Shown here: positions 1 through 64,000 of the stretch, piece after piece
How positions within the stretch are numbered: position 1 is the first letter of the stretch
Layout: each line of letters opens with the position of its first letter
DNA from: an uncultured bacterium
GTDB taxonomy: Bacteria > Margulisbacteria > Termititenacia > CAZZFK01
Assembly: GCA_964653455.1 (NCBI GenBank)
Contig: CAZZFK010000008.1
Span: forward strand, 21,949 to 85,948
Direction of reading: 5' to 3'
DNA length: 64,000 bases
Position numbers and translations under genes: made by a program
Notes under the pieces: generated by a model
Database searches by the model: none
Told to the model about the DNA's origin: nothing
What the model saw: only the letters and a program-made list of their open reading frames with translations

Positions 1-580
1 GCCGCTCTGGGGTGTTATGGGATTGACCGGGGACCTGGTATTCACTATCGCGATGAGGGTCGCCATATTCTATGTTCTGATAGCCATCTTTGATTATTTC
101 TATCAGAAACAGCAGTTCAAAAAGAGCATGATGATGACCAAACAGGAGGTCAAGGAAGAGTATAAGCGGCTTGAAGGTGACCCGATCATCAAGCAGCGGC
201 AGCGTCAGGCTCAGCGAGAGGCCGCTCAGAAACGCATGATGGGCGGGGTCCCCAAGGCGGACGTTGTTGTTACGAATCCTGTTCATTTAGCCGTGGCCTT
301 GCAGTATAATGCGGTGGAGATGAAAGCACCGGTACTGCTCGCCAAAGGACAGCGGCTGGTCGCTCAAGAGATCAAGGATATCGCGGAAGCGCATAATATC
401 CCGGTCGTTGAAAATGAACCGCTGGCCCAGCAGCTCTTTAAGACCACGGAGGTCGGTCAGGAAATACCGGCCGATATGTACCGGGCGGTCGCGGAAGTTC
501 TGGCGTTCGTGTATAAATTAGGTCGCAATAAACGAGGACCCGGCAAGAAAAAAGTGCCGGCACGACCGAGGGTCAAATGA
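1..580 (+). CDS. flhB: Flagellar biosynthesis protein FlhB, C-terminal portion (5' end lies outside the window)
   Basis: The translation contains the FlhB autocleavage region VVVTNPVHLAVAL (NPTH-like) and the conserved C-terminal domain (LLAKGQRLVAQEIKDIAEAHNIPVVENEPLAQQLF). It lies directly upstream of flhA. The reading frame is open to base 1, so the gene is truncated by the window edge. Confidence 0.85.
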   Translation, partial: PLWGVMGLTGDLVFTIAMRVAIFYVLIAIFDYFYQKQQFKKSMMMTKQEVKEEYKRLEGDPIIKQRQRQAQREAAQKRMMGGVPKADVVVTNPVHLAVALQYNAVEMKAPVLLAKGQRLVAQEIKDIAEAHNIPVVENEPLAQQLFKTTEVGQEIPADMYRAVAEVLAFVYKLGRNKRGPGKKKVPARPRVK

Positions 581-654
581 TGCCGAGGACGGCTTCAAAA
601 ACAGGACCGTCGCGGGTATACTAGTGAGGTAGTACAGGCTGTCAGGGGGGATAC

Positions 655-2745
655 ATGGCGTCGCCGAAAGTAAGCTGGTTAGAAGTCTTTAAACCGAGCG
701 ATCTGGCCGTCGCGGGCGCCCTGGTCCTGATCGTCGGGATGATGCTCGTACCGCTTCCTACGTTCCTTCTGGACATACTCATGACGTTCAGTATCGCGGT
801 CGCCGTTGCGATATTGTTGATCTCCATGTTCGTGACCAAATCGCTGGATTTTCTTTCGTTCCCCTCCGTGCTCCTGGTCCTTACGTTGTTTCGGCTGTCC
901 CTGAACATTTCTTCGACCCGTCTGATCTTAGCGCTGGGACCTCAGTTCGACGGCAAGGTCATTCTGGCGTTCGCGAACTTCGTGACCGGAGGCAATTTCA
1001 TCGTTGGCGGCGTGTTGTTCGCGATCATCACGCTTGTGAATTTCATTGTTATCACTAAAGGTGCGGAACGTGTCGCTGAGGTCGCTGCCCGTTTTACGTT
1101 GGATGCGATGCCCGGAAAACAGATGAGCATCGATGCGGACCTGAACGCGGGGCTCATCGACGGTGATATGGCCCGTAAGCGCCGGGATGATCTCGGCAAG
1201 GAATCCACGTTCTTCGGCGCGATGGACGGTGCCAATAAGTTCGTTCGCGGAGATGCCATCGCCGGTATCATCATCGTGTTCATCAATATGATCGGCGGTC
1301 TTCTCATCGGCATGTTCCAGCACGGGCAGGAGCTTTCAGAGGCGATGGGCTGGTATTTCAAGATGGCCATCGGCGACGGGCTTTGTTCTCAGCTGCCGGC
1401 ACTGCTCACTTCGATAGCGACAGGTATGATCGTGACCAAATCCGCCAGTGAATCCCGCTTGAGCTTGGATATCACGGAACAATTATCCAAGCAGCCACGT
1501 GCGTTCGCCCTGACATCGGTCATTTTGTTCATGTTCGGTCTCGTGCCGGGATTGCCCAGTGTGCCGTTCTTCATCATGTCCGGCGGTCTGGGAGCCCTGG
1601 CATTTGTGCTCCTGCGCAAAGAAGCGGAAGATGAAATGAAAGAACAGGCGGGGCCGGGCGAGGGTGATGCCATGAAGGAAGCGCTCAAAAAACCCGAGAA
1701 TCTTCTGGGTACGCTGGCGCTCGATCCGATCAGTTTGAAGACAGGACGTAATCTTGTCCCGCTCATCGATCCGAACCAGGACGGTCCATTGCTCGAGCGC
1801 ATCACGCTGGTCAGATATCACATCGGTCAGGAGCTCGGCTTCGTTATCCCGGGCGTACGTGTTATGGACGACTTAAGTCTGCCGCCGAACGAATACACGG
1901 TGGAGATCCGAGGTACCAAGGTCGCGACAGGTACCTGTTTTATGACCCATCATTTCATTGTTATGCGTCCTGAGGAGCTCAAACGCAAGAACATCCTGGG
2001 CGAAGAGGCACAGGACCCGGTGTCGATCAATGTCGGGACGTGGGTCTCCGATGATCAGCTCCCGGTCATTCAGGAACAGGGTATCCCGGTACAAACGCCG
2101 GTCGATTTCATGGCCAATCATTTTGCGGAGGTCATCAAGCAGCATGCCGACGAGATCATGACCAGGCAGAACGTGCAGTCCCTGCTCGAGCTGGTGAAGA
2201 ACACGAACGCGGCCATCGTTCGCGAACTGGTCCCCGACATGCTCTCGCTCGGTCAGGTACATAAGGTCCTGCAGCTGCTGGTGCGTGAACGAGTATCCAT
2301 TCGTGATCTTTCGACCATACTTGAGCGACTTGCGGATTACGCGCATGTGTCGCGTGATACCAATCTGTTGGCCGAATATGTGCGTCAATCGCTCGCGCGT
2401 CAGATCTGCAGCAAGTACGCGGACAAGGAAGAGATGCTCACGGTCCTCACCATTGATCCGCGTCTGGAAGAGATGATGATCGGAGCGGTGCATCAGTCCG
2501 AGTACGGATCGTTCCTGGCGCTCGATCCGAACATCGGTGAAAAGGTCCTGAACCAGCTCTCCGAACAGTTGCAGAGCTTTAGGCGGATGGACCGTTCGCC
2601 CATCGTGCTCTGTTCGCCTCGTCTTCGGCCTCATTTCAAACGTTTTACCGAGCGCAATTTTCCGCAGCTTGCGGTGCTCTCTTACAACGAGATCGTCCCG
2701 CAGGTGAAGGTACAGTCCATCGGCATCATCTCGATGGAGGATTAA
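655..2745 (+). CDS. flhA: Flagellar biosynthesis protein FlhA (type III export gate)
   Basis: The 696-aa protein has an N-terminal polytopic membrane domain with the typical FlhA start (…LAVAGALVLIVGMMLVPLP…), the FHIPEP region and a large cytoplasmic C-terminal domain. It follows flhB in the canonical order. Confidence 0.95.
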   Translation: MASPKVSWLEVFKPSDLAVAGALVLIVGMMLVPLPTFLLDILMTFSIAVAVAILLISMFVTKSLDFLSFPSVLLVLTLFRLSLNISSTRLILALGPQFDGKVILAFANFVTGGNFIVGGVLFAIITLVNFIVITKGAERVAEVAARFTLDAMPGKQMSIDADLNAGLIDGDMARKRRDDLGKESTFFGAMDGANKFVRGDAIAGIIIVFINMIGGLLIGMFQHGQELSEAMGWYFKMAIGDGLCSQLPALLTSIATGMIVTKSASESRLSLDITEQLSKQPRAFALTSVILFMFGLVPGLPSVPFFIMSGGLGALAFVLLRKEAEDEMKEQAGPGEGDAMKEALKKPENLLGTLALDPISLKTGRNLVPLIDPNQDGPLLERITLVRYHIGQELGFVIPGVRVMDDLSLPPNEYTVEIRGTKVATGTCFMTHHFIVMRPEELKRKNILGEEAQDPVSINVGTWVSDDQLPVIQEQGIPVQTPVDFMANHFAEVIKQHADEIMTRQNVQSLLELVKNTNAAIVRELVPDMLSLGQVHKVLQLLVRERVSIRDLSTILERLADYAHVSRDTNLLAEYVRQSLARQICSKYADKEEMLTVLTIDPRLEEMMIGAVHQSEYGSFLALDPNIGEKVLNQLSEQLQSFRRMDRSPIVLCSPRLRPHFKRFTERNFPQLAVLSYNEIVPQVKVQSIGIISMED

Positions 2746-2878
2746 CGGTCGGCCGTGATGTGCGGGAATGCAGAGGAACAGAGCCTTTAAGTTCACCTTA
2801 ACGCCCTGAAAGAATAATGAAATTTGCGCAGGAATGGCTACGATATATTCGTAGAGAGATGGCGGATCGGGGAGAGGA

Positions 2879-3277
2879 GTGATGTATATGTTATATCAGG
2901 AAGAATTAAGAGAATGGAAAGCGCCTGCTTTTCAGCAAGAAAAATCGACGTGGGAGAAGATATTCGGGGCGATCAGTACTGTCCGTTTGGATGCGGACAC
3001 GGAAAAACCTGTTGAACGTAGTTTGCAGTTCGAGCAGTACCTTGAAAAGAACCTTGAGGCGAACCTTTCACTTGAGGATATGTCCGTGCGTATGGTGCAA
3101 TCAGCTCTTGAGGTGGAGTTCGGGTCCAAAGCGCTCTATGACCTGGATTACGCGAAGATGATCGGGGTCATCGCTTCGGCGTTGCGCAATACCCCTGAGA
3201 TGCGCGAGGTCATGCTCGGCGTGGCCAATCGTATCTTGCGTAGAAAATTGAACCTTACCAAGAGAACGGTTCACTAA
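2879..3277 (+). CDS. Hypothetical protein (132 aa) downstream of flhA, in the position normally occupied by flhF/flhG
   Basis: ORF with the RBS-like GGAGAGGAG immediately upstream. I recognise no family. The start could be GTG 2879 or ATG 2882/2888. Confidence 0.4.
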   Translation: MMYMLYQEELREWKAPAFQQEKSTWEKIFGAISTVRLDADTEKPVERSLQFEQYLEKNLEANLSLEDMSVRMVQSALEVEFGSKALYDLDYAKMIGVIASALRNTPEMREVMLGVANRILRRKLNLTKRTVH

Positions 3278-3307
3278 TTCAATAGAAGGCGATATACTTT
3301 CGGTGCC

Positions 3308-4075
3308 ATGAAAGATGTCACCGTTACCATCATCCAGAACAAAGCGGTCAGCAGTTCTTTTTCTCTTTTGACGTTCACCTATCCGTATCCCGTATTGCCC
3401 GGGCAGTTCGTGCATGTCCGTCTTAATGACCGTATCGATCCGTTCCTGCGCCGGCCGTTCAGTATCCATGACTGTGATGCCAAGAAGAAGACAATAACGC
3501 TCCTCTATAAGCGGGTGGGAAAAGGGACGAACTATCTGGCGACGCTGCCCAAAGGCACAGCTCTCACGATCCTCGGCCCGCTCGGCAATTCCTTCTCTGT
3601 CGAAGGGGTATCCAGAGGGTCAACGGTCGCTTTGATCGGTGGTGGTATCGGATTTGCCCCGCTCCTGTTCCTGGCCAGGAAGCTTTCTGTAAAAGGTGTT
3701 GCGGTCCATACGTTCATGGGGTTCAAGACAAAGGCCGAGGTGTTCGTTGATGCGGCGCTCAAACAGTGTTCTGAAAAGGTCCACATTGCGACCGATGACG
3801 GGAGTTTTGGCGAGTGCGGTTTTGTGACGGATTGTTTCTCTCGTGCTCTCGAGACGACCGCTTTTGACCAGGTCTTTGTCTGTGGGCCGGACCTGATGAT
3901 GAAAAGGATACATGCGCTCTGTACGCAAAAGGATATTCCCTTGCAGCTCTCGCTTGAATCGATCATGGCCTGTGGTCTTGGTGCGTGTATGTGCTGTGTT
4001 TCGGAGACAAAAGCAGGATATAAAAAAGTATGCAGCGACGGTCCCGTCTTTACGAAAGAGGAGCTGCCATGGTGA
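3308..4075 (+). CDS. pyrK: Dihydroorotate dehydrogenase electron-transfer subunit PyrK (FAD/NAD-binding, 2Fe-2S)
   Basis: Ferredoxin-reductase-like fold motifs (RPFSI, GGGIGFAPL) and a C-terminal Cys cluster (CGLGACMCCV). It overlaps the pyrD start by 4 nt (ATGGTGA). Confidence 0.85.
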   Translation: MKDVTVTIIQNKAVSSSFSLLTFTYPYPVLPGQFVHVRLNDRIDPFLRRPFSIHDCDAKKKTITLLYKRVGKGTNYLATLPKGTALTILGPLGNSFSVEGVSRGSTVALIGGGIGFAPLLFLARKLSVKGVAVHTFMGFKTKAEVFVDAALKQCSEKVHIATDDGSFGECGFVTDCFSRALETTAFDQVFVCGPDLMMKRIHALCTQKDIPLQLSLESIMACGLGACMCCVSETKAGYKKVCSDGPVFTKEELPW

Positions 4076-5076
4076 AGAAGAAAGTCAAAAGTCCTAAGTC
4101 GCCCCTCGCAAAACCTCGGGGGCAGTACGTTAAGAACGCTTCAATACCGACTGCGTTTGTTCTTCCCCCGGTCGATCTATCAGTGAAACTTGCCGGGATA
4201 CAACTGAAGAACCCGGTATTGGTCGCCTCGGGGACGTTCAATTGCGGGAAAGAATATGACCAGTTGTATGATATCTCTCAATTGGGCGGCATCATCACCA
4301 AAGCGGTCACGGCCAATAAGCGGACCGGCAATCCTCCGCCGCGTATGGCCGAGACGCCTTCAGGCATGCTCAATACGGTAGGTCTGCAGAACGAAGGTGT
4401 CGATCATTTCCTGCGTGAGCAGCTCCCGTTCCTGCTCAGTAAAGAAGTGCCGGTCATCGCGAATGTCGCAGGGAGCTCGATCGAGGAGTATTCGGTCGTC
4501 GTTAAGAAACTGTCCCGTCACGGTGGTATCGATGGTATCGAACTGAACGTCTCCTGTCCGAACGTACATAAAGGCGGTCTGGCCTTTGGTGTGGATGCGA
4601 ACGCTCTGCGAGAGGTCGTTTCTGTTGTCCGTAAAGACACCAAACTTCCGCTCATCATCAAACTTTCGCCAAATGTCACGGATATCGTGTATCTTGCCCG
4701 TGTGGCAATGGAGGCCGGTGCCGATGGACTTTCGCTCATCAATACGCTGCTCGGTATGTCCATTGATATTGAAAAGCAGAGGCCAAGATTATCGATGAAG
4801 ATGGGCGGTCTTTCAGGACCTGCGGTGAAGCCGGTCGCTGTGCGTATGGTCTATCAGGTCCATAAAGCGCTCAAATGTCCGATCATCGGTATGGGGGGGA
4901 TCGCTTCGGCCGAGGATGCCGTTGAATTCATGCTGGCCGGTGCCACGGCGGTGGCGGTCGGGACGATGAACTTCGTGGACCCGTTCTGCGCGCCGCAGAT
5001 GCCTGAAGGGATAGCCCGATATGTGAGCGGTAAAAAGGTCCCGGCGGTGGCGGATATCATCGGTCTTGTTGAATGA
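4069..5076 (+). CDS. pyrD: Dihydroorotate dehydrogenase catalytic subunit PyrD (class 1B)
   Basis: Motifs NPVLVASGTF, GLQNEG, ELNVSCPN and GMGGI. The start is assigned to ATG 4069 (MVKKK…), which has a perfect AAAGAGGAG RBS and overlaps the pyrK stop, rather than to the ORF-track start at 4030. Confidence 0.9.
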   Translation: MVKKKVKSPKSPLAKPRGQYVKNASIPTAFVLPPVDLSVKLAGIQLKNPVLVASGTFNCGKEYDQLYDISQLGGIITKAVTANKRTGNPPPRMAETPSGMLNTVGLQNEGVDHFLREQLPFLLSKEVPVIANVAGSSIEEYSVVVKKLSRHGGIDGIELNVSCPNVHKGGLAFGVDANALREVVSVVRKDTKLPLIIKLSPNVTDIVYLARVAMEAGADGLSLINTLLGMSIDIEKQRPRLSMKMGGLSGPAVKPVAVRMVYQVHKALKCPIIGMGGIASAEDAVEFMLAGATAVAVGTMNFVDPFCAPQMPEGIARYVSGKKVPAVADIIGLVE

Positions 5077-5130
5077 TCTTTTGAGCACTGTTCGTGCGCA
5101 ACTAATTTTCAGAACATCCGATATCTATAT

Positions 5131-5946
5131 ATGAAACACTTAGCGCACAAGGTGTATGCATTACCTGCCGGACAGAACATCGATTTTTTCCGTGCCGGCA
5201 CTGTGCTGGACCGGCAACCCTTTTTTCAACTGTCATCACCCGAGGTCCTTGAAAGAGCTTTGGGGTGTATATACACCACTGATCAGATAGTGACATACTT
5301 GGGGCGGCCGCAGTTGAGCAAGGTCCTCACGGTCTTTTGCTCATTGCTCGATGATTCACAGACCGTCCTTTTTGAACGTAAAAATAAAGAGATCGAGCGC
5401 TTCTCTGGACTGCGTCATGGGTTCGGTATCCGCTTTAGTGAGGACTATAGCACTTCTTTTCGGGCGATGAACGGAGGATCAGTGCTTTTTCCGGAAACAT
5501 ATATGCGACCGTTCCTGACAGGGACCCACGGTGCTCATGCTATGACCGCTAATTGTCTTGAATTCAGTCTTATTCTTTTGAACGCCATGAGAAAAGAGGG
5601 AATAGAGTGTTATCTCGGAGTGTATCCGACGATAGGATATCATATGTACATTTTGGCCGTGATGGATGCTGTTCTGTGTGACGTACATGTGACAAATGAA
5701 AAGGACCGTCCTTATTTTGTCAGGGAGGTTACTGATAATCCTCTTGTACAGAAGCGTATCCTTGAGCGACGGCTTTCGGATACGGATGCGCACTATTTTG
5801 TTGAGCTTTGGCGAGGTCGTATCGCACAGAGCAGAGGCGAGCTGACCTTGGCCTCAGAATACTTTCAAAGCTTGAAAAGTGATGACTGGCGTTTTAAATA
5901 TCATCTTGAGCATTTGGCAGGACTGGAGACAGGAGAGCGAGAATAA
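5131..5946 (+). CDS. Hypothetical protein with a transglutaminase-like (papain-fold) core motif
   Basis: The segment GTHGAHAMTANCLEFSLILLNAMRKEGIECYLGVYPTIGYHMYILAVMD resembles the transglutaminase-like superfamily core (G-x-C-x-x-F-…-R-x-x-G-I-x-x-R/Y-…-G-Y-…-H-…-D). There is no signal peptide. Confidence 0.4.
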   Translation: MKHLAHKVYALPAGQNIDFFRAGTVLDRQPFFQLSSPEVLERALGCIYTTDQIVTYLGRPQLSKVLTVFCSLLDDSQTVLFERKNKEIERFSGLRHGFGIRFSEDYSTSFRAMNGGSVLFPETYMRPFLTGTHGAHAMTANCLEFSLILLNAMRKEGIECYLGVYPTIGYHMYILAVMDAVLCDVHVTNEKDRPYFVREVTDNPLVQKRILERRLSDTDAHYFVELWRGRIAQSRGELTLASEYFQSLKSDDWRFKYHLEHLAGLETGERE

Positions 5947-6037
5947 CATGATCTTTCCTGTAAAAATATCTTGAATTTCCTTTCGTTCCTTTGATACAAT
6001 AAGCCTGTTCAAAATTAAACAGCCGTGGGGGTTTTAG

Positions 6038-6241
6038 ATGGCTGACGAAACACTTGAAAAAGTATCCCGTAAATTCATACATGATGTGCGCACGCCGTTA
6101 TCGGTATTGCAGATGCTGTCCGATCTGTTCGCGTCGTCCGCGCCGTCTCCCGAGGATATCGGTATCATGAAAGAAGAGATCGGCAAGATGACCGATATGA
6201 TCGCGAAGTATGCGGAGGATGTGAAAGCATTTTATCGATGA
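6038..6241 (+). CDS. Stand-alone HisKA/DHp-domain mini-protein (67 aa) with a histidine-kinase H-box and no ATPase domain
   Basis: The translation contains the H-box HDVRTPL (consensus sHElRTPL) followed by the helical DHp continuation. Only 37 nt separate its stop from the downstream response-regulator gene, leaving no room for an HATPase_c domain. GGGGG lies 8-12 nt upstream of the ATG. Confidence 0.5.
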   Translation: MADETLEKVSRKFIHDVRTPLSVLQMLSDLFASSAPSPEDIGIMKEEIGKMTDMIAKYAEDVKAFYR

Positions 6242-6299
6242 ATCTTGAAGAGGGTGGATACCCTCTTCAACGTACAATATGGGCCTAAAGGGGGAGCGC

Positions 6300-7757
6300 A
6301 TGTCCAATAAAAAGATATTGATCGTGGATGACGAGAAGAATTTTCGGAACATTTTGGGGCGTACCATCAAAGAAAGCGGCATATCCAATATAGAGATATG
6401 TGAAGCTGAGAACGCAGGAGAAGCCATGACGCTCGTTGCGCAGGAATCCCCTCATGTTGTTCTGATGGATATCCAGATGCCCGGTACTTCAGGGCTTGAG
6501 GCCTTCAAGAAGATGCGTGAGGCTAACCCAAAGCTCATCGTGGTCATGATGACGGGGGCTGGCACGACAGATAATGCGATCGAGTCGATGAAGCTCGGGG
6601 CTTTTGATTACATCACGAAACCTTTTGAGCAGAACAAGATAAAAGAGACCATCAATAAAGCCTTTGCCGCAGGTATGCTCATGGAAGAAACGGTCACCTT
6701 TTCTGAGGCGGCGGAAACAGGGAAGCTCGCGGCACGCACTATCGTGGGCATGTCCCGTCCCATGCAGGAGATCTATAAGACCATTGGGCAAGTGGCCGGC
6801 AGCACCGTTCCGGTGCTCATTACCGGTGAGTCCGGGACAGGTAAAGAGCTCGTTGCGCGTGCGATATACAATTATTCCTCCCGCAAGGACAGACCGTTCC
6901 TGGCAATCAATTGTTCGGCGATACCTGAGACCTTGCTTGAAAGTGAATTGTTCGGCTATGAAAAGGGGGCTTTTACTGGTGCGGTGGAACGACGTATCGG
7001 TAAGTTCGAGCAATGCCACGGCGGTACGATATTCCTGGATGAGATCGGTGATATGCCGGTCGTGACCCAGGCCAAGATATTGCGAGTCCTGCAGGAGGGC
7101 GAGTTCGAAAGGGTCGGCGGTACCGAGACCATCAAGGTCAATGTTCGGGTGATATCCGCTACCAACCGTGATCTTGTGGCCTTTATCCGGGAAGGACGGT
7201 TCCGCGAGGACCTGTATTATCGCTTGAACGTCGTGAACATCAAGATCCCGTCCTTACGGGAGCGGCCCGAGGATATCGCGGACATGGTGAAGTATTTTCT
7301 CAATCGTTTCAATAACGAGTTCGGGAAAGGCATAACCGATATCCCGCAGCGTACGATGGACCAGCTGATGCATTATTCGTGGCCGGGGAACGTCAGACAG
7401 CTTGAGAACACTATTAAGCGTGCAGTGGTCATGACCGTCGGCAACACGCTGCAGGTCGATTCTCTGACCGATGCCTCCGGGACCGCCGTGATCGCGGAGA
7501 GCGCTCCTGTACGTGTATCGTTAGCGGACCTCTCGTTCGAGGATGTACTTGTCCGTACGCAGGAAGAACTGCTGGCAAAGGTCCTTGCGCTCCCTGAAAA
7601 TGACGCGAACAAGGAGAATGTGCTCTCCAGGATAGAAGAGGTCCTTATACGTCGTACGCTTGCTGCCTTTAACGGTAATCAGGTCCGCACCGCACGCCTG
7701 CTGGGTATCACGCGTAATACACTGCGTTCACGCATGGCGGAGTTCGGGCTGCGTTGA
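6300..7757 (+). CDS. Sigma-54-dependent Fis-family response regulator (NtrC/FlrC-like: REC + AAA+ sigma-54 activator + HTH)
   Basis: REC domain with acidic pocket (ILIVDDE…VLMDIQMPGTSGLE), Walker A GESGTGKE, an ESELFGYEKGAFTG-type GAFTGA loop and a C-terminal Fis-type HTH (NQVRTARLLGITRNTLRSR). The start is set at ATG 6300 (MSNKKILIVDD), preceded by AAGGGGGA. Confidence 0.9.
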   Translation: MSNKKILIVDDEKNFRNILGRTIKESGISNIEICEAENAGEAMTLVAQESPHVVLMDIQMPGTSGLEAFKKMREANPKLIVVMMTGAGTTDNAIESMKLGAFDYITKPFEQNKIKETINKAFAAGMLMEETVTFSEAAETGKLAARTIVGMSRPMQEIYKTIGQVAGSTVPVLITGESGTGKELVARAIYNYSSRKDRPFLAINCSAIPETLLESELFGYEKGAFTGAVERRIGKFEQCHGGTIFLDEIGDMPVVTQAKILRVLQEGEFERVGGTETIKVNVRVISATNRDLVAFIREGRFREDLYYRLNVVNIKIPSLRERPEDIADMVKYFLNRFNNEFGKGITDIPQRTMDQLMHYSWPGNVRQLENTIKRAVVMTVGNTLQVDSLTDASGTAVIAESAPVRVSLADLSFEDVLVRTQEELLAKVLALPENDANKENVLSRIEEVLIRRTLAAFNGNQVRTARLLGITRNTLRSRMAEFGLR

Positions 7758-7868
7758 GGGAATAGATCGTTCGCGGTATGAACTTCTTTCATGGGCTATA
7801 ATGTTCGTATGGTCGATCACACAGCGGTCGGTCCCCGATACAGCGGTCTTTTCCCTGCCGGTGCCCCT

Positions 7869-9347
7869 ATGGGACGGGCGTGTCGGTATTTTTTCAGTAT
7901 ATGTGTATGTATCCTCATTGCTCTGCCTGTATCCGTTCGTGCTGATATTGTTCTGACCGTTCGTGCCAGGGAAGCGTCGGGAATACCCACCGCGTACGTG
8001 TTATACAACGGTCTTACGGAAGTAGCACAGGAGTCGGTCGATGCCAGAGGCACTGTATGGCTTCGAAAAGGTATTGTGCCTGACGGAGCCGTGCATGAGT
8101 ATGATGTCAGCGGTAATCTACGAACGGAGATCATGTACCTGCACAACGCGCGTAACGGGGTCATGAAAGAGTTCGCTCCTGATGGAACCCTTTTACGGAC
8201 GGTCGCCTATGTGCGCGACAGATACCATGGCCCTTCAGTGCAGTTCCATGAGAACGGCGTCACGCACAGTATCTCTTTCTATGAGGGTGGTCAGCTCCAT
8301 GGTTTTTTCTGTACGTTCTATGAGAGCGGCATTACGGAGTCTGTTGTTCAGTACCGGTATGGTAAGCGGCATGGACCTGCGTACACCTGCTTTGGCGGAG
8401 GGGAGTTGGAAAGCTCTGAAGAATATGCGGATGGCCTGCCGAACGGGACGTTCGTCCGCTTTCGTGCCGGCCTGGATGGGGTGAGCACTGCTTCGGTATG
8501 TTATTTCGTCAAGGGTGTTACTGAGGGAGTGTGCACACGATACCATGATGACGGCTCTATCATGAGCAGGGAAGTATATGTCAGTGGCATCTTGGACGGT
8601 CCGGCAGTTTCGTTCTATCCTTCGGGAAATACCAGGAATGAGGAGCAGTACGCTGGGGGAAGGAACTTCGGAGAAAAACGTGCTTTCTATGAGAGCGGCA
8701 TGCTGCAGCGCGAAGGCACTTTCTGTCTCGGAGAACCAGAGGGAGTGCATCGGGAATACTTCGATACCGGGGCCTTAAAAAAGCAGGAGAGATATGTGTC
8801 CGGAGATATCGAAGGAACGGTCCTTAGTTACCATGATAATGGTCAGCCATCTGAAGAGGTGCCCTATGTGAAGGGAATACGGACCGGAGTGAGCAAGACA
8901 TATGATCCTGCAGGGCGGAAACTTGCGGAAACGACCTATGCGGGGGGTGTGCTCCATGGCACCTCTGTGTTCTATGCTCCGGACGGGAGTGTTCGAGAAA
9001 AGATCGTATATCGGCAAGGGATGCGTGTTGTTGGGGATGAGGACCGGGGAAGAGCACAGAATTCCGGTAAGCTCGAGATGTATCTCAATCAACACTACGG
9101 ACTTCCGATCATGTGTTCGGACGGGCGTTCGATCATACCGTTCGAGAAGATCATCTGTGCTCAGGGTGAGCTGCAGTTCTATGTGTCGGAAGGATTACAG
9201 CGAGCGCGTGAACAACACCTGGTGTCGGAGAACTGTCTGGAACTGTTGCTCCGTCCGGTGAAGGAAGATGTGATGGTCGGTTTTTATTATGAGGTAACTC
9301 CTGCGGTGGTCGTTCTCTCCGGAACAGAAGTAATACTGCGCATCTAG
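7869..9347 (+). CDS. Secreted MORN-variant (YwqK-like) repeat protein
   Basis: About 14 tandem ~23-aa repeats of the form Y-x-x-G-x-x-x-G-x-x-x-x-Y/F-x-x-x-G (for example HGPSVQFHENGVTHSISFYEGGQLHGFFCTFYESG), after a signal-peptide-like N-terminus (MGRACRYFFSICVCILIALPVSVRA). The ORF track starts at 7791; I prefer the in-frame ATG at 7869. Confidence 0.6.
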   Translation: MGRACRYFFSICVCILIALPVSVRADIVLTVRAREASGIPTAYVLYNGLTEVAQESVDARGTVWLRKGIVPDGAVHEYDVSGNLRTEIMYLHNARNGVMKEFAPDGTLLRTVAYVRDRYHGPSVQFHENGVTHSISFYEGGQLHGFFCTFYESGITESVVQYRYGKRHGPAYTCFGGGELESSEEYADGLPNGTFVRFRAGLDGVSTASVCYFVKGVTEGVCTRYHDDGSIMSREVYVSGILDGPAVSFYPSGNTRNEEQYAGGRNFGEKRAFYESGMLQREGTFCLGEPEGVHREYFDTGALKKQERYVSGDIEGTVLSYHDNGQPSEEVPYVKGIRTGVSKTYDPAGRKLAETTYAGGVLHGTSVFYAPDGSVREKIVYRQGMRVVGDEDRGRAQNSGKLEMYLNQHYGLPIMCSDGRSIIPFEKIICAQGELQFYVSEGLQRAREQHLVSENCLELLLRPVKEDVMVGFYYEVTPAVVVLSGTEVILRI

Positions 9348-9368
9348 AGGACGGCACTCGGCCTCTGG

Positions 9369-12300
9369 TCAACCTTTCAGTACGTTGTATTTGATCTGTT
9401 TTTTATAGAGCTTGCCTGTCCGGTCCTTGATATAGAGCAAGGCGTTGTAATCTCCCGGCATAAGGTCCGCGGGCAGTGTGATGGTCCCGGTCCAATGTTC
9501 TGTGGTCGAGCCGATATCGCGTATGGACAGCTCGGAACTGGCGGCCGCACCGCTCGATTCTCCGAAGAACAGCAGGACTTTTTTCGCCTGCAGACCGCGC
9601 GGTATGTTCGCTTTCACGGTACCGCCGATGCCCGGTATGAGCGGATGCGGATAGAACGTGACCACGGCCTGGTCGATGGGGCTGTTCGATTCCTGTGCTA
9701 TGACCTGGAACGGGAATTTTGTTTTCAAGAAATGTCCGGTCGCTGTCTTGACGAAAAGCGTCCCGAAATAATTCCCCGGGCGTATGAAGGCAGGCATGGG
9801 CGCGGTCGCGGACCACCAGTCCTGGGCGCCGCGTTTGAGCTTGGCGGAGATGAGCTTATCGCCCTGTTTAACGAGCAATATCGCCGCTTCCTGGGCTTTG
9901 TATTTCGAGGGTACGTTCACTTTCAGGTGCACCGGAGAACCGGCCCGTACGGGGTTGGGCTGGATGATCACGGAAAAATAAGGCGCATTTACGAACGTTC
10001 CTTTGGTCTCATTCGAAAGTTCAGTGGAGTCTTCCTGTACATCGACATCGGGCTGGGGAGCATAGGTGCGCTGTTCCTGTGCTTCAGGTATCGCAGTGCG
10101 GGCAGGTATCTGCGGGACGACAGGGACGCGCATATCCCTTTCTGGACGAGCTCCGGTATCATATTGGAGTTGTAGCGGCTGGTAGGTGAGTCGCAGGTCA
10201 TCGATATAGAAGGTCCCCTTCGCTTTGCTGTCCGGCGTATAGATGATGATGCTGTACTGCAGTACCTGGTCGAGGTCCATGGCGGTATCATCGGGGATCG
10301 GGATGAGGATATCCTGCCATTCCGTGCTGCCAAGCGAGAACGTATATTCTGAAGAGGGGAGTTCCTTTATCTCGCGGCTCCAATCACTTGTTCTGGTGCG
10401 GAGCCGTACGGCGGCACGGGCCTCTTTCTGTCCGGTCCCTTTTAATTTGAACTGAAGTTTCGGCGTCGGGCCGGAGCAATTCTTGGCGATGAATTCCCGG
10501 GAAGAGAAGCCGGCCCAGTTCTGTACGCCGTTCATATCATATTCGATCCTGCACACTCCGGAGCTCCCCGGGAGCTGCAGGTTCTTTTCCTCGGTCGCGT
10601 CTATATTGCGTGCTTTTACATGGTTCATCCAGGGGTACACATCACCCGGTATCTCGAAGTCGTCCAGGACCACGGTCGAGGAAGGATTGAAACGCACTTT
10701 TTTAGCATCTATCTTTTGGGCGGAATTTCCGGCCTGGTCGGAAAGCGTTCCGATGAGCTGGCATTCACGGTTCCCGGCGCTGGCAGGGACCGAAAAACGA
10801 GCCATATATTCCCCGTCGTTCTTTTTGTTATCCCCGCTCACGCCGTCATCATAAAGCGGTATGTCATATGCGATAGGAGGGATATCCGCTTTTGCGAAAT
10901 TGAACGGTTCCCCTTTTAATTTAATGACCAGTGTGTCTCTGCCGCGTAGCACCGTGTTCGCCGGCTCATGGGTCATTGTGTAGATGACGGGAGCGGAGGT
11001 CTTGCGTTTGATGCTGATCGTTACGATATCGCTCGCGTTGCCGATATCGTCCCTGGCCTGGAGCGAAATGACCTGGGTCATGTTGTCCTGCAGGGTGGTC
11101 GTATATCGCCAGTTGGTCGTGGATGTGATCTCGACACGAGCGCTTTGGCCGTCCACAAGCACTTCGGTCGTGTCCGGGGACTTGATGCCTTGCAAGATGT
11201 TCGTTGAGGTCACGGTCGCGAGCAGTTTCGGCGGGTACGGGGCGATGGTGTCGATAAAGACCATGTCGGTCCCGGGCACGGAAACATTGCCGACATTGTC
11301 CACAGCGAAAACATAGAAGGTGTTCTCACCTTCGTTCCCTACCTCGAAATCGCCGCTGCGATGTACGGTATCCTTCCACCATTGCGGGGATGTTCCCATG
11401 ACATGGTATCGAAGGCCGGCGCCAGTATCCGTACCTTCTGTCCAATACACATATATCTTGTTCTTTTGTGATTTTTTCCCTTTGAACGTATCATGAGCTT
11501 CTTTGTCCGGGCTCAAACGTACCCAGGACGGCGGCTGAGGAGGATCGATGTCCTTGATGACCTGGACGCGGGTTTCCGAGATGTTGTTGTTCATGTCGGT
11601 CGCGGTGATGATAACTTCTCCGGTCTGGTCCATCGATCGTACGGCGTACTGTACCTCAAAATCCGCTGTTTGCGGTTCAAGGATCGGCGGCGGGCTGTTC
11701 GTGCCGAATTTCGAGAAGGTTATCGACTTGATCCCGCTGCTTTTTCCGGTGACGGTGCCGATGATCGTGAAGGTCTTGGGCGTATCAAGACCCGGACCGA
11801 AGAAAATGATGTTCGGGGACGGACTGTAGAGATACAGGCTGTTCTCCTCGATCGCTTTGAGCGTGATAACCGGGCCGTTGGCGCTCTGCTGGGGAGCGTT
11901 CTTGTAGAGGTACGGTTTTGACCATTCGCTCCACACGCCGTTGCGGTCAGCTGTCCTGACCTGTACATAGAGTTCGCTGTCTTTTACCGGGAAAGCCCGG
12001 CTCATATGGAACGGGGTCGTTTCATCGACGATACCGCTGTCGTACAGATAGGGGATCGAGATAGGAGCGCTGTTCCCGATGATCATACGAAAAGATGACT
12101 GTTCTGCGGTCGGTTGCCAGTTCACGGCAAAACGACCGCCGGCCTGGGTGAGGCCGGTGATGACCGGGGCCTGTTCCGGCGCCGTAAATGATGTGTTGGA
12201 AAAAGCTTTCAGGCTGTAGCCTGTATCCTCGAGCGAAGCTCTCCATGTGTATATCAGGTCGAATCCTTGCCGGGGGACGAGGTCTGTCGAGGACCATGCC

Positions 12301-13340
12301 GGGCCCATGGCAGGAGATGCCTGAAAACCGTCCTGCAGGGCCATGGGGATGAGCTCAGGCATCTCCCAGGAGGAGCGTTCACCGTTGTATTTTCTGTACG
12401 TGATATGGCCTTTTTCGATCCAGGCGCAATAGAGGGAGTTCGCTGCATCGAGGCTTATAACGGGTGCTCCGAACCACTGCATTGCATCGCTCGCTACCAG
12501 TGACGGTGCCGGGGACCAGACCTCGTTCACCTTGATGCGGTGTATGAGCTTATTCCCGTTCCCCCACAGGGCATGCACGCGTTCCTTTTTGTCGATAGCG
12601 AGTTGGGGGTTCATGTTGGTCTTTCCTTTTAAGCCGTACATGGTCTCCGCTTCCCGGCTGATGATCGATACGGCGCTCCAGGTGTTCGTATCAGCGCTCA
12701 GTTCTTTATAGGCGATCTCCCCGTCCTCGTTCCAGAGTATGCCGATGTGGGTACCGTACAGGGAAAGCTGGGGCGTTCTTGATAAGGCGGGCGTATCGCT
12801 GACGGAGTATACCGCGGACCAGCCGTTCTCTTTGGCCAGGTACGCGCGATAATAGATCTCACCATTGCTTTCGAAGGTGATATGGATGTTCCCGTCGCGT
12901 GAGATAACGGCGGAAGGCATGTCCGCATGATCATAGCGCCCGTTCACTTTATAGATGGGGCTCCATGTTCTTCCGTTGTCGGGTGTCGTTGAATACAGTA
13001 TCTTTCCCGCATCCGCCCAGAACACGTGGAGTTTCCCGCTCTCATCGGTACTTAAGCATGCGTGAGATGAGCTGTCATAACTCTGGCTGAGCAGAAAAGG
13101 CGGGGTCCAGGTTTCGCCGTTATCCAGGGAATGACAGTAGTACAATTTGGATGCGTCACCGGTCTTTACCCAATAGACCAGATGCAGGGTCTTGTCCGCA
13201 GTACGGGTACAGGAACGGGGGCCCAGGGCATTGTTCTGGGTCAGTTTTACGGATTGCAGGGTGTTCGCGATCACAGGGGTTGTTATAAGGATACAAAGTA
13301 GCGCCCCCGCGACCGTTCTCAGCATATGCTTTGTATTCAT
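9369..13340 (-). CDS. Large secreted BNR/Asp-box beta-propeller (sialidase-like fold) protein with FN3/Ig-like domains and two tandem sorting-domain-like C-terminal Ig domains
   Basis: 1323 aa with a signal peptide. Asp-box motifs SLDNGETW and TPDNGRTW occur within repeated propeller blades, followed by multiple beta-sandwich domains. The C-terminal ~200 aa form two FlgD-Ig/T9SS-CTD-like modules (…IIQPNPVRAG…GNYFGTLFVK… and …VTFYPHPLIPG…GDYNALLYIK…). Confidence 0.75.
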   Translation of the reverse strand: MNTKHMLRTVAGALLCILITTPVIANTLQSVKLTQNNALGPRSCTRTADKTLHLVYWVKTGDASKLYYCHSLDNGETWTPPFLLSQSYDSSSHACLSTDESGKLHVFWADAGKILYSTTPDNGRTWSPIYKVNGRYDHADMPSAVISRDGNIHITFESNGEIYYRAYLAKENGWSAVYSVSDTPALSRTPQLSLYGTHIGILWNEDGEIAYKELSADTNTWSAVSIISREAETMYGLKGKTNMNPQLAIDKKERVHALWGNGNKLIHRIKVNEVWSPAPSLVASDAMQWFGAPVISLDAANSLYCAWIEKGHITYRKYNGERSSWEMPELIPMALQDGFQASPAMGPAWSSTDLVPRQGFDLIYTWRASLEDTGYSLKAFSNTSFTAPEQAPVITGLTQAGGRFAVNWQPTAEQSSFRMIIGNSAPISIPYLYDSGIVDETTPFHMSRAFPVKDSELYVQVRTADRNGVWSEWSKPYLYKNAPQQSANGPVITLKAIEENSLYLYSPSPNIIFFGPGLDTPKTFTIIGTVTGKSSGIKSITFSKFGTNSPPPILEPQTADFEVQYAVRSMDQTGEVIITATDMNNNISETRVQVIKDIDPPQPPSWVRLSPDKEAHDTFKGKKSQKNKIYVYWTEGTDTGAGLRYHVMGTSPQWWKDTVHRSGDFEVGNEGENTFYVFAVDNVGNVSVPGTDMVFIDTIAPYPPKLLATVTSTNILQGIKSPDTTEVLVDGQSARVEITSTTNWRYTTTLQDNMTQVISLQARDDIGNASDIVTISIKRKTSAPVIYTMTHEPANTVLRGRDTLVIKLKGEPFNFAKADIPPIAYDIPLYDDGVSGDNKKNDGEYMARFSVPASAGNRECQLIGTLSDQAGNSAQKIDAKKVRFNPSSTVVLDDFEIPGDVYPWMNHVKARNIDATEEKNLQLPGSSGVCRIEYDMNGVQNWAGFSSREFIAKNCSGPTPKLQFKLKGTGQKEARAAVRLRTRTSDWSREIKELPSSEYTFSLGSTEWQDILIPIPDDTAMDLDQVLQYSIIIYTPDSKAKGTFYIDDLRLTYQPLQLQYDTGARPERDMRVPVVPQIPARTAIPEAQEQRTYAPQPDVDVQEDSTELSNETKGTFVNAPYFSVIIQPNPVRAGSPVHLKVNVPSKYKAQEAAILLVKQGDKLISAKLKRGAQDWWSATAPMPAFIRPGNYFGTLFVKTATGHFLKTKFPFQVIAQESNSPIDQAVVTFYPHPLIPGIGGTVKANIPRGLQAKKVLLFFGESSGAAASSELSIRDIGSTTEHWTGTITLPADLMPGDYNALLYIKDRTGKLYKKQIKYNVLKG

Positions 13341-13392
13341 ATGGTTAGTTAAAATATATCACATTTTAAAGCGAAAAAGTACGTATTTTAAG

Positions 13393-13426
13393 GCAAGTGA
13401 CAGGTTAAACGTGGCAGGTGGCAGGG
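13393..13426. repeat. Intergenic AGTGACAGG … GTGGCAGGTGGCAGG motif, instance 1 of 4
   Basis: gcaagtgacaggttaaacgtggcaggtggcagg lies about 55 nt upstream of the start of the 1323-aa minus-strand gene. Related sequence occurs at 36401-36463, 37426-37480 and 56261-56335. Confidence 0.4.
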
Positions 13427-13454
13427 AAAAGAATTGAGACGGGCGGAAAAGACT

Positions 13455-14084
13455 TCAGTATTTTATCGATTCTTTCTGAAAGCTTGCACTGTGGAAATTG
13501 AGCAGACTGACCAGTTGATATCCGGGGCGGATATCGATGATGTTCACGCAGGCATTGTCCTGTTTTATCTTCCAAAAATGCTCCGTGACAGATGAGCCCA
13601 GGAAGTGATGTAGCATGATCCGGTTCGGTCCTCCGTGGGCTATGATCGCGATGGTCTCTTCTTCCCCCAGGTCATACATGGCCTTTTCAAGGCCGGAGAG
13701 CACGCGTTGACCGAATGCCCCGAACGGTTCCGCGTCCGGTATAGGAACATTGGGGGCCTTGAGCCAATCAGTGTATATGTCCGGATAGCTGAACTTGATC
13801 TGAGCTGCGGTCATGTTTTCCCAACGGCCGAAATTCCGCTCGGCAAGTTCAGGGATGATCACAGGAGATCTTTTGTGCGGTGCGGCCACGATCTCGGCGG
13901 TCTTTTGAGCTCGTTTCAGTGATGTCGTATAGAAACGATCGAAGGGTATCTGTTGTAATGTGCTGGCCAATTGCTCTGCCTGCGCTAGCCCGGTATCGTT
14001 CAGTGGAGTATCGATCTGCCCTTGATATCTTTTTTCAGTATTAGCTTGGGTCTCGCCGTGTCGGATCAGGAATATCCGTGCCAT
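13455..14084 (-). CDS. Histidine phosphatase superfamily protein (phosphoglycerate-mutase branch, CobC/PhoE-like)
   Basis: N-terminal RHGETQAN catalytic motif (IFLIRHGETQANTEKRYQG) and a later HGGPNR-type second His region. Substrate specificity cannot be assigned. Confidence 0.8.
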   Translation of the reverse strand: MARIFLIRHGETQANTEKRYQGQIDTPLNDTGLAQAEQLASTLQQIPFDRFYTTSLKRAQKTAEIVAAPHKRSPVIIPELAERNFGRWENMTAAQIKFSYPDIYTDWLKAPNVPIPDAEPFGAFGQRVLSGLEKAMYDLGEEETIAIIAHGGPNRIMLHHFLGSSVTEHFWKIKQDNACVNIIDIRPGYQLVSLLNFHSASFQKESIKY

Positions 14085-14096
14085 GAATGCCAGCTC

Positions 14097-14828
14097 CTAG
14101 GTTTTAGCTGTGATGTCCAGAGCTTCTCTCAGTTCAATAGTGCCTTCATAGATGGCTTTCCCTACGATGCAGCCTGTAACGTGGGGTATCTTGCTGAGTG
14201 CGTGGATGTCCTGTATGGTCGTGACCCCTCCTGAGGCTATGATATGTATGTCCAGGGCTTGTGATAATTTACTATATAAAGGAAGAGAGGGGCCTTGCAG
14301 CATGCCGTCCTTAGCGATATCGGTGATAATTGCTGTTGTGATGCCGAGATCACTTAGTTGCTGCAATACGCTCACTGCATCGGTCTTTGTATCCTCCAGC
14401 CATCCGGATACCTTGACCTGTCCATGTTCCAGGTCCACCCCTGCTATGATATGTTCTTTAAATGAACGGGCCGCTTCTTTTAGGATCGTCTGGTCCTTGA
14501 ATATGATGCTTCCCAGTATTGCGTAGCGTATCCCTGCCTCAAGATACTCTTTGATGGTCCCTATGGTCCTGATGCCGCCGCCCACTTCAAGTTCGCATGA
14601 TGTGTGTTTGGCCATCTCTTTTATGACGCCCATATTCATGGGCTTTCCGGCTTTAGCGCCGTCAAGGTCCACGATATGAATGCGCTTTGCTCCTGCTTTT
14701 TCAAAAGAGCGGGCGATATCTATGGGATTGCTGCTGTATACGGTAGAAAGGGCATAATCCCCTTTGGTGAGCCGGACACATTGGCCTTTCAGTATGTCGA
14801 TAGCGGGAATAACAGTGAACATGTGCAC
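14097..14828 (-). CDS. hisA: 1-(5-phosphoribosyl)-5-[(5-phosphoribosylamino)methylideneamino]imidazole-4-carboxamide isomerase HisA
   Basis: N-terminus MFTVIPAIDILKGQCVRLTKGDY matches the HisA signature (IIPAlDL…G..VRL.qGdy). (beta/alpha)8 barrel length of 243 aa. Confidence 0.9.
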   Translation of the reverse strand: MHMFTVIPAIDILKGQCVRLTKGDYALSTVYSSNPIDIARSFEKAGAKRIHIVDLDGAKAGKPMNMGVIKEMAKHTSCELEVGGGIRTIGTIKEYLEAGIRYAILGSIIFKDQTILKEAARSFKEHIIAGVDLEHGQVKVSGWLEDTKTDAVSVLQQLSDLGITTAIITDIAKDGMLQGPSLPLYSKLSQALDIHIIASGGVTTIQDIHALSKIPHVTGCIVGKAIYEGTIELREALDITAKT

Positions 14829-15319
14829 ACTGTATCATGGCCGCGAGGGGAATAAAATATGGTACTTATTGCGTATCTGTTCATGCTAGAAAAGATATAG
14901 GTATATTCTTTAGTAAAAATAACGCTAGACATCCCTCTTTTTTTTCTATATAATCTTTTAAAAATAAGCTTAAGTCCGTCTGTTAAGTATTAATGTAATT
15001 TATGTTTTTCTCTGTGGGGGAGAGAAATGTTCTTATCATGTGGGGGCATGAACCCCTTCATCTTTTTTATTCAATGTTCAGATCCTGGCATGTATCATGC
15101 TGGATCAGTTTCGTTATATGCTGTGTGTATCTTCCTTGTGTTCACTGTGTTCTTCCCTGGTCCTTGTTCTTTGTCATTTGCTTCTAAAGGTCCTTCCTTA
15201 AATACACCAATATCTTTCGATACATTTTCTGCCCCTCAACCTGTCGATAATAGCTATGTCGAGGAACCACGTCGCCAAAAACTATGTATAAGATCTAAAA
15301 CAGTGGGGAATACTTTGTC

Positions 15320-18300
15320 ATGATCATGCACACACGTACTTCTGGTTTACTTAAGAACGTACTGATGACCGCAGGCATTATGCTTTGCGTGTTCGGCAGT
15401 GCTCCCGCTTTTTCTTTGGAAACTCAAAATTTAGCGTTCACTGTTTCAGGTTCTTTTTCTATTCCTGCCGGTGCTACCAGTGTCAATCTTGCCGTTACCC
15501 TTGTCGGTGCCGGCGGTAATGGCGGAGACAGATATTATTCTACCGCGCTCTATTATTCACAAGGCGGCGGCGGCGGGAGCGGATATCTTGCGACCTCAGC
15601 GAACCTTATTCCTGCAGCATCAACGTATTATGTGGTCGTCGGCAGTCCTACGAACGTTGCTGCCGGGGATGGTTCTGCGACGCAGTTACGTGCAACTTCG
15701 GCCGCAGGTACGCTCCTCCTTTCCGCGACAGGCGGCACAGGCGGTATTACCGGAACAACGGTTAAAGGCGGTAATGGCGGCGGCGGTTACGGCGGCGGTG
15801 GCGGCGGCGGTGCATATCGTTCCGGCAATATCATTACCGGCGGGACTGGCGGCGCTGGATCTGCAGGTGCGGGCGGCAGCGGTGGTGCTGCTCTGGCCGG
15901 ATCTCGCGGCGGCGGCGGCGGCGGCGGTTACGATAGTATCGGTACCCCGGCAAGCGGGGGCACTGCTTCAGGTAATGCAGGAACAGGCGGTTTTGGCGGC
16001 GGCAATGGAGGTACGGCAACATCTGTAGGCGGTACGCTGCCTTCCGGCGGATACGGTCCGTATGTGAACGGTGCCTATCGCGGCAGCGGCGGTACAGGTG
16101 CGGGTTTTTCAGGTGCATTTTCAGCGGCGAACAATAAAGGTTCTAACGGATATGCGTACATCACGATGACCTATGCGCCGGACGTGACGCCCCCTGTGCT
16201 GAACGGTGTTCCGTATTATTCCAAACCATTCTCCTCGGGCACAATGATGTTTAAATGGTATGCGGCAAGTGACGGTACCGGGGCAGGGGTGAGCGACTAT
16301 TACTATGAAATATATCGGGATGAATGTGTGACAGATAATCTTGTCAGTTCCGGTTGGACAACAGGGCTTTCGTTCACGTATTCCGGAGGAATTCCCGGTG
16401 CGACCTATTATTGCCGTGTGAAGGCGCGTGATGCCGCTCCAACGCAGAACGTCAGTACGTTCTCGGATTACAGTCAGGGGCTGTTAGTTACGAACCCTGC
16501 AATAGTGGCAAAACAGCTGACCATACTGACAATAAAACCTTCCGGTTCCCAGGCTAAAAAAGATGCCCACGGATATTATTTCAACGGCAGTTCGGCGACG
16601 GCAGGTGACGGGTATGAACTTCGTGTAAATGATACAACGTCCGGTGAGCAGGCACATCCGTCACTAGCTGCTTTAAAGAACCGTAATTTTGTTGCGGTAT
16701 GGTCGAACGCCGGTAATATTTACGGTAAGATCATATCTCCTACCGGTGATATCGTTAAGGCTGAGTTCAAAATTAATGCATATTCTCAATATGATGCGCT
16801 GAGCTGTTATCCTCGTGTGGCAGGGCTTTCCAATGGGATGTTCGTGGTCGTGTGGGAGGTCTATAACAGCAGCGGCAAGCGTGATATTTATATTCGCCGG
16901 TTCGCGGCCGATGGAACTCCGTATAGTTCAACAGCCTCCGGGTCCGGCTCGACGACAGAAGTTCAGGTGGGAAATAATGTGCCTACGCTTGATAAGCGCC
17001 AGCCTGATATCGCGGCTTTGGGCAACGGCCGGTTCGTTGTCGTATTTGATATGACCTCGGCTTCGACAGGGAAAAGCGTCATTAACAAAGCAGTATATTA
17101 TGATACAGGTTCATTGTCTTCTCCGATCCAGCTTGTGGCGATAGCTCCCATCGATGCGGCACAGGACTGTGTATATCCGAGGGTCGCTTCGTTCGGCCCG
17201 ACGAGAAATGAGTACGCAGTGGTGTGGGGGACCGAATACAGCATCTCGAATCCGCCCAATCCGCCGAATCCTGCAGGGGGCGATATCTGCATGATATCGT
17301 ACGATAATGCGAATTTTGCGACCGCAAGCGCACGGCTTGTCAATCAAACAACTTCTTTGAAACAGTTCAACCCGGTCATTACGGGCTATGCGACCGGTTT
17401 TGCCGTGGCCTGGGCCAGCGAATCGGGGTCTGATATCGGGAATGACGGGTATTATTTTTATTATCGTAACTGGGGTATTTCCGGTTATCAAGCCAATGAT
17501 ACCTGGTCCAATGTCTTTTTCAGGCAATACGATGTGTATGGGGTTTCAACAAATGCTCAACAGATCGTTGAGCAGGGATCCAGGCTCACCAGTTATCTCG
17601 ATCCGGCGATCAATGCTATTGAATCGACCGCTTCTATTAACGGTATGATCGCTTTGTGTTATCTGAAAACTCAGGATTCAGAGGCTCTTCTGTACCAAAC
17701 GACATATACGATACCTGCGCATACTTCTGAAGTGTTCGCCAGATTCTACAGTCTGGAAGGTTCCTCCTTGTCGGATACCAGCACGACCATCAATACCTAT
17801 ACCGCAGGCATACAGGATGGTATTGCGCTGGCCTCTATGGGGGCAGTGGACAAGAGTTATTTAATGACTGCCTGGAACAGTGCCGGACAGGACGGGTCAG
17901 GTCTTGGAGTATTTGCGCGCCAATATGTCATCGGACCTCGGGTATTGAATCTTACCCGCGGGAAATCGTATGCGACCATACAAGCGGCATTGGACGACGC
18001 GGAGAATAATGATCAGATAGTGCTGATAGAAGGTGTCTTTAATTTAGATGAACCCTTGATCTTCAAGCCGGGGCTTAAAGTGACCTTGCGTGCTTATACT
18101 GAACAAGGTGTGAGCCGGGCTAATACTATTATCTCCGGGCAGTATGTGTCGCGGCTCATGGAGTTCGGTGCAGGGGTGAGCGTCAGTATCGAGAATCTGA
18201 CCTTGGTGCAGGGGGCTGTAGAAGAAACTAACGGGTACTTTGGTGCGGTTGTTTCCTGTAATTCCAGCGCAAAGTCTGAGCTCTTTTTCCGTAATGTTTT

Positions 18301-21300
18301 GTTCAAAGATAATTATGCAGCACAGGGCGGGGGTGTGATGTTCCTTCAGGGCGCAACAAGGGCCAAGGCTCCGGTGGTTCTCCTGGAAACATGCGAATTC
18401 AGCAATAATTACGCGGCAGACCTGGGCGGCAGTGCGATATATGCGGTCAATGCGAGCGTTACGGTCGACAGATGCTTGTTCAACGGAAATAATTCCACCG
18501 CTGCCGGCGGTGCTATCTATTCGCTGGGGTCGTATATATACGCGTTCAATTCGACCTTCCTTTCCAATAAAGCGTCCACCTATGGCGGCGTGTATTATGG
18601 AGGAGAGGACCCGACCTCCGGTCAGGACGGTGAACTTCTCGCGGAGCGTTGCACGTTCGCCCGCAACAGTGTGGCCAGCACGGGACGCGGCGATGTTCTT
18701 TATTTGGCGAACAATACCGCGTTCACGGCCCGCAATTGTCTGTTCCATCATAATTACTTGTCCACTGCGCAGACGTATGCCATGGTGATCAATACGAGCA
18801 GCAGGGCATATTTCTATAATTCCACGTTCTCTGCGCACAGAGGGGTCGCTCTGTGGACCGCAGGGGCTAACTCTATTTTTCAAGCGTATAATACGTTGTT
18901 CACGGATTGCGGGCCGGCCACATCAATGTTCGCAGGGACAGCACTGGATGCCATCGTAGAACACTGCAGCGTTGATGAGGCGTTGCCTTCAAAGATCGGG
19001 ACGACCGGGACCATAGTCGGCGATCCCAAGATAGCGTTCTCTTCCTATCCATTCCTGGTCAAGGGTTCGCCCTGTGTGGATTCAGGTATCTATCTAGCGG
19101 ATGTCACTGTCGATATCGAGGCAGTCGCTCGTCCTCAGGGAGTATCTTATGATATCGGTGCCTATGAAGGGGCACGACTTTTTGTATCCGATCTGTACCC
19201 GGGAAATTCCTTCGCCGCTCCGCAAGATCTGCAGATACAGGCAGTGCTCTGGATGGTCTCCTGTAATGCGCAGTATCCTCTGACGGTGACAATAAATGAT
19301 CTTAACGGTGCTACCAAGGACGCGACGCTGGTCTTCTTGTCCACGGAAACGTTATATCAGACCGATAAATATCAAGGGATCATAGTCCGGGTCGACGACA
19401 CGCATTCGAGGCTCCTGGTATATGCCAAGGACAGTTCGTTCCTGGAGAACGGCGATCATTTCAGTGTGCAGATCAATTCCGTCCATACACCGCCCCGCGG
19501 AGAGCTCTATCGGACCGATGATCCGGAACCTTTCTTTAATGATGAGCAGATGGAATTCTTTGTGGCAGGTGTCCCGTTCCTGAGCGAATGGTATGCGGGA
19601 GGGCTTACGCGGAACAATACGGTCTCCTATAACAGTTCAGTCGGCAATGGTGCGGATATCGATCAGGACGGGTATCCGGACCTGATCGTCGGTGACGCAG
19701 GCTTTAACGGCGAGACCGGTCAGGCGTTCTTGTATTATGGCGGTCCTGAACAGGAACGCGATGTGAAAGCGGTCTTTACGGGTGTGACCCCTAACTCACG
19801 GTTCGGGGCTATGGTCGGTATGGCCTATATCAATAAGGACGGGTATGGGGATGTGCTCATCGGGGCTCCTGGCGAGAAAAAGATCTACCTGTATTACGGA
19901 ACAAAGGCTTTGGCAGGAGCGTCCGCGCTGGATACGGAGCACCCGTCCTTTGTCATCACGGCGCCGGATGACAGTGCGTATGGGTTCGGCGAGAAGTTCG
20001 ATGTCGGCGATGTGAACGGTGACGGCTACGATGATATCGTGGTCGCGGTCCCTTCATATAATTCCGACGCGGGTGCGGTGTTCGTGTATAACGGCAGGAG
20101 CCTGCTGGCCGGCGGAAAGAGTTCCGCAGCGACCTACAGAACTCTTTCAGGCAGCGGGCAGGGTTTTGCCCAGGCGGCGATAGTCGGCGGTGATCTTGAT
20201 CTGGACGGTGTCGAAGATATCGTTGTCGGTCTTCCGGACGGCGGTACGGATAAAGCAGGTCTGGCATACGTCTACTTTGGTGCGGCGGGTACCCCTGATT
20301 TCTTTACGGCAGGGTCTCTGATGACCAAAACCCTGCAGGCGCAGGTGCCGGCAGCAAATGATCATTTCGGGTATTCACTGGCGAAAGGGAAAGATATCAA
20401 CCATGATAATTTTGCGGATATCCTGGTCGGCAAGTACACGGAACCGGGAGATTCGGGGTGCGCCTGGGTCGTATATGGCGGGGTACGCAGTGATATCGGC
20501 AGTTCCGTCAAGGTACGGACCATCGTTCAGCCGCGGGATATTGAGCGTGATAATGAGAATGTTTCTGCGAACAGCAGTGCTCAGCAGTTCGGTATCACGG
20601 TCGCCTCCGCAGGAGACCTTGACGGTGACGGCTATGATGATTTCATGGTCGGTGCACCGTATGCCGGCAGTACCGGGATGGGCATGATCTTCGTATATAT
20701 GGGGGGTAAGCTCATCGATGAAAGTTTTGATGCGTACAATTTCAACGGTTATGTGATAGCCGGTCATGATGCCGGAGCGCACACCGGGGCCTCGCTCTTG
20801 AACATCCAGGATTATAACGCTGACGGATATGATGAAGTGGCGTTCAATGACCGCTTTGCAGGCAAGAACACGGTGCATGTCATGTATAACGCGGCTGCGA
20901 CCGATATTGCCGCGCCGGTCATCACCTATGCGATGCCTCGGACCGGGATGGCGGGTGTTCCGGAAAATCCGACATTTAATATCACTATCTATGACAGAGG
21001 GAAGAGCGGCTTGAACCTGGCCTCGATCGAAGTTCGTTTGTATCCTCGCGGCATGGGAGAGGCGGATTCTCTTGAAGCCTATCTTCAGAGGAAGATCATC
21101 AACAGTGCGGGACTTGATACTGCCGGCAGTACCGGGTTCAATTCAGCGCAGGTCAAAGATGCATATATGGTCCTGACCCTTGCTTCCGGCGTGACGGTAC
21201 CTATTGCCGCTGGTATTCCGGTCGATGACTATAATGATGCTCTGGGGATGGTAAAGGCGATCAGCATATATTTCACCTTGAACGACGTTTTGGAGAGTTC

Positions 21301-24300
21301 GGAAGGCTATGAGCTTGAGGTCAAAGCTCAGGATTGGGGTGCGGTGCTCCCTGCGTATCAGTATACCGGGCAATACTTTTCCGGTCTTGCGCTGACCCCG
21401 AACATTATTTCCTTCTCGACGAACCAGAAACTTTTTGTGTCCGGGAATACCGGCACGAACGTCAAGTCCATCGGTGATTTCAACGGGGACGGTCTTGATG
21501 ATGTTGCGGTCTTTACTCCGGGCGCGACCTACGGTGAGATATATAATACGACCAATGCGTCGTGGTTCGTCGGTATCCCGGCGCCGGGGACCAATGCCAA
21601 TAAAGGCTATGTATTGCTCTATTTCGGCGGGCCGGACATCAAGTTCGATACACCGAACGTGATCCTGGTCGGCGGTGATACGTCCGGTACTTTTGCGACG
21701 GATGTGTTCGGTATCCCGCAAGTGACCCTGACGCATGCAGATTCCGGGGATGTGTACCATGATGTGGTCGTTCTCGAAGGGAAGGCCGTGAACGATTCAG
21801 GATATTCCCGTGTGCATGTGTTCAGCGGACAGGCCATGGATAAGACCGATACTCCGGTCATAATGTCCAACGGTGTACCGAGCCAGGTCTCGAAGAACGT
21901 GTATATCGACAGGGGTATACCGTTGTATGACATCAATGGCGATGATTATCCGGATATTGCCGTTTCAGACGGCGGTACTTCCAATGCCGTGTACGTGCTC
22001 TACGGCAGCGGTACGGGTTTCCAGACGAACAAGAGCGTGATCAGCGGTCCTGCGGGGTCGGCTTTCGGGTCCGCGCTGGCCGAGTGCGGACGTACGCTGG
22101 TGATCGGGGCTCCGAACGCTTCGTACGGTGATTTTGAATATCGCGGGGCCGTCGGTGTGGTCGCGAACAATACCGACGAAACGCTGCTCCCGGATAAGAT
22201 CGTGGCTGTCGGAGAGATGTGGCTCGGGGCCCGTGCCGGCGCTCATTTCGGCGCGTCCCTGGCGAGCGGGTATTTCAACGACACATATACCAGTCCGAAC
22301 ACGGTGGCGACCGGCGCCTACCCGGATATCGCGATCGGTGCGCCCAATGATGATCAGTTCGCAGAGAACGCCGGCAGTGTCACCATCTTCTTTGGCAAGA
22401 GCGCTCTGTTCACGCCTTTACCGGTAGCGACTCCCGATGTCGTTCTGCTTCCGGAGAGCATTGATTCCGAGTTCGGGACCCGGCTTGCCGCGGCTAAATA
22501 TCTGAGCACACCCGCTCATTATAAGCGGTGGGCGCTGGGGTATGACCGGTACAATAAGGATTATTTTGATAATTATGATGACCTCATTGTCTCGGCCCGT
22601 ACGTATGATAATGCGATGGCCTCAACGACCGGTAACGGCAAGATATATATCTATGCGGGCGGAACGACGCTTTCTCAGACGGCGGACGCGGGGTACTTGG
22701 GAGGAGCACGTGAGGAGCTCTCACTCATCACGAACGGCGGAGATGTGCTCGGTATGAACAGTGATTCACTGTTCGTGATCAAAGCCTCGGAAGGTGCAGG
22801 CCAGTTCTATCTTCTGCAGAACCGTGATATTCCTGATACGGTGTATCCGACCTTCGTTCGTGTCTATCCGCCGAACGATTCGTACGATGTTTCTGTCGAT
22901 TCCGATATCATATTCGAGGTGTCCGATGCTTCCGGTATCTTGAAGGAGAGCCTGATCGTGTACCGGTACCGCAAGGATTACACGGATACGAGCAGGGAGA
23001 TCGTCAAGGCCGGCGTGGTCGCCGATAAGTCCCAGACCAATCCGATCAAGGAATATGAACTTGTCTCTGCCGATATCGGCAGCAGCGGCACGACGGTACG
23101 GTTCACGTTGAGCCCTCATCCGCAGAATTATGAACCGCTGCCCGGTGAATATCCGGCGGGGCAATGGACCGAGAGCGAACCGGTCAATGTGGACCTGTAT
23201 ATCGGCGATAAACGTACGGTGTGGGTCAGCGATACTAAGAAGAACATCCAGTCGCTTATGACGAAGTTGAACTATGGCTTTATGACCAAGTTCAAGGCCA
23301 ATGAGGCGCAAAAGATACAGCTGTTGGGTGAAGAGGATATGCCGAACACCTATTTTGGTTCTTCGATCGCTTCCGTGGGTGATGTGAACGCGGACGGATA
23401 TACTGATTTTGTCATCGGTGAATACGGGAATAATCAATACGGGCCGTACTCAGGGAAAGCATATCTGTACCTTGGCAGCGGAGATTTCTATGAACTGGCC
23501 CGTGCCGACCTGACCCTGACCTTGGGGTCGGGGACAGCCTCTTCCCGTTTTGGGTATAAAGTGGCGCCTGCCGGTGATATGAACAATGACGGGTATGATG
23601 ATGTTGCGGTAACGGCCCTTAATTCCGGGTCTACGGGCGCGGAAGTGTTCGTTCTGTTCGGTGGTCCGGGCGTTATTTCCGGGCTGAACAGCGCACGCTG
23701 GGACCTTACGTTCCTGAACACGTATGCGACGGTCGTGCAGGGGGCGTACCCTCAGGACGGCTTCGGAACGGCGGTCTATGGTAACGGCGATATCAACGGT
23801 GACGGCTATGACGACCTGCTCATCGGTGCGCCGTACACGGATATAGACAGTAAAGAAGAGGCCGGCCGTGTCTATGTTATCCTGGGGCGCAAATATGAAT
23901 CATCCTATGGTCAAACGGGAGCCCGTCATTTAAATCCGGATAATGAAGGCGGGGCCCGAGGTCCGATACGGGCCACAGAGCTCGCGGAGCTCTCCGCGGA
24001 CACGCTCTCCTCTTTCGATCCGTCGGATACGAACGGGACGCTGCGCGGTTTTTGTATCAGCGGTACGACGGCCTATGAACGGTTCGGCTCTGCGGTCATG
24101 AGCGGTGTGAACATCAACGGCGATACGGCGGTCGTTGCCGTTAATAATGCCGCGAACGTCAATGCGACCAAGAACACCGAGGTCTCTGAACTGCTTATCG
24201 GTGCGCCGGGTACGTCACATGCCAAAGGTGCGGTACATGTCTATTCGTTCAATACCGGCACAAAGGTCCTCTCCCGCGCGACGCTGCTCACCGGGGAAGC

Positions 24301-27300
24301 GGAGGGTGATCAGTTCGGTTCCTCGCTTACCTCTATGGGTGATATGACCAATGACCTTGAACTGCTCGGAACTGAATACGAGGAATTTGCCGTCGGTGCT
24401 CCCTACAATAACGCGAACGGTACGGATGCGGGTTCTGCCTACCTGTATCTGGGCAAGAGCGATTGTGCTTCCGTGACCAGCGCGTATCTTGCCTTCTACG
24501 GGCAGAACGCCGGCGATGCGTTCGGGTATGCGCTCGCGAATGTCGGCAATGTGGATAACGATCAATACGGGAATAATGATCTTGCTATATCTGCACCGTT
24601 CAATGCCCGCGGCGGGAAGAACGCCGGCCGCGTGTATATTTTTGGTTCAGCCCTTTCAAGTGAAAAACCCCATACCCTGGTCATGGATAAAATGGCGGAT
24701 TATGCCAACGAAGGTGAGGCCGGATATGTGTTCGGTTATGATGTCTCGGGGTTGGGCGACCTTGACGGTGATTTTGTGCCGGAATATCTCATCGGTGCAC
24801 CGTCCTACGCTTCTAATAATATCGAGAACCGGGGACGGGTGTTCTTGTATACGAACCCGGATGATTTCGGTCCCACACTCAATCTTGCCTGGCTGAACCC
24901 TCAGGATGGTTCGACGGGCAATAAGAAAGTTCATTCCTATTTCGACGAGACCCTATCGGCGACCGTCAATATACCTTTGACAATACGGCTTTATGCCAAA
25001 GATAATCGTATCGTCTATATCAACGGGTCCAGTGTTGAACTGCGCGGTGAGGACGAGAACAAAGCATATACCTACCGTTTCAGTAATCCTGTGACCGGTG
25101 TGAATTATTACACGATCCATAATCGTAAAATCGTCGAGTTCTTTGTCGTCCATCCGTACTATCGTTACGGTGAAATGGTCGATGTTACGGCCAATATCAT
25201 CGATGTGTGCGGCAATAAGCTGGGGGCGAACATGGCGCTTACGCCGAACTATATGGGCGCGCCGTATACGTTCCGTTTCCAGGTAGAGGAGAATCCGTAT
25301 GATGGACCCTCCAAACTGGTCGCCAAGGTCAATCCCGTCCCGGACACAAACGGTGCCGGTCTGTACGGAGATTCCAAGCTGTACACGGATAATCCGAATA
25401 TCTCCGTGGCCCTTGCTGCGCGCGATATGAAAGGCGGGGTCTGCTATGTGAATTTCGGTATGGGCAGCCTGGATATCATGCAGGTCGTCGATAATATACC
25501 GGTCAGCCAGCTGTCCGGTCTTGCGGGCGCCGTGACGGCTGATATGTTCGATGATGACGGCTCCACCGCTATCACGTTCAATATTAATGTGAGCGCCAAT
25601 AATTTCAAGGTCTATAATCCATATTCGTCCTTTGGCCGTGCGACCTTGTCCTCGGGCGACGGCGTGAAGACCTTCGCGTTCCAGGCCTGGGATATGAGCC
25701 TGAACCCGAGCGAAGTGGTCACGGTCAGTATCATATTGGATACTCTTCCTCCGACGATATCTGAACGCTGCCCGACACCGGGAAGCACAGGTGTCGCGAA
25801 CCAGGTGAGCGTGTCGTTCACGGCGAGCGACGCAGGTTCCGGCATCAATCTCGAGAATCTTTCGGTCGTGGTGGCGCGTGGTGCTGACAGATATCAATAT
25901 TTTGTCCCATACGGCCTGCAGTCAGTGGTCTTTGCTCCGTTCACCGAGAATTGTTCGACGAACACTTCTGTGGCGGATTATTTTGCTCAGATCAATAACG
26001 GTTCGCTGCAGGATGGTATCGGTTGCATCAGTACAGAAGGTATCGCCGATCTTTCGGCGGGGACCATGCTGCGCAGCGGATCCTCCGTGTATAACGATGG
26101 GGTGATCTCTCTGACCCTTTCCGGTTTTGATTATACGCAGGATGCTCTTGAACTCGCCTTCCGGTCGGATATAACGGTCGAAGGTATCGTTGAACAAGGA
26201 TATGCACTGAGCCTGGAACGGGTCTCAGGTCAGACCTACAGCAGGTTGAGCCTGAAAAAAGTCCTGCCGAAGTCCACTGTGGTCCTGGCGACCAGAAACC
26301 TGACCACGGTCGATTCCTCACAGACCGCGCCGCGCCTGCAAGTGGTCATGAACGGATCGTATCTGAAAGTGTTCTGGAATAATGAGCTCAAGATCGAAAT
26401 GCAGGATAATACATATATCACCGGGCGTGTCGGTATAGCGGCCCCGGCAGGTAAGCACATCGCTTTGGACCAGATAGACATTGTGCGGCTGCCGGCGATA
26501 ACGATCACTGCCGGAGATGACGCGGATACCCAGCTGGTGCATCAGAACAATTTTGAGAACGACACTGCCGAGTTCACGAACGGGACCGATGTCGCTGCGG
26601 GGCGCGTGGATGATCCGGATACGGACGGCATAGAGCCGATCAATCAAGTGCTGCGGCTCACATCCTCTCCGACAACGATCAGCTTCTATACGGATGCTTC
26701 GAGCATACCCGGGCTTGCGTCAGACCATGTGATCAACTTTAAATATCTTGTTTCCAATGCGGGCTCCGCCGGTACGGTGTTCTTCCGTGTACAGGACCAG
26801 AACAACGGTTATATCCTGAGCCTGGAAGGCAGTACGGTGCGGTGGGGCAAGCTGGTCAATGGGACATATTACGACAGTGAATCGGGCTGGTGCGCCACTT
26901 CCGATATCACGCTGGCTTCGCGGACCAATGCGGTGAACGAGTGGAGCTCCTATACCTTGAAGGTCAACGGTACCAAGTTCACCCTGCTGCAGGATGCCGT
27001 AGTATTGAGCAGTGTGACGGACGTGGATGCCGCTCATCCGGCGTTCATCAGCGGCGGGTTCGGCTTTGCGGCGATCGGGGGCAATATCATCTATCTCGAT
27101 GACCTGTCCGCATCGAATATACTGAAGAACAAACTGTATGCGACCATATCGCTCCCGTATTTTAACTACGAGGACGAGATCTCGATATCCATCAATATTG
27201 AAGATATGACCGCGGCGGATTATCCCACACATCGTATCGTCGACCACTTCTCTTTCACGGTATCTCCGGACTATCGGGCTCCGTACGATCCGTCCGTTGT

Positions 27301-30300
27301 TATCGATGACGGGGCCGAATATTCTCGCCTGATGGTCTTTGTTTCCGCGAACGCCGTTGATGATATGGGCGTCGTGGATATCTTTATTTCCGGTGATGTG
27401 ACGAACAATGGCCTTACAGAAGGCATGACAACGGTGGATGCCTGGGTCTCGGCGAACGCAGAGGACTATGCGATCTATCTTGATCCGTACCTTTCAGAAG
27501 GGTATCGCAATCTTGAACCGTCTGACGGTAAACGTATCGTGTCGGTCAAGTTCCGCGATGCTCAAGGCAATGTCAGCGCGATAGCGACGGATGATATCCT
27601 CTTGTCCTATTTCTCGACGGAAGGACGTCCGGTCATCAGCAAGTTCTTCATCAATGGTGCTACCAGGGCGGCCGCCGAGAAGGCCAAATTCACATCAAGC
27701 AATACGGTAGCGCTCTATATCGACGGGTTCGATGTGGAAGGTGTTACTCCGACCACGGAGGGCAAGATCGTTGCCTATAGGCTTATGGGGCATATCACTG
27801 CCAATACCCAGGTGGAACCGGGTAAATGGTATCCTTATCCTGCGACCAAGATCATTCCTGCCGTCGCGCTCGCGACCAGTGAGGGTATCCGTACCATCGC
27901 CATGCAGTTCCTTGATCGTGATTATATTACCGCCAATGCGACTGACAGCGATGTCGTTGTTCAATTAGCGGCCATCAATGATCAGACGGCATCTATCAAT
28001 AGTCTTGGACGCACAAGTTCCTGGAACTATGCCTCGATCACTTTTGACCGGACCCCGCCGTTCTTCAATTTCTGGCTCAATAATCCGGTGAATATGTATC
28101 GTTCTTCATACTTTTGCCGTTCTGAAGGGAAATTGAGCGGTTCATGGAAAGCTTCGGACACATATTCAGGTATAGCCCGGTATGATTATTGTATCTATGA
28201 GGTCTCTCAGAACACAGGCTGGGTGACGGCAAGCCTTTCATATGAGACCTCGACGAACTATACGCTGATCCAGGCCTGGAAGACCGTGCCGGCAGCGCAG
28301 ATAATCAATGACCTGGCAACGGTCACATCGAACCTTGCGCTTGAGTCAGGTAAGGACGGTTATTGTTTTGTGGTCAACGCTATCGACGGTGCAGGCAATG
28401 TGGCCCAGGTCACGACCAATCTGTTGGCCGTTGATATAACCAAGCCGTATGCGACGGTGTACTATGATTCCAGTGCGCTATTATCCCGCCCCGTATTCGA
28501 TATCGATTTTGCGGATGACAGAGCGGGCTTGTACCAGGTGTCCGTCGCGTTGAACAATAAATTCGGTGCACAGCGCATCATTACGAACATCAATGAAGAT
28601 GAGGTCGGCATACCGAGCAAGAACGGTGCGTACCGTACCCTGTACAGCAAGAACTGGCGGCTGGATGATGATATCTGGGCCGATCTGGCTGAAGGCGAGA
28701 ATACGCTCTATTTCAAGATAACCGATGCGGCAGGCAATGTGGTCTATCCGTCCGACAGCGACTCGACTGGAGAAACAAGCTATACGTTCATTAAAGACAC
28801 GCTGGCGCCTACAGGTACGGCCCGTTTTAACGGCGGAGCGCTGTATACGAAGAACCTGGTTACGACGGTGAACGTTGATTTCTCCAGTGAAGGCTATTTC
28901 GGTATGGTATATATGACCAGGTATCCCGTGTCAGAGGATATGTTCCTTGAGGACCACAGCTTTGAGGATGCCGGTGATCTTGGGGTCCTCCCGAGCTGGA
29001 ACATGGTCATGAACGGGCTTTCCTCCTCGCAGGTATCGATGAGCGTGAAATTGTTCGGTTCCACCGCCACGACCAAGAATACCGCCTGTTCCATAAAGGA
29101 CGGTCTGTACGGTCTGGTCGTCAGCTTCAATGTCTCCACGCAGGGGAATGAGTCCGCGAAGCTCGGCGGGTGGGCTTTACAGAAACAGGTGAACATTGCC
29201 ACCGCGAACGTTACCTACAATTTCCACGGGTTCGTGAACGTGGCCAATATCTCGGGTATCGCCACCGGGTCGGAATGGATCGTGGCGGACGTGAGCTATT
29301 ATGATTCAACGCTCGGTCAGACGGTCCGGGTGGTCTGTCCCGATACCATATGGAACGGCGAAGCGGACAGCAAGAGCGGCTGGAACATGTTCCAGGGGAA
29401 TATATTCATCCCGAACAACAGCGAGGTCACGCTCCGGTTCACGTTCGGCGCGAAAACCTGGCAGAATACGAACGGCTATATCGTACTCGATGATATCAAC
29501 TTTATACCGGGTGGCGACCTGGTCGTGACCGAGAACAAGAGCATCTCGTTCCTGTATAACTTGGAATCGGGAGATGACGGGTATCGCAAGATCTATGTTG
29601 CTGCCCGCGATCAGGCCGGCAACTGGAAGAACAGCGAAAAGTCCATTTTCTATGACACCACACCGCCTTCCTTTAATGCGCCGAACTGCGGTGTACAGTT
29701 GTATACCATCTCGGGCAACGGTACATATCAAAAAAATAATACCAAACTGATGTGCGGGTATCGTGCCGACGACGGGCTCGGATCAGGTGTATCATTCTAT
29801 ACCTATACGATCGATGTCAGTATGATGGTCACTGCGGACGCGGACGGTGACCTGGTAGAGCCGGTCTGGACAGAGTACAAGAGCGTATCCGGGAAAACGG
29901 CAGTGCTGACCACCGATGATATTCCGACCAGACGCAATACGTCATACCGCTATCGTGTCCGTGCGGTGGATGCTCTGGGCAATACCAGTAATTATACGAC
30001 GAGCAATGTCGTCATCGTCGATGTGGATGCGCCGCAAAGCTTTGTGACGGTCTCGGCATCTCTGCCGGACGGTATCAATCCGCAGGGGTCCGGCTGGTAC
30101 AAGGATGGTCCGATCCTTGTGACGATATCCGCCGTTGACCATTCACGGGTCTTCAATACACTGTACGATCTGCCGACGCGCAATGGCTGCGGAGTCTCGA
30201 CAATTAATTATGTGAAAGGGTATGTACGTGACGGGGTGGCCGTTCTTGAACCGACCGTGAGCGTGACGATAGTATCCCCCACACAGGAAGTGACGGTCGC

Positions 30301-33300
30301 GATTGATCATGCAGGGCAGAACCTGTTCGGGTATTGGGCATCGGACGCGCTGGGGTGGACAGAAACGCCGAACTGGGTCAATTCCGAGAATCTCCATATT
30401 GATAAGGACGCGCCGGTCGTCACGAGCAACCTGCATATATACAGCTATCCGAACGCGAAGCGTTGGTTCAGTGCCGATAATCTTCCGGTGGAATATACCC
30501 TGGACGATCAGTTACGCGCCCATGTCGTGAGCGGGAACCTGCTGCATCGGGCCGATCGTCTCGGTGACGGTACATCCAGACTGTATTACAAGGTCGATGA
30601 TAATCCGACCGGCAATCTGTACGCTGATCGGCGCGAATTAGGGTCCATCTTCCCGTTCGCGGTCCTGCCGACATTGAACGGCGAGATCACCGGCTGGGAT
30701 AAGACCGCGGCCGCCGGCCTCAGTCCGTACGTGGAGCCGTTCACGCTGCGCAGTGCCGACGGCGTACTGCCTCCGCTCGACGGTGAAGGCGTGCATATCG
30801 TGTATTATTGGGCGGAAGATAAGTATGAACATGTTTCAACGGTGAATTTTGTCGATGATATACGCATCGATAACGGCAAGCCTGAGCTCAGTCTTAATAT
30901 GGGCGGCAGCTTCCAGACCGTATGGTGCACGGACCCTGCCGGCATTCAGGCCATTATCGAGGTCAGGGATTTCTATGAAACGCCGGTCTCTTATAATTCC
31001 GCATGGTATCGCGGTCAAATGCCTCCTTCAGGCTGGATGATCGATGAAGGGGAGAAGACCATAATCCCGGGTTCGGGTATCAAGAGCTTCTGGTACCAGC
31101 TGAACTCAGAAATACCGACCGAGGTCACGTTCCCCGGGGAAGAAGATCCGCTCATCGATTATCTCGAGTATCGTTTCACGAAGACCTTCGTGGTACCGAT
31201 CATGACCAACGGGTATAACGTACTGAGATATATCATTACGGATAATGCCTATAATGTGGCGGACATACATTCCGGGCATCTGGAGTGGCATTCGGACCTT
31301 CGTTCCTGGATATCGGACTCCGATACGGGCATGATCAGGTACATACGTCTGGACAATGAACCGCCGACGGCAGCTGCAGTGCTCCTGAACCGGTATAAGG
31401 CCGCCCCGTTATATACGAACAACCGGTTGGTCTCCTGTAACCTGCAAGCTCAGGATTTCGGTATCGGCGTGAAATACGCGATGATCTACGGCTATGATGA
31501 TTCCATACCCGATGCGGAGAATAATCCGTACGCCTGGACGGCACTTGAGCCGACGATCAATGTTCTGTACCAGTTCTTTACGACCAATACCTGGAACATG
31601 ATCGCGGATACGGATGCGGACCGGTATTGGGATTTCGATAACAATCGCAGCCCGCGTGCGATCGTTGATATGCATAAGTACATATATCTCGAGGATAGGG
31701 ACGGAACAAAGAACGTGCAGGCGGTCTTCGCCGATGATTTCGGCATGCCGTATGAGAGCGTGTCTGCCGATGAAGAATGCGCGTACGTGACATATCAGTC
31801 CTGGAGGGATAATGTGTCCGCGAACGGACAATATCCCGTGTTCACCACGGCGGAGAAAGCACGTCTTGATGCGATCCCGTTCGAGAAGTGGCCGACACGG
31901 GCGGTGTACATCGCGCGCATGCCTGCGATAGAGAACCATGCCAGCGTGACCGCGAGCACGCTCATCATCCTCGATCGTCAGATCGTGGCGGGCAGTGTCA
32001 CGTCCAGTACCGTATTACAGACCAAATATGGCCCGTATGTGACCACCCGGAACGTTAAGCTGTCCATCTCGCATGATGATCCCTCAGAGCTGAGCGGCAT
32101 CGACGCCGTGATGATCTATGGCGACCTTGCGGAGAACGGGAAGAACAATGTATGGCTGCCGTACACCTCCGGCAGCAGCCAGGATATCACGGTGCTCATC
32201 CCTCAGGCGGAGTACGATTCTGTCACTATCGACCTGTACGTGGTCTGGCGCGATCGTGCGGGCAATATCAGCACGCCGGTCACGATGAGCTTCCAATATG
32301 AAACACCTATGCAGGCGGATAATCCGCAGTATCGTATCAATTTCCCGACCGCGGGATGGTATATGACCACACGTAATGTCTCGGTGCTCCTGAATTTCCC
32401 GGGAGCGAACTATGTACACTTTGTCGGCGATGTGGATAGCACGTTCAGTACCTTGAATTACAGAACGAACGTTTCCTGCATGCTGTCCGAAGGTGATGGC
32501 CTGAAGGCCATGGGTATCTGGCTCGAGGACCGGCTGATCTCGACCATCACCATGACCCAGAACTTCCTGCTCGACCGCTCTGCACCGTCCGGTACGGACA
32601 ATGTGAACACCGGTATCATCTATGAGGACCAGAACGGTGCGACCTTCACGCTTTCCTTCTCTGATGTACCGACACCCGGCATCCAGGTCTCCGGCATCAA
32701 GAAGATCTATTATCAGATCAATAGTGAGGCCGTGGTCACCGTGGAAGTGCGTGATGCTTCCGGCTATTATTCGGCGCCGACCGCGAACAAGATCACGGTC
32801 ACTATCCGCAATAAGAGCGCGCATAATCAGTTGAAGTATTGGGCGGAAGATATGGCCGGGAATATATCCGCGGTCACTGCGATAAGCGGTATCAAGGTAA
32901 ATACGCTGCCGATAGCGGTACCGCAGCTCAGTCCGGTCACGGTCAATCGGTACACGGATGTGCTCCCCGGAGAGGACGTGTATTACGTGAACAGCAGGAC
33001 CGTGACCTTCAATTTCTCCGCGGTGAATGCGGACCGCATGTGGCTCTATGGCGATATCGTTGAGGACGGAACGGGACCTGTGGTCATCACGGTCGGCGGC
33101 GTCACCAAGCGTTCCGTTCAATTGACCGGCGCCGAGAATGTCGTACAGCATGTACGTGTCGTCTATGGCGATGATTTCTCGAGCATCGGAGGTAAGACCA
33201 TCTCGACCACGCTCAATATCATCCTTGATACGGTAGCTCCGGCCAGCCCGTCCCTTGTGTCCCTGTCGGCGCAGGTCAGCGCGTCAATATACTGTACCTC

Positions 33301-34240
33301 CATCACACCGTTGCGCTTCCGAGTCCATGGTAACGGTTCGGATGTGGGCAGCCAGTCGATCGCCATCAAGAAGAACGGCGTCGATGCGGTACGGTCCAGC
33401 GAGGATGTGACCCTGGTGAGCAAGCTCGCTGTGGATTTCGCGAAGCCCGGAGAGCAGAGCGTGTTCTCCGTCGTTGCCCGCGACCGCGCCGGCAATGAAA
33501 GCGTACCGGTGACGTTCAATGCCCTGTTCAATCCCAACGGCGGTGTGCGTCTCCTCTCCGGCGATCTGCCTGACGATGTTGATGTGACCGTCGAGGTCGT
33601 GGACCCGAACGATGAACGGATGCAGCAGGCCAATAAGAAATTGAAAGGAGTTATTGCGAACACCCCGCTTGAAGGTACCGTACGCGATTTCACGGCGAGC
33701 GGAGATGTTTTCAACGGCACCGAACTTGAAATGGTCATGCCGTTCCCGACCGCGCTCGGCAGCATCAACCCGTATGACCTGAGGATATATACCTATGATC
33801 CTCTGACCGCCAAGTGGGTACAGGTCCAGGGTGAACATGTTGTCGATCTCGAGGCCCGGGTGATCCGTGTACGCGTCACGCACTTCTCGATCTATCGCGT
33901 GTTCGCGGTCAGACCGTTCGCGAGCAGTCTTTCCAGTGTTCGCGTATACCCGAACCCGTTCAAGCCGGATTCAGGCGACCGCAGCCTGGGCGGTGCGGAG
34001 GATACGTCATATATCACGATCGATAATATCACGCAGACCGCGAAGATACGTATCTACACGATCTCCGGAGAGCTGGTCCGTATCATCGAGGCTGACGAGG
34101 GCGTATCGCAGCTGGAATGGGATGCGACCAACACCGAAGGGGAGCAGGTCGCCAGCGGTGTATACATTTACCTGATCACCGATAAGGACGGACATAAGAA
34201 GATGGGCCGCATAACGATCATACGCGGAGAGGTAGAGTAG
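15320..34240 (+). CDS. Giant secreted multidomain surface protein (6306 aa): Gly-rich region, Pmp-like beta-helix, 3x FG-GAP propellers, Ig-like/cadherin-like domains, LamG-like domain, T9SS-type C-terminal sorting domain
   Basis: A single uninterrupted 18,921-nt ORF. Signal peptide MIMHTRTSGLLKNVLMTAGIMLCVFGSAPAFS. A Gly-rich low-complexity region spans roughly residues 60-270. A right-handed beta-helix with GGAI/FxxN-type repeats (AAGGAIYSLGS…FNSTFLSN) maps to about nt 17940-19170. Three blocks of FG-GAP repeats carry DxDxDG calcium loops (for example DVNGDGYDDIVVA, GDLDGDGYDDFMVGAPY) at about nt 19620-20850, 21470-22400 and 23370-24850. Numerous beta-sandwich domains follow, then a C-terminal VRVYPNPF…GVYIYLIT domain. 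Confidence 0.9.
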   Translation: MIMHTRTSGLLKNVLMTAGIMLCVFGSAPAFSLETQNLAFTVSGSFSIPAGATSVNLAVTLVGAGGNGGDRYYSTALYYSQGGGGGSGYLATSANLIPAASTYYVVVGSPTNVAAGDGSATQLRATSAAGTLLLSATGGTGGITGTTVKGGNGGGGYGGGGGGGAYRSGNIITGGTGGAGSAGAGGSGGAALAGSRGGGGGGGYDSIGTPASGGTASGNAGTGGFGGGNGGTATSVGGTLPSGGYGPYVNGAYRGSGGTGAGFSGAFSAANNKGSNGYAYITMTYAPDVTPPVLNGVPYYSKPFSSGTMMFKWYAASDGTGAGVSDYYYEIYRDECVTDNLVSSGWTTGLSFTYSGGIPGATYYCRVKARDAAPTQNVSTFSDYSQGLLVTNPAIVAKQLTILTIKPSGSQAKKDAHGYYFNGSSATAGDGYELRVNDTTSGEQAHPSLAALKNRNFVAVWSNAGNIYGKIISPTGDIVKAEFKINAYSQYDALSCYPRVAGLSNGMFVVVWEVYNSSGKRDIYIRRFAADGTPYSSTASGSGSTTEVQVGNNVPTLDKRQPDIAALGNGRFVVVFDMTSASTGKSVINKAVYYDTGSLSSPIQLVAIAPIDAAQDCVYPRVASFGPTRNEYAVVWGTEYSISNPPNPPNPAGGDICMISYDNANFATASARLVNQTTSLKQFNPVITGYATGFAVAWASESGSDIGNDGYYFYYRNWGISGYQANDTWSNVFFRQYDVYGVSTNAQQIVEQGSRLTSYLDPAINAIESTASINGMIALCYLKTQDSEALLYQTTYTIPAHTSEVFARFYSLEGSSLSDTSTTINTYTAGIQDGIALASMGAVDKSYLMTAWNSAGQDGSGLGVFARQYVIGPRVLNLTRGKSYATIQAALDDAENNDQIVLIEGVFNLDEPLIFKPGLKVTLRAYTEQGVSRANTIISGQYVSRLMEFGAGVSVSIENLTLVQGAVEETNGYFGAVVSCNSSAKSELFFRNVLFKDNYAAQGGGVMFLQGATRAKAPVVLLETCEFSNNYAADLGGSAIYAVNASVTVDRCLFNGNNSTAAGGAIYSLGSYIYAFNSTFLSNKASTYGGVYYGGEDPTSGQDGELLAERCTFARNSVASTGRGDVLYLANNTAFTARNCLFHHNYLSTAQTYAMVINTSSRAYFYNSTFSAHRGVALWTAGANSIFQAYNTLFTDCGPATSMFAGTALDAIVEHCSVDEALPSKIGTTGTIVGDPKIAFSSYPFLVKGSPCVDSGIYLADVTVDIEAVARPQGVSYDIGAYEGARLFVSDLYPGNSFAAPQDLQIQAVLWMVSCNAQYPLTVTINDLNGATKDATLVFLSTETLYQTDKYQGIIVRVDDTHSRLLVYAKDSSFLENGDHFSVQINSVHTPPRGELYRTDDPEPFFNDEQMEFFVAGVPFLSEWYAGGLTRNNTVSYNSSVGNGADIDQDGYPDLIVGDAGFNGETGQAFLYYGGPEQERDVKAVFTGVTPNSRFGAMVGMAYINKDGYGDVLIGAPGEKKIYLYYGTKALAGASALDTEHPSFVITAPDDSAYGFGEKFDVGDVNGDGYDDIVVAVPSYNSDAGAVFVYNGRSLLAGGKSSAATYRTLSGSGQGFAQAAIVGGDLDLDGVEDIVVGLPDGGTDKAGLAYVYFGAAGTPDFFTAGSLMTKTLQAQVPAANDHFGYSLAKGKDINHDNFADILVGKYTEPGDSGCAWVVYGGVRSDIGSSVKVRTIVQPRDIERDNENVSANSSAQQFGITVASAGDLDGDGYDDFMVGAPYAGSTGMGMIFVYMGGKLIDESFDAYNFNGYVIAGHDAGAHTGASLLNIQDYNADGYDEVAFNDRFAGKNTVHVMYNAAATDIAAPVITYAMPRTGMAGVPENPTFNITIYDRGKSGLNLASIEVRLYPRGMGEADSLEAYLQRKIINSAGLDTAGSTGFNSAQVKDAYMVLTLASGVTVPIAAGIPVDDYNDALGMVKAISIYFTLNDVLESSEGYELEVKAQDWGAVLPAYQYTGQYFSGLALTPNIISFSTNQKLFVSGNTGTNVKSIGDFNGDGLDDVAVFTPGATYGEIYNTTNASWFVGIPAPGTNANKGYVLLYFGGPDIKFDTPNVILVGGDTSGTFATDVFGIPQVTLTHADSGDVYHDVVVLEGKAVNDSGYSRVHVFSGQAMDKTDTPVIMSNGVPSQVSKNVYIDRGIPLYDINGDDYPDIAVSDGGTSNAVYVLYGSGTGFQTNKSVISGPAGSAFGSALAECGRTLVIGAPNASYGDFEYRGAVGVVANNTDETLLPDKIVAVGEMWLGARAGAHFGASLASGYFNDTYTSPNTVATGAYPDIAIGAPNDDQFAENAGSVTIFFGKSALFTPLPVATPDVVLLPESIDSEFGTRLAAAKYLSTPAHYKRWALGYDRYNKDYFDNYDDLIVSARTYDNAMASTTGNGKIYIYAGGTTLSQTADAGYLGGAREELSLITNGGDVLGMNSDSLFVIKASEGAGQFYLLQNRDIPDTVYPTFVRVYPPNDSYDVSVDSDIIFEVSDASGILKESLIVYRYRKDYTDTSREIVKAGVVADKSQTNPIKEYELVSADIGSSGTTVRFTLSPHPQNYEPLPGEYPAGQWTESEPVNVDLYIGDKRTVWVSDTKKNIQSLMTKLNYGFMTKFKANEAQKIQLLGEEDMPNTYFGSSIASVGDVNADGYTDFVIGEYGNNQYGPYSGKAYLYLGSGDFYELARADLTLTLGSGTASSRFGYKVAPAGDMNNDGYDDVAVTALNSGSTGAEVFVLFGGPGVISGLNSARWDLTFLNTYATVVQGAYPQDGFGTAVYGNGDINGDGYDDLLIGAPYTDIDSKEEAGRVYVILGRKYESSYGQTGARHLNPDNEGGARGPIRATELAELSADTLSSFDPSDTNGTLRGFCISGTTAYERFGSAVMSGVNINGDTAVVAVNNAANVNATKNTEVSELLIGAPGTSHAKGAVHVYSFNTGTKVLSRATLLTGEAEGDQFGSSLTSMGDMTNDLELLGTEYEEFAVGAPYNNANGTDAGSAYLYLGKSDCASVTSAYLAFYGQNAGDAFGYALANVGNVDNDQYGNNDLAISAPFNARGGKNAGRVYIFGSALSSEKPHTLVMDKMADYANEGEAGYVFGYDVSGLGDLDGDFVPEYLIGAPSYASNNIENRGRVFLYTNPDDFGPTLNLAWLNPQDGSTGNKKVHSYFDETLSATVNIPLTIRLYAKDNRIVYINGSSVELRGEDENKAYTYRFSNPVTGVNYYTIHNRKIVEFFVVHPYYRYGEMVDVTANIIDVCGNKLGANMALTPNYMGAPYTFRFQVEENPYDGPSKLVAKVNPVPDTNGAGLYGDSKLYTDNPNISVALAARDMKGGVCYVNFGMGSLDIMQVVDNIPVSQLSGLAGAVTADMFDDDGSTAITFNINVSANNFKVYNPYSSFGRATLSSGDGVKTFAFQAWDMSLNPSEVVTVSIILDTLPPTISERCPTPGSTGVANQVSVSFTASDAGSGINLENLSVVVARGADRYQYFVPYGLQSVVFAPFTENCSTNTSVADYFAQINNGSLQDGIGCISTEGIADLSAGTMLRSGSSVYNDGVISLTLSGFDYTQDALELAFRSDITVEGIVEQGYALSLERVSGQTYSRLSLKKVLPKSTVVLATRNLTTVDSSQTAPRLQVVMNGSYLKVFWNNELKIEMQDNTYITGRVGIAAPAGKHIALDQIDIVRLPAITITAGDDADTQLVHQNNFENDTAEFTNGTDVAAGRVDDPDTDGIEPINQVLRLTSSPTTISFYTDASSIPGLASDHVINFKYLVSNAGSAGTVFFRVQDQNNGYILSLEGSTVRWGKLVNGTYYDSESGWCATSDITLASRTNAVNEWSSYTLKVNGTKFTLLQDAVVLSSVTDVDAAHPAFISGGFGFAAIGGNIIYLDDLSASNILKNKLYATISLPYFNYEDEISISINIEDMTAADYPTHRIVDHFSFTVSPDYRAPYDPSVVIDDGAEYSRLMVFVSANAVDDMGVVDIFISGDVTNNGLTEGMTTVDAWVSANAEDYAIYLDPYLSEGYRNLEPSDGKRIVSVKFRDAQGNVSAIATDDILLSYFSTEGRPVISKFFINGATRAAAEKAKFTSSNTVALYIDGFDVEGVTPTTEGKIVAYRLMGHITANTQVEPGKWYPYPATKIIPAVALATSEGIRTIAMQFLDRDYITANATDSDVVVQLAAINDQTASINSLGRTSSWNYASITFDRTPPFFNFWLNNPVNMYRSSYFCRSEGKLSGSWKASDTYSGIARYDYCIYEVSQNTGWVTASLSYETSTNYTLIQAWKTVPAAQIINDLATVTSNLALESGKDGYCFVVNAIDGAGNVAQVTTNLLAVDITKPYATVYYDSSALLSRPVFDIDFADDRAGLYQVSVALNNKFGAQRIITNINEDEVGIPSKNGAYRTLYSKNWRLDDDIWADLAEGENTLYFKITDAAGNVVYPSDSDSTGETSYTFIKDTLAPTGTARFNGGALYTKNLVTTVNVDFSSEGYFGMVYMTRYPVSEDMFLEDHSFEDAGDLGVLPSWNMVMNGLSSSQVSMSVKLFGSTATTKNTACSIKDGLYGLVVSFNVSTQGNESAKLGGWALQKQVNIATANVTYNFHGFVNVANISGIATGSEWIVADVSYYDSTLGQTVRVVCPDTIWNGEADSKSGWNMFQGNIFIPNNSEVTLRFTFGAKTWQNTNGYIVLDDINFIPGGDLVVTENKSISFLYNLESGDDGYRKIYVAARDQAGNWKNSEKSIFYDTTPPSFNAPNCGVQLYTISGNGTYQKNNTKLMCGYRADDGLGSGVSFYTYTIDVSMMVTADADGDLVEPVWTEYKSVSGKTAVLTTDDIPTRRNTSYRYRVRAVDALGNTSNYTTSNVVIVDVDAPQSFVTVSASLPDGINPQGSGWYKDGPILVTISAVDHSRVFNTLYDLPTRNGCGVSTINYVKGYVRDGVAVLEPTVSVTIVSPTQEVTVAIDHAGQNLFGYWASDALGWTETPNWVNSENLHIDKDAPVVTSNLHIYSYPNAKRWFSADNLPVEYTLDDQLRAHVVSGNLLHRADRLGDGTSRLYYKVDDNPTGNLYADRRELGSIFPFAVLPTLNGEITGWDKTAAAGLSPYVEPFTLRSADGVLPPLDGEGVHIVYYWAEDKYEHVSTVNFVDDIRIDNGKPELSLNMGGSFQTVWCTDPAGIQAIIEVRDFYETPVSYNSAWYRGQMPPSGWMIDEGEKTIIPGSGIKSFWYQLNSEIPTEVTFPGEEDPLIDYLEYRFTKTFVVPIMTNGYNVLRYIITDNAYNVADIHSGHLEWHSDLRSWISDSDTGMIRYIRLDNEPPTAAAVLLNRYKAAPLYTNNRLVSCNLQAQDFGIGVKYAMIYGYDDSIPDAENNPYAWTALEPTINVLYQFFTTNTWNMIADTDADRYWDFDNNRSPRAIVDMHKYIYLEDRDGTKNVQAVFADDFGMPYESVSADEECAYVTYQSWRDNVSANGQYPVFTTAEKARLDAIPFEKWPTRAVYIARMPAIENHASVTASTLIILDRQIVAGSVTSSTVLQTKYGPYVTTRNVKLSISHDDPSELSGIDAVMIYGDLAENGKNNVWLPYTSGSSQDITVLIPQAEYDSVTIDLYVVWRDRAGNISTPVTMSFQYETPMQADNPQYRINFPTAGWYMTTRNVSVLLNFPGANYVHFVGDVDSTFSTLNYRTNVSCMLSEGDGLKAMGIWLEDRLISTITMTQNFLLDRSAPSGTDNVNTGIIYEDQNGATFTLSFSDVPTPGIQVSGIKKIYYQINSEAVVTVEVRDASGYYSAPTANKITVTIRNKSAHNQLKYWAEDMAGNISAVTAISGIKVNTLPIAVPQLSPVTVNRYTDVLPGEDVYYVNSRTVTFNFSAVNADRMWLYGDIVEDGTGPVVITVGGVTKRSVQLTGAENVVQHVRVVYGDDFSSIGGKTISTTLNIILDTVAPASPSLVSLSAQVSASIYCTSITPLRFRVHGNGSDVGSQSIAIKKNGVDAVRSSEDVTLVSKLAVDFAKPGEQSVFSVVARDRAGNESVPVTFNALFNPNGGVRLLSGDLPDDVDVTVEVVDPNDERMQQANKKLKGVIANTPLEGTVRDFTASGDVFNGTELEMVMPFPTALGSINPYDLRIYTYDPLTAKWVQVQGEHVVDLEARVIRVRVTHFSIYRVFAVRPFASSLSSVRVYPNPFKPDSGDRSLGGAEDTSYITIDNITQTAKIRIYTISGELVRIIEADEGVSQLEWDATNTEGEQVASGVYIYLITDKDGHKKMGRITIIRGEVE
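33938..34237 (+). other. T9SS-type (Por_Secre_tail / FlgD-Ig-like) C-terminal sorting domain of the giant protein
   Basis: VRVYPNPFKPD…AKIRIYTISGELVRII…EWDATNTEGEQVASGVYIYLIT matches the hallmarks of type-A CTDs (YPNP motif, …iYd.sGrlV…, GvYfy…). Confidence 0.6.
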
Positions 34241-34274
34241 GTCTTTTCCCGGATAAAGGATATACGGATGATGG

Positions 34275-34306
34275 ACAGGGGCCGCATTATGCGGCCCCTG
34301 TCTTTT
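34275..34306 (+). terminator. Rho-independent terminator downstream of the giant gene
   Basis: A perfect GC-rich hairpin caggggccgc-atta-tgcggcccctg (10-bp stem) is followed by tcttttat. Confidence 0.6.
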
Positions 34307-34504
34307 ATGTATAGGGCCGTATTTCTTTTGCTAAGCCCCTTTTTTAGTAAATCCCAGGTATAAAAAGTCGTTCAGGTGGGCATACCTACAGAGGATAGGC
34401 GAACATGAAAATGGACCAGATAAAAGGCATACATTTTTTTAGTGTTCAATGACGATAGTATGGGTGTACAGCACCATACATGCATTTCTTTTGTGGGGGA
34501 AGAA

Positions 34505-35698
34505 ATGAAAAAAGATATCAGGACGGTAATCATTTCTTTATTGATCATGTGCGTTTGCGTAGCCTCGGCACAGGCCGGCGGCGTAGGGACTTCAGGCGCG
34601 AACTACCTCAAGATCGATGCGGGCGCACGTTCTGCGGCCCTTGGCAGTGCGTATGTGGGTCTAGCCAATGATATCAACGCGTTGTACTTCAATCCTGCAG
34701 GTCTTGTTGCTATTCCGCATGCGGCCGTTGATACGATGCAGCTCAATTGGCTGGCGGATATCACGCAGCAGCAGATCGCAGGCGTTATTCCGGTCGAGGG
34801 CTGGGGCGTGTTCGGAGGTTATTATTCCAGTCTTGCCACACCGTATGATAAAGAGACCAAGTATGATTCGGCGTACGGATATGCGTCCACGGGGGATCAA
34901 TTCAACAGCGAAGTGAAGGTCATTGATGTCGCCTATGCCTTTTCCATCAATAAAGAACTGAGCGCCGGTCTGGGCGTGAAGACCATCGAAGAACGTCTGG
35001 CCGATGTCAAAAAGACCGGCATGGCGGCGGATGTCGGTCTGCTGTATCGGGGCTTCTTTTTCAAGGAACTGTCGGTCGGTGCGGTCGTTCAGAACATCTC
35101 GGTATCTCCTCTTCGAACGGACGAGCCGCTCCCGCAGACGATCGTTATCGGGATGGCGTATACGATGAGCTTGTTCGAGACGCAGCGCCTGACCTTCCTT
35201 TCGGACGTCGGGATCCCCAATGACGGTGTAACCGCGCTGGGTGTCGGGGTTGAATATGCACTGAACCGCTATATCGCTTTCCGCGTGGGATATAAGGATA
35301 AGGTCGGGTTCACATTGGGCGGCGGACTTTCGTTCGGCAACCTTAATCTGAACTATGCATATGTGCCGTATGGGGAGCTGGGCAATTCGTATCGTATCGC
35401 CGTCGGCTATGATTTTGATACTGTCGATACTGAAGGAACGGTCGAAACGCCTGTCGAGCCGGTGAAAGAAATGACCAAAGAAGAGCTGTTCAAGGAAGAA
35501 AAGAAGGCCGCTCCGGCAGTGAAACCGGCCGCTACAGCGGTCGAGAAAAAGATAGAAACGCCGGCTGCCGATAATAAGTCCTTGTTCGAAGAAGCGAAGC
35601 CTGTTGAGACGGAAAAGAAGGTCGAAACTCCTGCCCCAAAAGCGGTAGAAGCGGTCCCGACGGTAAGTGCGGGATTCGACGGTCTCTTCGATCAATAA
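34505..35698 (+). CDS. FadL/TodX/PorV-like outer-membrane beta-barrel protein with a Lys/Glu/Pro/Ala-rich C-terminal tail
   Basis: Signal peptide MKKDIRTVIISLLIMCVCVASAQA. The N-terminal motif LGSAYVGLANDINALYFNPAGL parallels the FadL N-terminal hatch motif ([25 protein letters not shown]). A barrel-like amphipathic C-terminal strand ends …RIAVGYDF, followed by about 90 aa of low-complexity KEPA-rich sequence. The start is set at the in-frame ATG 34505. Confidence 0.65.
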   Translation: MKKDIRTVIISLLIMCVCVASAQAGGVGTSGANYLKIDAGARSAALGSAYVGLANDINALYFNPAGLVAIPHAAVDTMQLNWLADITQQQIAGVIPVEGWGVFGGYYSSLATPYDKETKYDSAYGYASTGDQFNSEVKVIDVAYAFSINKELSAGLGVKTIEERLADVKKTGMAADVGLLYRGFFFKELSVGAVVQNISVSPLRTDEPLPQTIVIGMAYTMSLFETQRLTFLSDVGIPNDGVTALGVGVEYALNRYIAFRVGYKDKVGFTLGGGLSFGNLNLNYAYVPYGELGNSYRIAVGYDFDTVDTEGTVETPVEPVKEMTKEELFKEEKKAAPAVKPAATAVEKKIETPAADNKSLFEEAKPVETEKKVETPAPKAVEAVPTVSAGFDGLFDQ

Positions 35699-35754
35699 CG
35701 AATACCGGGCAGTGAATAACTAACGACGGTCCGTTATCTACTGAGCGCTGTTCG

Positions 35755-36381
35755 TTATTTTTTTGTATGTTCGATGAAGTTCTTCAGTATCATCAATCCC
35801 CACGGGCTGCTTTTTTCCGGATGGAACTGGGTCGCGAAAACAGTGCCGTGTTCAATGGCTGCCGTGAACGGGATGCCGTACGAGCTTTGTCCGCTGACGA
35901 TACTTGTGTCATCCGGTCTTGCGTAGTACGAGTGCACGAAATAAAAGAACGCGTTATCGGGTATCCCTTTGAACAGGACCCCCGGTCTTTTTTGTTCGAC
36001 CTGGTTCCAGCCCATGTGGGGTATCGGTAGGCGTTCCGTGGCAGTATCGCCGAAGCAGAACAGGGGGACAGTCCCTTTTATAAGCCCGAGCCCCGCCGTA
36101 TCCGGAGACTCGTCCCCGCGCTCAAAAAGGACCTGCAGCCCGAGGCATATGCCCAAGAACGGTGTTCCCTGCGCGACCTTTTCTTTGATGATCGATATCA
36201 GGCCGTACTCCTTGAGGTTCTTCATGGCCGCACCGAAGGCCCCGACGCCCGGCAGGATCAGTGCGTCAGCGCTTTCTATGTCCTTGGGACTGGATGAGAT
36301 GAGCGCGGAATATCCGAGCTTTTCAATGCTTTTTTGCACGCTGCGGAGATTACCCATGCCGTAGTCGATTATCGTCAACAT
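35755..36381 (-). CDS. hisH: Imidazole glycerol phosphate synthase glutamine amidotransferase subunit HisH
   Basis: MLTIIDYGMGNLRSVQKSIEKLGY plus a class-I GATase triad (GICLGLQ…, C-terminal H/E). 208 aa. Confidence 0.9.
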   Translation of the reverse strand: MLTIIDYGMGNLRSVQKSIEKLGYSALISSSPKDIESADALILPGVGAFGAAMKNLKEYGLISIIKEKVAQGTPFLGICLGLQVLFERGDESPDTAGLGLIKGTVPLFCFGDTATERLPIPHMGWNQVEQKRPGVLFKGIPDNAFFYFVHSYYARPDDTSIVSGQSSYGIPFTAAIEHGTVFATQFHPEKSSPWGLMILKNFIEHTKK

Positions 36382-36400
36382 GATGCGATATTCCTTTGTT

Positions 36401-36463
36401 CAAGTGATGAGTGGCATGTGGCATGTGCCGTGGAGCGTATTTCCTGCCACTTGTTTCTCGTCA
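36401..36463. repeat. Intergenic GTGATGAGTGGCATGTGGCATGTGCC motif with an inverted partner (instance 2)
   Basis: caagtgatgagtggcatgtggcatgtgccgtgg … gccacttgtttctcgtcac. The two arms form an imperfect inverted repeat (GTGAYGAG…GTGGC). It lies between the hisH start and the ROK kinase stop. Confidence 0.4.
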
Positions 36464-37411
36464 CTTTTTTTGCATGATCAGAGCTGCGGCGCCAAACAAC
36501 CCGACATGTTTTTTCAGTTTTGCCGGGAGGAGCATGATCTTTTTGTTCGGGGTCATCAGTTCAAAATGGGTCAATCCTTTTTTGATCGCATCAAAGAAAG
36601 GTCTGCCGTTATGTGCGACGCCTCCGCCGATAATGATGGCTTCCGGGTCGAGTATATTGACCAGGCTGACGATGCCCGCGGCAAGATGCATGCCCTGTTC
36701 GGTGATGAGCGCCTGTGCGATCCGATCGTTCTTTTTCGCGGCCTGATAGATGCGCGCGGCCGTTATCTGTTCAGGGTCATTATTGCAGATCCGGGCCAGG
36801 GGCGATGCGGTATCGAAGAGCTCTTTTGCTTTTGCCGCGAGACCTGTGCCGGAGGCCAGGGTCTCCAGTTTTCCCATGTTCTTCAGGCGTACGCCATGGG
36901 TCGCTTCTATGATGGCATGGCCCACTTCTCCTGCGGTCAGATGACTTCCATAATAGAGCTTTTTATCCAGGATGATCCCGCCGCCTATCCCGGTACTGAC
37001 GGTGATATAGATGAAGTTCCGGTATCTCTTCCCTGCGCCAAAGATGCTCTCCGCAAGAGCGGCAGCGTTGGCGTCATTATCGATGATCGAGGGGAGGGGA
37101 ATATCTTTCTTTAGCCGTTTCACTATGGGGAAACCGTTCCAGATCTTCAGGTTCGGCGCGTTCAGAATTATCCCTTTTTTAATGTCGACAATGCCCGGAA
37201 GCCCCAGACCGATACCGGCCACATCGTCGATCGGATAGACGGCTAAAAAATCATTGATGCAGGTGCGTATGCTTTGGTATATGGCCTCGGCGCTGTTGCG
37301 GGGAGTGGGAAGGAACACCTCTTGTAAAAGTTTGCCGGTCATTGTGGTGACGCCGGCAGCGATCTTTGTTCCGCCGACATCAATGCCTATGATGTATTTT
37401 TTGTTATTCAT
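36461..37411 (-). CDS. ROK-family sugar kinase (glucokinase/N-acetylglucosamine kinase-like)
   Basis: N-terminal IGIDVGGTKIAAGV ATPase motif and the ROK signature region (…HLTAGEVGH…) in a 316-aa protein. Confidence 0.85.
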   Translation of the reverse strand: MNNKKYIIGIDVGGTKIAAGVTTMTGKLLQEVFLPTPRNSAEAIYQSIRTCINDFLAVYPIDDVAGIGLGLPGIVDIKKGIILNAPNLKIWNGFPIVKRLKKDIPLPSIIDNDANAAALAESIFGAGKRYRNFIYITVSTGIGGGIILDKKLYYGSHLTAGEVGHAIIEATHGVRLKNMGKLETLASGTGLAAKAKELFDTASPLARICNNDPEQITAARIYQAAKKNDRIAQALITEQGMHLAAGIVSLVNILDPEAIIIGGGVAHNGRPFFDAIKKGLTHFELMTPNKKIMLLPAKLKKHVGLFGAAALIMQKK

Positions 37412-37425
37412 AAGTTAGTTGTTTT

Positions 37426-37480
37426 AAGTGACATGTGACAGGCGGCCCCGCTGTACTCAGGTCAGCTTGTGGCATGTATG
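37426..37480. repeat. Intergenic AGTGACATGTGACAGGCGGC … CTTGTGGCATGT motif (instance 3)
   Basis: It lies in the divergent region between the ROK kinase gene (minus) and the 759-aa secreted protein gene (plus). Confidence 0.35.
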
Positions 37481-37613
37481 AACTTTTATTCACACACTGT
37501 TCGTTTCTTGCCACTTTTTCTCGTATCTTCAGCAGAGTATAACACAGAATATGCTGGACAAAAATGTTGAAAATGCTACAATAATGCTGAAAAATCAAAC
37601 AGGGGGGCGTGTT

Positions 37614-39830
37614 ATGTCTCATCCCATATTCGGGAGGAGAAGATTTTTCTTCTTATTACCGTTGTTCCTTTTCCTGTTGTTCTCGACAGCTGTTTTTGCT
37701 GCTGAGTATGAATATACATACGATCATATGCAGTCCATGATCCCCGCCACTTCGATCGGTCCTGATTTTGTCAGTGTATCCATGCTGCAATTCCGTATAA
37801 AAGCGACGAGCAATAATATAACGATAACATCCCTGACCATCGGCAGTGGGGATGCTTCCACTGCTTCTCCGGGTGTATATGCACCGAATACCACAGATCG
37901 GGAGTCATATATCAAACGCATCGAGATATATTGTGATGCTACCGGCAAGGATAATGAAACGTATGACGAAGGAACAGACCCTTTGGTCGGCAGTATGGAC
38001 CTGGGGATCACTAATTCAAAGTATGAAGCGATCTTGCCGATATCGGGTGTTCCTACGTTGATCTCGGCCAATGTGACAGGCAATACAAAGGCGTTCTATG
38101 TGTTCTATTCTACGGGAGCTTCGATGGTCCCGGGGACAGTGGTCAAAGCGCAATTACGTAATGTCGGTATCTCTGAAAGTCCTGCGTTATGTAAAGCGAC
38201 ATTACCGGCAGCGTATGAGTGTTCGTTCGTCCTGGCCACGGTCAATATCTCTTTGTACTCCGTTGCCGCAGCATTACCGGTAGTTCCTACACCGACATTC
38301 TTCGCCTTGGGTGGAGAAAGGGATATCCCGGTGCTCACGTTCACCCTTAAGACCACCGAGGTCCTTTCCAATGTTTCAATAAATATAAAGAACGTTAAGA
38401 ACTCATTCATTAATAGCGGCTGCGGAGTAGATAGGGTCCGTATCAAGCGCAAGGACCCGGATTCAACGGTCACGGTCGTGGGCTACACCTCGGTATTCCA
38501 GGGCAGTTCAGTGGCTGTTGTCCCTATCCAGTCCATTCCGTACGATAACGGCGGGGAGTGTGTCTATACGGTCTACTATGATATGTCCCCCGGCTCGCTC
38601 GCTAATACAGAGGTCGCGGGGCAGTTGGCCAATATATCCGGTCCGGGGGTCGTTTTCAACTCGGGTACTTTGCCGGCTCCGCTCACGCCGCCCTCTTTTA
38701 ATGTCGTTCAGGCGCCTATCTCGGCATTGTTCGTAACGACGAACACCCAGCAGGTCAAAGCAGGCGATCAGTTCGTGTGTCAGCTCGTTTTTAAGCATAT
38801 CGGTACTGAGGTCAGCTATACGAGAGAGTTACAGATAGATGAAGTGCGTCCTGTCTTTTATAACGGGAATATCAATGGTGCCGATATCTCATATGAGTAT
38901 TCCTACCAGTTCCAGCGATGGGACAGTGATGGCGGGTCATCAACGACAACACAGTCCGCGGTCCTGCAGAACGCACAGCAGATCACGTATAACTTCCTGG
39001 TCACGGTCTCGAATCCCAAGACCGTCGGTATGATCAATGTGGATGCGTACATCAATTACCGTGATTTTGGTTTTGTGGCGAACAAACCGCAGCAGATCAT
39101 CATGTCCAGATATCTCAAGTCCTCGAGTTATATTTCCGCGGCCAAGAATTCTCTGGTGGGTTATTTCATGAACACGGAGTCCGATGCCGACTATGATTTT
39201 TCGTACAGATTACCGTCCTATATCGCCAGTATGAACGTACAGCCGTACGGGGTCGGCGCCGTCAAACGGTTCATGAACGGAGATAATGTCGCGAGACAAT
39301 CGAAACTGTTCGTGACGCTCGTCAATGAGGGGAAATTCTATGATGCCGATACGCTCAAACTGTACCTGAACGGGACCCAGCTGATCATCGTTACGGATTA
39401 TACGGTCGCGAACGGCATCATCACTGTGAAGAACCTTGGAACGAAGAGCGGCGTGCTCAGTATCTCGTGTGCGTCCGGGCCTTCGCTGCTCGAGACCGCA
39501 TATATCAAGTATTACATAGAAGAGGAGTTCACGATCAAGGACCTTATGGCAGGGCCCTCGCCCTATAAGGCGGCGGACGGTGACCTGTATTTCAGCTGTC
39601 AGCTGCGTGAGGCGGCCACGGTCAAGATCTCCGTGTATGATTCGGCGGGTCAATTGATCTGGAAGTCTGAAACCCTCGAATGGGGCGAAGGGTACAATGA
39701 ATATGCCTGGAACGGTAAATTGGACGTGGGCGGGGATATCGGTCGCGGGACCTATGTCGCATATGTTGTCGCGAAGTGTACGCGAACGGATTCTGAGAAA
39801 CGACAAAAGATAAAGTTCTCGGTGTTCTGA
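37614..39830 (+). CDS. Secreted protein with a C-terminal FlgD-Ig/T9SS-like sorting domain (function unknown)
   Basis: Signal peptide MSHPIFGRRRFFFLLPLFLFLLFSTAVFAAEY. The C-terminal ~100 aa read …KISVYDSAGQLIWKSETLEWGEGYNEYAWNGKLDVGGDIGRGTYVAYVVA…, which fits the …iYd.sGrlV…W.G…GvY… pattern. The ORF track starts at 37551; the in-frame ATG at 37614 is preferred. Confidence 0.6.
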   Translation: MSHPIFGRRRFFFLLPLFLFLLFSTAVFAAEYEYTYDHMQSMIPATSIGPDFVSVSMLQFRIKATSNNITITSLTIGSGDASTASPGVYAPNTTDRESYIKRIEIYCDATGKDNETYDEGTDPLVGSMDLGITNSKYEAILPISGVPTLISANVTGNTKAFYVFYSTGASMVPGTVVKAQLRNVGISESPALCKATLPAAYECSFVLATVNISLYSVAAALPVVPTPTFFALGGERDIPVLTFTLKTTEVLSNVSINIKNVKNSFINSGCGVDRVRIKRKDPDSTVTVVGYTSVFQGSSVAVVPIQSIPYDNGGECVYTVYYDMSPGSLANTEVAGQLANISGPGVVFNSGTLPAPLTPPSFNVVQAPISALFVTTNTQQVKAGDQFVCQLVFKHIGTEVSYTRELQIDEVRPVFYNGNINGADISYEYSYQFQRWDSDGGSSTTTQSAVLQNAQQITYNFLVTVSNPKTVGMINVDAYINYRDFGFVANKPQQIIMSRYLKSSSYISAAKNSLVGYFMNTESDADYDFSYRLPSYIASMNVQPYGVGAVKRFMNGDNVARQSKLFVTLVNEGKFYDADTLKLYLNGTQLIIVTDYTVANGIITVKNLGTKSGVLSISCASGPSLLETAYIKYYIEEEFTIKDLMAGPSPYKAADGDLYFSCQLREAATVKISVYDSAGQLIWKSETLEWGEGYNEYAWNGKLDVGGDIGRGTYVAYVVAKCTRTDSEKRQKIKFSVF

Positions 39831-39853
39831 GCGGTCGTTCATGGGGGGCATAG

Positions 39854-42800
39854 TTGAAACGCTATAATTGTTTTTTCGTCGCTGTGCTATTACTGATGTG
39901 CTGTTGTGTCGGCGGGGTCGGCGCAGCACGTCGTTCCACTGATCCGATGACGACCATTACGGACGTCCGTGCGCTCGGCATGGGGCGTGCCGGCATGGCG
40001 ACGCTCGGCGGGAGCAATGCGCTGTTCACGAACCCTGCAGGGTTGGCCAAGGTAAAGACCATGGCGGCAAGTACGTTCTCCACAAAGGTCCTGGAAGATT
40101 TCAATTATTTCGGCGTCAACGGGGCGATGAACACTGGATGGGGTGTTGTCGGGCTCGGATACGGCGGCATGAGCGTTGATGAGATCCAAGAGACGTTCCG
40201 TTACAAGATGGACGGCGAAGTCCGTAATTACTCTCTCGGGACCTATAGTGCCGGCAGTAAGGTGTTCATGGTGGGGTATGCGACAAAAGTACCGTTCCCG
40301 TTCCTGAAAGACCTTTCTCTCGGTATCGGACTTAAGAGCGCTACGGAATACATCGACGCGACCGACGCCACATCCTTTGAGACCTCTTCGATCTCTGGGT
40401 TCGGCGGCGATATCGGCGTGCTGTTCCCGTTCCGTATGTTCGGGCACGACTATGAATGCGGTATCGCCAAGATGAACGCGTTCTCGCCCCAGTTCACTGA
40501 CGATGAAGGCGGTGACCCTTCGGAATATGCGGCGATCAATCGTATCGGTATATCCACCGGTATCGATCTTTTCGGGCAGCATGTGATCGCAGCCCTCGAT
40601 AATGATAATTTCGGGACGCACCTGGGGACGGAAGTGCAATTGCCGGGCGGGTTCGCGGTACGCGCCGGGACCGACGGGACGGATTATTCCATGGGGCTCG
40701 GCCTGACGATCTATTCGGTGACCGGGTTCGACAATAAACCGCACGCCATCGCGATCGATTACGCATGGGTCGCGAACAATGCGCTCCTTGATAATGTCGG
40801 TGTGGCGGACAATCTGAACATGATCAGCTTCAGTTATCTGGGGGTCTCTCAGACCGACAAGCCGATCCTGACCTCTCCGTTAACGGGCAGGACGTTCACG
40901 GTACCGACGATCACGGTCGAGGGGAAAGCGGAGCAGGACACAGAGGTCACCGTGTATGTGAACAATGTCCCTCAAAAGGTCGTTAAGACCGAAGCGAAAG
41001 GTACGTGGAAAGCGGAAGGTATCACCCTTACGCAAGGCCGCAACGAGGTGAAGGCCTTTGCGCAAAAAATGGATTTTGCCGACAGTGAGTTCTGTGCGCC
41101 GGTCATCGCCTACGGACAACTTTCCGCTCCGGAACTCTCGACGACGATCGAGAAGCGCGGGAACCGCGTGACGATAAAAGCTTCGAGCCCGGTCGAACTG
41201 CGGCAGGTAGCCACAAAGCTGCCGAACGGAGAGACCATTGCTTTGACCTTTGATCCTCAGACCCAGTTGTGGGTCGGGACCTGGCAGGTGCCTTTTGAGT
41301 TCATGGATAAACAGGTAGCACTGCAGACGCGCGGTGTGGATACGCAGGGGAATAGGACCGATATCGTTTCTCAGAAGGTGCTCGCCAAGAGCATTATCAT
41401 GCCTGCGGATAAGACCGTGACGACAAAACAATATCTCGAGGTGAAAGGATATGCGCCTGCACGTGTTGCACATATCACGGTCGCAGGACAGGAGGTCATG
41501 CCGAGCACGGACGGATCATATACGGCGATGGTCGATCTCGCGGCTGTCGGTAAACAGAACATCGATGTGGTCATGACCGATGCGGCCGGCCGGACCAAGA
41601 CCTCTGAAGTGAGGGTCTTGCGTAAAGCTTCCGCTCCTGATGTCGGGACGGATTCCTTCGCGTATGCGGCCATCAATGATCTCTTGACCATGGGAGCGAT
41701 GCAGCCCGTGTCCGAGAATAATTTTGAACCTAAAAAGCCGATCACACGTGCCGAACTGGCGGTGCTTGTCGCTAGGGCGAAGATGCTCCCTCCGGGGACA
41801 GCGACGTTCACTGATGTGCCCGCGAACACGAGCTATGCCGGAGCGGTCAGTGCCGTCGTCGGCGCAGGTCTGCTCGGTGCCTATCCTGACGGAACGTTCA
41901 AACCGCAAGGGCTGATCACACGCGGGGAGGCTGCGGTCGTCCTGATAAAGATCTATGGCGTGGAGCTGCCGGAGGGCACACCGGAAGAGGTCTTTACGGA
42001 CGTGAAGCCGACGCATCCGCTTGCCGGGGCGATATCCGCCGCTGTCGAGAACGGTTTGATCGCTGTCGAGGACGATTCCTTCTATCCGGACCAGATGCTC
42101 GATCGTGAAACGGCGGCTTTCTGGTTCTCAAAGACCAGAGAGATGAAACAGCAGTTAAGAGAGCTGCAATCATGGCCGGACCTCAATGTGAACGGGTCGG
42201 AGCTCTCGGATATGGAACGCATGGAGGGCCAGCTTGTGGTCGATTTTGCCGATGCGCAATGGACCGCGCAGGAAGCAGCAGCAGGGCTCAAGCTCATGGA
42301 GCCGGTGGACCAGAGCATCACCTATGAGCCGTACGCGATCGTTAAAGGGCTGGTCACGCCTGCTGTTGCGGTCTCGGTGAACGGACAAGCGGTCATATTG
42401 GAGAGGAACGGTTCATTCGTCGCGGGAGTTCCTCTTGAGCTCGGGATGAACCTTATTCTTGTAGAAACACCGACCGAAAAAAGAAAGGTCAGGGTCTTGA
42501 GGGAAGCGGCGTTCACTGATGTGCCCTCCGGCAATGCCGGCGATGATATCCGAAAGCTCGGCTCTCTGGGGTATCTTGAAACGGACCGTTCGTTCTATCC
42601 GGAACAGGGCGTGACGCGACGTGAACTGGCTGTGGTGCTCGTACGTTCCAAGGAGGACCAGACCCCCAGTTCCGCTCCGCGGCTTCAGGACGTGGCGGCC
42701 GATGATCCCCAGCTGATGTACATACAACGTGCGGTCGATCTCGGCTATTTCACGGTGAGCGCGAACTATTTCATGCCGAACACGGTGGTCTCACGCGGAG

Positions 42801-44041
42801 AGGCCGCAGCGATCCTTGCCGCGTTCCAGGGGCTCACCGTCCCTCAGGCTGCGCTCACACGGAAGCCGTTCGCTGACGTTCCTGCGGAGCATCCGTACGC
42901 CAAAGCGATAGCGACGGCCCTGCAGGCGGGGATCATTCTCCCAGCGGAACAGTATTTCCCTGATGAACCGCTGACCAGACAGGACCTGGTCGATATGCTC
43001 ATGCGCACGGCGGTGATGCAATCCCGTATGAACCGTTTCATGGATTGGAACGGGTATGACATCAATAAGACTCGAGCACCGGTATTGCCCAGGAAAAAGA
43101 CCGCAGTGATCGATGTTCCGGGAAGGACCGCTCCCCGGATCGCAGAGGCCGCTGACGAGGAGACATCCGATACCTACCTGCGTTTTGCTCCGCCCATGGA
43201 GGCGCAGATGCAGCAGGGCGTCATTTATCCGCGTACGGCCGATTCGGTGGGGGTCGGAACGCCGCTCCTTTCGATCATCTCCCCCAAAGATCTTTTTGTG
43301 ACGACGCGTGCTGATATTGATGTTGCGGGTGTCGCCACTAACGGAGGCCCGGTACAGGTCAACGGTAATACCGTTGCCCTCAATCAAAAAGGTGCATTTC
43401 AGACCAGGACAGGACTGAAGCCGGGAAAGAACGTGATCACGGTAGTTTCCGCAGGGGCGACCGAAAAACGCAGGGTCTTGCGTTTGTTCACGTACAATGA
43501 TATCAGCGGTATACCCCAGAAAAAGGTCATAGAGTATCTGGCGACCCTCGGCTATTTCGCAGAAGGAACACAGTTCTATCCTTCGAAAGCGGTCGCGCGT
43601 GATGAATTGGTCACGATCGCGCTCAAAGCTGGGGGGGTCAGGCCGGGGACCCCGCTCACACAAAGTTATTCTGACGTGCCGTTGAGCTATTGGGCCGCAC
43701 CTTCAATATACGCAGCAGCGGATGCCGGCATCATCGAAAAAAAAAACACTTTTCAGCCTCAGTCTGACGTGACCCGGGGAGAGGCGGTCGCGATATTGCT
43801 CAAGGCCTTAAAGACGGGCATCCCGCAGGGGGCGTTGAAGGCCCCGGTCTTTACGGACGTTCCTATCACACATCCGTATGCTAATGCCATAGCAGTGGCC
43901 ATGTCCAAAGGTATCGTTGCGCGGACCGATCGTTTTCAACCTGATATGAAGCTGACCCGTGCGGACCTGGCCGTATGGCTCGTCAATACTGCTCCCGTGA
44001 AGGAACAGATAGTCCAATTGAGGGATTTTAAGAACACCTGA
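39854..44041 (+). CDS. Fusion protein: N-terminal FadL/PorV-like outer-membrane barrel domain + Ig-like domains + about ten SLH (S-layer homology) repeats
   Basis: Signal peptide MKRYNCFFVAVLLLMCCCVGGVGA. The N-terminal ~330 aa are paralogous to the 34505-35698 product (ALGMGRAGMATLGGSNALFTNPAGLA versus ALGSAYVGLANDINALYFNPAGLV, and GWGVVGLGY versus GWGVFGGYY). The C-terminal ~800 aa (about nt 41620-44041) carry repeated SLH units such as FTDVPANTSYAGAVSAVVGAGLLGAYPDGTFKPQGLITRGEAAVVL, FTDVPSGNAGDDIRKLGSLGYLETDRSFYPEQGVTRRELAVVL and FTDVPITHPYANAIAVAMSKGIVARTDRFQPDMKLTRADLAVWL. Confidence 0.7.
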   Translation: MKRYNCFFVAVLLLMCCCVGGVGAARRSTDPMTTITDVRALGMGRAGMATLGGSNALFTNPAGLAKVKTMAASTFSTKVLEDFNYFGVNGAMNTGWGVVGLGYGGMSVDEIQETFRYKMDGEVRNYSLGTYSAGSKVFMVGYATKVPFPFLKDLSLGIGLKSATEYIDATDATSFETSSISGFGGDIGVLFPFRMFGHDYECGIAKMNAFSPQFTDDEGGDPSEYAAINRIGISTGIDLFGQHVIAALDNDNFGTHLGTEVQLPGGFAVRAGTDGTDYSMGLGLTIYSVTGFDNKPHAIAIDYAWVANNALLDNVGVADNLNMISFSYLGVSQTDKPILTSPLTGRTFTVPTITVEGKAEQDTEVTVYVNNVPQKVVKTEAKGTWKAEGITLTQGRNEVKAFAQKMDFADSEFCAPVIAYGQLSAPELSTTIEKRGNRVTIKASSPVELRQVATKLPNGETIALTFDPQTQLWVGTWQVPFEFMDKQVALQTRGVDTQGNRTDIVSQKVLAKSIIMPADKTVTTKQYLEVKGYAPARVAHITVAGQEVMPSTDGSYTAMVDLAAVGKQNIDVVMTDAAGRTKTSEVRVLRKASAPDVGTDSFAYAAINDLLTMGAMQPVSENNFEPKKPITRAELAVLVARAKMLPPGTATFTDVPANTSYAGAVSAVVGAGLLGAYPDGTFKPQGLITRGEAAVVLIKIYGVELPEGTPEEVFTDVKPTHPLAGAISAAVENGLIAVEDDSFYPDQMLDRETAAFWFSKTREMKQQLRELQSWPDLNVNGSELSDMERMEGQLVVDFADAQWTAQEAAAGLKLMEPVDQSITYEPYAIVKGLVTPAVAVSVNGQAVILERNGSFVAGVPLELGMNLILVETPTEKRKVRVLREAAFTDVPSGNAGDDIRKLGSLGYLETDRSFYPEQGVTRRELAVVLVRSKEDQTPSSAPRLQDVAADDPQLMYIQRAVDLGYFTVSANYFMPNTVVSRGEAAAILAAFQGLTVPQAALTRKPFADVPAEHPYAKAIATALQAGIILPAEQYFPDEPLTRQDLVDMLMRTAVMQSRMNRFMDWNGYDINKTRAPVLPRKKTAVIDVPGRTAPRIAEAADEETSDTYLRFAPPMEAQMQQGVIYPRTADSVGVGTPLLSIISPKDLFVTTRADIDVAGVATNGGPVQVNGNTVALNQKGAFQTRTGLKPGKNVITVVSAGATEKRRVLRLFTYNDISGIPQKKVIEYLATLGYFAEGTQFYPSKAVARDELVTIALKAGGVRPGTPLTQSYSDVPLSYWAAPSIYAAADAGIIEKKNTFQPQSDVTRGEAVAILLKALKTGIPQGALKAPVFTDVPITHPYANAIAVAMSKGIVARTDRFQPDMKLTRADLAVWLVNTAPVKEQIVQLRDFKNT

Positions 44042-44255
44042 AGTCTTTTCTGCCGACCTTCCGCCCCGCTCAATGCGTGCTTTTTGTCACCCATTTCGTA
44101 AAAACAGTATCTTTCAGCGCAGTGGTAGTTGATGGATGCGCGTTCAGAACGTGTAAGATATCGAAGGAACGGGATCGTGAGGAGGGGGCGGTGCTGAACT
44201 GCAAGACAAGAACACGGACTTTCGAAGGTATCCTTGCCTCGCAGGTATGCAGTGC

Positions 44256-44666
44256 TTAGATCAAGCCAAGATATATCCCTGTTATCGCGAACTTCAAGAG
44301 CCAGCTGATCATGCTCAGTAATAATTTTTCATTGAACTCTTTATCTCCCCAGAGCCAACTGTTGAGCAGCAGGTATAGCATCGGGACGAAGAAGATAAAG
44401 GCATATGAAAAACTGCCGATCAGGTCCTTGCTGATGATATTGAACGCGAGCAGAAAGTGGAACGTGAACATGAGGATGAGGGCGAAGAACACCTGGATAA
44501 AGAGCTCTATCGGGATAATGAACCCGATGCGCGACTTGGCCTTTTGAACGGAACTCTTGCTCATTTTCTTTTTTGTATCGGTCTGGGTCGAGAGGAACAC
44601 CAGCAGGTCGAACAGGAACAGCAATATACCGAGCAATACGCTTTTTAAGACCAGGTCTTGTGACAT
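44256..44666 (-). CDS. Small polytopic membrane protein (136 aa), paralog of the 55754-56146 product
   Basis: Four predicted TM helices. About 45% identity to the other paralog over conserved blocks (IPIELFIQVFFALILMFTFHFLLAF versus LPIGLFMQVFFALIFLFTFRFLAIF; LLNSWLWGDKEF versus QFNNWLWLDTKR). Confidence 0.6.
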   Translation of the reverse strand: MSQDLVLKSVLLGILLFLFDLLVFLSTQTDTKKKMSKSSVQKAKSRIGFIIPIELFIQVFFALILMFTFHFLLAFNIISKDLIGSFSYAFIFFVPMLYLLLNSWLWGDKEFNEKLLLSMISWLLKFAITGIYLGLI

Positions 44667-44897
44667 ATGAGAGCCCCCTTAAAAGAAGTATATGACCGAC
44701 GCGCATATTATATCCCATAGGTACTGTGAACGCACCTGTTTTTTGAAGGTCCCATCAGTATCTTATTTTTGTTCTGATGAAGTACAGATAAATGCTGAAA
44801 TATGTGCATAAAGACATGTATAAAATGTGGTGTATGTGGGTATATCTCCAGTGAATGGTAGTTCCAGCTCGTTTGATAAAAGAAAAGAGGTATTGCG

Positions 44898-45683
44898 ATG
44901 GGTAGCGGTATTAATAAGCGCATGCTTGTCATCTCGCTGATATTCGGCATTGTCACGTTCATGGGGACAACGTTGTACCTTGGTTCGGTCTCCAAGGACC
45001 AGAAATTCAAAGCAGAATTGATCTCTGTCATCACCGCGAAGGCGAACATCCCTCCGCGCACGGTGATCACCAAGGATATGGTCCAGAACAAGTCCATCCC
45101 TCGGCAATATGCGCTGCCCGGAGTGTTCGTGCAGCCGCAGGAGGTCATCGGCAAGATCACGAATACGCCGATCATCCTGGGGGAGCAGATCGTGTCCGGG
45201 AAGGTCTCGGTACGCGGACAGCAGCTCGGGTTGTCTTTCATCGTTCCGAAGAATAAGCGTGCGGTATCCGTTGAGGTGGATGCCGCGGCCAGTATCGCCG
45301 GTCTTATCAAACCGGGGGACATGGTGGATATCCTTTGTACGCTTACCGGCGACTTTAACCGTACGGTCACGGTACTGCAGAACGTGCAGATATTGGCCAT
45401 CGATCGTGCAATGGACACCAAGGACCAAAAGAATGAAGGCAAGGTGGACCGGTCCGTGATAGCGACCTTTGCTCTCGATCTCCGGGATGCGGAGAAAGTG
45501 GTACAGGCTTCGACAGCGGGCCAGTTGCGGCTGGTGTTGCGGGCCACGGATGATCATGATCTGGTCCAGTCCTTTGGTACGACCACCACAGAGCTGTTGC
45601 CGTACCGTCGTTCAGCCGGTGGCGGGTCGGCATATTCCATCCGTGTCGTAAAAGGGACGGATGTGAGCAGAAAAACGTTCTGA
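44898..45683 (+). CDS. cpaB: Flp pilus assembly protein CpaB/RcpC (SAF-domain periplasmic protein)
   Basis: N-terminal TM segment, then a SAF-like region (…ANIPPRTVITKDMVQNKSIPRQYALPGVFVQPQEVIGKITNTPIILGEQI…) and the RcpC/CpaB C-terminal domain. It is the first gene of the Tad cluster. Confidence 0.85.
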   Translation: MGSGINKRMLVISLIFGIVTFMGTTLYLGSVSKDQKFKAELISVITAKANIPPRTVITKDMVQNKSIPRQYALPGVFVQPQEVIGKITNTPIILGEQIVSGKVSVRGQQLGLSFIVPKNKRAVSVEVDAAASIAGLIKPGDMVDILCTLTGDFNRTVTVLQNVQILAIDRAMDTKDQKNEGKVDRSVIATFALDLRDAEKVVQASTAGQLRLVLRATDDHDLVQSFGTTTTELLPYRRSAGGGSAYSIRVVKGTDVSRKTF

Positions 45684-45694
45684 TAAGGAGCAGT

Positions 45695-46972
45695 ATGATG
45701 CGGATACGATCGATCATGTATGGACTGATGCTGACGGTGCTCATCGCCGGAGGTCTTGCTGCAGCTCCGACAGTTCCGTCGGTCGGCAGCGAGAATATGA
45801 TCTATATCACGGCAGGGACCTCAAAGCTCATCAAGCTGGATTATGATGTACGCAATATGGCGGTCGGAAATCCGGAAGTATCGGATATCCTGATCATGTC
45901 CAAACGGGAGATACTGGTCAACGGAAAAGCGGCCGGTATCACCACGCTCACGCTGTGGGATGAGGCACGGCATCATGATTACAACGTGATCGTCAATAAA
46001 AGCTCGGAAGAGCTCGTCTTTAAAAGATATCAACTGTACAACATCCCTCTTATTTTCCCTGAATGGGAGGATGCGAACAATATCTTCAAAGTGAAACAAA
46101 AACCTATCGAGGAGAACGTCAATGATATCAAGAACATTCTGTCCGGTTATTTAAAACCGGAGCAATATTCGGTCAATCCCTGGCTGAACGCCGTGTTCGT
46201 GGTCGCCTCCGCGGAGGACCATAAACTTATCGAACAGCTCATCACCAATGTCGATGTGAAACAAAAACAGGTACTGCTCAAGGTCGAGGTCTATGAGATA
46301 AAACTGAACAATAAGCAGGATTATGGTCTCGAGCTGTTCTATCAAAAGGACCAATCGACGGCGCAGTATAATAAGGGCGGTGACGGGTTCACCTATACCT
46401 TTTCCAGTGCTGCCGATCTTGTCGAATCATCGACGCATATTTTCAAGCTGATGCTCTCTGAAGGCAAGGCAAAGCTCCTGGCCACACCGAAGATACTGTC
46501 AGTCAATAACCGATATTCCCTGCTCAGTTCCGGCGAAAAATTCCCCCTGGTACAGACCGATAATCAGGGGAACAAGACCGTCGAGTATATCTATACCGGC
46601 ATCGTCCTTGGCGTCATCCCGAACATCAATGAGAACGGTGATATCGATTGCTGGATATACAGCGACGCCAGTTCGGTCGCGGGATATACGGATGATGATT
46701 ATCCGATCGTGCGAACACGCAGCACTAAAAGCGAGGTGCGGGTCAAGAACAACGGCATGCTCATCATGGGCGGTCTGATACAGGAGAACGATAATATCAC
46801 CACGCATAAATTGCCTATCTTAGGCGATCTGCTCGGCTGGGTGCCGGTGCTCGGGAGCATCGTCAAGAATGATGAGATAGAGAAAGTGCGTACGGAGATT
46901 GTGGTGACGCTGCGTCCTACGGTCATCTTTGATGATGCGGATGCGACAGCACAACTGAGCGAGGTGCAGTGA
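45695..46972 (+). CDS. cpaC: Tad secretin CpaC/RcpA (type II/III secretion system secretin family)
   Basis: Signal peptide. C-terminal secretin domain (…KLLATPKILSVNNRYSLLSSGEKFPLVQTD…GGLIQENDNITTHKLPILGDLLGWVPVLGSIVKNDEIEKVRTEIVVTLRPTVI). Confidence 0.85.
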   Translation: MMRIRSIMYGLMLTVLIAGGLAAAPTVPSVGSENMIYITAGTSKLIKLDYDVRNMAVGNPEVSDILIMSKREILVNGKAAGITTLTLWDEARHHDYNVIVNKSSEELVFKRYQLYNIPLIFPEWEDANNIFKVKQKPIEENVNDIKNILSGYLKPEQYSVNPWLNAVFVVASAEDHKLIEQLITNVDVKQKQVLLKVEVYEIKLNNKQDYGLELFYQKDQSTAQYNKGGDGFTYTFSSAADLVESSTHIFKLMLSEGKAKLLATPKILSVNNRYSLLSSGEKFPLVQTDNQGNKTVEYIYTGIVLGVIPNINENGDIDCWIYSDASSVAGYTDDDYPIVRTRSTKSEVRVKNNGMLIMGGLIQENDNITTHKLPILGDLLGWVPVLGSIVKNDEIEKVRTEIVVTLRPTVIFDDADATAQLSEVQ

Positions 46973-48168
46973 TGAACATCGCGGTATTTGAATCCGATAA
47001 AAGCGTACACACTGCGCTGCTCTCGGCCGCCGGCGAGGATTTTCATATACATACGTTCTTTCAGAGCGAAGATGAGCTGGTGAAGTCCGTTCCGGTGCAA
47101 AAGATAGATGTCCTGGTAGTGAACATAGACCTTATCACCGATGCGGTGCGGGCAGGCGTGAAGGACGTCATCCCGTACATCATCGTGCTTGCGGCGGCCT
47201 CTTCGATACAAGCTTTCAAAGCGTCCCTGGATATCGGCGCGCGTGATCTGCTGACCGTCCCGTTCGAGCTGGCCGAGATGACGGCGGCGCTGCGCAAAGC
47301 CCAGCATTTTCTTTCGGCACAGCGTTCCGCCGCAAAAGCACCGGGGGCCAGGAACGGCAAGATCTCGGTGTTCATGAGCAGTAAGGGCGGGGTCGGCAAA
47401 TCGATGCTTGCGACCAATACGGCATTGCTCCTGCAGAAAGAGCCCGGGACCAAGGTCCTGCTGCTTGATACGGTCACTCGTTTCGGTTCGACGGATATAC
47501 TGATCGATCTGAGCGAAAAAAAATCCATGGGTCTCATTCCCGTGACCATCGAGGATTATGACTCCTACTGGCAGGAGGTAGAGGATAATATCATCTCTCA
47601 CGGGAGCGGCCTGCATCTTTTGATCGCCGGGGACCGGGCGGAAGATCCGTTGACCGTCCAGAAGCTCCGTTCCGTGCTGACCTCAGTGAAGGACCACTAT
47701 GATCACATCATCATCGATACGGAGAGCTATTTCAATGACCTGAACCTGGCCCTCCTTGAGGTCGCGGACTTTGTGTTCGCGGTGAGCACGTTCGATATCG
47801 CGGCGATAAAGAACCTGAACCTGGGGCTTGAGACCGTGCGGTCCCTGTATTTTTCCACGGATAAGATCAAGATCGTCATCAATCAGTTCGATAAGAACAA
47901 TGAATTGACGGTCGCCGAACTCGAACGCTATATCAAATATAAGGTCACGAGCCTTATTCCCTTCGATCGGGAGACAGTGATCAGGTCCATCAATAATGGC
48001 ACGCCCTTCGTTATTGAAGCTCCGCAGGCGGAGATCTCCCAGGCCGTGAAGGGCCTGGCGGATTGTATCCTGGGGCGGTCCTGCGCATTGAGCGTCCCGG
48101 AGGGCAGTTCTGCTGCGGCATCGCAGAACTGGCTCAAGAGTTTCGTGCATATATTCGGGGAGAAGTGA
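46969..48168 (+). CDS. cpaE: CpaE/TadZ pilus-assembly ATPase (degenerate receiver domain + MinD/ParA-family P-loop)
   Basis: N-terminal receiver-like domain lacking the acceptor Asp. Deviant Walker A SSKGGVGKSMLATNTA. It overlaps the cpaC stop by 4 nt. Confidence 0.8.
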   Translation: MMNIAVFESDKSVHTALLSAAGEDFHIHTFFQSEDELVKSVPVQKIDVLVVNIDLITDAVRAGVKDVIPYIIVLAAASSIQAFKASLDIGARDLLTVPFELAEMTAALRKAQHFLSAQRSAAKAPGARNGKISVFMSSKGGVGKSMLATNTALLLQKEPGTKVLLLDTVTRFGSTDILIDLSEKKSMGLIPVTIEDYDSYWQEVEDNIISHGSGLHLLIAGDRAEDPLTVQKLRSVLTSVKDHYDHIIIDTESYFNDLNLALLEVADFVFAVSTFDIAAIKNLNLGLETVRSLYFSTDKIKIVINQFDKNNELTVAELERYIKYKVTSLIPFDRETVIRSINNGTPFVIEAPQAEISQAVKGLADCILGRSCALSVPEGSSAAASQNWLKSFVHIFGEK

Positions 48169-48171
48169 TCC

Positions 48172-49653
48172 ATGTCCTTTCTTGACCGTTTGAACACCAA
48201 CGAGAACACATCATCTCACGGTCCTGAGGGAGCGAGCAAGGCCAAGCCTGTGCCTTCACCCCAGATGGAGCGTGCGCGCGAACGTACCGCTCAGCTCATC
48301 AACGACCTTGAAAAGAACGCACAGCCGCGGCCGGAGAGCGTGGTCCATGACGGGAACGCCCGCAGGGATTTTCTGCTCAAGGTCCTTGATATTCACCGTG
48401 CCCTGATCAATGAGTCGGGCCTGGATATCAATAAGTTCAATATCACGACCAAGGATGCCGATGAGTTCAAACAGATACGGACCACGATCGAAAAAGAGGT
48501 CCTCAACGTCATCGAGCTCAAGAACCTCAATTATTCCCGAAAAGAAAAAACGGAGATCATCGAAGCGGTGATCAATGAAACGATAGGATTAGGCCCTATC
48601 GAGGACCTAGTGAATGACCAGTCGATCAATGAGATCATGGTCAATGGACCGTCCAAGGTCTATGTGGAACGGGACGGCAGGATACAGCTCACTCCGGTCG
48701 TTTTTTACGATGAGGACCATGTGCGCCGTATCATTGCCCGCATTGTCAGCAAGATCGGCAGGCGCATCGATGAAGGTATGCCTATGGTGGACGCGCGTCT
48801 GAAGGACGGGTCACGCGTGAACGCGATCATTCCGCCCCTTGCCCTGAGCGGGTCAACGCTCACTATCAGGAAATTCTCGGAGAAAACACTGTCCTCCAAG
48901 GACCTGATCAAGTTCGGGTCCATCAGTCCTGCGATCGACGAGTTCCTCAAGACCTGCGTGAAAGCCAAGCTCAATATCATCGTTTCCGGGGGTACGGGCT
49001 CAGGTAAAACGACATTGCTCAATGTACTTTCTTCGTTCATTCCGAACACCGATCGTATCATAACGATAGAAGATTCCGCCGAGCTCAAGCTCGATCAGGA
49101 ACATGTCATCACGCTTGAAACGAGACCCCCGAACATCGAGAACACCGGAGAGATCACGATCCGTGACCTGGTGCGCAATTCTCTGCGTATGCGTCCGGAC
49201 CGTCTGATCGTCGGCGAGGTGCGCGGCGGCGAGGCATTGGATATGCTCCAGGCCATGAACACAGGGCACGACGGGTCCATGACGACCGCCCATGCGAACA
49301 CGCCGCGCGATATGATCGCCAGGCTCGAGACCATGGTGCTCATGGCAGGTATTGAGCTCCCGGTGAAGGCGATACGTCAGCAGATCTCTTCAGCGTTCAA
49401 TCTGATCATTCAGCAGAGCCGTTTACAGGACGGGTCGCGTAAGGTCGTGAAGATCACGGAGCTGTGCGGTATGGAACAGGATACGGTCCTGCTCAAGGAC
49501 CTGTTCGTGTTCAATCAGACAGGCTATAACGATCGTACGAAGAAAGTGGAAGGACTGTTCACACCCACGGGTATGACCCCGGCTTTCATTCCGAGGCTTG
49601 AATCCCTCGGGTTTTCGTTCCCGCAGGGGTTGTTCCTTCCGGTCACGGAGTGA
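48172..49653 (+). CDS. cpaF: CpaF/TadA secretion ATPase (VirB11/GspE family)
   Basis: Walker [17 protein letters not shown], Asp box, Walker B and His box ([13 protein letters not shown]) in a 493-aa protein. Confidence 0.92.
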
Positions 49654-49659
49654 GCCGCC

Positions 49660-50586
49660 ATGATAATCCTCATCTATATCCTGTTGTTGGCGTCACTTGC
49701 GGCCATAGGTATCACCATCTATAACGTCGGGAGCAGTCAGACCTCGGTCGTGCGTCGCCGGCTCGCCATGCTCCAAAAAAAGAACGCAGGTCCTGCGCAT
49801 GCTCATTCGACACTGGCGGCCAAGAAACGGGGCGTGTTCGAACAGAAGATCCAGGAGAGCATAGACCTTTTCCATAAATTAGGGATAGAGATATCGGTCC
49901 GGGAAGTGATGCTCCTTAACGGCATTTCTTATATCGTGGTCTTTTTAATGATGTTCCTGGTCAGCTCAAATGTGTTCGCTGCTTTTCTGCTCGGGTTCAT
50001 CGGCGTAGGCGTGCCCTATATGGTCCTTTCCTTCATCGCTCAACAACGTACCAAAGCGTTCGAGAAATTGTTCGGGGACGCCCTGTATCTTATGGCGAAC
50101 ACGTTGAAATCCGGTTTCAGTTTTCGGCAGGCCCTGCAGATCATCGCGACCGAGATGCCCTCGCCGATCTGTGATGAGTTCGAGCTCCTTAATCAGGAGA
50201 TCAACTGGGGGTTGCCGGTGAACGAAGCCATGAGCAATCTTGCAAAGCGCATGCCCAATGATCATGTGAACCTGTTCGTGACCGCGATCACGATACAGAG
50301 CGAGGTCGGCGGGTCTCTTTCCGAGATCCTGGGCAAGATCGCCGAGGCGATCCGGACCAAAGATGAGCTTCGGGGCGAGGTCAAGGTCCTGACCGCTCAA
50401 GGGAAGGCATCGGGGCTTATCGTCGGCCTTATGCCGTTCTTGATCTCGATGATGGTATTCTTCGTCAATCCGTCATATATCATGAAATTGTTCACGACGA
50501 CGATAGGACTTATCATGGTGGGTGTTGCGCTTGTCATGGAAGCCATCGGGGTGTTCGCGATCAAGGTGATGGTGAACATCGAATAA
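49660..50586 (+). CDS. tadB: Tad pilus inner-membrane platform protein TadB (GspF-like)
   Basis: 308-aa polytopic membrane protein with a T2SSF-like cytoplasmic segment, in the cpaF-tadB-tadC order. Confidence 0.8.
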   Translation: MIILIYILLLASLAAIGITIYNVGSSQTSVVRRRLAMLQKKNAGPAHAHSTLAAKKRGVFEQKIQESIDLFHKLGIEISVREVMLLNGISYIVVFLMMFLVSSNVFAAFLLGFIGVGVPYMVLSFIAQQRTKAFEKLFGDALYLMANTLKSGFSFRQALQIIATEMPSPICDEFELLNQEINWGLPVNEAMSNLAKRMPNDHVNLFVTAITIQSEVGGSLSEILGKIAEAIRTKDELRGEVKVLTAQGKASGLIVGLMPFLISMMVFFVNPSYIMKLFTTTIGLIMVGVALVMEAIGVFAIKVMVNIE

Positions 50587-50597
50587 CGGGGGGCCGT

Positions 50598-51494
50598 ATG
50601 ATCGTCTATGCGTTGATAACGATGTTGTGCATCATGGCCGTCATCATGCTCTCGTATTTTCTGTACGAGTCGAGCAAGCACAGTTATTTCATTAAGAAGC
50701 GTTTGAGCAAGGTCGTCGCGACCGACGGGTACGTTTCCCCTGCAGTCGCCAACAGGAGCCATCTGACAGAGCTGCTTTCCAAGCGTACGGAAATGCTGAT
50801 CGCCCGTTTCGTGCCGGCCAATATCGTCAAGAACCTGGAACGTAAGATCCGGACGGCAAGTATCCCGAATTTCACCCTCGCGCAATATGTCCTGCTCAAG
50901 GTGATCATCGTAGGGCTCTTGCTGATCTTTGTTCCGCTCTATTCCGTGCTGCTGGGCATGAAGCTGAACCAGGGTATCTTCCTGATACTGTTGTTCGCCG
51001 GTGCTTTTTTCCCGGACCTGATGCTCAAGTCGGCGATTGATAAACGCCACAAGACGATCATCAGGGAAATGCCGAACTTCATCGATCTGCTGAGAGTGTG
51101 CATCGAGGCGGGCATGGACCTGGAAAGCGGGCTCAATAAGGTCGTTGAAAAATCAAAAGGTCTGCTGCGTGATGAGGCCCGACAGACGACCATCGAGATA
51201 CGGATGGGCAAACCGCTCGCGGAAGCACTGCAGGACCTCTCGGACCGTATCTATCTTGATGATTTTTCCGCGTTCATCACGCTGGTCATACAGGCCCATC
51301 AGATGGGCATCAGTATAGCCAATGTGCTCAAGTCCCAGGCCTATCAGATCAATCTGAAATATGTGCAGACGCTCCGGGCCAAAGCGGCAAAGGTCCCCGT
51401 TATGATCATCGTGCCCATGGTCATGTTCATTCTCCCCGCGCTCTTGGTCGTTATCCTTGGTCCCGCTATAATACAGATCATAGATGTCTTTTAA
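50598..51494 (+). CDS. tadC: Tad pilus inner-membrane platform protein TadC (GspF-like)
   Basis: 298-aa polytopic membrane protein paralogous in topology to TadB, with a T2SSF-like domain, immediately downstream of tadB. Confidence 0.8.
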   Translation: MIVYALITMLCIMAVIMLSYFLYESSKHSYFIKKRLSKVVATDGYVSPAVANRSHLTELLSKRTEMLIARFVPANIVKNLERKIRTASIPNFTLAQYVLLKVIIVGLLLIFVPLYSVLLGMKLNQGIFLILLFAGAFFPDLMLKSAIDKRHKTIIREMPNFIDLLRVCIEAGMDLESGLNKVVEKSKGLLRDEARQTTIEIRMGKPLAEALQDLSDRIYLDDFSAFITLVIQAHQMGISIANVLKSQAYQINLKYVQTLRAKAAKVPVMIIVPMVMFILPALLVVILGPAIIQIIDVF

Positions 51495-51813
51495 TATCTT
51501 TTGCGGACCCTCCTGTATCATCCCGAAAGCAGAACGCTGTGAAAGCTTCTGGTCGCGTTTGCGCGGCTATATGTTCCGTTCACGGCCGCTCCCGTACGCG
51601 CTGGTATTCCCGAAGTGTACGATGATACATATGTTCTTTGTGTTCCTGCCGCTCGCGGTGATCGTTTGTGATGAGAATAAGAAGGTACTGGACGCATTCC
51701 ATATCGGTCCGTGGCGCGTGAGCCGGTTTTATCCGCGGGCAGGCTATTTGATAGAAACGGCAGACCTGGGTGTCCTTCGGCAGGTCCGCACGGGGGATAT
51801 CCTCACATTTTGA
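51484..51813 (+). CDS. DUF192 (COG1430) family protein
   Basis: 109 aa. LPLAVIVCDENKKVLDAFHIGPWRV…YLIETADLGVLRQVRTGDILTF matches the DUF192 pattern (…D…g.V…..p……..a.yvLE…G……i..GD.v). It overlaps tadC by 11 nt. Confidence 0.55.
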   Translation: MSFNIFCGPSCIIPKAERCESFWSRLRGYMFRSRPLPYALVFPKCTMIHMFFVFLPLAVIVCDENKKVLDAFHIGPWRVSRFYPRAGYLIETADLGVLRQVRTGDILTF

Positions 51814-52336
51814 ACAGGATCGTGCAGAGCATACCGGCAGCAAGTGCGATGCTGTAGGGGAAACGATATCCGCTGCTTTGTACGTTCGTCATGTCAAATT
51901 TGAGCTTATGGAGCAGCGCGAGAGTGAGCGAGGTCAGCTGCGCGCCTATCGCACCGCGAACGTTCTTGTTCACGATCATGACATACAAGGATACCAGTCC
52001 TCCCGCAATGGCCCCGTACAGCCCGGTCCAGCCGACGAACGGCCAGCCTTGAAAAGCGCCGACCATGGCGAGCAATTTGAGGTCCCCGGCACCAAGTCCT
52101 CCGAAAGAGAAAGGGATGAAGAACAGTATCAGGCCCAGGGCGAGCCCCTGGAGGCTGAACAGCAGCCCGCTTTCCAGGTGCGGGCTGGCTTGAAATATCG
52201 TGTTCAGGATAAGACCTGCGGTGATACCCGAGAACGTGACCTTATTGAATATCTTGCGTTCTTTCAGGTCCGTATAGATGCAGATGCCGACAAAACAGCA
52301 CGCGAGGACGGTTCGGATGATGATAAAAATGTTCAT
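51803..52336 (-). CDS. cpaA: Prepilin peptidase, A24 family (TadV/CpaA-like)
   Basis: Polytopic membrane protein of the A24 prepilin-peptidase type (ICIYTDLKERKIFN…GLGAGDLKLLAMVGAFQGW). The start is set at MNIFIII, ATG 52336. The ORF track extends to 52387. Confidence 0.75.
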   Translation of the reverse strand: MNIFIIIRTVLACCFVGICIYTDLKERKIFNKVTFSGITAGLILNTIFQASPHLESGLLFSLQGLALGLILFFIPFSFGGLGAGDLKLLAMVGAFQGWPFVGWTGLYGAIAGGLVSLYVMIVNKNVRGAIGAQLTSLTLALLHKLKFDMTNVQSSGYRFPYSIALAAGMLCTILFKM

Positions 52337-53661
52337 TCGACGAGCACCACAAAACCGCTGTCGCTGTCGCTCATGCCTTCGTACCACATCGTCCAGAGAG
52401 AAACGTCGGTCTCTCCCGCGTGATATGTGGCGTACCAGGTCCCGCCGGTGTAGCTGTTCGGGATCTGGAAGACATCCTCGGACCAGGCGCTGTTGCTGGA
52501 AAGTGTACCGGTCCAGGTCTGGGCGAGCGTATCGCAGGAATAAATGATCGAGGTGCTGCCTATTTCGGTATCGAACTTGTTGATATGCATGTTGGTGCCG
52601 GCGCCCTGAGCAGGTACATAGCCGAGCCTCATGACCACGTTCCCTGTCTTATTGAAACGTATCGGGAGCGCCCCGGTCGAAGTGATGCTGGTGCCGTTAT
52701 TGGCGTTAAAGCTCGGGGTGTTCGGCCCCGCGCGCAGACTGAACCCGTTCGCGTTATAGCCTGAGCCGGACTTTACCTGGATGCGGTATTTGCCTGTGCC
52801 GTAGGTCGCCGTATCAATAGTGAAGCCGGAAGGATTGACCCATTTATTGTTCGTCAGACTGCTGCCGCCTACGGTATAGGTCGCGAGACACACATCATCG
52901 GTGTAATCCTTTGGTGTACTGTCCGGTCTGTAGAGTTTATAGGTCGTCGTGGTATAGGCGCCGGAGCTGTCGTAATTCCCGTAGCTATCGGGGTCCCAGA
53001 TCTCCACTTTCATGATACTGGTGCCGTTGGTGCTCGCGTAATCGGAAGGGACGTATACCCAATAATTATAGCCGTCCGGGTTATAGTTCGGATTTTCGTC
53101 CCCGTTATCAAGGTCCAGTACGGAGTACGGGTCACCGTGTTCATAGGGAGAATTCTGACCGCGGACGCTCAGTGTGACATTGGGATTGGTGGCGCCGTAA
53201 GTGCCTGCCAGGTTGATGCTGATCGGTACGTAGGCGTTGAATTGCGCGGTCGAAAAGACAGTGATGGTCCGTGAGCTGAGGCCGATGAGCTGGCCGAAGA
53301 AGAACCGAACGTTGTGCGTTATCGTGACCCGGAACCAGTTGGCGTTGCTCCCTGTCGGATTGACCATCAAAGTTATGGTGGTCCCGTCCACTCCGTCAGT
53401 GTACCCGTTCTCGGTGGCGTATATGGCCGCTTGTGTCTGTGCTTCCGCTTCGTCAGGCATTTCCTGTCCTCCCGCGAGCGCTGCAGCATCGGCCGCACGT
53501 TTCATGCGGTGTCGTTCGAGGGATATCATACCGATATCGATGACCAGTCCCGAGATTAGGATCGCTGTGGTCAGAAAAAAGACCATAAGCACCAGGATCT
53601 GGCCTTTTTTGTGCGTTCTTTTTTCTGTTGAGAGGAGGTTCATGAGCCTACCTTCTTTCAT
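52333..53661 (-). CDS. TadG-like pilus-associated protein (TadE/TadG N-terminal domain + large beta-rich extracellular region)
   Basis: N-terminus KKGQILVLMVFFLTTAILISGLVIDIGMISLERHRMKRAADAAALAG matches the Tad_N/TadG-like hydrophobic N-terminal domain, followed by about 380 aa rich in Thr/Gly/Asn/Tyr. The alternative start at 53643 would remove the overlap with tadE. Confidence 0.65.
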   Translation of the reverse strand: MKEGRLMNLLSTEKRTHKKGQILVLMVFFLTTAILISGLVIDIGMISLERHRMKRAADAAALAGGQEMPDEAEAQTQAAIYATENGYTDGVDGTTITLMVNPTGSNANWFRVTITHNVRFFFGQLIGLSSRTITVFSTAQFNAYVPISINLAGTYGATNPNVTLSVRGQNSPYEHGDPYSVLDLDNGDENPNYNPDGYNYWVYVPSDYASTNGTSIMKVEIWDPDSYGNYDSSGAYTTTTYKLYRPDSTPKDYTDDVCLATYTVGGSSLTNNKWVNPSGFTIDTATYGTGKYRIQVKSGSGYNANGFSLRAGPNTPSFNANNGTSITSTGALPIRFNKTGNVVMRLGYVPAQGAGTNMHINKFDTEIGSTSIIYSCDTLAQTWTGTLSSNSAWSEDVFQIPNSYTGGTWYATYHAGETDVSLWTMWYEGMSDSDSGFVVLVE

Positions 53662-54076
53662 AGCGCATGGTCGCTCTGGTCGTGATGGTATCCGGCATGA
53701 TGATGTCTAAAAAACCGGTCAGGGTTTCAAAAGGCTGAGCGTTTATTGCTACGGTGATGGATTCGATATTGCTTTGGTCCGGGTTCAGAGAGACGGCCAC
53801 TCTGCCGGTAATGCCCGAGCGTATGTTCGCAGGCAGCAGTGCTGTCCTGTCCGCGATGATGGTCTGAATGTCGGAGGTCCGGGATTCTGAATTGGTGGAC
53901 CAGTCGGAATAGGTGACGGCGAAACGCACGGCATCCCGTACGGCGGTATCCATGATCATGGTCGAATAGAGATAGAAGCCCCAGTCGAGCACACCCAGCA
54001 TTAATGTGATAAAAACGGTGAGGACAAGAGCGAACTCAACGATAGATTGGCCGAATTTTTTTTTATTTTTTTTCAT
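53648..54076 (-). CDS. tadE: TadE-like pseudopilin/minor pilin
   Basis: MKKNKKKFGQSIVEFALVLTVFITLMLGVLDWGFY matches the TadE family N-terminus (…G.a.VEFAlv.P.l..l..g..e.g). Confidence 0.7.
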   Translation of the reverse strand: MKKNKKKFGQSIVEFALVLTVFITLMLGVLDWGFYLYSTMIMDTAVRDAVRFAVTYSDWSTNSESRTSDIQTIIADRTALLPANIRSGITGRVAVSLNPDQSNIESITVAINAQPFETLTGFLDIIMPDTITTRATMRYERR

Positions 54077-54163
54077 AGATGATAGGTATTAAATAAAAAA
54101 GGGGAGCTTTGACGGTGTCGAAAACTCCCCCTTTAACACAGTTTTGTGCTGATGTATGCAGAA

Positions 54164-54334
54164 CTAGGTCCCTGCAGGCAGATTATTCGCTGTGTTGTTG
54201 AACAAGGTAGAGATGCGATTGCCAAGCAATGTGATGGCCGCAACTGCTACGACCGCGATCAACGCGATGATCAGTGCGTATTCTACGAGCCCTTGACCGG
54301 ACTCATCTTTCCATAATTTCTTCAGAACTTCCAT
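54164..54334 (-). CDS. flp: Flp/Fap-family pilin
   Basis: MEVLKKLWKDESGQGLVEYALIIALIAVVAVAAITLLG contains the canonical Flp prepilin motif (G/XXXXEY) and a hydrophobic stretch. The start is set at ATG 54334; the ORF track begins at 54370. Confidence 0.8.
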   Translation of the reverse strand: MEVLKKLWKDESGQGLVEYALIIALIAVVAVAAITLLGNRISTLFNNTANNLPAGT

Positions 54335-54440
54335 AATGTCACCCCCTTTGACGTATAAGTATGATACCAAATCTTATGCCGAAATCAACTTTTTCTTCTC
54401 TGTTCCTGTTCTGTTGCTCCTTTCCGGGGCGGAAATCAGT

Positions 54441-55532
54441 TCATCCTCTTTCTTCGCCTGCGATAGTGATATAGTTCATGGTCGTTGAGCTTTGGTCCTG
54501 AGTGTCGGTCACGATCAGGATCACGGAGAATGTTCCACTGAAGTTGTACATATAGGTGACCGTTTGTCCGGTGAGCACCTCGTCGAGTTTGGTCGTGTAT
54601 CCGTCCTCATTGCGGCTGTAGATCTGCCAGACATAGGAGGCGACAGGTCCTTCGATACCGACCGCGGTGCAGGAGAAGGTCACGGTTTGTGACACGGTGG
54701 GCATGCTCGGGGTCCAGGTCACGGATGATATGACCGGAGGTATTTTTACCCCTATGCCTACGCCGCCAACGACCCCCTGGGTGATGGATGCCCCCCATTG
54801 ATCGGTGACGGTCAATTTAGGATAGTATAATCCCGTTCTGGCATAGGAATGCGCTGTGCCGACGGATTCTGCTCCGTTGGCCGTCGTTCCATCCCCGAAA
54901 TCCCATAGATATGTAAGGCTCGCTATGTCCGCGGCATCGGGGTCCGTAGCGCTGCCCGTGAACGTGATCGATGTGCCGTGGCTGGCGGTAGGTGGTGTTG
55001 CGGTGCAGCTATTGATGATCGGGCGGTCATTGCGTCCGGTGAGGACCACGGGACCGTTCGAGTCCGCCATAAGTGAGGATAAGGCCTGGCCCGATGATGC
55101 GCCTTCTTTATCGTAAATGATCAGGGAAAAATCAAATGAGCCGTTCCAGCAATATGTATGCCTGGGGGTCTTTTCATTTGAGGTGGTCCCGTCACCAAAA
55201 TCCCAGCAATACGTAAGGTTGCTGGTCGGTTCGTTGGGGTCCAGAACGAACGCCTGGAAATCATAGCTTTCCGTTTTAGTGGTTGTTCCTGCTGCTGTGC
55301 ACCATATCCTTACTATCGATGGCGCTACATTGGAAGAACTGTTCGTCTCAGAGATCTCGCTCGTAGTCCGTCCGCACCCAATAACAATGAGGAGCAGGCA
55401 TATTACAAGAGAAAGGAGCATGAAAGAACGTATGCGTGCTTCCTTATATATACTCCGTATGCTTTTTATGGGCAACGTACTATCGGATTTCATTGTCATT
55501 TCCCTCATACAAGGTCCGGATATGTGCACCAA
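54441..55532 (-). CDS. PKD-domain lipoprotein (two or more PKD repeats) adjacent to the pilin gene
   Basis: PKD signatures YCWDFGDGTTSNEKTPRHTY…IIYDKEG and YLWDFGDGTTANGAESVGTAHSY…LTVTDQWG. Lipoprotein-like signal with lipobox LLLIVIGCG. The true start is probably internal (MLLSLVICLL…). Confidence 0.7.
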   Translation of the reverse strand: MVHISGPCMREMTMKSDSTLPIKSIRSIYKEARIRSFMLLSLVICLLLIVIGCGRTTSEISETNSSSNVAPSIVRIWCTAAGTTTKTESYDFQAFVLDPNEPTSNLTYCWDFGDGTTSNEKTPRHTYCWNGSFDFSLIIYDKEGASSGQALSSLMADSNGPVVLTGRNDRPIINSCTATPPTASHGTSITFTGSATDPDAADIASLTYLWDFGDGTTANGAESVGTAHSYARTGLYYPKLTVTDQWGASITQGVVGGVGIGVKIPPVISSVTWTPSMPTVSQTVTFSCTAVGIEGPVASYVWQIYSRNEDGYTTKLDEVLTGQTVTYMYNFSGTFSVILIVTDTQDQSSTTMNYITIAGEERG

Positions 55533-55753
55533 TATTATCGATACCTTTCAACTAAAAAATGCAGGTATTATTAATGGTGTGTTTTTATTCGCAGTATCAG
55601 TATACCCATTCACGGTCATTATTATACGAAAATATACATCGATATTATATGATGTATTTATTCTTGTTCTTTCGGTGAGATGCAATTAATTATTGGCGTT
55701 CCGCACAAGGATATACTATAATCAACTTCGCATGTAATAAGGAGAAGGAACAT

Positions 55754-56146
55754 ATGCCGATAGTCGCTAAAGGTATAGTACTGGGTCTCATTATTTTTAC
55801 GATAGATATGCTGGTCTACGCGATATGCGCGATGATGTATTTTGATAAGACCGAGCGGGAAGAACTTTCCGCAAAACTGAAATACACGCTTCCGATAGGT
55901 CTTTTTATGCAGGTCTTTTTCGCGCTGATATTCCTGTTCACGTTCCGCTTCCTGGCCATATTCAAGGCGCTCGATCAGTCCGTAGGCGGCGGCCTGTATT
56001 TTGCATATATCCTCTTTTTGCCGCTGCTCTATATGCAGTTCAATAACTGGTTGTGGTTGGATACCAAGCGGACGACAACGTTCTTGAACATCACTGCATG
56101 GGGCATTAAACTTGCCATATGCGGTGTTTTTGTTGCTTTTTTGTAA
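55754..56146 (+). CDS. Small polytopic membrane protein (130 aa), paralog of the 44256-44666 product
   Basis: See the paralog entry at 44256-44666. It has an AAGGAGAAGGAA RBS and mirrors the other paralog in inverted orientation across the Tad locus. Confidence 0.6.
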   Translation: MPIVAKGIVLGLIIFTIDMLVYAICAMMYFDKTEREELSAKLKYTLPIGLFMQVFFALIFLFTFRFLAIFKALDQSVGGGLYFAYILFLPLLYMQFNNWLWLDTKRTTTFLNITAWGIKLAICGVFVAFL

Positions 56147-56206
56147 CGAGAACGGTCGTTACTGTTTTCTGAACTTTTTATTATGTTCATATTTGATTAG
56201 CACTCT

Positions 56207-56233
56207 TGACAAACGAGTGCTAGCACTATATAT
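56207..56233 (+). promoter_or_regulatory. CIRCE element (HrcA operator) upstream of groES
   Basis: TTAGCACTC-ttgacaaac-GAGTGCTAg matches the CIRCE consensus TTAGCACTC-N9-GAGTGCTAA at 17/18 positions, about 125 nt upstream of groES. Confidence 0.75.
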
Positions 56234-56260
56234 TCTCAAGCGCTAAAACTGAGTGGCAAG

Positions 56261-56335
56261 TGACGAGTGGCAAGTGGCACATCAGGTCGTTCATAGAACA
56301 CGCCACCTGTCACATTCCACGAGACACTTCTTTAA
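56261..56335. repeat. Intergenic GAGTGGCAAGTG x2 … GCCACCTGTCAC motif (instance 4)
   Basis: gagtggcaagtgacgagtggcaagtggcac contains a direct 12-nt duplication. A downstream imperfect inverted partner cgccacctgtcacattccacgagacac follows. It lies between CIRCE and the groES RBS. Confidence 0.4.
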
Positions 56336-56356
56336 AAATTGGAAGGAGGGAAAACA

Positions 56357-56662
56357 ATGGCAAATGCAAAAGGTAAAGTAAAAATTCGGCCGTTGGCGGA
56401 TCGGGTGGTCATACTTCCGCTGGCAGAGGAGGCGAAGACCAAAAGCGGTATCGTTCTTCCTGATAATGCTAAGGAAAAACCTCAACAAGGGGAGGTCGTC
56501 GCTATCGGTGCCGGACGTACGCTTGATAACGGTACGAAGGTAGCTCCTGATGTTAAAGAAGGAGATATCGTTGTGTATTCCAAGTACAGTGGCGATGAGA
56601 TCAAGATCGATGGTGTGGAATATAAGATAATCGAAGAGAGAAGTATTTTGGCTGTTCTGTAA
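56357..56662 (+). CDS. groES: Co-chaperonin GroES
   Basis: [51 protein letters not shown] is canonical GroES. GGAAGGAGGG RBS. Start at ATG 56357. Confidence 0.97.
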
Positions 56663-56805
56663 AACAAACCCCTCCCGCCGCTGCCTCGATTAAACTCGGC
56701 ATGCTGCGGCTTCCTCCCCTGATCCCTCGGCTCCTCGAAAAACTCGGAGCACGGGGCAAGTCAGGGGAGGGGAAGGGTAGGAATCATATAAGGAGGTTTA
56801 TGACA

Positions 56806-58464
56806 ATGGCTAAGCAATTATTGTTCGGTGATGAGGCCTGGAAAAAGCTCGAATCGGGCGTCACCAAAGTAGCGAACGCGGTACGTATCACGCTCGGGCC
56901 GCGAGGGCATAATGTCGTTCTCGATAAAAAATGGGGGTCCCCCACGATCACTAATGACGGTGTCACTATCGCCAAGGAGATCGAGCTGGAAGATCCCTAC
57001 GAGAACATGGGCGCACAGCTCTTAAAAGAGGTCGCGTCCAAGACCAATGATATCGCCGGCGACGGGACCACCACTGCCACGATCCTCGGGCATTCTATCT
57101 TTAAAGAAGGGCTCAAGAACGTCATTTCCGGTGCTAACCCGATGGGTGTGAAGCGCGGTATCAATCTGGCGATCGAATCGGTCGTTGCTGCCATCAAGAA
57201 AATGAGCCAGCCGATCGAGACCAAAGAGGCCATCGCCCAGGTGGCGACGATCTCCGCGAACAATGACCGCGAGATCGGCGACCTCATCGCCGACGCGATG
57301 GACAAGGTCGGCAAGGACGGCGTCATCACTGTTGAAGAGTCCAAAGGTATCGAAACGACGCTCGAGATCGTTGAAGGTATGCAGTTCGATAAGGGCTATG
57401 TTTCTCCCTACATGATCACCGAACGTGATTCCATGAAGGCCAATCTCGAAAGCCCGTATATCCTCATCACGGACAAGAAGATCTCCGCGATCAAGGACCT
57501 GCTGCCTGTTCTCGAGAAGGTCGTTCAGACCGGCAAGCCCCTGCTCATTATCGCGGATGACCTTGAAGGCGAAGCTCTGGCGACACTGGTGGTCAATAAG
57601 CTGCGCGGTACGCTCAATGTCGTTGGCGTGAAGGCCCCCGGTTTCGGCGATCGCCGCAAAGCGATGCTCGAGGACCTGGCGATACTCACCGGCGGGGAAG
57701 TGATCACTGAGGACCGTGGTATGTCTCTTGAGAACGTAGAGCTCGCTTCTCTTGGTCAGGCGAAACTGGTCAAAGTAGATAAAGAGAATACCACGATAGT
57801 GGAAGGTGCCGGCAAGAAAAAGGACATTGATACCCGCATTTCCCAGATCAAGAACGAGATCGAGGCTTCGGATTCTTCCTATGATAAGGAAAAGCTTCAG
57901 GAGCGTCTGGCCAAGCTTTCCGGCGGCGTCGCGATCATCCGCGCCGGTGCTGCGACCGAGACCGAGCTGAAGGAAAAGAAGCATCGTATCGAAGATGCCC
58001 TGCAGGCGACACGTGCTGCCGTTGAAGAGGGTATCGTCGCCGGCGGTGGTGTTGCGCTCGTTCGTACTATTCCGGTCGTTCAGAAGCTGGAGGATAAGAC
58101 CGAGGGTGATGAGAAGGTCGGGGTAAGCATCGTCCGCCGTTCATTGCACTATCCGCTGAAGCAGATCGCCGATAACGCAGGCCTTGAAGGTTCTGTGGTC
58201 GTTGAGAAGGTCAGTGCCAGCAAAGAGAACATGGGTTTTGATGCTCAGAAGTTCGAATACGTGGATATGGTCAAAGAAGGGATCATTGATCCTGTAAAAG
58301 TGACCAGGTCCGCATTGCAGAATGCAGGCAGTATCGCCTCTATGTTGCTGACCACAGGTGTTCTGGTCGCCGATATCCCTGAAAAGGAGAAGGCAGGAGC
58401 TGGTATGCCTGGTGCCGGCGGCATGGGTGGCATGGGTGGTATGGGTGGCATGGATATGATGTAG
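56806..58464 (+). CDS. groEL: Chaperonin GroEL
   Basis: [15 protein letters not shown]…[48 protein letters not shown]… with a C-terminal (GGM)n tail. Start at ATG 56806 with an AAGGAGG RBS. The ORF track starts at 56701. Confidence 0.98.
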
Positions 58465-58492
58465 TTGCGGGTTGTCCCGTAATGAACAGGAA

Positions 58493-58522
58493 GGCCAGGG
58501 TATACTCCTGGCCTTCTTTTTT
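58493..58522 (+). terminator. Rho-independent terminator after groEL
   Basis: Hairpin ggccagg-gtatactc-ctggcc followed by ttcttttttg. Confidence 0.55.
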
Positions 58523-58545
58523 GTTATAGTGTCTATTGGCAGGTG

Positions 58546-58574
58546 TTGACATATTTTCGAAAAACATGTTAAAT
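58546..58574 (+). promoter_or_regulatory. Candidate sigma-70-type promoter for the rpmG-tRNA-Trp-secE-nusG cluster
   Basis: TTGACA (58546-58551), a 17-nt spacer, then TTAAAT (58569-58574). Identified by pattern only. Confidence 0.3.
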
Positions 58575-58705
58575 TCTCTGCTCACGTTTGAACATGCAAT
58601 CTTGTCAACCACTTTTTTGTGAAGTGGTACAGGATTGTGTGGTCTTCTTTTTGTGGATGAACGTGAACACTGAAGTTAAAAAGCACGAAGGGTTGGGAGC
58701 ACATC

Positions 58706-58855
58706 ATGAGAGATCTGGTAACGCTTGAATGTACGGTCTGCAAACGCAGGAACTATACCAGCAGGAAGAACAAGAAAAATACGACGGAACGCATCACGTT
58801 GAAAAAATATTGTCCGTGGGACCGCAAACACACGGAGCATAAAGAAACGAAATAA
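58706..58855 (+). CDS. rpmG: 50S ribosomal protein L33
   Basis: The 49-aa translation [49 protein letters not shown] matches the L33 pattern (…ECT.C..RNY…KNKKNT.ERL.LKKY.P…KHT.HKE.K). It is absent from the ORF track because it is shorter than 60 aa. Confidence 0.9.
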
Positions 58856-58946
58856 AGTCTGAAAGTCGTAAGTGGTAAGTCGGAAGTCCGATTACAAGAC
58901 CTGAAGACTTAAGACGTTCGACGTATGACTTACGACCTGGGACCGA

Positions 58947-59023
58947 AGGTGGGTAGCTCAACTAGGTAGAGCAACGGTCTCCAAAACCGTAGGTTGCAGG
59001 TTCGATTCCTGTCCCACCTGCCA
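58947..59023 (+). tRNA. trnW: tRNA-Trp (anticodon CCA)
   Basis: A 77-nt cloverleaf by hand-fold. Acceptor aggtggg/cccacct, D-arm gctc-aactaggta-gagc, anticodon arm acggt-ctCCAaa-accgt, T-arm gcagg-ttcgatt-cctgt (one G-U pair), discriminator G, encoded CCA. It sits in the classical tRNA-Trp position before secE-nusG. Confidence 0.85.
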
Positions 59024-59064
59024 GGGTCGGCATGGGCAGCGGTATATAATGAACGGAGCGGCAA

Positions 59065-59271
59065 GTGACGGAAGTAGTTGAAAAGAAAGGTCTCGTGAAT
59101 TTCCTGCAGGAGACACGTCAGGAAACGAAAAAAGTGACCTGGCCGACACGTTCGGAGGTGACCAGTTCGCTGGTCGTTGTTTTGGTCATCATGGTCTTTT
59201 TTGGTTTTTTGATCGGCGGTATGGACGGGCTGTTCGCGCATATAGTGAAGAGTTTGATACAGGGTCTTTAA
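59065..59271 (+). CDS. secE: Preprotein translocase subunit SecE
   Basis: 68 aa. …ETRQETKKVTWPTRSEVTSSLVVVLVIMVFFGFLIGGMD… shows the SecE signature (kVtWPsr.E) and a single TM helix. Confidence 0.9.
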   Translation: MTEVVEKKGLVNFLQETRQETKKVTWPTRSEVTSSLVVVLVIMVFFGFLIGGMDGLFAHIVKSLIQGL

Positions 59272-59331
59272 AGAATGGCTGCGGGCGGCAGGCCCGCATA
59301 AATAATACCAAGGGAAAGAGAACACTATCAT

Positions 59332-59934
59332 ATGGAAAATAATGAAGTGATGGAAAATAAAGAGATCGTTGCTGAAGCGGCCCCTGCGGCGGCTCCGGTG
59401 TCTTCGGAAGAGGCGAAGTGGTACATCATTCAGACCTATTCCAGTTATGAGAACAAGGTCAAGCTCGGTCTTGAACAACGCATCAAGCAGTTGCAGCTTG
59501 AAACGAAGATATTGAAAGTGCTCATCCCTGAGGAAGAGACGGTCGAGATAAAAGATAATAAACGCGTTGAGAAAACAAAGAAAATGTACCCGGGGTATGT
59601 TTTCGTTAAGATGGTCATGGACGAGGATGCCTGGTACGCCGTGAGAGCGGTCCCGGGAGTTTCCCGATTCATTGGCAGCAGCTCACGACCTGAGCCTGTC
59701 ATTGATAAGGAAATGCTTCGAGTCCTTCGTCAGGTCGGAGAAAAGGTGCAGAAGATCGAGGTCGACTTCGAGGTGGATGATACTATCCGCGTCGTGGAAG
59801 GTCCGTTCAGAGGCTATACCGGTAATATCTCCGAGATCAATCTGGAGAAAGGCAAGGCAAAGGTCCTTATTTCCATCTTCGGTCGCGAGACCCCGATGGA
59901 ACTGAGCTTTAACCAGATAGAGAAGAACAGCTGA
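59332..59934 (+). CDS. nusG: Transcription termination/antitermination factor NusG
   Basis: NGN domain (KWYIIQTYSSYENKV) and C-terminal KOW domain (…GDTIRVVEGPFRGYTGNISEINLEKGKAKVLISIFGRETPMEL). Confidence 0.95.
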   Translation: MENNEVMENKEIVAEAAPAAAPVSSEEAKWYIIQTYSSYENKVKLGLEQRIKQLQLETKILKVLIPEEETVEIKDNKRVEKTKKMYPGYVFVKMVMDEDAWYAVRAVPGVSRFIGSSSRPEPVIDKEMLRVLRQVGEKVQKIEVDFEVDDTIRVVEGPFRGYTGNISEINLEKGKAKVLISIFGRETPMELSFNQIEKNS

Positions 59935-59997
59935 TCCAGGATTTTCAGGATTAGCAGGATTTACAGGATTAAGCATAGAAGAGAGGTCTGAAAAACA

Positions 59998-60420
59998 ATG
60001 GCAAAAGAAGTAAAAGCGATAATCAAGTTACAGATAGATGCCGGCAAAGCAAATCCGGCCCCGCCGATCGGGCCTGCGCTCGGTCAGCACGGTGTCAATA
60101 TCATGGAATTCTGCAAAGCCTACAATGAGAAGACGAAGGATAAGATGGGGCAGGTCATTCCGGTCATCATCACGGCATATAAGGACCGTTCTTTCACGTT
60201 CATTCTGAAAACGCCGCCGGTCTCCCGGCTGCTTCTGCAGAAGATCAAGAAGGAAAAGGGGTCCAGTGAGCCGAATAAGACCAAGATCGGTGAAGTGACC
60301 AAGGCTCAGATCAAAGAGATCGCCGAGATCAAGATGCCTGATATCAATGCAGGCTCGCTTGATGCCGCTATGCGTATCGTCGAAGGAACGGCGCGCAGCA
60401 TGGGGATCATCGTTAAATAG
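59998..60420 (+). CDS. rplK: 50S ribosomal protein L11
   Basis: [43 protein letters not shown]… is canonical L11. Confidence 0.97.
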
Positions 60421-60469
60421 ATCATCATTTCGGGACCAGGATGTCCCGAGCGTATTAAGGAGAATTCAT

Positions 60470-61162
60470 ATGGCCGGTAAGAAATATGCAGAAAAAATCA
60501 AATTGATCGAGAAAGGGAAGGTCTATCAGCTTCCTGAAGCTTCTGCGCTCGTTAAGCAGCTGAGCATATCGAAGTTCGACGGTTCCGTCGAGCTCACGAT
60601 CAACTTAGGTGTCGACCCGAAGCAGAGCGATCAACAGGTCCGCGGCACGGTCAGTCTTCCGCACGGCCTGGGCAAGAAGATCACGGTGGTCGCGATCGTC
60701 AAAGGTGAGAACGCCAAGCTCGCTCAGGGGGCCGGTGCTGATGTGGTCGGCGACGATGACCTGATAAAGAAGATAGAAGAGGGCTGGACCGAGTTCGACG
60801 TGCTGGTCACGACACCTGATATGATGGCCAAGGTCGGCAAATTGGGTAAAGTGCTCGGTCGTAAGGGCCTTATGCCGTCGCCGAAAGCTGGGACCGTTGT
60901 CCAGGACGTTTCCAAGGCCGTGAAAGAGTTCAAGGCCGGGAAGGTCGAGTTCAAGGTCGATAAGCAAGGTATCGTTCATCTGCCGATCGGCAAGATCTCC
61001 TTTGAGGCCGCTCAGATCGCGGAGAATTATAAGGCCATATACAATGCCATCATGCGCGCTAAACCCAGTGCGTCAAAAGGTACGTATGTGAAGAGCGTTT
61101 TTCTTTCGCCGAGCATGGGGCCCGGCGTGAAGATCGACCATAACGCGGTCAGCGAAGAATAA
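60470..61162 (+). CDS. rplA: 50S ribosomal protein L1
   Basis: [24 protein letters not shown]…[23 protein letters not shown]… is canonical L1. Start at ATG 60470; the ORF track starts at 60347. Confidence 0.97.
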
Positions 61163-61181
61163 GCGAGGAGCGAGGAATATC

Positions 61182-61670
61182 ATGCCAAAACCAGTAAAAG
61201 TTGATACCGTAAAAGAGATAGAGAAAAAGCTGCAAGAGCGCCCGACAGCGGTCCTGATCAAGAATAAAGGCTTGACGGTCCCTGATGTCACCGATCTGCG
61301 CAAAAAATTGCGTGATGCCGGGATAGAGTACAAGGTCTATAAGAACACCTTGTTCCTGCGTGCTGCTACTCAACTGCAGTATACCGGGCTTGAAAGCGCG
61401 ATGACCGGCCCTACCGCGATCGCGTTCTCTGCCGAGCCGATCACGCCTTCGAAGATCATGACCGCGTTCGCCAAAACGAACCCGGCCATCGAGATCACAG
61501 GCGCTTTGTACGAGAAGAAGTTCGTCGGACCTGACATGGTCCAGAGATTCTCGTCGATGCTGGGACGCCAGGAAGTGATCACGCAGATCGCGTGCATGTT
61601 GAACCAACCTATATCTTCGTTCGTACGCGTCCTTGATGCAGTTCGCGTGCAGAAAGAAGGAACAAAGTAG
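61182..61670 (+). CDS. rplJ: 50S ribosomal protein L10
   Basis: MPKPVKVDTVKEIEKKLQERPTAVLIKNKGLTVPDVTDLRKKLRDAGIEYKVYKNTL… is canonical L10. Confidence 0.95.
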   Translation: MPKPVKVDTVKEIEKKLQERPTAVLIKNKGLTVPDVTDLRKKLRDAGIEYKVYKNTLFLRAATQLQYTGLESAMTGPTAIAFSAEPITPSKIMTAFAKTNPAIEITGALYEKKFVGPDMVQRFSSMLGRQEVITQIACMLNQPISSFVRVLDAVRVQKEGTK

Positions 61671-61723
61671 AGCGCATACGCTTTGCTTTACGTAGGGTTT
61701 GAAATTTTAAGGAGGAGATAGAA

Positions 61724-62122
61724 ATGACAGATACAGCAACATTATCGGAGACCGCACAGGGAGTTATCGCTGCGGTGGAAAAAATGACGGTCCTTGAGCT
61801 CAATGACCTTGTCAAAGCGATCGAAGTGAAGTTCGGCGTAACGGCCGCAGCTCCGGTCATGATGGCGGCAGGTGCAGGCGCAGCAGCAGGCGGCGCGGCA
61901 GCTGAAGCGACAGATTCCGTGACCGTTGTGCTCGCAAGTTCCGGCGACAAGAAGATCCAGGTATTGAAGGTCATCCGTGAGGTCACCGGTCTCGGCTTGA
62001 AAGAAGCGAAAGACCTCGTTGACGGCGCACCGAAGACCATTAAAGAAGGCGTGAAGAAGGCCGAAGCTGACGAGATCAAGAAGAAGATCGAAGCTGAAGG
62101 CGGTAAGGTCGAGTTCAAATAA
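61724..62122 (+). CDS. rplL: 50S ribosomal protein L7/L12
   Basis: N-terminal dimerization helix, Ala/Gly-rich hinge ([22 protein letters not shown]), and a C-terminal domain …[34 protein letters not shown]…. Confidence 0.97.
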
Positions 62123-62166
62123 CGAATTCGTTCCAGTTACGTTTTGATCCTGTACAGGAGGAATCC

Positions 62167-64000
62167 ATGGCGGTACAAGCTACTGAGCGCGTGAAACTAT
62201 ATCCAGAGATAAAGGAAGAAGCTCTTTCTATCCCGGATCTGGTGAGCATACAGAAAGACTCTTTTGTTAAGTTCCTGAAGGAAGGGCTTAAAGAAGAGCT
62301 TGTCGGTGTCTCCCCGATCATCGGTTATGGCGGCCGCTTCGAGCTTGAGTTCATGGAAGGCTATGAGATCGGCGAGCCGGAACATGATCCTGCGGAGTGT
62401 TTGATCCGCGAGATCACGTACTGTGCGCCTCTCAAGGTCCCGACCCGTCTTATCGATAAAGAGACGGGCGAAGTGAAGGTACAAGAAGTGTTCATGGGCG
62501 ATATCCCCATGATGACCGATAATGGCACGTTCATCATCAATGGTGCGGAACGTGTCATTGTCAGTCAGTTCGTCAGGTCCCCGGGCGTCTATTTCAAGGA
62601 AAAGCTTTCCGATAAGAAGACCGGCCGCTCGAGCTTCAACGCGACGGTCATACCGAACCGCGGTGCATGGCTTGAGGTCGAGGTGGATATCCACGGTATC
62701 ATTTATGTGCATGTCAATAAAGTAAAAAAACTCCCGATCACCATATTGCTCGGTGCGGTCGGGTATTCTCCGGAAGAAGTGCAGGCCATCTGCGTCGATA
62801 AGGACTTCCTGCGCAAGACCATGGAGAAAGCTCCGATCAGTTCGCCTCGTGAAGCCTTGCTCGAGATCCACCGTCGTCTGCGTCCGGGTGATCCGGTCAC
62901 GCCGGAGGGCGCCAAGCAGCTCCTGAGCAATCTGTTCTTTGATCATCGTAAATATGACCTCGGTAAGGTCGGTCGTTATAAGATCAATCGCCGGCTGGGG
63001 CTCAACGTCCCTGAAACGGTCCTTACGCTGACCAAAGAAGATATCATCGCTACGATGAATTACATCATCGGGCTCACCAAGAACGAAGGTATCACGGACG
63101 ATATCGACCACTTGGGCAACCGCCGCATCCGTTCGGTCGGCGAGTTATTACAAAAGCAATTCCGCGTCGGTCTTGCCCGTCTGGAGCGTCTCATCAGAGA
63201 GCAGATGACGGTCAAAGCCGCAGAAGACATCTATCCGCAGAACCTCATCAATATCAGACCGCTTGTCGCGGTCATGCGCGAGTTCTTCGGAAGTTCACAG
63301 CTTTCTCAGTTCATGGACCAGACCAATCCGCTGGCCGAGCTGACGAACAAACGTCGTCTGTCCGCACTTGGTCCCGGCGGTCTCACCAGAGAACGTGCAG
63401 GGTTCGAGGTCCGCGATATCCATCCGTCACACTACGGTCGTATCTGCCCGATCGAGACACCGGAAGGTCCGAACGCAGGTCTTATCAGTCCGCTCGGTAC
63501 GTTCGCCCGCGTGAACGATTTCGGGTTCGTCGAGACCCCGTACCGTAAAGTAGAGAACGGGATCGTGAGCGAGAACGTGGAATACATGACCGCTGACCTT
63601 GAAGACAAGTATCGTATCGCTCCGTACGACATCAAGACCGACAATAAGGGCCGTATCCTCCAGGAAAAGGTCCCTGTCCGGTATCGCCGCGAATTCGTTT
63701 TCGCCCGTCCGGAAGAAGTGCAATTGATCGGCGTATCGCCCAAGCAGATAGTCGGCGTCAATTCGTCGCTGATACCGTTCCTTGAGCATGACGATGCTAA
63801 CCGCGCGCTCATGGGTTCGAACATGCAACGGCAGGCAACGCCGCTCCTGTTCCCGGAACGTCCGTACGTCGGTACCGGTATGGAAGAGCATGTCGTGCGT
63901 AATTCAAGTTCCCCGGTCATCGCCAAGAACAGCGGTGTCGTTAAAAAAGTCGATGCCAGAGAGATCATCATCGAAAAGAACGATGGCAAAAAGGACGAAT
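62167..64000 (+). CDS. rpoB: DNA-directed RNA polymerase beta subunit RpoB (5' ~610 codons; 3' end outside the window)
   Basis: MAVQATERVKLYPEIKEEALSIPDLVSIQKDSFVKFL…GTFIINGAERVIVSQFVRSPGVYF… is canonical RpoB. It is open to the window edge, so it does not appear in the ORF track. It follows rplL in the conserved order. Confidence 0.97.
   Translation, partial: MAVQATERVKLYPEIKEEALSIPDLVSIQKDSFVKFLKEGLKEELVGVSPIIGYGGRFELEFMEGYEIGEPEHDPAECLIREITYCAPLKVPTRLIDKETGEVKVQEVFMGDIPMMTDNGTFIINGAERVIVSQFVRSPGVYFKEKLSDKKTGRSSFNATVIPNRGAWLEVEVDIHGIIYVHVNKVKKLPITILLGAVGYSPEEVQAICVDKDFLRKTMEKAPISSPREALLEIHRRLRPGDPVTPEGAKQLLSNLFFDHRKYDLGKVGRYKINRRLGLNVPETVLTLTKEDIIATMNYIIGLTKNEGITDDIDHLGNRRIRSVGELLQKQFRVGLARLERLIREQMTVKAAEDIYPQNLINIRPLVAVMREFFGSSQLSQFMDQTNPLAELTNKRRLSALGPGGLTRERAGFEVRDIHPSHYGRICPIETPEGPNAGLISPLGTFARVNDFGFVETPYRKVENGIVSENVEYMTADLEDKYRIAPYDIKTDNKGRILQEKVPVRYRREFVFARPEEVQLIGVSPKQIVGVNSSLIPFLEHDDANRALMGSNMQRQATPLLFPERPYVGTGMEEHVVRNSSSPVIAKNSGVVKKVDAREIIIEKNDGKKDE

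Follow-up and report, generated by a model that had tools for sequence, protein, structure and literature searches.

A stand-alone 67-residue HisKA hairpin encoded upstream of a sigma-54-dependent response regulator in Margulisiibacteriota: a candidate phosphatase or phosphotransfer partner

Directly upstream of an NtrC-family, sigma-54-dependent response regulator lies a gene whose 67-aa product (mini-DHp), judged by its sequence, is a bona fide HisKA dimerization and phosphotransfer (DHp) domain whose catalytic motif is complete and which has no further domain attached. The pair was analysed in a 64-kb stretch of DNA, referred to as the window, and in relatives from the same phylum, across which the mini-gene is conserved and linked to the same regulator (Table 1). 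We consider it probable that these genes represent a natural two-component system in which the 'kinase' has been cut to a DHp hairpin of ~70 aa, and which is either kinase-less with a dedicated phosphatase, or a split kinase or relay.

Table 1. Positions of the mini-DHp gene, the paired regulator gene and putative expression signals in the window.
Feature	Position	Strand	Basis and remarks
Sigma-70-like promoter: TTGAAT, 18-nt spacer, TACAAT with TG extended -10 (TG-n-TACAAT)	5971..6000	+	Promoter scan; elements also in L001 and L002
Imperfect palindrome CTGTTCAAAATTAAACAG	6005..6022	.	Near predicted transcription start; arms conserved in L001 and L002
G-rich Shine-Dalgarno-like run GGGGG	6027..6031	+	6 nt upstream of ATG; also in L001, L002 and L096
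Mini-DHp CDS	6038..6241	+	ATG start, 67 codons (67 aa); product MADETLEKVSRKFIHDVRTPLSVLQMLSDLFASSAPSPEDIGIMKEEIGKMTDMIAKYAEDVKAFYR
H-box FIHDVRTPLSVLQ	6074..6112	+	Family alignment; His15 codon at 6080-6082
Perfect 11-bp stem-loop TTGAAGAGGGT-GGAT-ACCCTCTTCAA, without U-tract	6245..6270	+	Between the two genes
NtrC-family sigma-54-dependent response regulator, 485 aa	6300..7757	+	Pfam, NCBIfam; Asp57 codon at 6468-6470

Residues 15-56 of the window protein match HisKA (PF00512) with an E-value of 1e-4 and 22.7 bits. This is the sole Pfam match of the protein at E<=1, and neither Hpt (PF01627) nor a Spo0E-like family is matched at that level. The original prediction had proposed a HisKA profile search as a check, and here the window member on its own falls below the Pfam gathering score of 26.9 bits. 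At family level, 66 of the 67 members match HisKA individually at E<=1e-3 (best 2.3e-10), and no other Pfam family is matched at this level except GAS, by one member. The H-box reads H15-D-V-R-T-P, with D16 at H+1, T19 at H+4 and P20 at H+5. A metagenome scan with the H-box peptide pattern retrieved one mini-protein locus together with 14 ordinary full-length kinases, indicating that the H-box is that of an ordinary HisKA domain. When the family profile was compared with a full-length kinase using hhalign, it aligned to the DHp segment (residues 248-307 of 461) with 94.5% probability, and the closest solved DHp domain by sequence is that of ZraS, the kinase of an NtrC-family regulator (E=1.3e-3).

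The AlphaFold2 model of the 67-aa protein (eight homologues) is a helical hairpin of two antiparallel helices, residues 2-33 and 38-66, joined by a short loop, with a mean pLDDT of 92.5. Only 14 residues precede the histidine and they belong to helix 1, leaving no sensor or transmembrane region, and the protein stops at residue 67, where a HATPase_c (CA) domain would otherwise follow. A Foldseek search of the model against the PDB gave a best E-value of 0.13, with T3SS needle proteins, a small terminase and designed bundles as matches; two-helix hairpins are not discriminated by this comparison. The ORF, its H-box, the HisKA match and the hairpin model together confirm the prediction of a stand-alone DHp protein, which is expected to dimerise into a four-helix bundle. 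ATP-dependent autophosphorylation is not expected, because the CA domain is absent. With neither a CA domain nor a sensor, mini-DHp is not a canonical sensor histidine kinase (EC 2.7.13.3). Genes of the family are labelled in databases as 'hypothetical protein', 'histidine kinase' or 'signal transduction histidine kinase', and the last two of these labels are misleading.

Homologues of the window protein are uniformly short. A word-indexed search found three, of 66-67 aa. When 1.84 billion cluster representatives were scanned exhaustively by HMMER with a profile of these first homologues, six proteins matched at E<=1e-3, all of 67-81 aa, with no full-length kinase among them. A search with an eight-sequence profile extended the family to 67 homologues, every one of 59-86 aa, and a further diverged member of 65 aa was found in locus L100, upstream of a regulator with 53% identity. 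All organism names attached to the mini-protein matches are Candidatus Margulisbacteria or Margulisiibacteriota, including Ca. Termititenax aidoneus and Ca. T. persephonae. The window thus very probably stems from Margulisiibacteriota, the sister phylum of Cyanobacteria/Melainabacteria. The closest regulators bear the same Margulisbacteria-type names, with the exception of one partial match of 371 aa labelled Patescibacteria.

Several positions of the family hardly change. In the alignment of 67 members, the histidine and the proline at H+5 are invariant (67/67), while Asp at H+1, Arg at H+3 and Thr/Asn at H+4 are each found in 66; in helix 2, Glu47 is present in all 67 members and Lys50 in 66. 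Putative interface positions are also well conserved (H+7 Thr/Ser in 66/67, H+11 Met in 61/67 and H+12 Leu in 59/67), and we take these three to correspond to the specificity residues of EnvZ. Many family members are merely 27-30% identical to the window protein. Comparison of the window gene with its two nearest relatives gave dN/dS of 0.06-0.13, at dS>1 and pS of 0.63-0.65, that is, near saturation. These patterns point to a genuine gene that is under strong purifying selection throughout the phylum. The original prediction had named two outcomes that would speak against it, namely lack of conservation and the finding that in relatives the ORF is the N-terminal part of a full-length kinase. 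Instead, the gene is present in more than 67 relatives and under purifying selection, and all of its relatives encode proteins of 59-86 aa.

The proposed tie between mini-DHp and the adjacent regulator held in every locus for which DNA was available: the mini-gene is directly upstream of, and on the same strand as, an orthologous regulator in 13 of 13 distinct loci (window, L001, L002, L086, L087, L089, L094, L095, L096, L097, L099, L100 and L101). The two genes are spaced by -19 to +73 nt, with a 4-nt overlap in five of the loci (L095, L096, L097, L099 and L100). For at least 16 further mini-DHp matches, the longest contig has the same size as that of a regulator match. Apart from the regulator, no gene is consistently linked to the mini-gene, and the downstream genes vary by locus. 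Of the 271-aa ORF that precedes the mini-gene in the window, L001 has only a 47-aa remnant and L002 nothing. We discarded a frameshift or fusion joining the mini-ORF to this upstream ORF, given the conserved promoter that separates them and the absence or truncation of the upstream ORF in relatives with the mini-gene. The description of the surroundings as flagellar/pilus-rich is loosely right, as the window contains flhB and flhA at 17-2745 and a Tad pilus locus at about 44.9-53.7 kb.

We sought a missing ATPase domain using an HMM built from the DHp and CA regions of 51 NtrB-like kinases. It detected no HATPase_c-like ORF in any frame of the 64-kb window, nor in 16 kb of L089; its sole match in the window was the mini-ORF itself, on the DHp positions. 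The earlier claim that no ATPase domain is hidden by a frameshift is borne out by the end of the protein at residue 67, by the start of the next gene 58 nt later and by the lack of a CA-like ORF in the window. Likewise, no CA-domain gene was found in the 12-16-kb flanks of L089, L096, L097, L099 and L100, nor did the flanks examined contain an upstream REC domain or a hybrid kinase as a candidate. A search of genome contigs with the regulator returned nothing above 50% identity, and 80 loci from other phyla were used as an out-group. A kinase of more than 300 aa is located directly upstream of the regulator in 51 of these 80 loci, and a short DHp-only ORF in none of them. The most parsimonious account is that the Margulisiibacteriota lineage retained only the DHp domain of an ancestral NtrB/ZraS-like kinase, whose sensor and ATPase domains were lost.

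The paired regulator appears fully equipped to respond to phosphorylation. Pfam identifies a receiver domain (REC; Response_reg, 7.7e-30), Sigma54_activat (4.4e-74), AAA_lid_14 and HTH_8 (6.5e-12). ATG 6300 is the most plausible start, since it is preceded by GGGGGAG and homologues begin with MSSKKILIVDD or similar; an alternative in-frame ATG lies upstream at 6279. This start leaves a gap of 58 nt after the mini-DHp stop, and both this distance and the REC/AAA+/HTH_8 architecture of a sigma-54-type regulator are as originally predicted. In an alignment of five orthologues, D10, D11, D57, T85, K107 and the Walker A and Walker B motifs do not vary, and the GAFTGA loop persists, as GSFTGA in L089. 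Across the clade, the regulators share 56-58% identity. Because the phospho-acceptor residues, Walker motifs and GAFTGA loop are kept, they are expected to be phosphorylation-dependent sigma-54 activators. None of the NCBIfam equivalog cut-offs is reached by the window regulator, the best being ntrC (478.6 vs 558.6), and we therefore assign it to no particular subfamily or regulon. A flagellar (FlgR/FlbD-like) identity, suggested by flhB/flhA nearby in the window and in L089, was also considered; NCBIfam scores favour generic NtrC/AtoC models, none of them at cut-off. A scan of the window for the sigma-54 promoter consensus yielded 10 matches against 24 expected by chance, from which no regulon can be inferred.

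Signals upstream of the mini-gene are conserved beyond what its coding sequence would suggest. The region upstream of the ORF is ~89% identical between the window and L001, while 63% of the synonymous sites of the ORF differ. The palindrome near the predicted transcription start is unique in the window, and none of 100 shuffled sequences had as many matches. It is not recognisable in the distant loci L096 and L100, and as RNA it folds no better than shuffled sequence. It may be a putative operator or an element of the 5'-UTR. We also asked whether it is a site of the regulator that recurs in the window, and rejected this option on the basis of its single occurrence and its not being recognisable in distant relatives. 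Between the two genes, the RNA of 6236-6305 has a predicted folding energy of -25.3 kcal/mol (z=-2.96), and L001 has a stem-loop of other sequence at the same place (z=-2.05). No such stem-loop was found in L002, nor in the lineages with overlapping genes. Possibly, the stem-loop tunes read-through into the regulator gene or its translation.

Based on these data, we tentatively favour, by analogy with isolated DHp domains of known kinases, a dimeric mini-DHp that acts as a dedicated phosphatase of the co-encoded regulator. Mini-DHp would descend from the NtrB/ZraS/AtoS-type kinase that is normally encoded upstream of such regulators, after loss of the sensor and CA domains. The mini-gene would be co-transcribed with the regulator gene, with translational coupling of the two in many lineages. 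We infer that the dimeric hairpin bundle docks onto the receiver domain via the canonical interface between helix alpha1 of DHp and helix alpha1 of REC, and that this docking sets the phosphorylation state of Asp57 of the regulator. Two sequence features hint at this mode of docking: the conservation of H+7, H+11 and H+12, and the finding that the loci with a divergent DHp alpha1 (L086 and L100) also show a divergent REC alpha1, a co-divergence that shared ancestry could explain as well. Since autophosphorylation is not expected without a CA domain, the net activity is most likely dephosphorylation of the phosphorylated regulator (RR~P) through the H-D-x-x-T/N motif. A phosphatase role of an isolated DHp domain, for which precedent is most direct, was not among the mechanisms offered by the original prediction, which had named a shuttle and a heterodimerizing inhibitor.

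The phosphoryl input of such a system would come from elsewhere, either from acetyl phosphate or from an unlinked kinase. Phosphorylation by acetyl phosphate is established for the NtrC-type regulators NtrC of E. coli and Rrp2 of Borrelia. Acetyl phosphate has also been used experimentally to phosphorylate CrdA, as described in a portion of PMC3510030. We favour the phosphatase reading because isolated DHp fragments of NtrB and EnvZ are reported to dephosphorylate their regulators, in vitro as well as in vivo (excerpts of PMC3510030, citing Zhu et al. 2000 and Kramer & Weiss 1999). According to the same excerpts, DHp fragments cause a constitutive phosphatase phenotype in vivo, the CA domain strongly enhances an otherwise weak activity, and the Thr/Asn at H+4 is required exclusively for the phosphatase activity of HisKA proteins (PMC3510030). 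The conserved histidine itself has been implicated in dephosphorylation, and a DHp-only construct of HK853 in complex with BeF3-RR468 has been studied by NMR (excerpts of PMC5727384).

Other observations fit a phosphatase less well. The near-invariant Asp at H+1 (66/67) fits better with a histidine that is truly phosphorylated. Isolated DHp domains are reported to be weak in the absence of CA (excerpts of PMC3510030), and for the DHp domain of EnvZ alone 'no apparent phosphatase activity' in mammalian cells is reported (excerpts of PMC8971529). In addition, mini-DHp probably reaches levels at least equal to those of the regulator, because its gene is first in the operon and has a good Shine-Dalgarno run; at such abundance the regulator would be kept permanently off unless the phosphatase were weak or regulated.

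Nearly as likely is that mini-DHp serves as a phosphotransfer relay or as one half of a split kinase, with His15 being charged in trans and the phosphoryl group passed on to the regulator at Asp57. A separate CA protein might act as donor, as might the CA domain of a full-length kinase in a heterodimer with mini-DHp, or a hybrid kinase's REC domain, following the logic of Spo0B and ChpT. For EnvZ, phosphorylation of domain A in trans by domain B has been reported (Park, Saha and Inouye 1998). In a variant of this scheme, unphosphorylated mini-DHp may still be a phosphatase. The conservation of the histidine in 67/67 and of Asp at H+1 in 66/67 members would suit a relay. In CrdS, the acidic residue at H+1 is reported to be necessary for the kinase reaction and dispensable for the phosphatase reaction (excerpts of PMC3510030), so that its retention in mini-DHp fits better with a phosphorylated histidine. 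Furthermore, the full H-box is indistinguishable from that of working kinases, 14 of which were retrieved with its pattern, and the phospho-acceptor site of the regulator is invariant, which means that some donor must phosphorylate the regulator. However, conservation of the histidine is also explained by a phosphatase role (excerpts of PMC5727384). Moreover, a CA-domain gene is absent from the 64-kb window and from the 12-16-kb flanks of the five loci searched (L089, L096, L097, L099 and L100), and the regulator is the only gene consistently linked to the mini-gene. We know of no natural system composed of a free DHp and a free CA protein, and none was found in the literature searched.

It is unlikely that mini-DHp is a non-catalytic binder that works by steric means only, either as an anti-activator on the receiver domain or as a decoy that poisons a full-length kinase by heterodimerising with it. 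Small helical-hairpin proteins that regulate two-component proteins by binding are known, for example Sda, which acts on KinA, and FliX, which acts on FlbD, and operon linkage with the regulator suits stoichiometric binding. Steric binding would not, however, account for the near-invariance of His, Asp (H+1), Arg (H+3), Thr/Asn (H+4) and Pro (H+5) in proteins that are only ~27-30% identical to that of the window, and a kinase decoy is further disfavoured by the linkage of the gene to the regulator and not to any kinase. Finally, the idea that the ORF is spurious or a pseudogene remnant, a decayed piece of the regulator's former kinase, could draw on its position in the slot of the full-length kinase of other phyla and on the HisKA score of the window member below the gathering threshold, but it is effectively refuted by the conservation data, with dN/dS of 0.06-0.13, more than 67 orthologues of constant length across the phylum, a conserved start, Shine-Dalgarno run and promoter, a 4-nt overlap with the regulator gene in five loci, an absence of CA-domain remnants, and a spacer of 58 nt to the next gene.

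Two-component signalling is defined by a kinase that combines DHp and CA domains, and a phylum-wide reduction to the DHp domain is unexpected. If the favoured phosphatase reading is true, a sigma-54 activator is charged by acetyl phosphate or by cross-talk, and mini-DHp is its phosphatase. If instead mini-DHp is a relay or half of a split kinase, an unlinked CA or REC domain would charge it in trans, and no smaller natural histidine phosphotransfer protein would be known. In both cases, the pair would constitute an undescribed two-component architecture that is fixed across a whole phylum. In the limited collection of literature searched, which implies no absence elsewhere, we found no description of natural stand-alone, split or DHp-only proteins, or of signalling in Margulisbacteria or Termititenax. 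So far, the competence of an isolated DHp domain has been addressed only in truncations of EnvZ and NtrB, with conflicting results (excerpts of PMC3510030 vs excerpts of PMC8971529). A natural minimal system of ~70 aa and a receiver could separate the chemistry of DHp from the effects of CA, and provides a way to study the control of a response regulator that has no cognate kinase. It also makes better annotation of these genes possible, and such a minimal module may suit synthetic biology.

Mini-DHp is homologous to the DHp domains of kinases of the NtrB/ZraS/EnvZ type. Among known systems, the NtrB-NtrC, ZraS-ZraR and AtoS-AtoC operons share with the Margulisiibacteriota pair both gene order, with the DHp gene followed by the sigma-54 regulator gene, and regulator architecture. 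Their kinases, however, are ~350-750 aa long, whereas the 67-aa mini-DHp is without a sensor or PAS domain and without HATPase_c. Spo0B of Bacillus and ChpT of Caulobacter are DHp-like hairpins that form a dimeric four-helix bundle, carry a phosphorylatable histidine, are inactive as kinases and pass phosphate on to a response regulator. A DHp-like hairpin with a histidine of phosphorylatable type is also predicted for mini-DHp, which appears to consist of this hairpin alone, whereas Spo0B and ChpT have ~190-250 aa, with a C-terminal CA-like alpha/beta domain and no canonical HisKA H-box. HPt proteins (LuxU, ShpA and Ypd1) are likewise small, all-helical and of the phospho-His type, without a kinase domain, but they are monomeric bundles of four helices belonging to family PF01627, in contrast to the two helices of the mini-DHp model and its lack of an Hpt match at E<=1.

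A resemblance in size, fold class and proposed role, rather than in descent, is found in the Spo0E family. These proteins are helical hairpins of ~56-85 aa that dephosphorylate a specific response regulator; they are not homologous to mini-DHp, and their SQELD motif differs from its H-box. The nearest counterparts are 'domain A' of E. coli EnvZ (residues 223-289, 67 aa) and the H domain of NtrB, which are the same domain, of the same size and with the same H-E/D-x-x-T/N-P motif; for NtrB, the class of the partner regulator (NtrC) matches as well. Work in a heterologous system has called into question whether the EnvZ fragment is active on its own (excerpts of PMC8971529). Whereas the EnvZ and NtrB fragments are laboratory truncations, mini-DHp is a natural gene fixed across a phylum.

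The 67-nt stretch immediately upstream of the mini-gene (5971-6037), which comprises the promoter and the 5' leader, is ~89% identical to its counterpart in L001, one of the two nearest relatives' loci, while identity at synonymous sites of the adjacent mini-ORF is far lower, at ~37%. Inside this stretch lies a palindrome, CTGTTCAAAATTAAACAG, which may be an operator and perhaps mediates autoregulation. On the other side of the mini-ORF, its stop codon is directly followed by a stable stem-loop both in the window and in L001. The two stem-loops are unrelated in sequence, they occur in the two lineages with long spacers between the mini-gene and the regulator, and loci where these two genes overlap have no such stem-loop. 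These structures may determine the ratio of mini-protein to regulator.

The conserved module of mini-gene and regulator does not include the preceding 271-aa ORF, which has no match in Pfam or NCBIfam. In L001 (1006-1149) an ORF retains only its C-terminal 47 aa and it is missing from L002, the other nearest locus; it is a gene of recent gain or loss. In L094, another locus with the module, the deposited protein P0007 (98-319) has an in-frame TGA translated as Trp, and under table 11 the stop falls five codons before the end of P0007. This reflects either an alternative genetic code in this contig or a gene-caller setting.

Features of the module's surroundings in the window and in relatives
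Feature	Locus	Position	Strand	Remark
flhB + flhA	window	17-2745		same strand as module, upstream, within a few kb
271-aa ORF	window	5131-5946		between pyrD and mini-gene
Palindrome CTGTTCAAAATTAAACAG	window	within 5971-6037		at predicted transcription start
Stem-loop	window	6245-6270		z=-2.96
hisF	window	14097-14828	-
TGGCATGTATCATGCT	window	15086-15101		GG-N10-GC spacing as in sigma-54 promoter; ~220 nt upstream of giant ORF
Giant ORF	window	15320-34240	+	6306 aa
UPF0164-like gene	window	34442-35698
hisH	window	35755-36381	-
ROK-family gene	window	36461-37411	-
Tad/Flp pilus locus	window	44898-53661		complete-looking
Stem-loop	L001	1451-1499		z=-2.05
flhB + flhA	L089	3822-7088		divergent from module, within a few kb
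amtB + glnB	L097	9416-11042		opposite strand, downstream of regulator
amtB + glnB	L099	7724-9344		opposite strand, downstream of regulator

In L100 (11131-13453), a syntenic relative, hisF, hisH and the ROK-family gene lie next to one another. In the window, ~21 kb holding the giant ORF and the UPF0164-like gene stand between hisF and hisH, which looks like a large insertion specific to the lineage. Sigma-54-like matches of the quality of TGGCATGTATCATGCT are fewer in the window than expected by chance, and this site upstream of the giant ORF is therefore only a lead. Further downstream, the Tad/Flp locus encodes RcpC/CpaB, a secretin, a CpaE-like ParA ATPase, the CpaF T2SSE ATPase, two TadB/C T2SSF proteins and one TadE/G-like protein.

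The flagellar genes flhB and flhA are near the module in the window and in the distant relative L089, and are not within a few kb of it in L096, L097, L099 or L100; their proximity may be a remnant of synteny, or it may reflect a functional connection with the regulation of flagellar genes. The window has no visible amtB/glnB pair (ammonium transporter and P-II). In two distant family members, L097 and L099, this pair lies within 0.1-2 kb downstream of the regulator, a hint that the regulator's role may be related to nitrogen.

Follow-up and report, generated by a model that had tools for sequence, protein, structure and literature searches.

The hisA and hisH genes of the window (the whole 64,000-nucleotide stretch of DNA analysed here) are both on the minus strand, in the order hisH then hisA, and are separated by 20,926 nt (14829-35754). 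The gap holds two genes, both on the plus strand, together with spacers of 491, 201 and 56 nt. This agrees with the original prediction, in which the two his genes were 20.9 kb apart and the gap was occupied by opposite-strand genes: its ORF coordinates were reproduced, and the 6306-residue ORF, the hairpin and the barrel gene are all on the plus strand. The features of the locus are as follows.

13455-14084, minus strand: His_Phos_1 family phosphatase gene (Pfam His_Phos_1, 185 bits)
14097-14828, minus strand: hisA, ProFAR isomerase (TIGR00007, 255.5 bits, cutoff 229)
14829-15319: divergent spacer between hisA and the giant gene (491 nt, GC 36.9%)
15027-15323, plus strand: putative 98-residue ORF, its stop overlapping the giant gene ATG (ATGA)
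15320-34240, plus strand: giant gene, a single ORF of 6306 residues
15416-19141, plus strand: N-terminal extension of the giant protein (about residues 33-1274), a Gly-rich region and a beta-helix (residues 982-1170)
19656-24802, plus strand: FG-GAP (integrin-alpha-like, DxDxDG) repeat region of the giant protein (about residues 1446-3161; Pfam FG-GAP and FG-GAP_3)
33944-34237, plus strand: T9SS type-A-like C-terminal sorting domain of the giant protein (TIGR04183, 25.3 bits, cutoff 23)
34273-34303, plus strand: intrinsic-terminator-like hairpin (14-bp stem, 10 G-C pairs, 3-nt loop, TTTTAT)
34442-35698, plus strand: PorV/PorQ-family outer-membrane beta-barrel gene (NF033709, 131.1 bits, cutoff 90)
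35699-35754: convergent spacer between the barrel gene and hisH (56 nt)
35755-36381, minus strand: hisH, IGP synthase glutaminase subunit (TIGR01855, 232.5 bits, cutoff 105)
36461-37411, minus strand: ROK-family sugar kinase gene (Pfam ROK, 224 bits)
37551-44041, plus strand: second cargo-plus-barrel pair, two genes, next to the ROK gene
37551-39830, plus strand: first gene of this pair (759 residues, C-terminal FlgD_ig domain)
39854-44041, plus strand: second gene of this pair (1395 residues, N-terminal PorV-like barrel, five SLH and four Glucodextran_B domains)

The his genes and their present neighbours

Database gene calls place the start of hisA two codons later, giving a protein of 241 residues, and hisA is 100% identical to P0128 (88,779-nt NCBI contig). 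The phosphatase gene lies directly 3' of hisA to form a two-gene unit, hisA-His_Phos_1; the same pairing is found at three further loci (L087, L088 and L096), where the stop and start overlap. Identical copies of hisH are present in three independent Logan assemblies, two of which have the same barrel and giant-gene neighbours. Upstream of hisH is the ROK gene, making a ROK-hisH unit, and this adjacency recurs wherever a contig extends in that direction (L001, L004, L005 and L095).

The absence of flanking hisB or hisF genes, remarked on earlier, applies to the pathway more widely: the proteins of three reference his operons match hisH and hisA alone across the 64-kb window. As in the canonical operon (hisG-D-C-B-H-A-F-IE), the two genes share a strand, with hisH ahead of hisA. 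In contrast to that operon, there is a 20.9-kb gap and each gene is paired with a non-his gene; hisH does not abut hisA, no other his gene neighbours them in the window, and they do not belong to an operon of the canonical type.

Among 80 distant genomes, hisH abuts hisA, directly upstream of it, in 55, and is not within 10 kb of it in 21. The former figure makes adjacency a reasonable ancestral state, and we infer an ancient split of a once-adjacent hisH-hisA pair. Their separation would date to the ancestor that the sampled lineages share, or to an earlier time, which would be why the module now lies between them, and the arrangement would have been stably inherited since.

The his genes might instead simply be dispersed, with hisH and hisA never having been split by the module, and with their closeness and orientation due to chance. 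This would fit the lack of any further his gene in 64 kb, the 21 distant genomes in which the two are not within 10 kb of each other, and the neighbouring outgroup clade (L090 and L092, with hisA 47% identical), where hisH is absent within 10 kb of hisA; L090 has PKS genes in place of the giant gene. Against this, two given genes would be expected to fall within 21 kb of each other, in pathway order and sharing a strand, in far fewer than 1% of cases in a genome of a few Mb (a rough estimate, not a computed value), and direct adjacency is the commonest state elsewhere. We therefore regard chance proximity as unlikely, if not negligibly so, and prefer the ancient split.

Order and composition of the interval

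Two readings were originally offered for this geometry: insertion of a giant surface module into a former his operon, or a conserved but unusual arrangement. It was set out beforehand that a conserved order in divergent relatives, together with native composition, would speak against an insertion, and this is what was found.

The order of hisH followed by an opposite-strand PorV-like gene is present in the species of the window itself (L001-L003) and in four other lineages (L095, L006, L005 and, within the limits of its contig, L004). The HisH proteins of these four are 57-64% identical to that of the window, with identities of 57-71% among all lineages having this order, and their genomic GC is 0.41-0.49, compared to 0.53 here. 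In L005 and L006, the two relatives with contigs reaching far enough, the barrel gene is followed by the giant gene. Both ends of the gap are on one contig in a single relative, GCA_042562495.1, where hisA and hisH lie 21.5 kb apart on a contig of 53,366 nt with the same content between them; the hisA contigs of L088 and L096 include only 142 and 479 nt of sequence upstream of hisA. GCA_042562495.1 and the window are collinear over more than 50 kb, from PyrK to GroEL, and the GroEL proteins are 83% identical. The giant protein of this relative, of 5874 residues, matches residues 1364-6304 of the window protein in order, with 38-44% identity over residues 1364-3123 and 3642-6304. No empty hisH-hisA site was found: in what is a small sample, the module is present in every relative whose contig reaches the site.

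The differences between lineages consist of a MORN-repeat gene, a 12-kb Tad pilus block, two small genes and an N-terminal extension of about 1,240 residues on the giant protein. The view of the interval as a recombination or accessory hotspot does not hold, the module itself being stable and its turnover confined to the hisA-proximal edge, where the two small genes come and go and the giant protein is extended. At the position of the 491-nt spacer, one relative (L087) carries two additional genes, of 137 and 509 residues; the longer has a homologue in L090 and L092 and is absent from the window. The lineage of the window has probably lost two small genes at this edge, leaving the AT-rich spacer as a divergent promoter region, and has probably gained the extension of the giant protein.

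The composition of the interval is native. The region, described originally as about 57% GC, was measured at 52-53%, with values of 0.531 within the interval and 0.524 outside it. The GC3 of the giant gene is 0.62, other genes spanning 0.48-0.72, and its codon-usage (RSCU) distance to the remaining genes is among the smallest. In a relative with 42% GC, the orthologous giant gene resembles the sequence around it, with 41-43% GC and a GC3 of 0.34-0.35. Thus in GC, GC3 and RSCU the interval does not deviate from its host as an island would, and its orthologue follows a host of quite different GC. The tetranucleotide correlation with the flanks is modestly lower for the interval (r 0.79 vs 0.88), a comparison in which the giant protein's unusual amino-acid composition is a confounder.

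A search for att-like repeats between the two borders (14829-15319 and 35699-35754) gave nothing beyond chance: the longest word common to both is 10 nt, where shuffling gives a mean of 9.2 and a maximum of 12, and no border repeat family was found. There is no tRNA near the interval, the sole tRNA in the window being at 58947. It had been stated that no integrase or transposase remnant is visible, and indeed there is none among the genes of the interval, nor does any of its antisense ORFs have a Pfam match to an integrase, a transposase or another family.

A recent horizontal insertion, by which an island carrying the giant and barrel genes landed between adjacent hisH and hisA, would explain why the his genes retain canonical order and strand 21 kb apart, why the genes between them all run the other way, and why one border has an AT-rich spacer; the modest tetranucleotide deviation could also be cited in its favour. 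The data contradict it. The same content and order occur in relatives with this degree of HisH divergence and with GC differing by 4 to 12 points, the giant-gene orthologue is collinear, each of the two genomes has its native GC, GC3 and codon usage there, and repeats, tRNA, integrase and transposase are all lacking. A recent insertion is thus very improbable. Insertion of the module can be entertained as an ancient event predating the sampled clade, and it is the conserved arrangement that is supported. We conclude with high confidence that this cell-surface locus is native to its host and has been inherited vertically; the bacterial clade concerned is poorly sampled, and its closest named relative is labelled Candidatus Margulisiibacteriota.

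Promoters for hisA and for the giant gene most likely both lie in the 491-nt spacer. The best promoter-like site within it is at 14926-14954 (TAGACA-17-TATAAT). Its description as unusually AT-rich is correct in that it has the lowest GC of 14 intergenic regions (30% in the first 171 nt), but only barely so, the others ranging from 38.6% to 56.8%. An Rfam search of the spacer found no riboswitch or other RNA family, and the putative 98-residue ORF has no family match.

It could be argued that co-regulation, for example through this spacer, holds the module between hisH and hisA, since its position beside both his genes is conserved and the divergent spacer is common to hisA and the giant gene. 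The spacer, however, matches no riboswitch or other RNA family, two genes intervene between hisA and the giant gene in a relative, and the synteny of the entire block of more than 50 kb makes a special explanation unnecessary. We know of no biology connecting histidine biosynthesis with such a surface module, and we consider functional coupling hardly credible in comparison with simple inheritance of a conserved locus.

The hairpin, which was taken to end the interval, is real, but it sits between the giant and barrel genes. The spacer between these genes has a folding z-score of -3.0, and a comparable hairpin follows the giant gene in L005, with none in L006. Because of this terminator, co-transcription of the two genes is doubtful.

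The giant protein

The giant protein starts with a signal-peptide-like sequence, MIMHTRTSGLLKNVLMTAGIMLCVFGSAPAFS. Read directly, residues 1-32 have the basic n-region and hydrophobic core of a Sec signal, with a site between AFS and LE. Pfam matches are to FG-GAP (216 bits), Beta_helix (45 bits) and FlgD_ig (35.4, cutoff 27), with CHU_C just under its cutoff (26.6 vs 27), and there are also lectin-like and Ig-like domains. The FG-GAP propeller repeats span about 1,700 residues, and the corresponding DNA contains the diverged repeat families D1, D3 and D4.

The N-terminal extension is missing in the orthologue of the relative, and no close homologues of it were found. Residues 1275-1338 align to residues 86-158 of the relative's protein, and residue 1364 onward to its residue 738 onward. 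GC3 is 0.50 over the initial 3 kb of the gene and 0.60-0.70 thereafter.

The best-conserved portion of the protein is its C-terminal domain: 57 of the final 108 positions are invariant across three lineages, compared to 38-47% pairwise identity for the whole protein. The domain scores narrowly above the cutoff for type-A T9SS cargo and below that of the type-B model TIGR04131 (16.2 vs 35). It also matches the C-terminal domains of PorZ and PorU, with an E-value of 2.8e-5 to PDB 5m11 (PorZ C-terminal domain). These features argue for a Sec-exported multidomain protein that is probably displayed on the surface and acts as an adhesin. The earlier label of an adhesin-like giant gene was right in substance.

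The barrel gene and a possible secretion route

The barrel gene is more likely to start at the ATG at 34460 (412 residues) than at the GTG (418 residues), and its orthologues are 54-62% identical. The AF2 model (mean pLDDT 85.7) predicts a FadL-type fold nearest to PorV: the best PDB matches are F. johnsoniae PorV in the substrate-bound T9SS translocon structures 8gl6_F (E 2e-14) and 6h3i_F, followed by FadL/TodX. Compared with the solved PorV (6H3I, 8GL6), which shares the FadL fold, the TM score is 0.57-0.68 and the identity 16%. The barrel here also has an extra C-terminal tail of about 95 residues, rich in E, K and P and ending in the conserved motif LDGLFD, and, unlike the general shuttle PorV, it is encoded beside one cargo gene. 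It belongs to the PorV/PorQ family, though it is neither PorV proper (NF033710, 35.7 vs 250) nor PorQ proper (NF033711, 71.2 vs 220). "FadL/PorV-like", as it was first called, is apt as to PorV (131 vs 90), while the FadL Pfam model failed (PF03349 Toluene_X, 22.4 bits vs a cutoff of 29.7).

The cargo-and-barrel theme recurs beyond the ROK gene. Similarity for the second pair is 27% identity (E 1e-14), its PorV-like barrel scores 49.8 bits with NF033709, and the pair is kept in L004 and L005.

On the basis of these observations, we propose a cargo-plus-shuttle mechanism as the likeliest one. The giant protein would cross the inner membrane via Sec; the neighbouring PorV-like barrel would then recognise its conserved C-terminal domain, and would escort it to, or hold it at, the outer membrane, so that the adhesin is displayed. 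This resembles the dedicated shuttle barrels that serve particular T9SS cargoes in Bacteroidota. In its favour are the C-terminal domain (with its TIGR04183 and PorZ matches), the barrel (NF033709 and the PorV fold) and the second conserved pair alongside. The mechanism has about an even chance of being correct. For the native locus and the mechanism taken together we give a probability of about 0.7, which is a blend of about 0.9 for the conserved native locus and about 0.5 for the mechanism.

The barrel could alternatively be an ordinary FadL-type transporter of hydrophobic substrates, functionally unrelated to the giant protein and next to it through conserved synteny only. There are weak Toluene_X/FadL sequence matches and FadL/TodX fold matches, the terminator between the two genes is strong, and the barrel belongs to a very large family, with 11,060 cluster representatives. 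Nevertheless, the leading matches are to PorV by fold and PorV/PorQ by family, with Toluene_X under its cutoff; in three lineages the barrel adjoins a gene for cargo bearing a C-terminal sorting domain; a second such pairing, with its own barrel, lies 2 kb away; and nothing in the module is better conserved than the C-terminal domain and the barrel. We judge a mere transporter improbable, and favour a shuttle.

No component of the T9SS core (SprA/Sov, PorK/L/M/N, PorU) was found within the 64-kb window or in about 40 kb of a relative. Among known systems, one of the nearest is that of SprB, a protein of about 6,500 residues. The SprB/SprF system and the type-B cargo with PorP/SprF-like shuttles of F. 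johnsoniae likewise involve a very large repetitive adhesin of the cell surface, which carries both a Sec signal and a sorting domain at its C terminus, and the cargo gene adjoins a dedicated outer-membrane barrel gene, as here; for type-B cargo in that species, cargo genes are genetically linked to those of their cognate shuttle barrels (PMC12618676). In contrast, the C-terminal domain here is type-A-like rather than type-B, the barrel is of the PorV/PorQ rather than the PorP/SprF family, and the closest named relative is outside the Bacteroidota/FCB group. According to the literature, T9SS is confined to Bacteroidota and the FCB group, and the literature searched contains no link between Margulisbacteria and T9SS. 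The locus is ordinary overall, and is of modest interest in that its closest named relative is not among the phyla credited with T9SS.

It is worth adding that surveys of huge proteins (>5,000 residues) do not describe the pairing of a C-terminal domain with a PorV-like barrel, or the his-gene context. The likeness to them lies in the 6306-residue secreted repeat protein and in the nearest named relative, there being reports of enrichment for proteins of at least 5,000 residues in Margulisbacteria, Omnitrophota and PVC phyla.

Layout of the interval between hisA and hisH

Both his genes lie on the minus strand, and they are separated by 20,926 nt of opposite-strand genes. The open reading frames are as first described:

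14097-14828, minus strand: hisA (TIGR00007, 255.5 bits)
15320-34240, plus strand: giant gene, a single open reading frame of 18,921 nt encoding 6306 aa
34442/34460-35698, plus strand: barrel gene, 412/418 aa
35755-36381, minus strand: hisH (TIGR01855, 232.5 bits)

The remainder of the interval consists of three spacers of 491, 201 and 56 nt. A ROK kinase gene precedes hisH, and a His_Phos_1 phosphatase gene comes after hisA, whose start in the database gene call is two codons later than that of the 243-aa version. When proteins of three complete his operons were compared with the 64-kb window, they matched only hisH and hisA, in agreement with the earlier observation that hisB and hisF are not flanking genes.

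Some details of the original prediction need correction. The surrounding region was put at about 57% GC, and is measured at 52–53%. The AT-rich leader upstream of the giant gene (491 nt, 36.9% GC) does have the lowest GC content of the 14 intergenic regions, but is no outlier, the others ranging from 38.6% to 56.8%; an Rfam search of this spacer found no element. The hairpin described as ending the interval is real, with a 14-bp stem followed by a T-run (34273-34303), but it is located between the two plus-strand genes. It has a counterpart in L005, the locus of another lineage, and was not found in a second such locus, L006. Its position suggests that the giant and barrel genes are transcribed separately or with attenuation. 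Regulation of the module linked to the his genes was considered and rejected.

Conservation of the arrangement

Two readings of this geometry had been offered: a giant surface module inserted into a former his operon, which would mark a recombination or accessory hotspot, or an unusual but conserved arrangement. The synteny and composition tests that decide between them were run, and the gene order proves to be kept in divergent lineages.

On the hisH side, HisH look-ups recovered the window's own species from three independent assemblies, and in two of these hisH again has the barrel and giant genes as neighbours. Four other lineages have HisH proteins that are 57–64% identical to that of the window and 60–71% identical among themselves. 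Wherever the contig continues past hisH (L005, L006 and L095), the next gene is an opposite-strand PorV-like barrel gene, at 48–62% identity, the L095 contig stopping within it. Wherever the contig goes further (L005 and L006), a giant FG-GAP gene follows.

The whole interval is present in GCA_042562495.1, a genome labelled Candidatus Margulisiibacteriota, in which hisA (59% identical) is 21.5 kb from hisH on the same contig of 53,366 nt. From PyrK/PyrD to GroES/GroEL, contig and window are collinear, the shared order being PyrK/PyrD, a sigma-54 regulator, a BNR-like gene of 1320 aa, His_Phos_1, hisA, the giant gene, the barrel gene, hisH, ROK, a FlgD_ig protein, an SLH protein and GroES/GroEL. 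GroEL is 83% and PyrD 76% identical between the two, and the genomes are about 11 GC points apart. The giant protein of this relative (5874 aa) aligns in order with residues 1364–3123 and 3642–6304 of that in the window, at 38–44% identity, the break between the two alignments being DNA of the relative that was not included in the comparison.

The GC content is 0.531 within the interval and 0.524 outside it. The giant gene has a GC3 of 0.62, and both its GC3 and its codon-usage distance to other genes are unremarkable. Its orthologue in the 42%-GC relative has 41–43% GC and a GC3 of 0.34–0.35, like its own neighbours, and thus the module follows host composition in both genomes. The tetranucleotide correlation with the flanks is lower within the interval (0.79 vs 0.88), which is attributed to the encoded repeat protein being rich in G, A, S, T, D and N, because the codon-level measures, which are corrected for amino acids, show nothing.

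No tRNA is close to the interval. Direct repeats or att-like sites, for which a search of the borders had been suggested, did not exceed chance when the two borders were compared. The interval holds no integrase or transposase remnant, antisense ORFs included, as was noted at the outset. A recent island is rejected on these grounds together with the conserved order and native composition, and the recent-insertion or hotspot reading of the module fails with it. The split his geometry is old, stable synteny, and the locus is therefore not to be pursued as a mobile element. The module is part of a conserved backbone, with turnover at the hisA-proximal edge only. The main value of the result is negative, in that a striking geometry proves to be old synteny.

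As a baseline, the distance between hisH and hisA was recorded in 80 distant genomes, taken from a HisA genome scan of other phyla at 46% identity or less. The two genes abut in 55 of the 80 and are within 1 kb in 58, while 21 have no hisH within 10 kb. From this baseline, and from the order and strand kept across 21 kb, we infer, short of proof, that hisH and hisA were once adjacent, and that surface-protein genes, gained or enlarged ahead of the divergence of the sampled lineages, parted them. In the next clade outward, whose hisA is 47% identical to that of the window, hisH is absent within 10 kb of hisA. One locus of this clade (L092) has a 2386-aa homologue of the C-terminal third of the giant protein, divergently oriented as in the window and 3.2 kb from hisA; in another (L090), PKS genes stand in place of the giant gene. 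A metagenome scan with the barrel alignment gave no match, and one with the BNR-like alignment gave two short contigs, neither reaching the upstream side of hisA.

The giant protein and the PorV-like barrels

The giant protein has a signal-peptide-like N-terminus, a right-handed β-helix, about 1,700 residues of FG-GAP repeats, lectin-like and Ig-like domains, and a C-terminal domain of the FlgD_ig/CHU_C type. The C-terminal domain passes the type-A model TIGR04183 for T9SS (type IX secretion system), scoring 25.3 against 23, with a resemblance to those of PorZ and PorU. No segment of the protein is better conserved than this domain (aa 6209–6306), with 57 of the last 108 positions invariant across three lineages, the rest of the protein having about 40% pairwise identity.

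Approximately 1,240 extra residues at the N-terminus (15416-19141, plus strand), comprising a Gly-rich region and a β-helix, have no counterpart in the GCA_042562495.1 orthologue; a homology search with a 1220-aa N-terminal piece found no orthologues and only weak matches to repeat proteins. The GC3 of this extension is 0.50, compared with 0.60–0.70 elsewhere in the gene, which, together with the missing counterpart, suggests that the N-terminal domains were accreted later. At the start of the giant gene is a putative 98-aa ORF with a hydrophobic segment (15027-15323, plus strand), matching no family, whose TGA overlaps the ATG of the giant gene (ATGA) in a translational-coupling pattern.

The barrel passes the PorV/PorQ family model (131 against 90), and is below the cutoffs of the PorV equivalog, the PorQ equivalog and Pfam Toluene_X. 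Its AF2 model (pLDDT 85.7) is closest to F. johnsoniae PorV in translocon structures (8gl6_F, 6h3i_F), followed by FadL and TodX; in 8GL6, PorV has an interface with the C-terminal domain of RemA. With PorV as the best fold match and the Toluene_X model not passed, a plain FadL transporter was rejected. Unlike canonical PorV, the barrel orthologues, which are 54–62% identical, have in common an E/K/P-rich tail ending LDGLFD. In the window the tail is a low-confidence stretch of about 95 aa (35420-35695, plus strand), and the LDGLFD motif is conserved in three lineages.

A second cargo and barrel pair is found just beyond ROK-hisH (37551-44041, plus strand), and is conserved in two of the other lineages (L004 and L005). 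Its first gene has a product of 759 aa, the C-terminal FlgD_ig domain of which is related to that of the giant protein. The second, 23 nt on, encodes 1395 aa, of which the N-terminal 300 or so are a PorV/PorQ-like barrel (27% identity to the first barrel, E 1e-14; NF033709, 49.8 bits), fused to five SLH and four Glucodextran_B domains. This protein would in effect tie an outer-membrane barrel to the cell wall.

The genes of type-B cargo in F. johnsoniae often show linkage to those of the cognate PorP/SprF shuttles, and a general PorV serves type-A cargo (PMC12618676). By analogy with these cargo-linked shuttles, we infer that the most likely mechanism is one in which the giant protein would be exported by Sec, its C-terminal domain would be recognised by the neighbouring barrel, and it would then be displayed on the outer membrane as an adhesin.

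Published surveys report giant proteins as frequent in Margulisbacteria, and both genes of the module can be named by standard annotation models. Given also the old synteny of the his genes, the locus is largely ordinary. What interest remains is a matter of taxonomy and mechanism. Published work places T9SS solely within Bacteroidota and the FCB group, and a literature search found no paper linking it with Margulisbacteria. NCBI taxonomy places Margulisiibacteriota beside Cyanobacteria, and the nearest named relative falls outside the phyla credited with type IX secretion, the phylum label being one given by a depositor to a relative whose HisH is 57% identical. On the positive side, a smaller point is that one locus contains two conserved pairs of sorting-domain protein and PorV-family barrel. 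It is conceivable, though we consider it improbable, that sorting-domain cargo is handled here by dedicated, gene-linked PorV-family barrels, one of them SLH-fused, in place of a canonical T9SS translocon and motor. This would be a minimal anchoring or secretion system of sorting domain and FadL-fold barrel, either parallel to T9SS shuttling or an evolutionary forerunner. Should the phylum label be right and the T9SS core missing, the pairs would show how a FadL-fold barrel can recognise cargo independently of the complete machine; with a T9SS core, they would widen the range known for T9SS and for cargo-specific shuttles to type-A-like signals.

Lineage-specific differences around the backbone

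At the hisA locus of GCA_042562495.1 (L087), hisA and the giant gene are separated by two genes that the window lacks (7804-9788, minus strand). One encodes a 137-aa signal-peptide protein, and the other a 509-aa protein with a weak GILT/thioredoxin-like match. Neither showed similarity to the window spacer or its 98-aa ORF. The distant loci L090 and L092 have homologues of the 509-aa gene upstream of hisA, and hence it was probably ancestral and then lost in the window, where the AT-rich 491-nt spacer is now in its place.

Two neighbours of hisA on its other side recur in several loci:

9369-13340, minus strand: BNR-like surface-protein gene, about 1,320 aa; outgroup copies at L090 10844-14827 and L092 10765-14718
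13455-14084, minus strand: His_Phos_1 gene; relatives' copies at L087 10720-11349, L088 862-1491 and L096 1199-1828

The BNR-like gene is linked to hisA even in the outgroup (33% identity), and its product ends in two Ig-like domains whose YPNP/YPHP motifs recall T9SS C-terminal domains. The His_Phos_1 gene is coupled to hisA in four lineages, with a stop/start overlap in three relatives and a 12-nt gap in the window. A non-orthologous histidinol-phosphate phosphatase is a possible identity for its product; a literature search found no link between the two.

Further out, a MORN-repeat gene (7791-9347, plus strand, 518 aa) separates the BNR-like gene from the sigma-54 response regulator. It has a LIC20035-adhesin-like match below cutoff, and is missing at that position in L087 and in another hisA contig, L088. 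A 271-aa ORF (5131-5946) has no match among the called genes of GCA_042562495.1.

On the other side, a block of about 12 kb (44042-56338) occurs in the window and is missing from L004 and L005, in which the SLH gene abuts GroES/GroEL. It contains a Tad/Flp pilus cluster (RcpC, secretin, TadZ/A/B/C, TadG-like), a PKD-domain gene and a 130-aa membrane ORF, and has a stronger claim than the hisA-hisH interval to be a lineage-specific insertion. The ribosomal proteins L1, L10 and L11, together with NusG, are encoded at 59–63 kb. The window starts with the flagellar export genes flhB (C-terminal part) and flhA (17-2745, plus strand), which make it probable that the organism has flagella in addition to pili.

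Follow-up and report, generated by a model that had tools for sequence, protein, structure and literature searches.

Results

The window, by which we mean the whole stretch of 64,000 nucleotides that was analysed, carries a giant ORF (15320..34240) followed by a gene for an outer-membrane β-barrel of the PorV/PorQ family, and a second pair of a CTD-containing protein and a PorV-like barrel is found 3 kb farther downstream. All of the features given below with coordinates lie on the forward strand.

The giant ORF starts with ATG, encodes 6306 amino acids and has one stop codon, which is terminal; there are no internal stop codons in its 18.9 kb. It had been described in an earlier, sequence-only reading as an intact single ORF of 18,921 nt without a frameshift, and this is exactly what we found. 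Its product (P0001) forms a singleton cluster in the protein collection that was searched, where it stems from an NCBI contig of 88,779 bp. A literature search on the source runs (SRR10083293, SRR10083294 and SRR10083296) returned no paper. The ORF might not be one genuine gene but a product of faulty assembly or a pseudogene in decay. Such a reading could draw on the fact that the contig is metagenome-assembled and on the extent of independent support: window positions 32755..37722 are 100% identical in Logan assemblies made independently for three runs, a region that covers only the last 1.5 kb of the ORF. However, apart from the 18.9 kb being free of stops, no long or near-identical DNA repeats able to mislead an assembler were present in the ORF. 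TRF returned two tiny arrays of glycine codons and nothing more, the longest family of direct repeats is a 40-nt FG-GAP loop motif with 63-80% identity, and the internal repeats at the protein level are approximately 25-43% identical. The GC content is uniform with that of the flanks. In addition, a 5874-aa ortholog (P0037), encoded at a syntenic locus (L087) in another Margulisbacteria MAG, is collinear over approximately 4940 aa and is followed by the same downstream genes, and a third ortholog fragment (P0038) is collinear too. The TRF result, the repeat identities and the collinear ortholog rule against a chimeric misassembly of repeats, an outcome that had been named as one that would speak against the earlier reading. 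We conclude that an artefact or pseudogene is extremely improbable, and misassembly through repeats was rejected because the DNA repeats are short and diverged and the protein repeats are diverged too. A recent mobile island was likewise rejected, since the GC content is uniform and the downstream context (the PorV-like gene, hisH and ROK) is kept in L087.

P0037 is collinear with the giant protein from aa 1364 onwards, as far as the C-terminus, with approximately 40% identity, and the N-terminal 1290-aa head is swapped for a different head in P0037. When the window was compared with the ortholog locus, the cargo proteins had diverged faster (giant protein 40% identity, 759-aa protein 38%) than their neighbours (PorV-like barrel 61%, hisH 57%, GroEL 80%), a pattern that is typical of exposed surface proteins. 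An exhaustive homologue search gave just three proteins at E < 1e-30, and a scan of genome contigs with the C-terminal 907 aa gave no relative. GroEL encoded in the window is 76% identical to its homologue in a WOR-1 MAG, and the organism carries flagellar export genes.

The N-terminus of the giant protein, MIMHTRTSGLLKNVLMTAGIMLCVFGSAPAFS, has the n-h-c pattern typical of signal peptides when judged by eye, and a candidate Sec-type signal peptide (15320..15418, aa 1-33) was read in the same way as ending in CVFGSAPAFS, with LETQ following. The glycine-rich domain that had been proposed next (15443..16165, aa 42-282) aligns with Pfam Gly_rich_2 over almost the full length of the model (positions 2-224 of 226), although the score of 16.6 bits is weak and lies below the cut-off of 24.3. 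It is followed by repeats of approximately 55 aa, six clear and one degenerate (16625..17953, aa 436-878), with the motif ...P.[IV]A.L.NG.FVVVW....G...[IV]F.R[RQ][FY]..., detected with a purpose-built HMM whose E-values are self-referential. No Pfam or NCBIfam family matched the repeats, nor did the sequence search that returned the integrin propellers give a match to them; they possibly form a fourth propeller.

The remainder of the head is a right-handed parallel β-helix of PMP repeats with a choice-of-anchor Q end (17972..19174, aa 885-1285). It scores above the cut-offs of Beta_helix (PF13229; 57.3 bits, GA 25.9) and Chlam_PMP (25.0, GA 20.6) in Pfam, and of TIGR01376 (33.2, cut-off 15) and choice_anch_Q (32.7, cut-off 25) in NCBIfam, where an AIDA-type adhesin model is also matched. 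The Pmp-like GGAI/FxxN β-helix that had been recognised from the letters is therefore upheld by Chlam_PMP, TIGR01376 and Beta_helix alike. Both choice-of-anchor Q domains and PMP repeats are characteristic of surface proteins.

Three blocks of FG-GAP repeats follow (Pfam GA 22.1), each predicted from the sequence to fold as a propeller, with blades counted using a purpose-built HMM. Propeller 1 (19613..20920, aa 1432-1867; 129 bits) and propeller 3 (23339..24886, aa 2674-3189; 110.8 bits) have seven blades each, and propeller 2 (21434..22690, aa 2039-2457; 54.6 bits) is degenerate, with five strong and two weak blades. Thus the three blocks put forward previously were recovered, and seven clear repeats were seen in the outer two. 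For both the β-helix and the FG-GAP blocks, the earlier coordinates agree with the profile results to tens of bases. Ten Ca-binding loops of the DxDxDG type are present in the giant protein. The propellers of integrins α-5, α-4, α-V and α-IIb match it directly in sequence (E 1e-14 to 1e-10); α-4 and α-V match propeller 1 (E 1e-12 to 1e-10) and α-5 matches propeller 3 (E 2e-14).

A single LamG-like domain had been placed at about 26100-26500. The indirect evidence instead supports two ConA/LamG-like jelly-rolls, for which the direct evidence is weak. Jelly-roll 1 (25997..26509, aa ~3560-3730), the domain placed earlier, has no direct Pfam match and is assigned through transitive matches to P0065, P0099 and P0109 from the exhaustive search; in P0065 and P0099, 3keto-disac_hyd or Laminin_G_3 directly overlaps the stretch aligned to it, and in P0109 this overlap is less clear. 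Jelly-roll 2 (26597..27124, aa ~3760-3935) matches Pfam 3keto-disac_hyd over aa 3802-3905 at 22.4 bits, under the GA of 26.8, and is aligned by P0083 through that protein's own Laminin_G_3 domain.

The stretch from 25613 to 33565 (aa 3432-6082), which we term the stalk, consists of Big_13-like Ig modules and unassigned β-rich modules with recurrent D-x-x-[AP]-P boundaries, as judged from Pfam, NCBIfam and hhalign. Big_13 is the sole Ig family to exceed its cut-off here, once and marginally (27.7 bits, GA 27), and weak matches to OmpL47, Big_5, Big_6, Big_7 and Big_3_2 were also obtained. With hhalign, 13 Big_13-like sites were found at a probability of at least 85% and three more at 59-65%. 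Ig-like modules are thus present as had been claimed, but the approximately 13-16 that profile comparison detects do not reach the proposed count of more than 20. An AlphaFold (AF2) model of aa 3470-4669 from a three-sequence alignment was unusable (pLDDT 32), and PDB sequence searches with aa 3201-6306 and with the ortholog profile A1 gave no match. The suggestion that modules of these kinds rarely co-occur was not supported, since the ortholog has both FG-GAP and Laminin_G_3 and at least one other large protein, P0036, pairs FG-GAP with Big_13.

The protein ends in a T9SS type-A-like CTD (33932..34237, aa 6205-6306) that contains VYPNPF ... WDATN..GE.VASGVYIY ... KKMGRITIIR. TIGR04183 matches aa 6209-6294 of the 6306 at 24.7 bits, narrowly over its cut-off of 23, FlgD_ig scores 29.5 bits (GA 27) and the NCBIfam model of the PorZ C-terminus scores 62.5 bits; no match to Pfam PF18962 came up at E ≤ 0.01. 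An alignment of nine CTDs shows conservation of PxP[FY] close to the beginning of the domain, of W.G..G..V..G.Y and of the terminal K.G[KR]..[IV]. The assignment of a type-A-like sorting domain with a YPNPF signature, made from the letters, is borne out by TIGR04183 and FlgD_ig. The CTD is not of type B, as CHU_C stays under its cut-off (23.8 vs 27) and TIGR04131 is unreported. When a CTD profile was searched against the PDB, the closest entries were the CTDs of PorZ (5m11, E 1.5e-9) and PorU (6za2, E 1.2e-6); no cleaved CTD of the RgpB type was listed at E ≤ 1, and HBP35 appeared at E 0.22 only. PorZ and PorU keep their CTDs and stay attached to PorQ and PorV, respectively.

Directly past the stop codon of the giant ORF there is a 14-bp GC-rich hairpin and then a T-rich stretch (34273..34303). 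Because this strong hairpin lies between them, co-transcription of the giant gene with the barrel gene is not assured. The barrel gene (34442..35698; PorV/PorQ family model NF033709, 131.1 bits, cut-off 90) has a likely start at a Met codon at 34505, giving 397 aa that begin with a signal peptide, and the protein bears a K/E/P/A-rich tail of approximately 90 aa. Its orthologs in Margulisbacteria MAGs are named PorV/PorQ family by NCBI. Foldseek searches with an AF2 model (pLDDT 79.5) returned PorV first (8gl6_F and 6h3i_F, E 2e-14, TM 0.61/0.65); the TM scores were 0.59-0.68 against PorV chains of the SprA translocon compared with 0.4-0.5 against FadL/TodX, and the nearest match of the model was PorV of Flavobacterium johnsoniae. 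A profile of the barrel gave the same order in the PDB (PorV E 6e-35, TodX 4e-6). The scores lie under the equivalog thresholds for PorV (NF033710, 35.7 vs 250), PorQ (NF033711, 71.2 vs 220) and PorV2 (35.1 vs 325). On sequence grounds, then, the barrel is a member of the PorV/PorQ family and an ortholog of neither PorV nor PorQ.

The second cargo is a 759-aa protein (37551..39830) with a CTD of like type (FlgD_ig 28.9 bits, and the CTD alignment). It is followed by a second PorV-like barrel of 1395 aa (39854..44041) that is fused to five SLH and four Glucodextran_B domains (SLH 205.9 bits, Glucodextran_B 119 bits); it shares 27% identity with the first barrel (E 5e-14) and scores 49.8 bits with the PorV family model, below the cut-off of 90. 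The tandem of a CTD protein and a PorV-like barrel thus occurs twice in the window. It also occurs twice in L087 and again in five other loci (L088, L089, L090, L093 and L094/L095), where the upstream protein ends with a like CTD in each case. A metagenome profile scan with a PorV alignment returned one 2-kb contig. The head repeats at aa 436-878, the second ConA-like domain, the swapped head of the ortholog, the downstream PorV-family gene, the recurrence of the gene pair and the non-Bacteroidota host all lie beyond what the sequence-only reading had described.

Discussion

We favour, as moderately probable, a reading in which the giant protein is a Sec-exported adhesin with a variable tip, kept at the outer membrane by its CTD together with a PorV-like barrel dedicated to it. 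A giant adhesin had been the earlier interpretation, and it would fit the intact ORF, the β-helix, the propellers, the ConA-like and Ig-like modules and the CTD; the S-layer-like role that had also been raised is not supported. The signal peptide, as read from the sequence, would bring the protein into the periplasm, and the type-IX-style β-sandwich CTD would route it to the outer membrane. There the PorV-family barrel from the downstream gene may bind the CTD and act as a shuttle for this cargo in particular; most probably it would also serve as a permanent, non-covalent anchor with the CTD left uncleaved. The C-terminal half, in which Big_13-like Ig modules and further β-rich modules span approximately 2900 aa, would from its domain content form a stalk. 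This stalk would hold the putative binding domains off the cell, namely the two lectin-type ConA/LamG-like jelly-rolls, the three Ca-binding integrin-like propellers and a distal head composed of the PMP-type β-helix, the novel 7-repeat domain and the glycine-rich domain. Because the head of the ortholog is swapped, the head may be the variable part that determines specificity. The ORF, its domains, the PorV-family neighbour, the recurrence of the pair, the synteny and the head swap were observed; we infer that the protein is exported, that a CTD left uncleaved anchors it and that it is adhesive. The host is probably a diderm of the Margulisbacteria/WOR-1 type, outside the known range of T9SS, an assignment taken from GroEL and from the names given to the PorV orthologs. 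Some observations weigh against the favoured reading: no gene for a T9SS translocon or motor (SprA/Sov, PorK/L/M/N, PorU) was found in the 64-kb window, T9SS is described as restricted to the Bacteroidota/FCB, the barrel stays under the PorV and PorQ equivalog thresholds, TIGR04183 is passed narrowly and a strong hairpin separates the two genes.

In the T9SS of Porphyromonas gingivalis PorQ holds PorZ and PorV holds PorU, and porU and porV are adjacent genes. The arrangement in the window is similar in that a surface protein with a C-terminal Ig-like CTD accompanies a FadL-like barrel of the PorV/PorQ family, the CTD being closest to those of PorZ and PorU and the downstream barrel closest to PorV. 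It differs in its cargo, which is neither a sortase nor a component that binds A-LPS but an adhesin-like fibre of 6306 aa, in its barrel, which reaches neither equivalog threshold, in that no further T9SS parts were seen in the window, and in its host, which is Margulisbacteria-like and not of the Bacteroidota.

SprB of F. johnsoniae has approximately 6500 aa, and the comparison drawn with it previously stands as regards size and the presence of an adjacent gene for a partner outer-membrane protein. It does not stand as regards type: the giant protein is not SprB-like because its CTD is of type A, with TIGR04183 over its cut-off and CHU_C under it, and because its partner is PorV-like and not PorP/SprF-like. 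SprB membership was rejected for these reasons. The domain content (FG-GAP, β-helix, ConA-like) differs from that of SprB, as had been noted before, no sign of gliding machinery was seen here, and flagellar export genes are present. According to PMC9143113, PorP/SprF-like barrels anchor type-B cargo such as SprB, and in SprB-type systems the gene for the partner outer-membrane protein adjoins the adhesin gene and is required for surface anchorage (PMC9143113, PMC12618676).

The parallel β-helix with GGA[ILV]/FxxN-type PMP repeats resembles the passengers of chlamydial Pmp and AIDA-type proteins. However, no autotransporter β-domain was found in any piece of the giant protein with Pfam or NCBIfam, so that membership of the Pmp/autotransporter group was rejected. 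Within the 6306 aa of the giant protein the helix makes up a single internal module of approximately 400 aa, and the C-terminus is a T9SS-type CTD. Similarly, the FG-GAP propellers, with their seven blades and Ca-binding DxDxDG loops, are like those of integrin α-subunits and of bacterial FG-GAP/VCBS adhesins; unlike an integrin, the giant protein has three propellers per chain and is without thigh, calf and transmembrane parts.

A potential explanation that would not need to invoke adhesion is that the protein chiefly serves to degrade polysaccharides, as an enzyme complex that is secreted or bound to the surface, with a β-helix lyase or hydrolase and ConA-like glucanases. The Beta_helix and 3keto-disac_hyd/ConA-like folds are known in carbohydrate-active enzymes, and the neighbouring 1395-aa protein has Glucodextran_B domains. 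Against this, no catalytic family (pectate lyase, GH or PL) was found at E ≤ 0.01 in Pfam or NCBIfam, the β-helix matches PMP/POMP repeats, an AIDA-type adhesin and choice-of-anchor Q, and the propellers and Ig-like spacers, which are typical of adhesins, make up more than 70% of the protein. We consider a mainly enzymatic role very unlikely.

The giant protein might also be a classical type-A T9SS cargo, with a complete T9SS encoded elsewhere in the genome; the barrel would then shuttle it to a PorU-type sortase, and the CTD would be removed and anionic LPS linked covalently. The TIGR04183 match and the conserved CTD motifs are in keeping with this, as is the finding that the closest fold to the barrel is PorV of the substrate-bound translocon 8gl6. 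The PorV family is the known shuttle for type-A CTDs (PMC12618676). However, none of the genes for the translocon, motor or sortase (SprA/Sov, PorK/L/M/N, PorU) was found within the 64-kb window, and the CTD is closest to those of PorZ and PorU, which are uncleaved, and not to the RgpB type. There is moreover one barrel gene per cargo gene, in the two pairs of the window and in the five other loci, which is unlike the organisation expected of a single general shuttle. Margulisbacteria are a sister lineage of Cyanobacteria and lie outside the FCB group. The host phylum is beyond the reported range of T9SS (PMC7463736, PMC12398890), which is described as confined to the Bacteroidota/FCB (PMC7463736, PMC5445135, PMC12398890), and a literature search that combined Margulisbacteria with type IX secretion gave no result. 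On balance a classical T9SS route is possible, but we think it unlikely. A different proposal, that a cargo with a PorZ/PorU-like CTD and its own PorV-like barrel make up a self-contained display and anchoring system in Margulisbacteria without the classical translocon and motor, is put forward tentatively, and we regard it as rather doubtful.

Returning to the favoured reading of a giant adhesin held by a dedicated barrel, the data suggest that a type-IX-style pair of cargo and anchor works outside the Bacteroidota. Reviews regard secretion and anchoring of the T9SS type as a hallmark of the Bacteroidota/FCB. In a Margulisbacteria-type genome, however, the genes for a type-A-like CTD cargo and for a PorV-family barrel occur as a conserved pair, and the tandem recurs in unrelated metagenomic loci. 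If the self-contained system did exist, recognition between type-IX CTDs and PorV would be older or more widely spread than T9SS itself, and the SLH-fused barrel would additionally link the outer membrane to the cell wall. If each barrel anchors its own cargo, the principle seen in PorQ-PorZ, PorV-PorU and SprF-SprB would extend to a modular system of cargo plus cognate barrel, and surface adhesins of uncultured diderms could then be located in genomes by a simple rule. With its variable head and conserved stalk, the giant protein is a candidate for determining whether cells attach to particles, hosts or partner cells, in a lineage that is known from genomes only.

The giant reading frame is intact

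The giant gene (15320..34240, +) starts with ATG and runs for 6306 codons to one terminal stop, as the sequence-only reading had held. We checked the frame for chimeric misassembly across repeats. Tandem Repeats Finder returned two short Gly-codon arrays only, the sole multi-copy direct repeat was an FG-GAP loop motif of 40 nt whose copies are 63-80% identical, and internal repeats of the protein share only ~25-43% identity. The ORF does not differ from its flanks in GC content, and positions 32755..37722, which take in the final 1.5 kb of the ORF, are 100% identical to short contigs from three sequencing runs, assembled independently. We conclude that there is no sign of repeat-driven misassembly. 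The exact protein is a singleton cluster in a public protein collection, from an 88.8-kb NCBI contig.

A sigma-54-type -24/-12 match, TGGCATGTATCATGC, with 2 mismatches lies at 15086..15100, ~220 nt upstream of the start, and may be due to chance; the gene for an NtrC-type sigma-54-dependent response regulator (6279..7757) lies 7.5 kb upstream of the giant.

Domain composition of the giant protein

Read by eye, residues 1-33 resemble a Sec signal peptide and residues 286-395 have an FN3-like appearance. The Gly-rich domain proposed for the N-terminus (aa 42-282) matches Gly_rich_2 over its full length but below threshold (16.6 vs 24.3 bits). Residues 436-878 (window 16625..17953), missing from the sequence-only reading, contain six clear repeats and one degenerate repeat of ~55 aa with the motif ...NG.FVVVW...DGSG.G[IV]F.R[RQ][FY]... 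(~7 copies); searches of Pfam, NCBIfam and PDB sequences matched none of them, and they may represent an undescribed propeller-type repeat. The predicted Pmp-like beta-helix was recovered at aa 885-1285: the parallel beta-helix (Beta_helix 57 bits) carries PMP repeats (Chlam_PMP 25.0 vs 20.6; TIGR01376 33 vs 15, both above cut-off) and closes with a choice-of-anchor Q end. It can be seen that three FG-GAP blocks follow, at aa 1432-1867 (129 bits), 2039-2457 (55 bits) and 2674-3189 (111 bits); seven blades had been expected in each, and are present in blocks 1 and 3, but block 2 has five strong and two weak blades. Ten blades carry DxDxDG-type loops, and integrin alpha propellers match the blocks directly (E 1e-14 to 1e-10).

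Residues 3432-6082 form a beta-rich stalk, in which boundaries of the type D-x-x-[AP]-P recur between modules. Within it, where one LamG-like domain had been read, two ConA/LamG-like jelly-rolls are suggested at aa ~3560-3730 and ~3760-3935 by transitive matches, that is, by distant homologues that align there through 3keto-disac_hyd or Laminin_G_3 segments; the first has transitive matches only, and the direct 3keto-disac_hyd score of the second falls below cut-off (22.4 vs 26.8 bits). Big_13 reached 27.7 bits in the stalk (cut-off 27), alongside weak Big_5, Big_6, Big_7, Big_3_2 and OmpL47 matches, and in an exhaustive HMMER search the distant relatives of aa 3470-4669 were only multi-repeat Big_13 proteins, aligned over short stretches. 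When sliding windows of the ortholog alignment were compared profile to profile with a Big_13-like alignment, 13 sites scored at least 85% probability and three 59-65%, while the propeller half, as internal control, gave no site at 50% or more. This comparison therefore supports ~13-16 Ig-like modules; the proposed count of more than 20 is possible but goes beyond it. An AlphaFold model of 1200 aa of this region had a pLDDT of 32 and was discarded. The protein ends, as anticipated, in a T9SS type-A-like CTD (aa 6205-6306; TIGR04183 24.7 vs 23, FlgD_ig 29.5 vs 27, PorZ C-terminus 62.5 bits).

A PorV-like barrel is encoded next to the giant

Directly 3' of the giant gene lies the barrel gene (34442..35698). 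A hairpin at 34273..34303 separates it from the giant stop codon. The 14-bp GC-rich stem has 10 GC pairs, with a T-rich stretch after it, and could be terminator-like or mRNA-stabilising. By sequence the barrel belongs to the PorV/PorQ family (NF033709, 131 bits vs 90) and falls below the PorV and PorQ equivalog thresholds. Its family profile reaches E 6e-35 against PorV but only 4e-6 against TodX. A model from a 29-sequence alignment (pLDDT 79.5, barrel part >90) is closest among solved folds to the PorV chains 8gl6_F and 6h3i_F of the F. johnsoniae SprA translocon (TM 0.59-0.68), with FadL/TodX behind them (TM 0.4-0.5). The C-terminal ~85 aa (35450..35698) are Lys/Glu/Pro/Ala-rich, of low complexity and modelled at pLDDT <50; this tail may serve as a linker, in the periplasm or at the surface.

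A second cargo/barrel pair of the same layout lies 3 kb further on: a 759-aa protein, p759 (37551..39830, +), with the same kind of CTD, and directly 3' of it a 1395-aa fusion (39854..44041, +), whose N-terminal 300 aa are a paralogous PorV-like barrel, followed by five SLH and four Glucodextran_B domains. Cell-wall-binding SLH domains are an unusual partner for an outer-membrane PorV-like barrel.

The giant and barrel genes, a pair of 21 kb, separate hisA (14097..14828, -) from hisH (35755..36381, -), on the strand opposite to both. Elsewhere in the window are genes for FlhB, FlhA and GroEL, a secE-nusG-rplKAJL cluster and a Tad pilus locus that includes a secretin; no further T9SS parts were found in its 64 kb. 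The Tad/Flp locus looks complete (44898..53661: RcpC/CpaB, secretin, ParA-like, TadA ATPase, TadB, TadC, TadE/G-like) and, since flhB and flhA (17..2745), which belong to flagellar export, are present too, the organism is a diderm, probably with both pili and flagella. Another probable surface protein, of 1323 aa (9369..13340, -), has BNR-like, OmpL47-type and choice-of-anchor X matches and a divergent CTD-like C-terminus. Further envelope proteins near the locus are a MORN-repeat protein (7791..9347, +; LIC20035-like adhesin family, below cut-off) and one that has two PKD domains and probably a lipoprotein signal (54441..55532, -).

The locus is conserved and its cargo diverges

GroEL of the window shares 76% identity with that of a MAG from candidate division WOR-1 and no more than 68% with any other match listed, and the closest named barrel homologues are PorV/PorQ family entries from Candidatus Margulisbacteria / Margulisiibacteriota MAGs (52-56% identity). 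Because of these identities, the host is most likely a Margulisbacteria/WOR-1-type bacterium.

MAG contig JBHPMC010000008.1 (locus L087) has the same gene order as the window: a 5874-aa giant (P0037; Laminin_G_3 + FG-GAP), a PorV-like gene, hisH, ROK, an 892-aa FlgD_ig protein, a 1391-aa SLH/Glucodextran_B protein with an N-terminal TraF_2 match, GroES and GroEL. The second pair is thus conserved, the 1391-aa protein being collinear with the 1395-aa fusion. As the barrel-hisH-ROK adjacency is common to both loci, the giant/barrel placement by hisH is old rather than the result of a recent insertion. Identity to the window is 80% for GroEL, 61% for the barrel (tblastn), 57% for hisH and for ROK, 52% for the 1395-aa fusion, 40% for the giant and 38% for p759; the putatively exposed cargo proteins evolve fastest.

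P0037 is collinear from residue 744 to its C-terminus with the window giant from residue 1364 (~40% identity). The heads are swapped: P0037 aa 1-743 are unlike aa 34-1363 of the window giant, and hold a LamG-like domain split by propeller-like repeats of the type PYVAF.D....KATVMKFNGTSW in place of the Gly-rich domain, repeat domain and beta-helix. Two more ortholog fragments were found (L088 and P0038), and among 1.84 billion representative proteins the stalk had no matches at E < 1e-30 other than these orthologs.

Proposed export and anchoring of the giant

For more distant barrel homologues we surveyed the gene directly upstream on the same strand. All upstream proteins with a C-terminus present end in the same CTD as the giant: 2572 aa with Big_1 and FlgD_ig (L089, from a precomputed Pfam FlgD_ig match and CTD alignment), and 726 aa (L090), 670 aa (L093) and 481 aa (L094/L095), with CTD-HMM E-values within 1e-11 to 1e-17. 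L092, with an upstream fragment of 24 aa only, was left outside this tally. Pairing of CTD cargo with a PorV-like barrel thus appears to be general. Searched against all solved structures, a profile of nine of these CTDs matched best the CTD of PorZ (5m11, E 1.5e-9), next that of PorU (6za2, E 1.2e-6), then FlgD. Among surface components of the T9SS, PorZ and PorU are the two known to retain their CTD and to remain bound to PorQ and PorV.

We consider it reasonably probable that the giant is a Sec-exported adhesin whose CTD is recognised by the dedicated PorV-like barrel encoded beside it. The barrel would act as shuttle and probably also as permanent anchor, without cleavage; the Ig-rich C-terminal half would form the stalk, and binding would fall to the variable head, the three Ca-binding propellers and the ConA-like domains. 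The main rival, which we regard as rather unlikely, has the giant follow the classical type-A route: a complete T9SS would be encoded elsewhere in the genome, PorU would cleave off the CTD and the protein would be linked to LPS. The literature searched places T9SS in Bacteroidota/FCB only (PMC7463736, PMC5445135, PMC12398890), and we found no mention there of T9SS together with Margulisbacteria. The earlier observation stands, and the giant-adhesin proposal is supported in part. The analysis establishes the ORF, its domains, the neighbouring barrel gene, the recurring pair, the synteny and the swapped heads; export, anchoring without cleavage and adhesion we infer.

Within Bacteroidota, the giant/barrel pair is most nearly matched in organisation by cargo-specific barrels: SprB-SprF, and PorP-like proteins that serve type-B CTDs (PMC9143113, PMC12618676). 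The giant adds a new, lineage-specific protein to the giant adhesins that bear a CTD, and what is novel at its locus is the pairing of cargo with a PorV-like protein in a non-FCB lineage.
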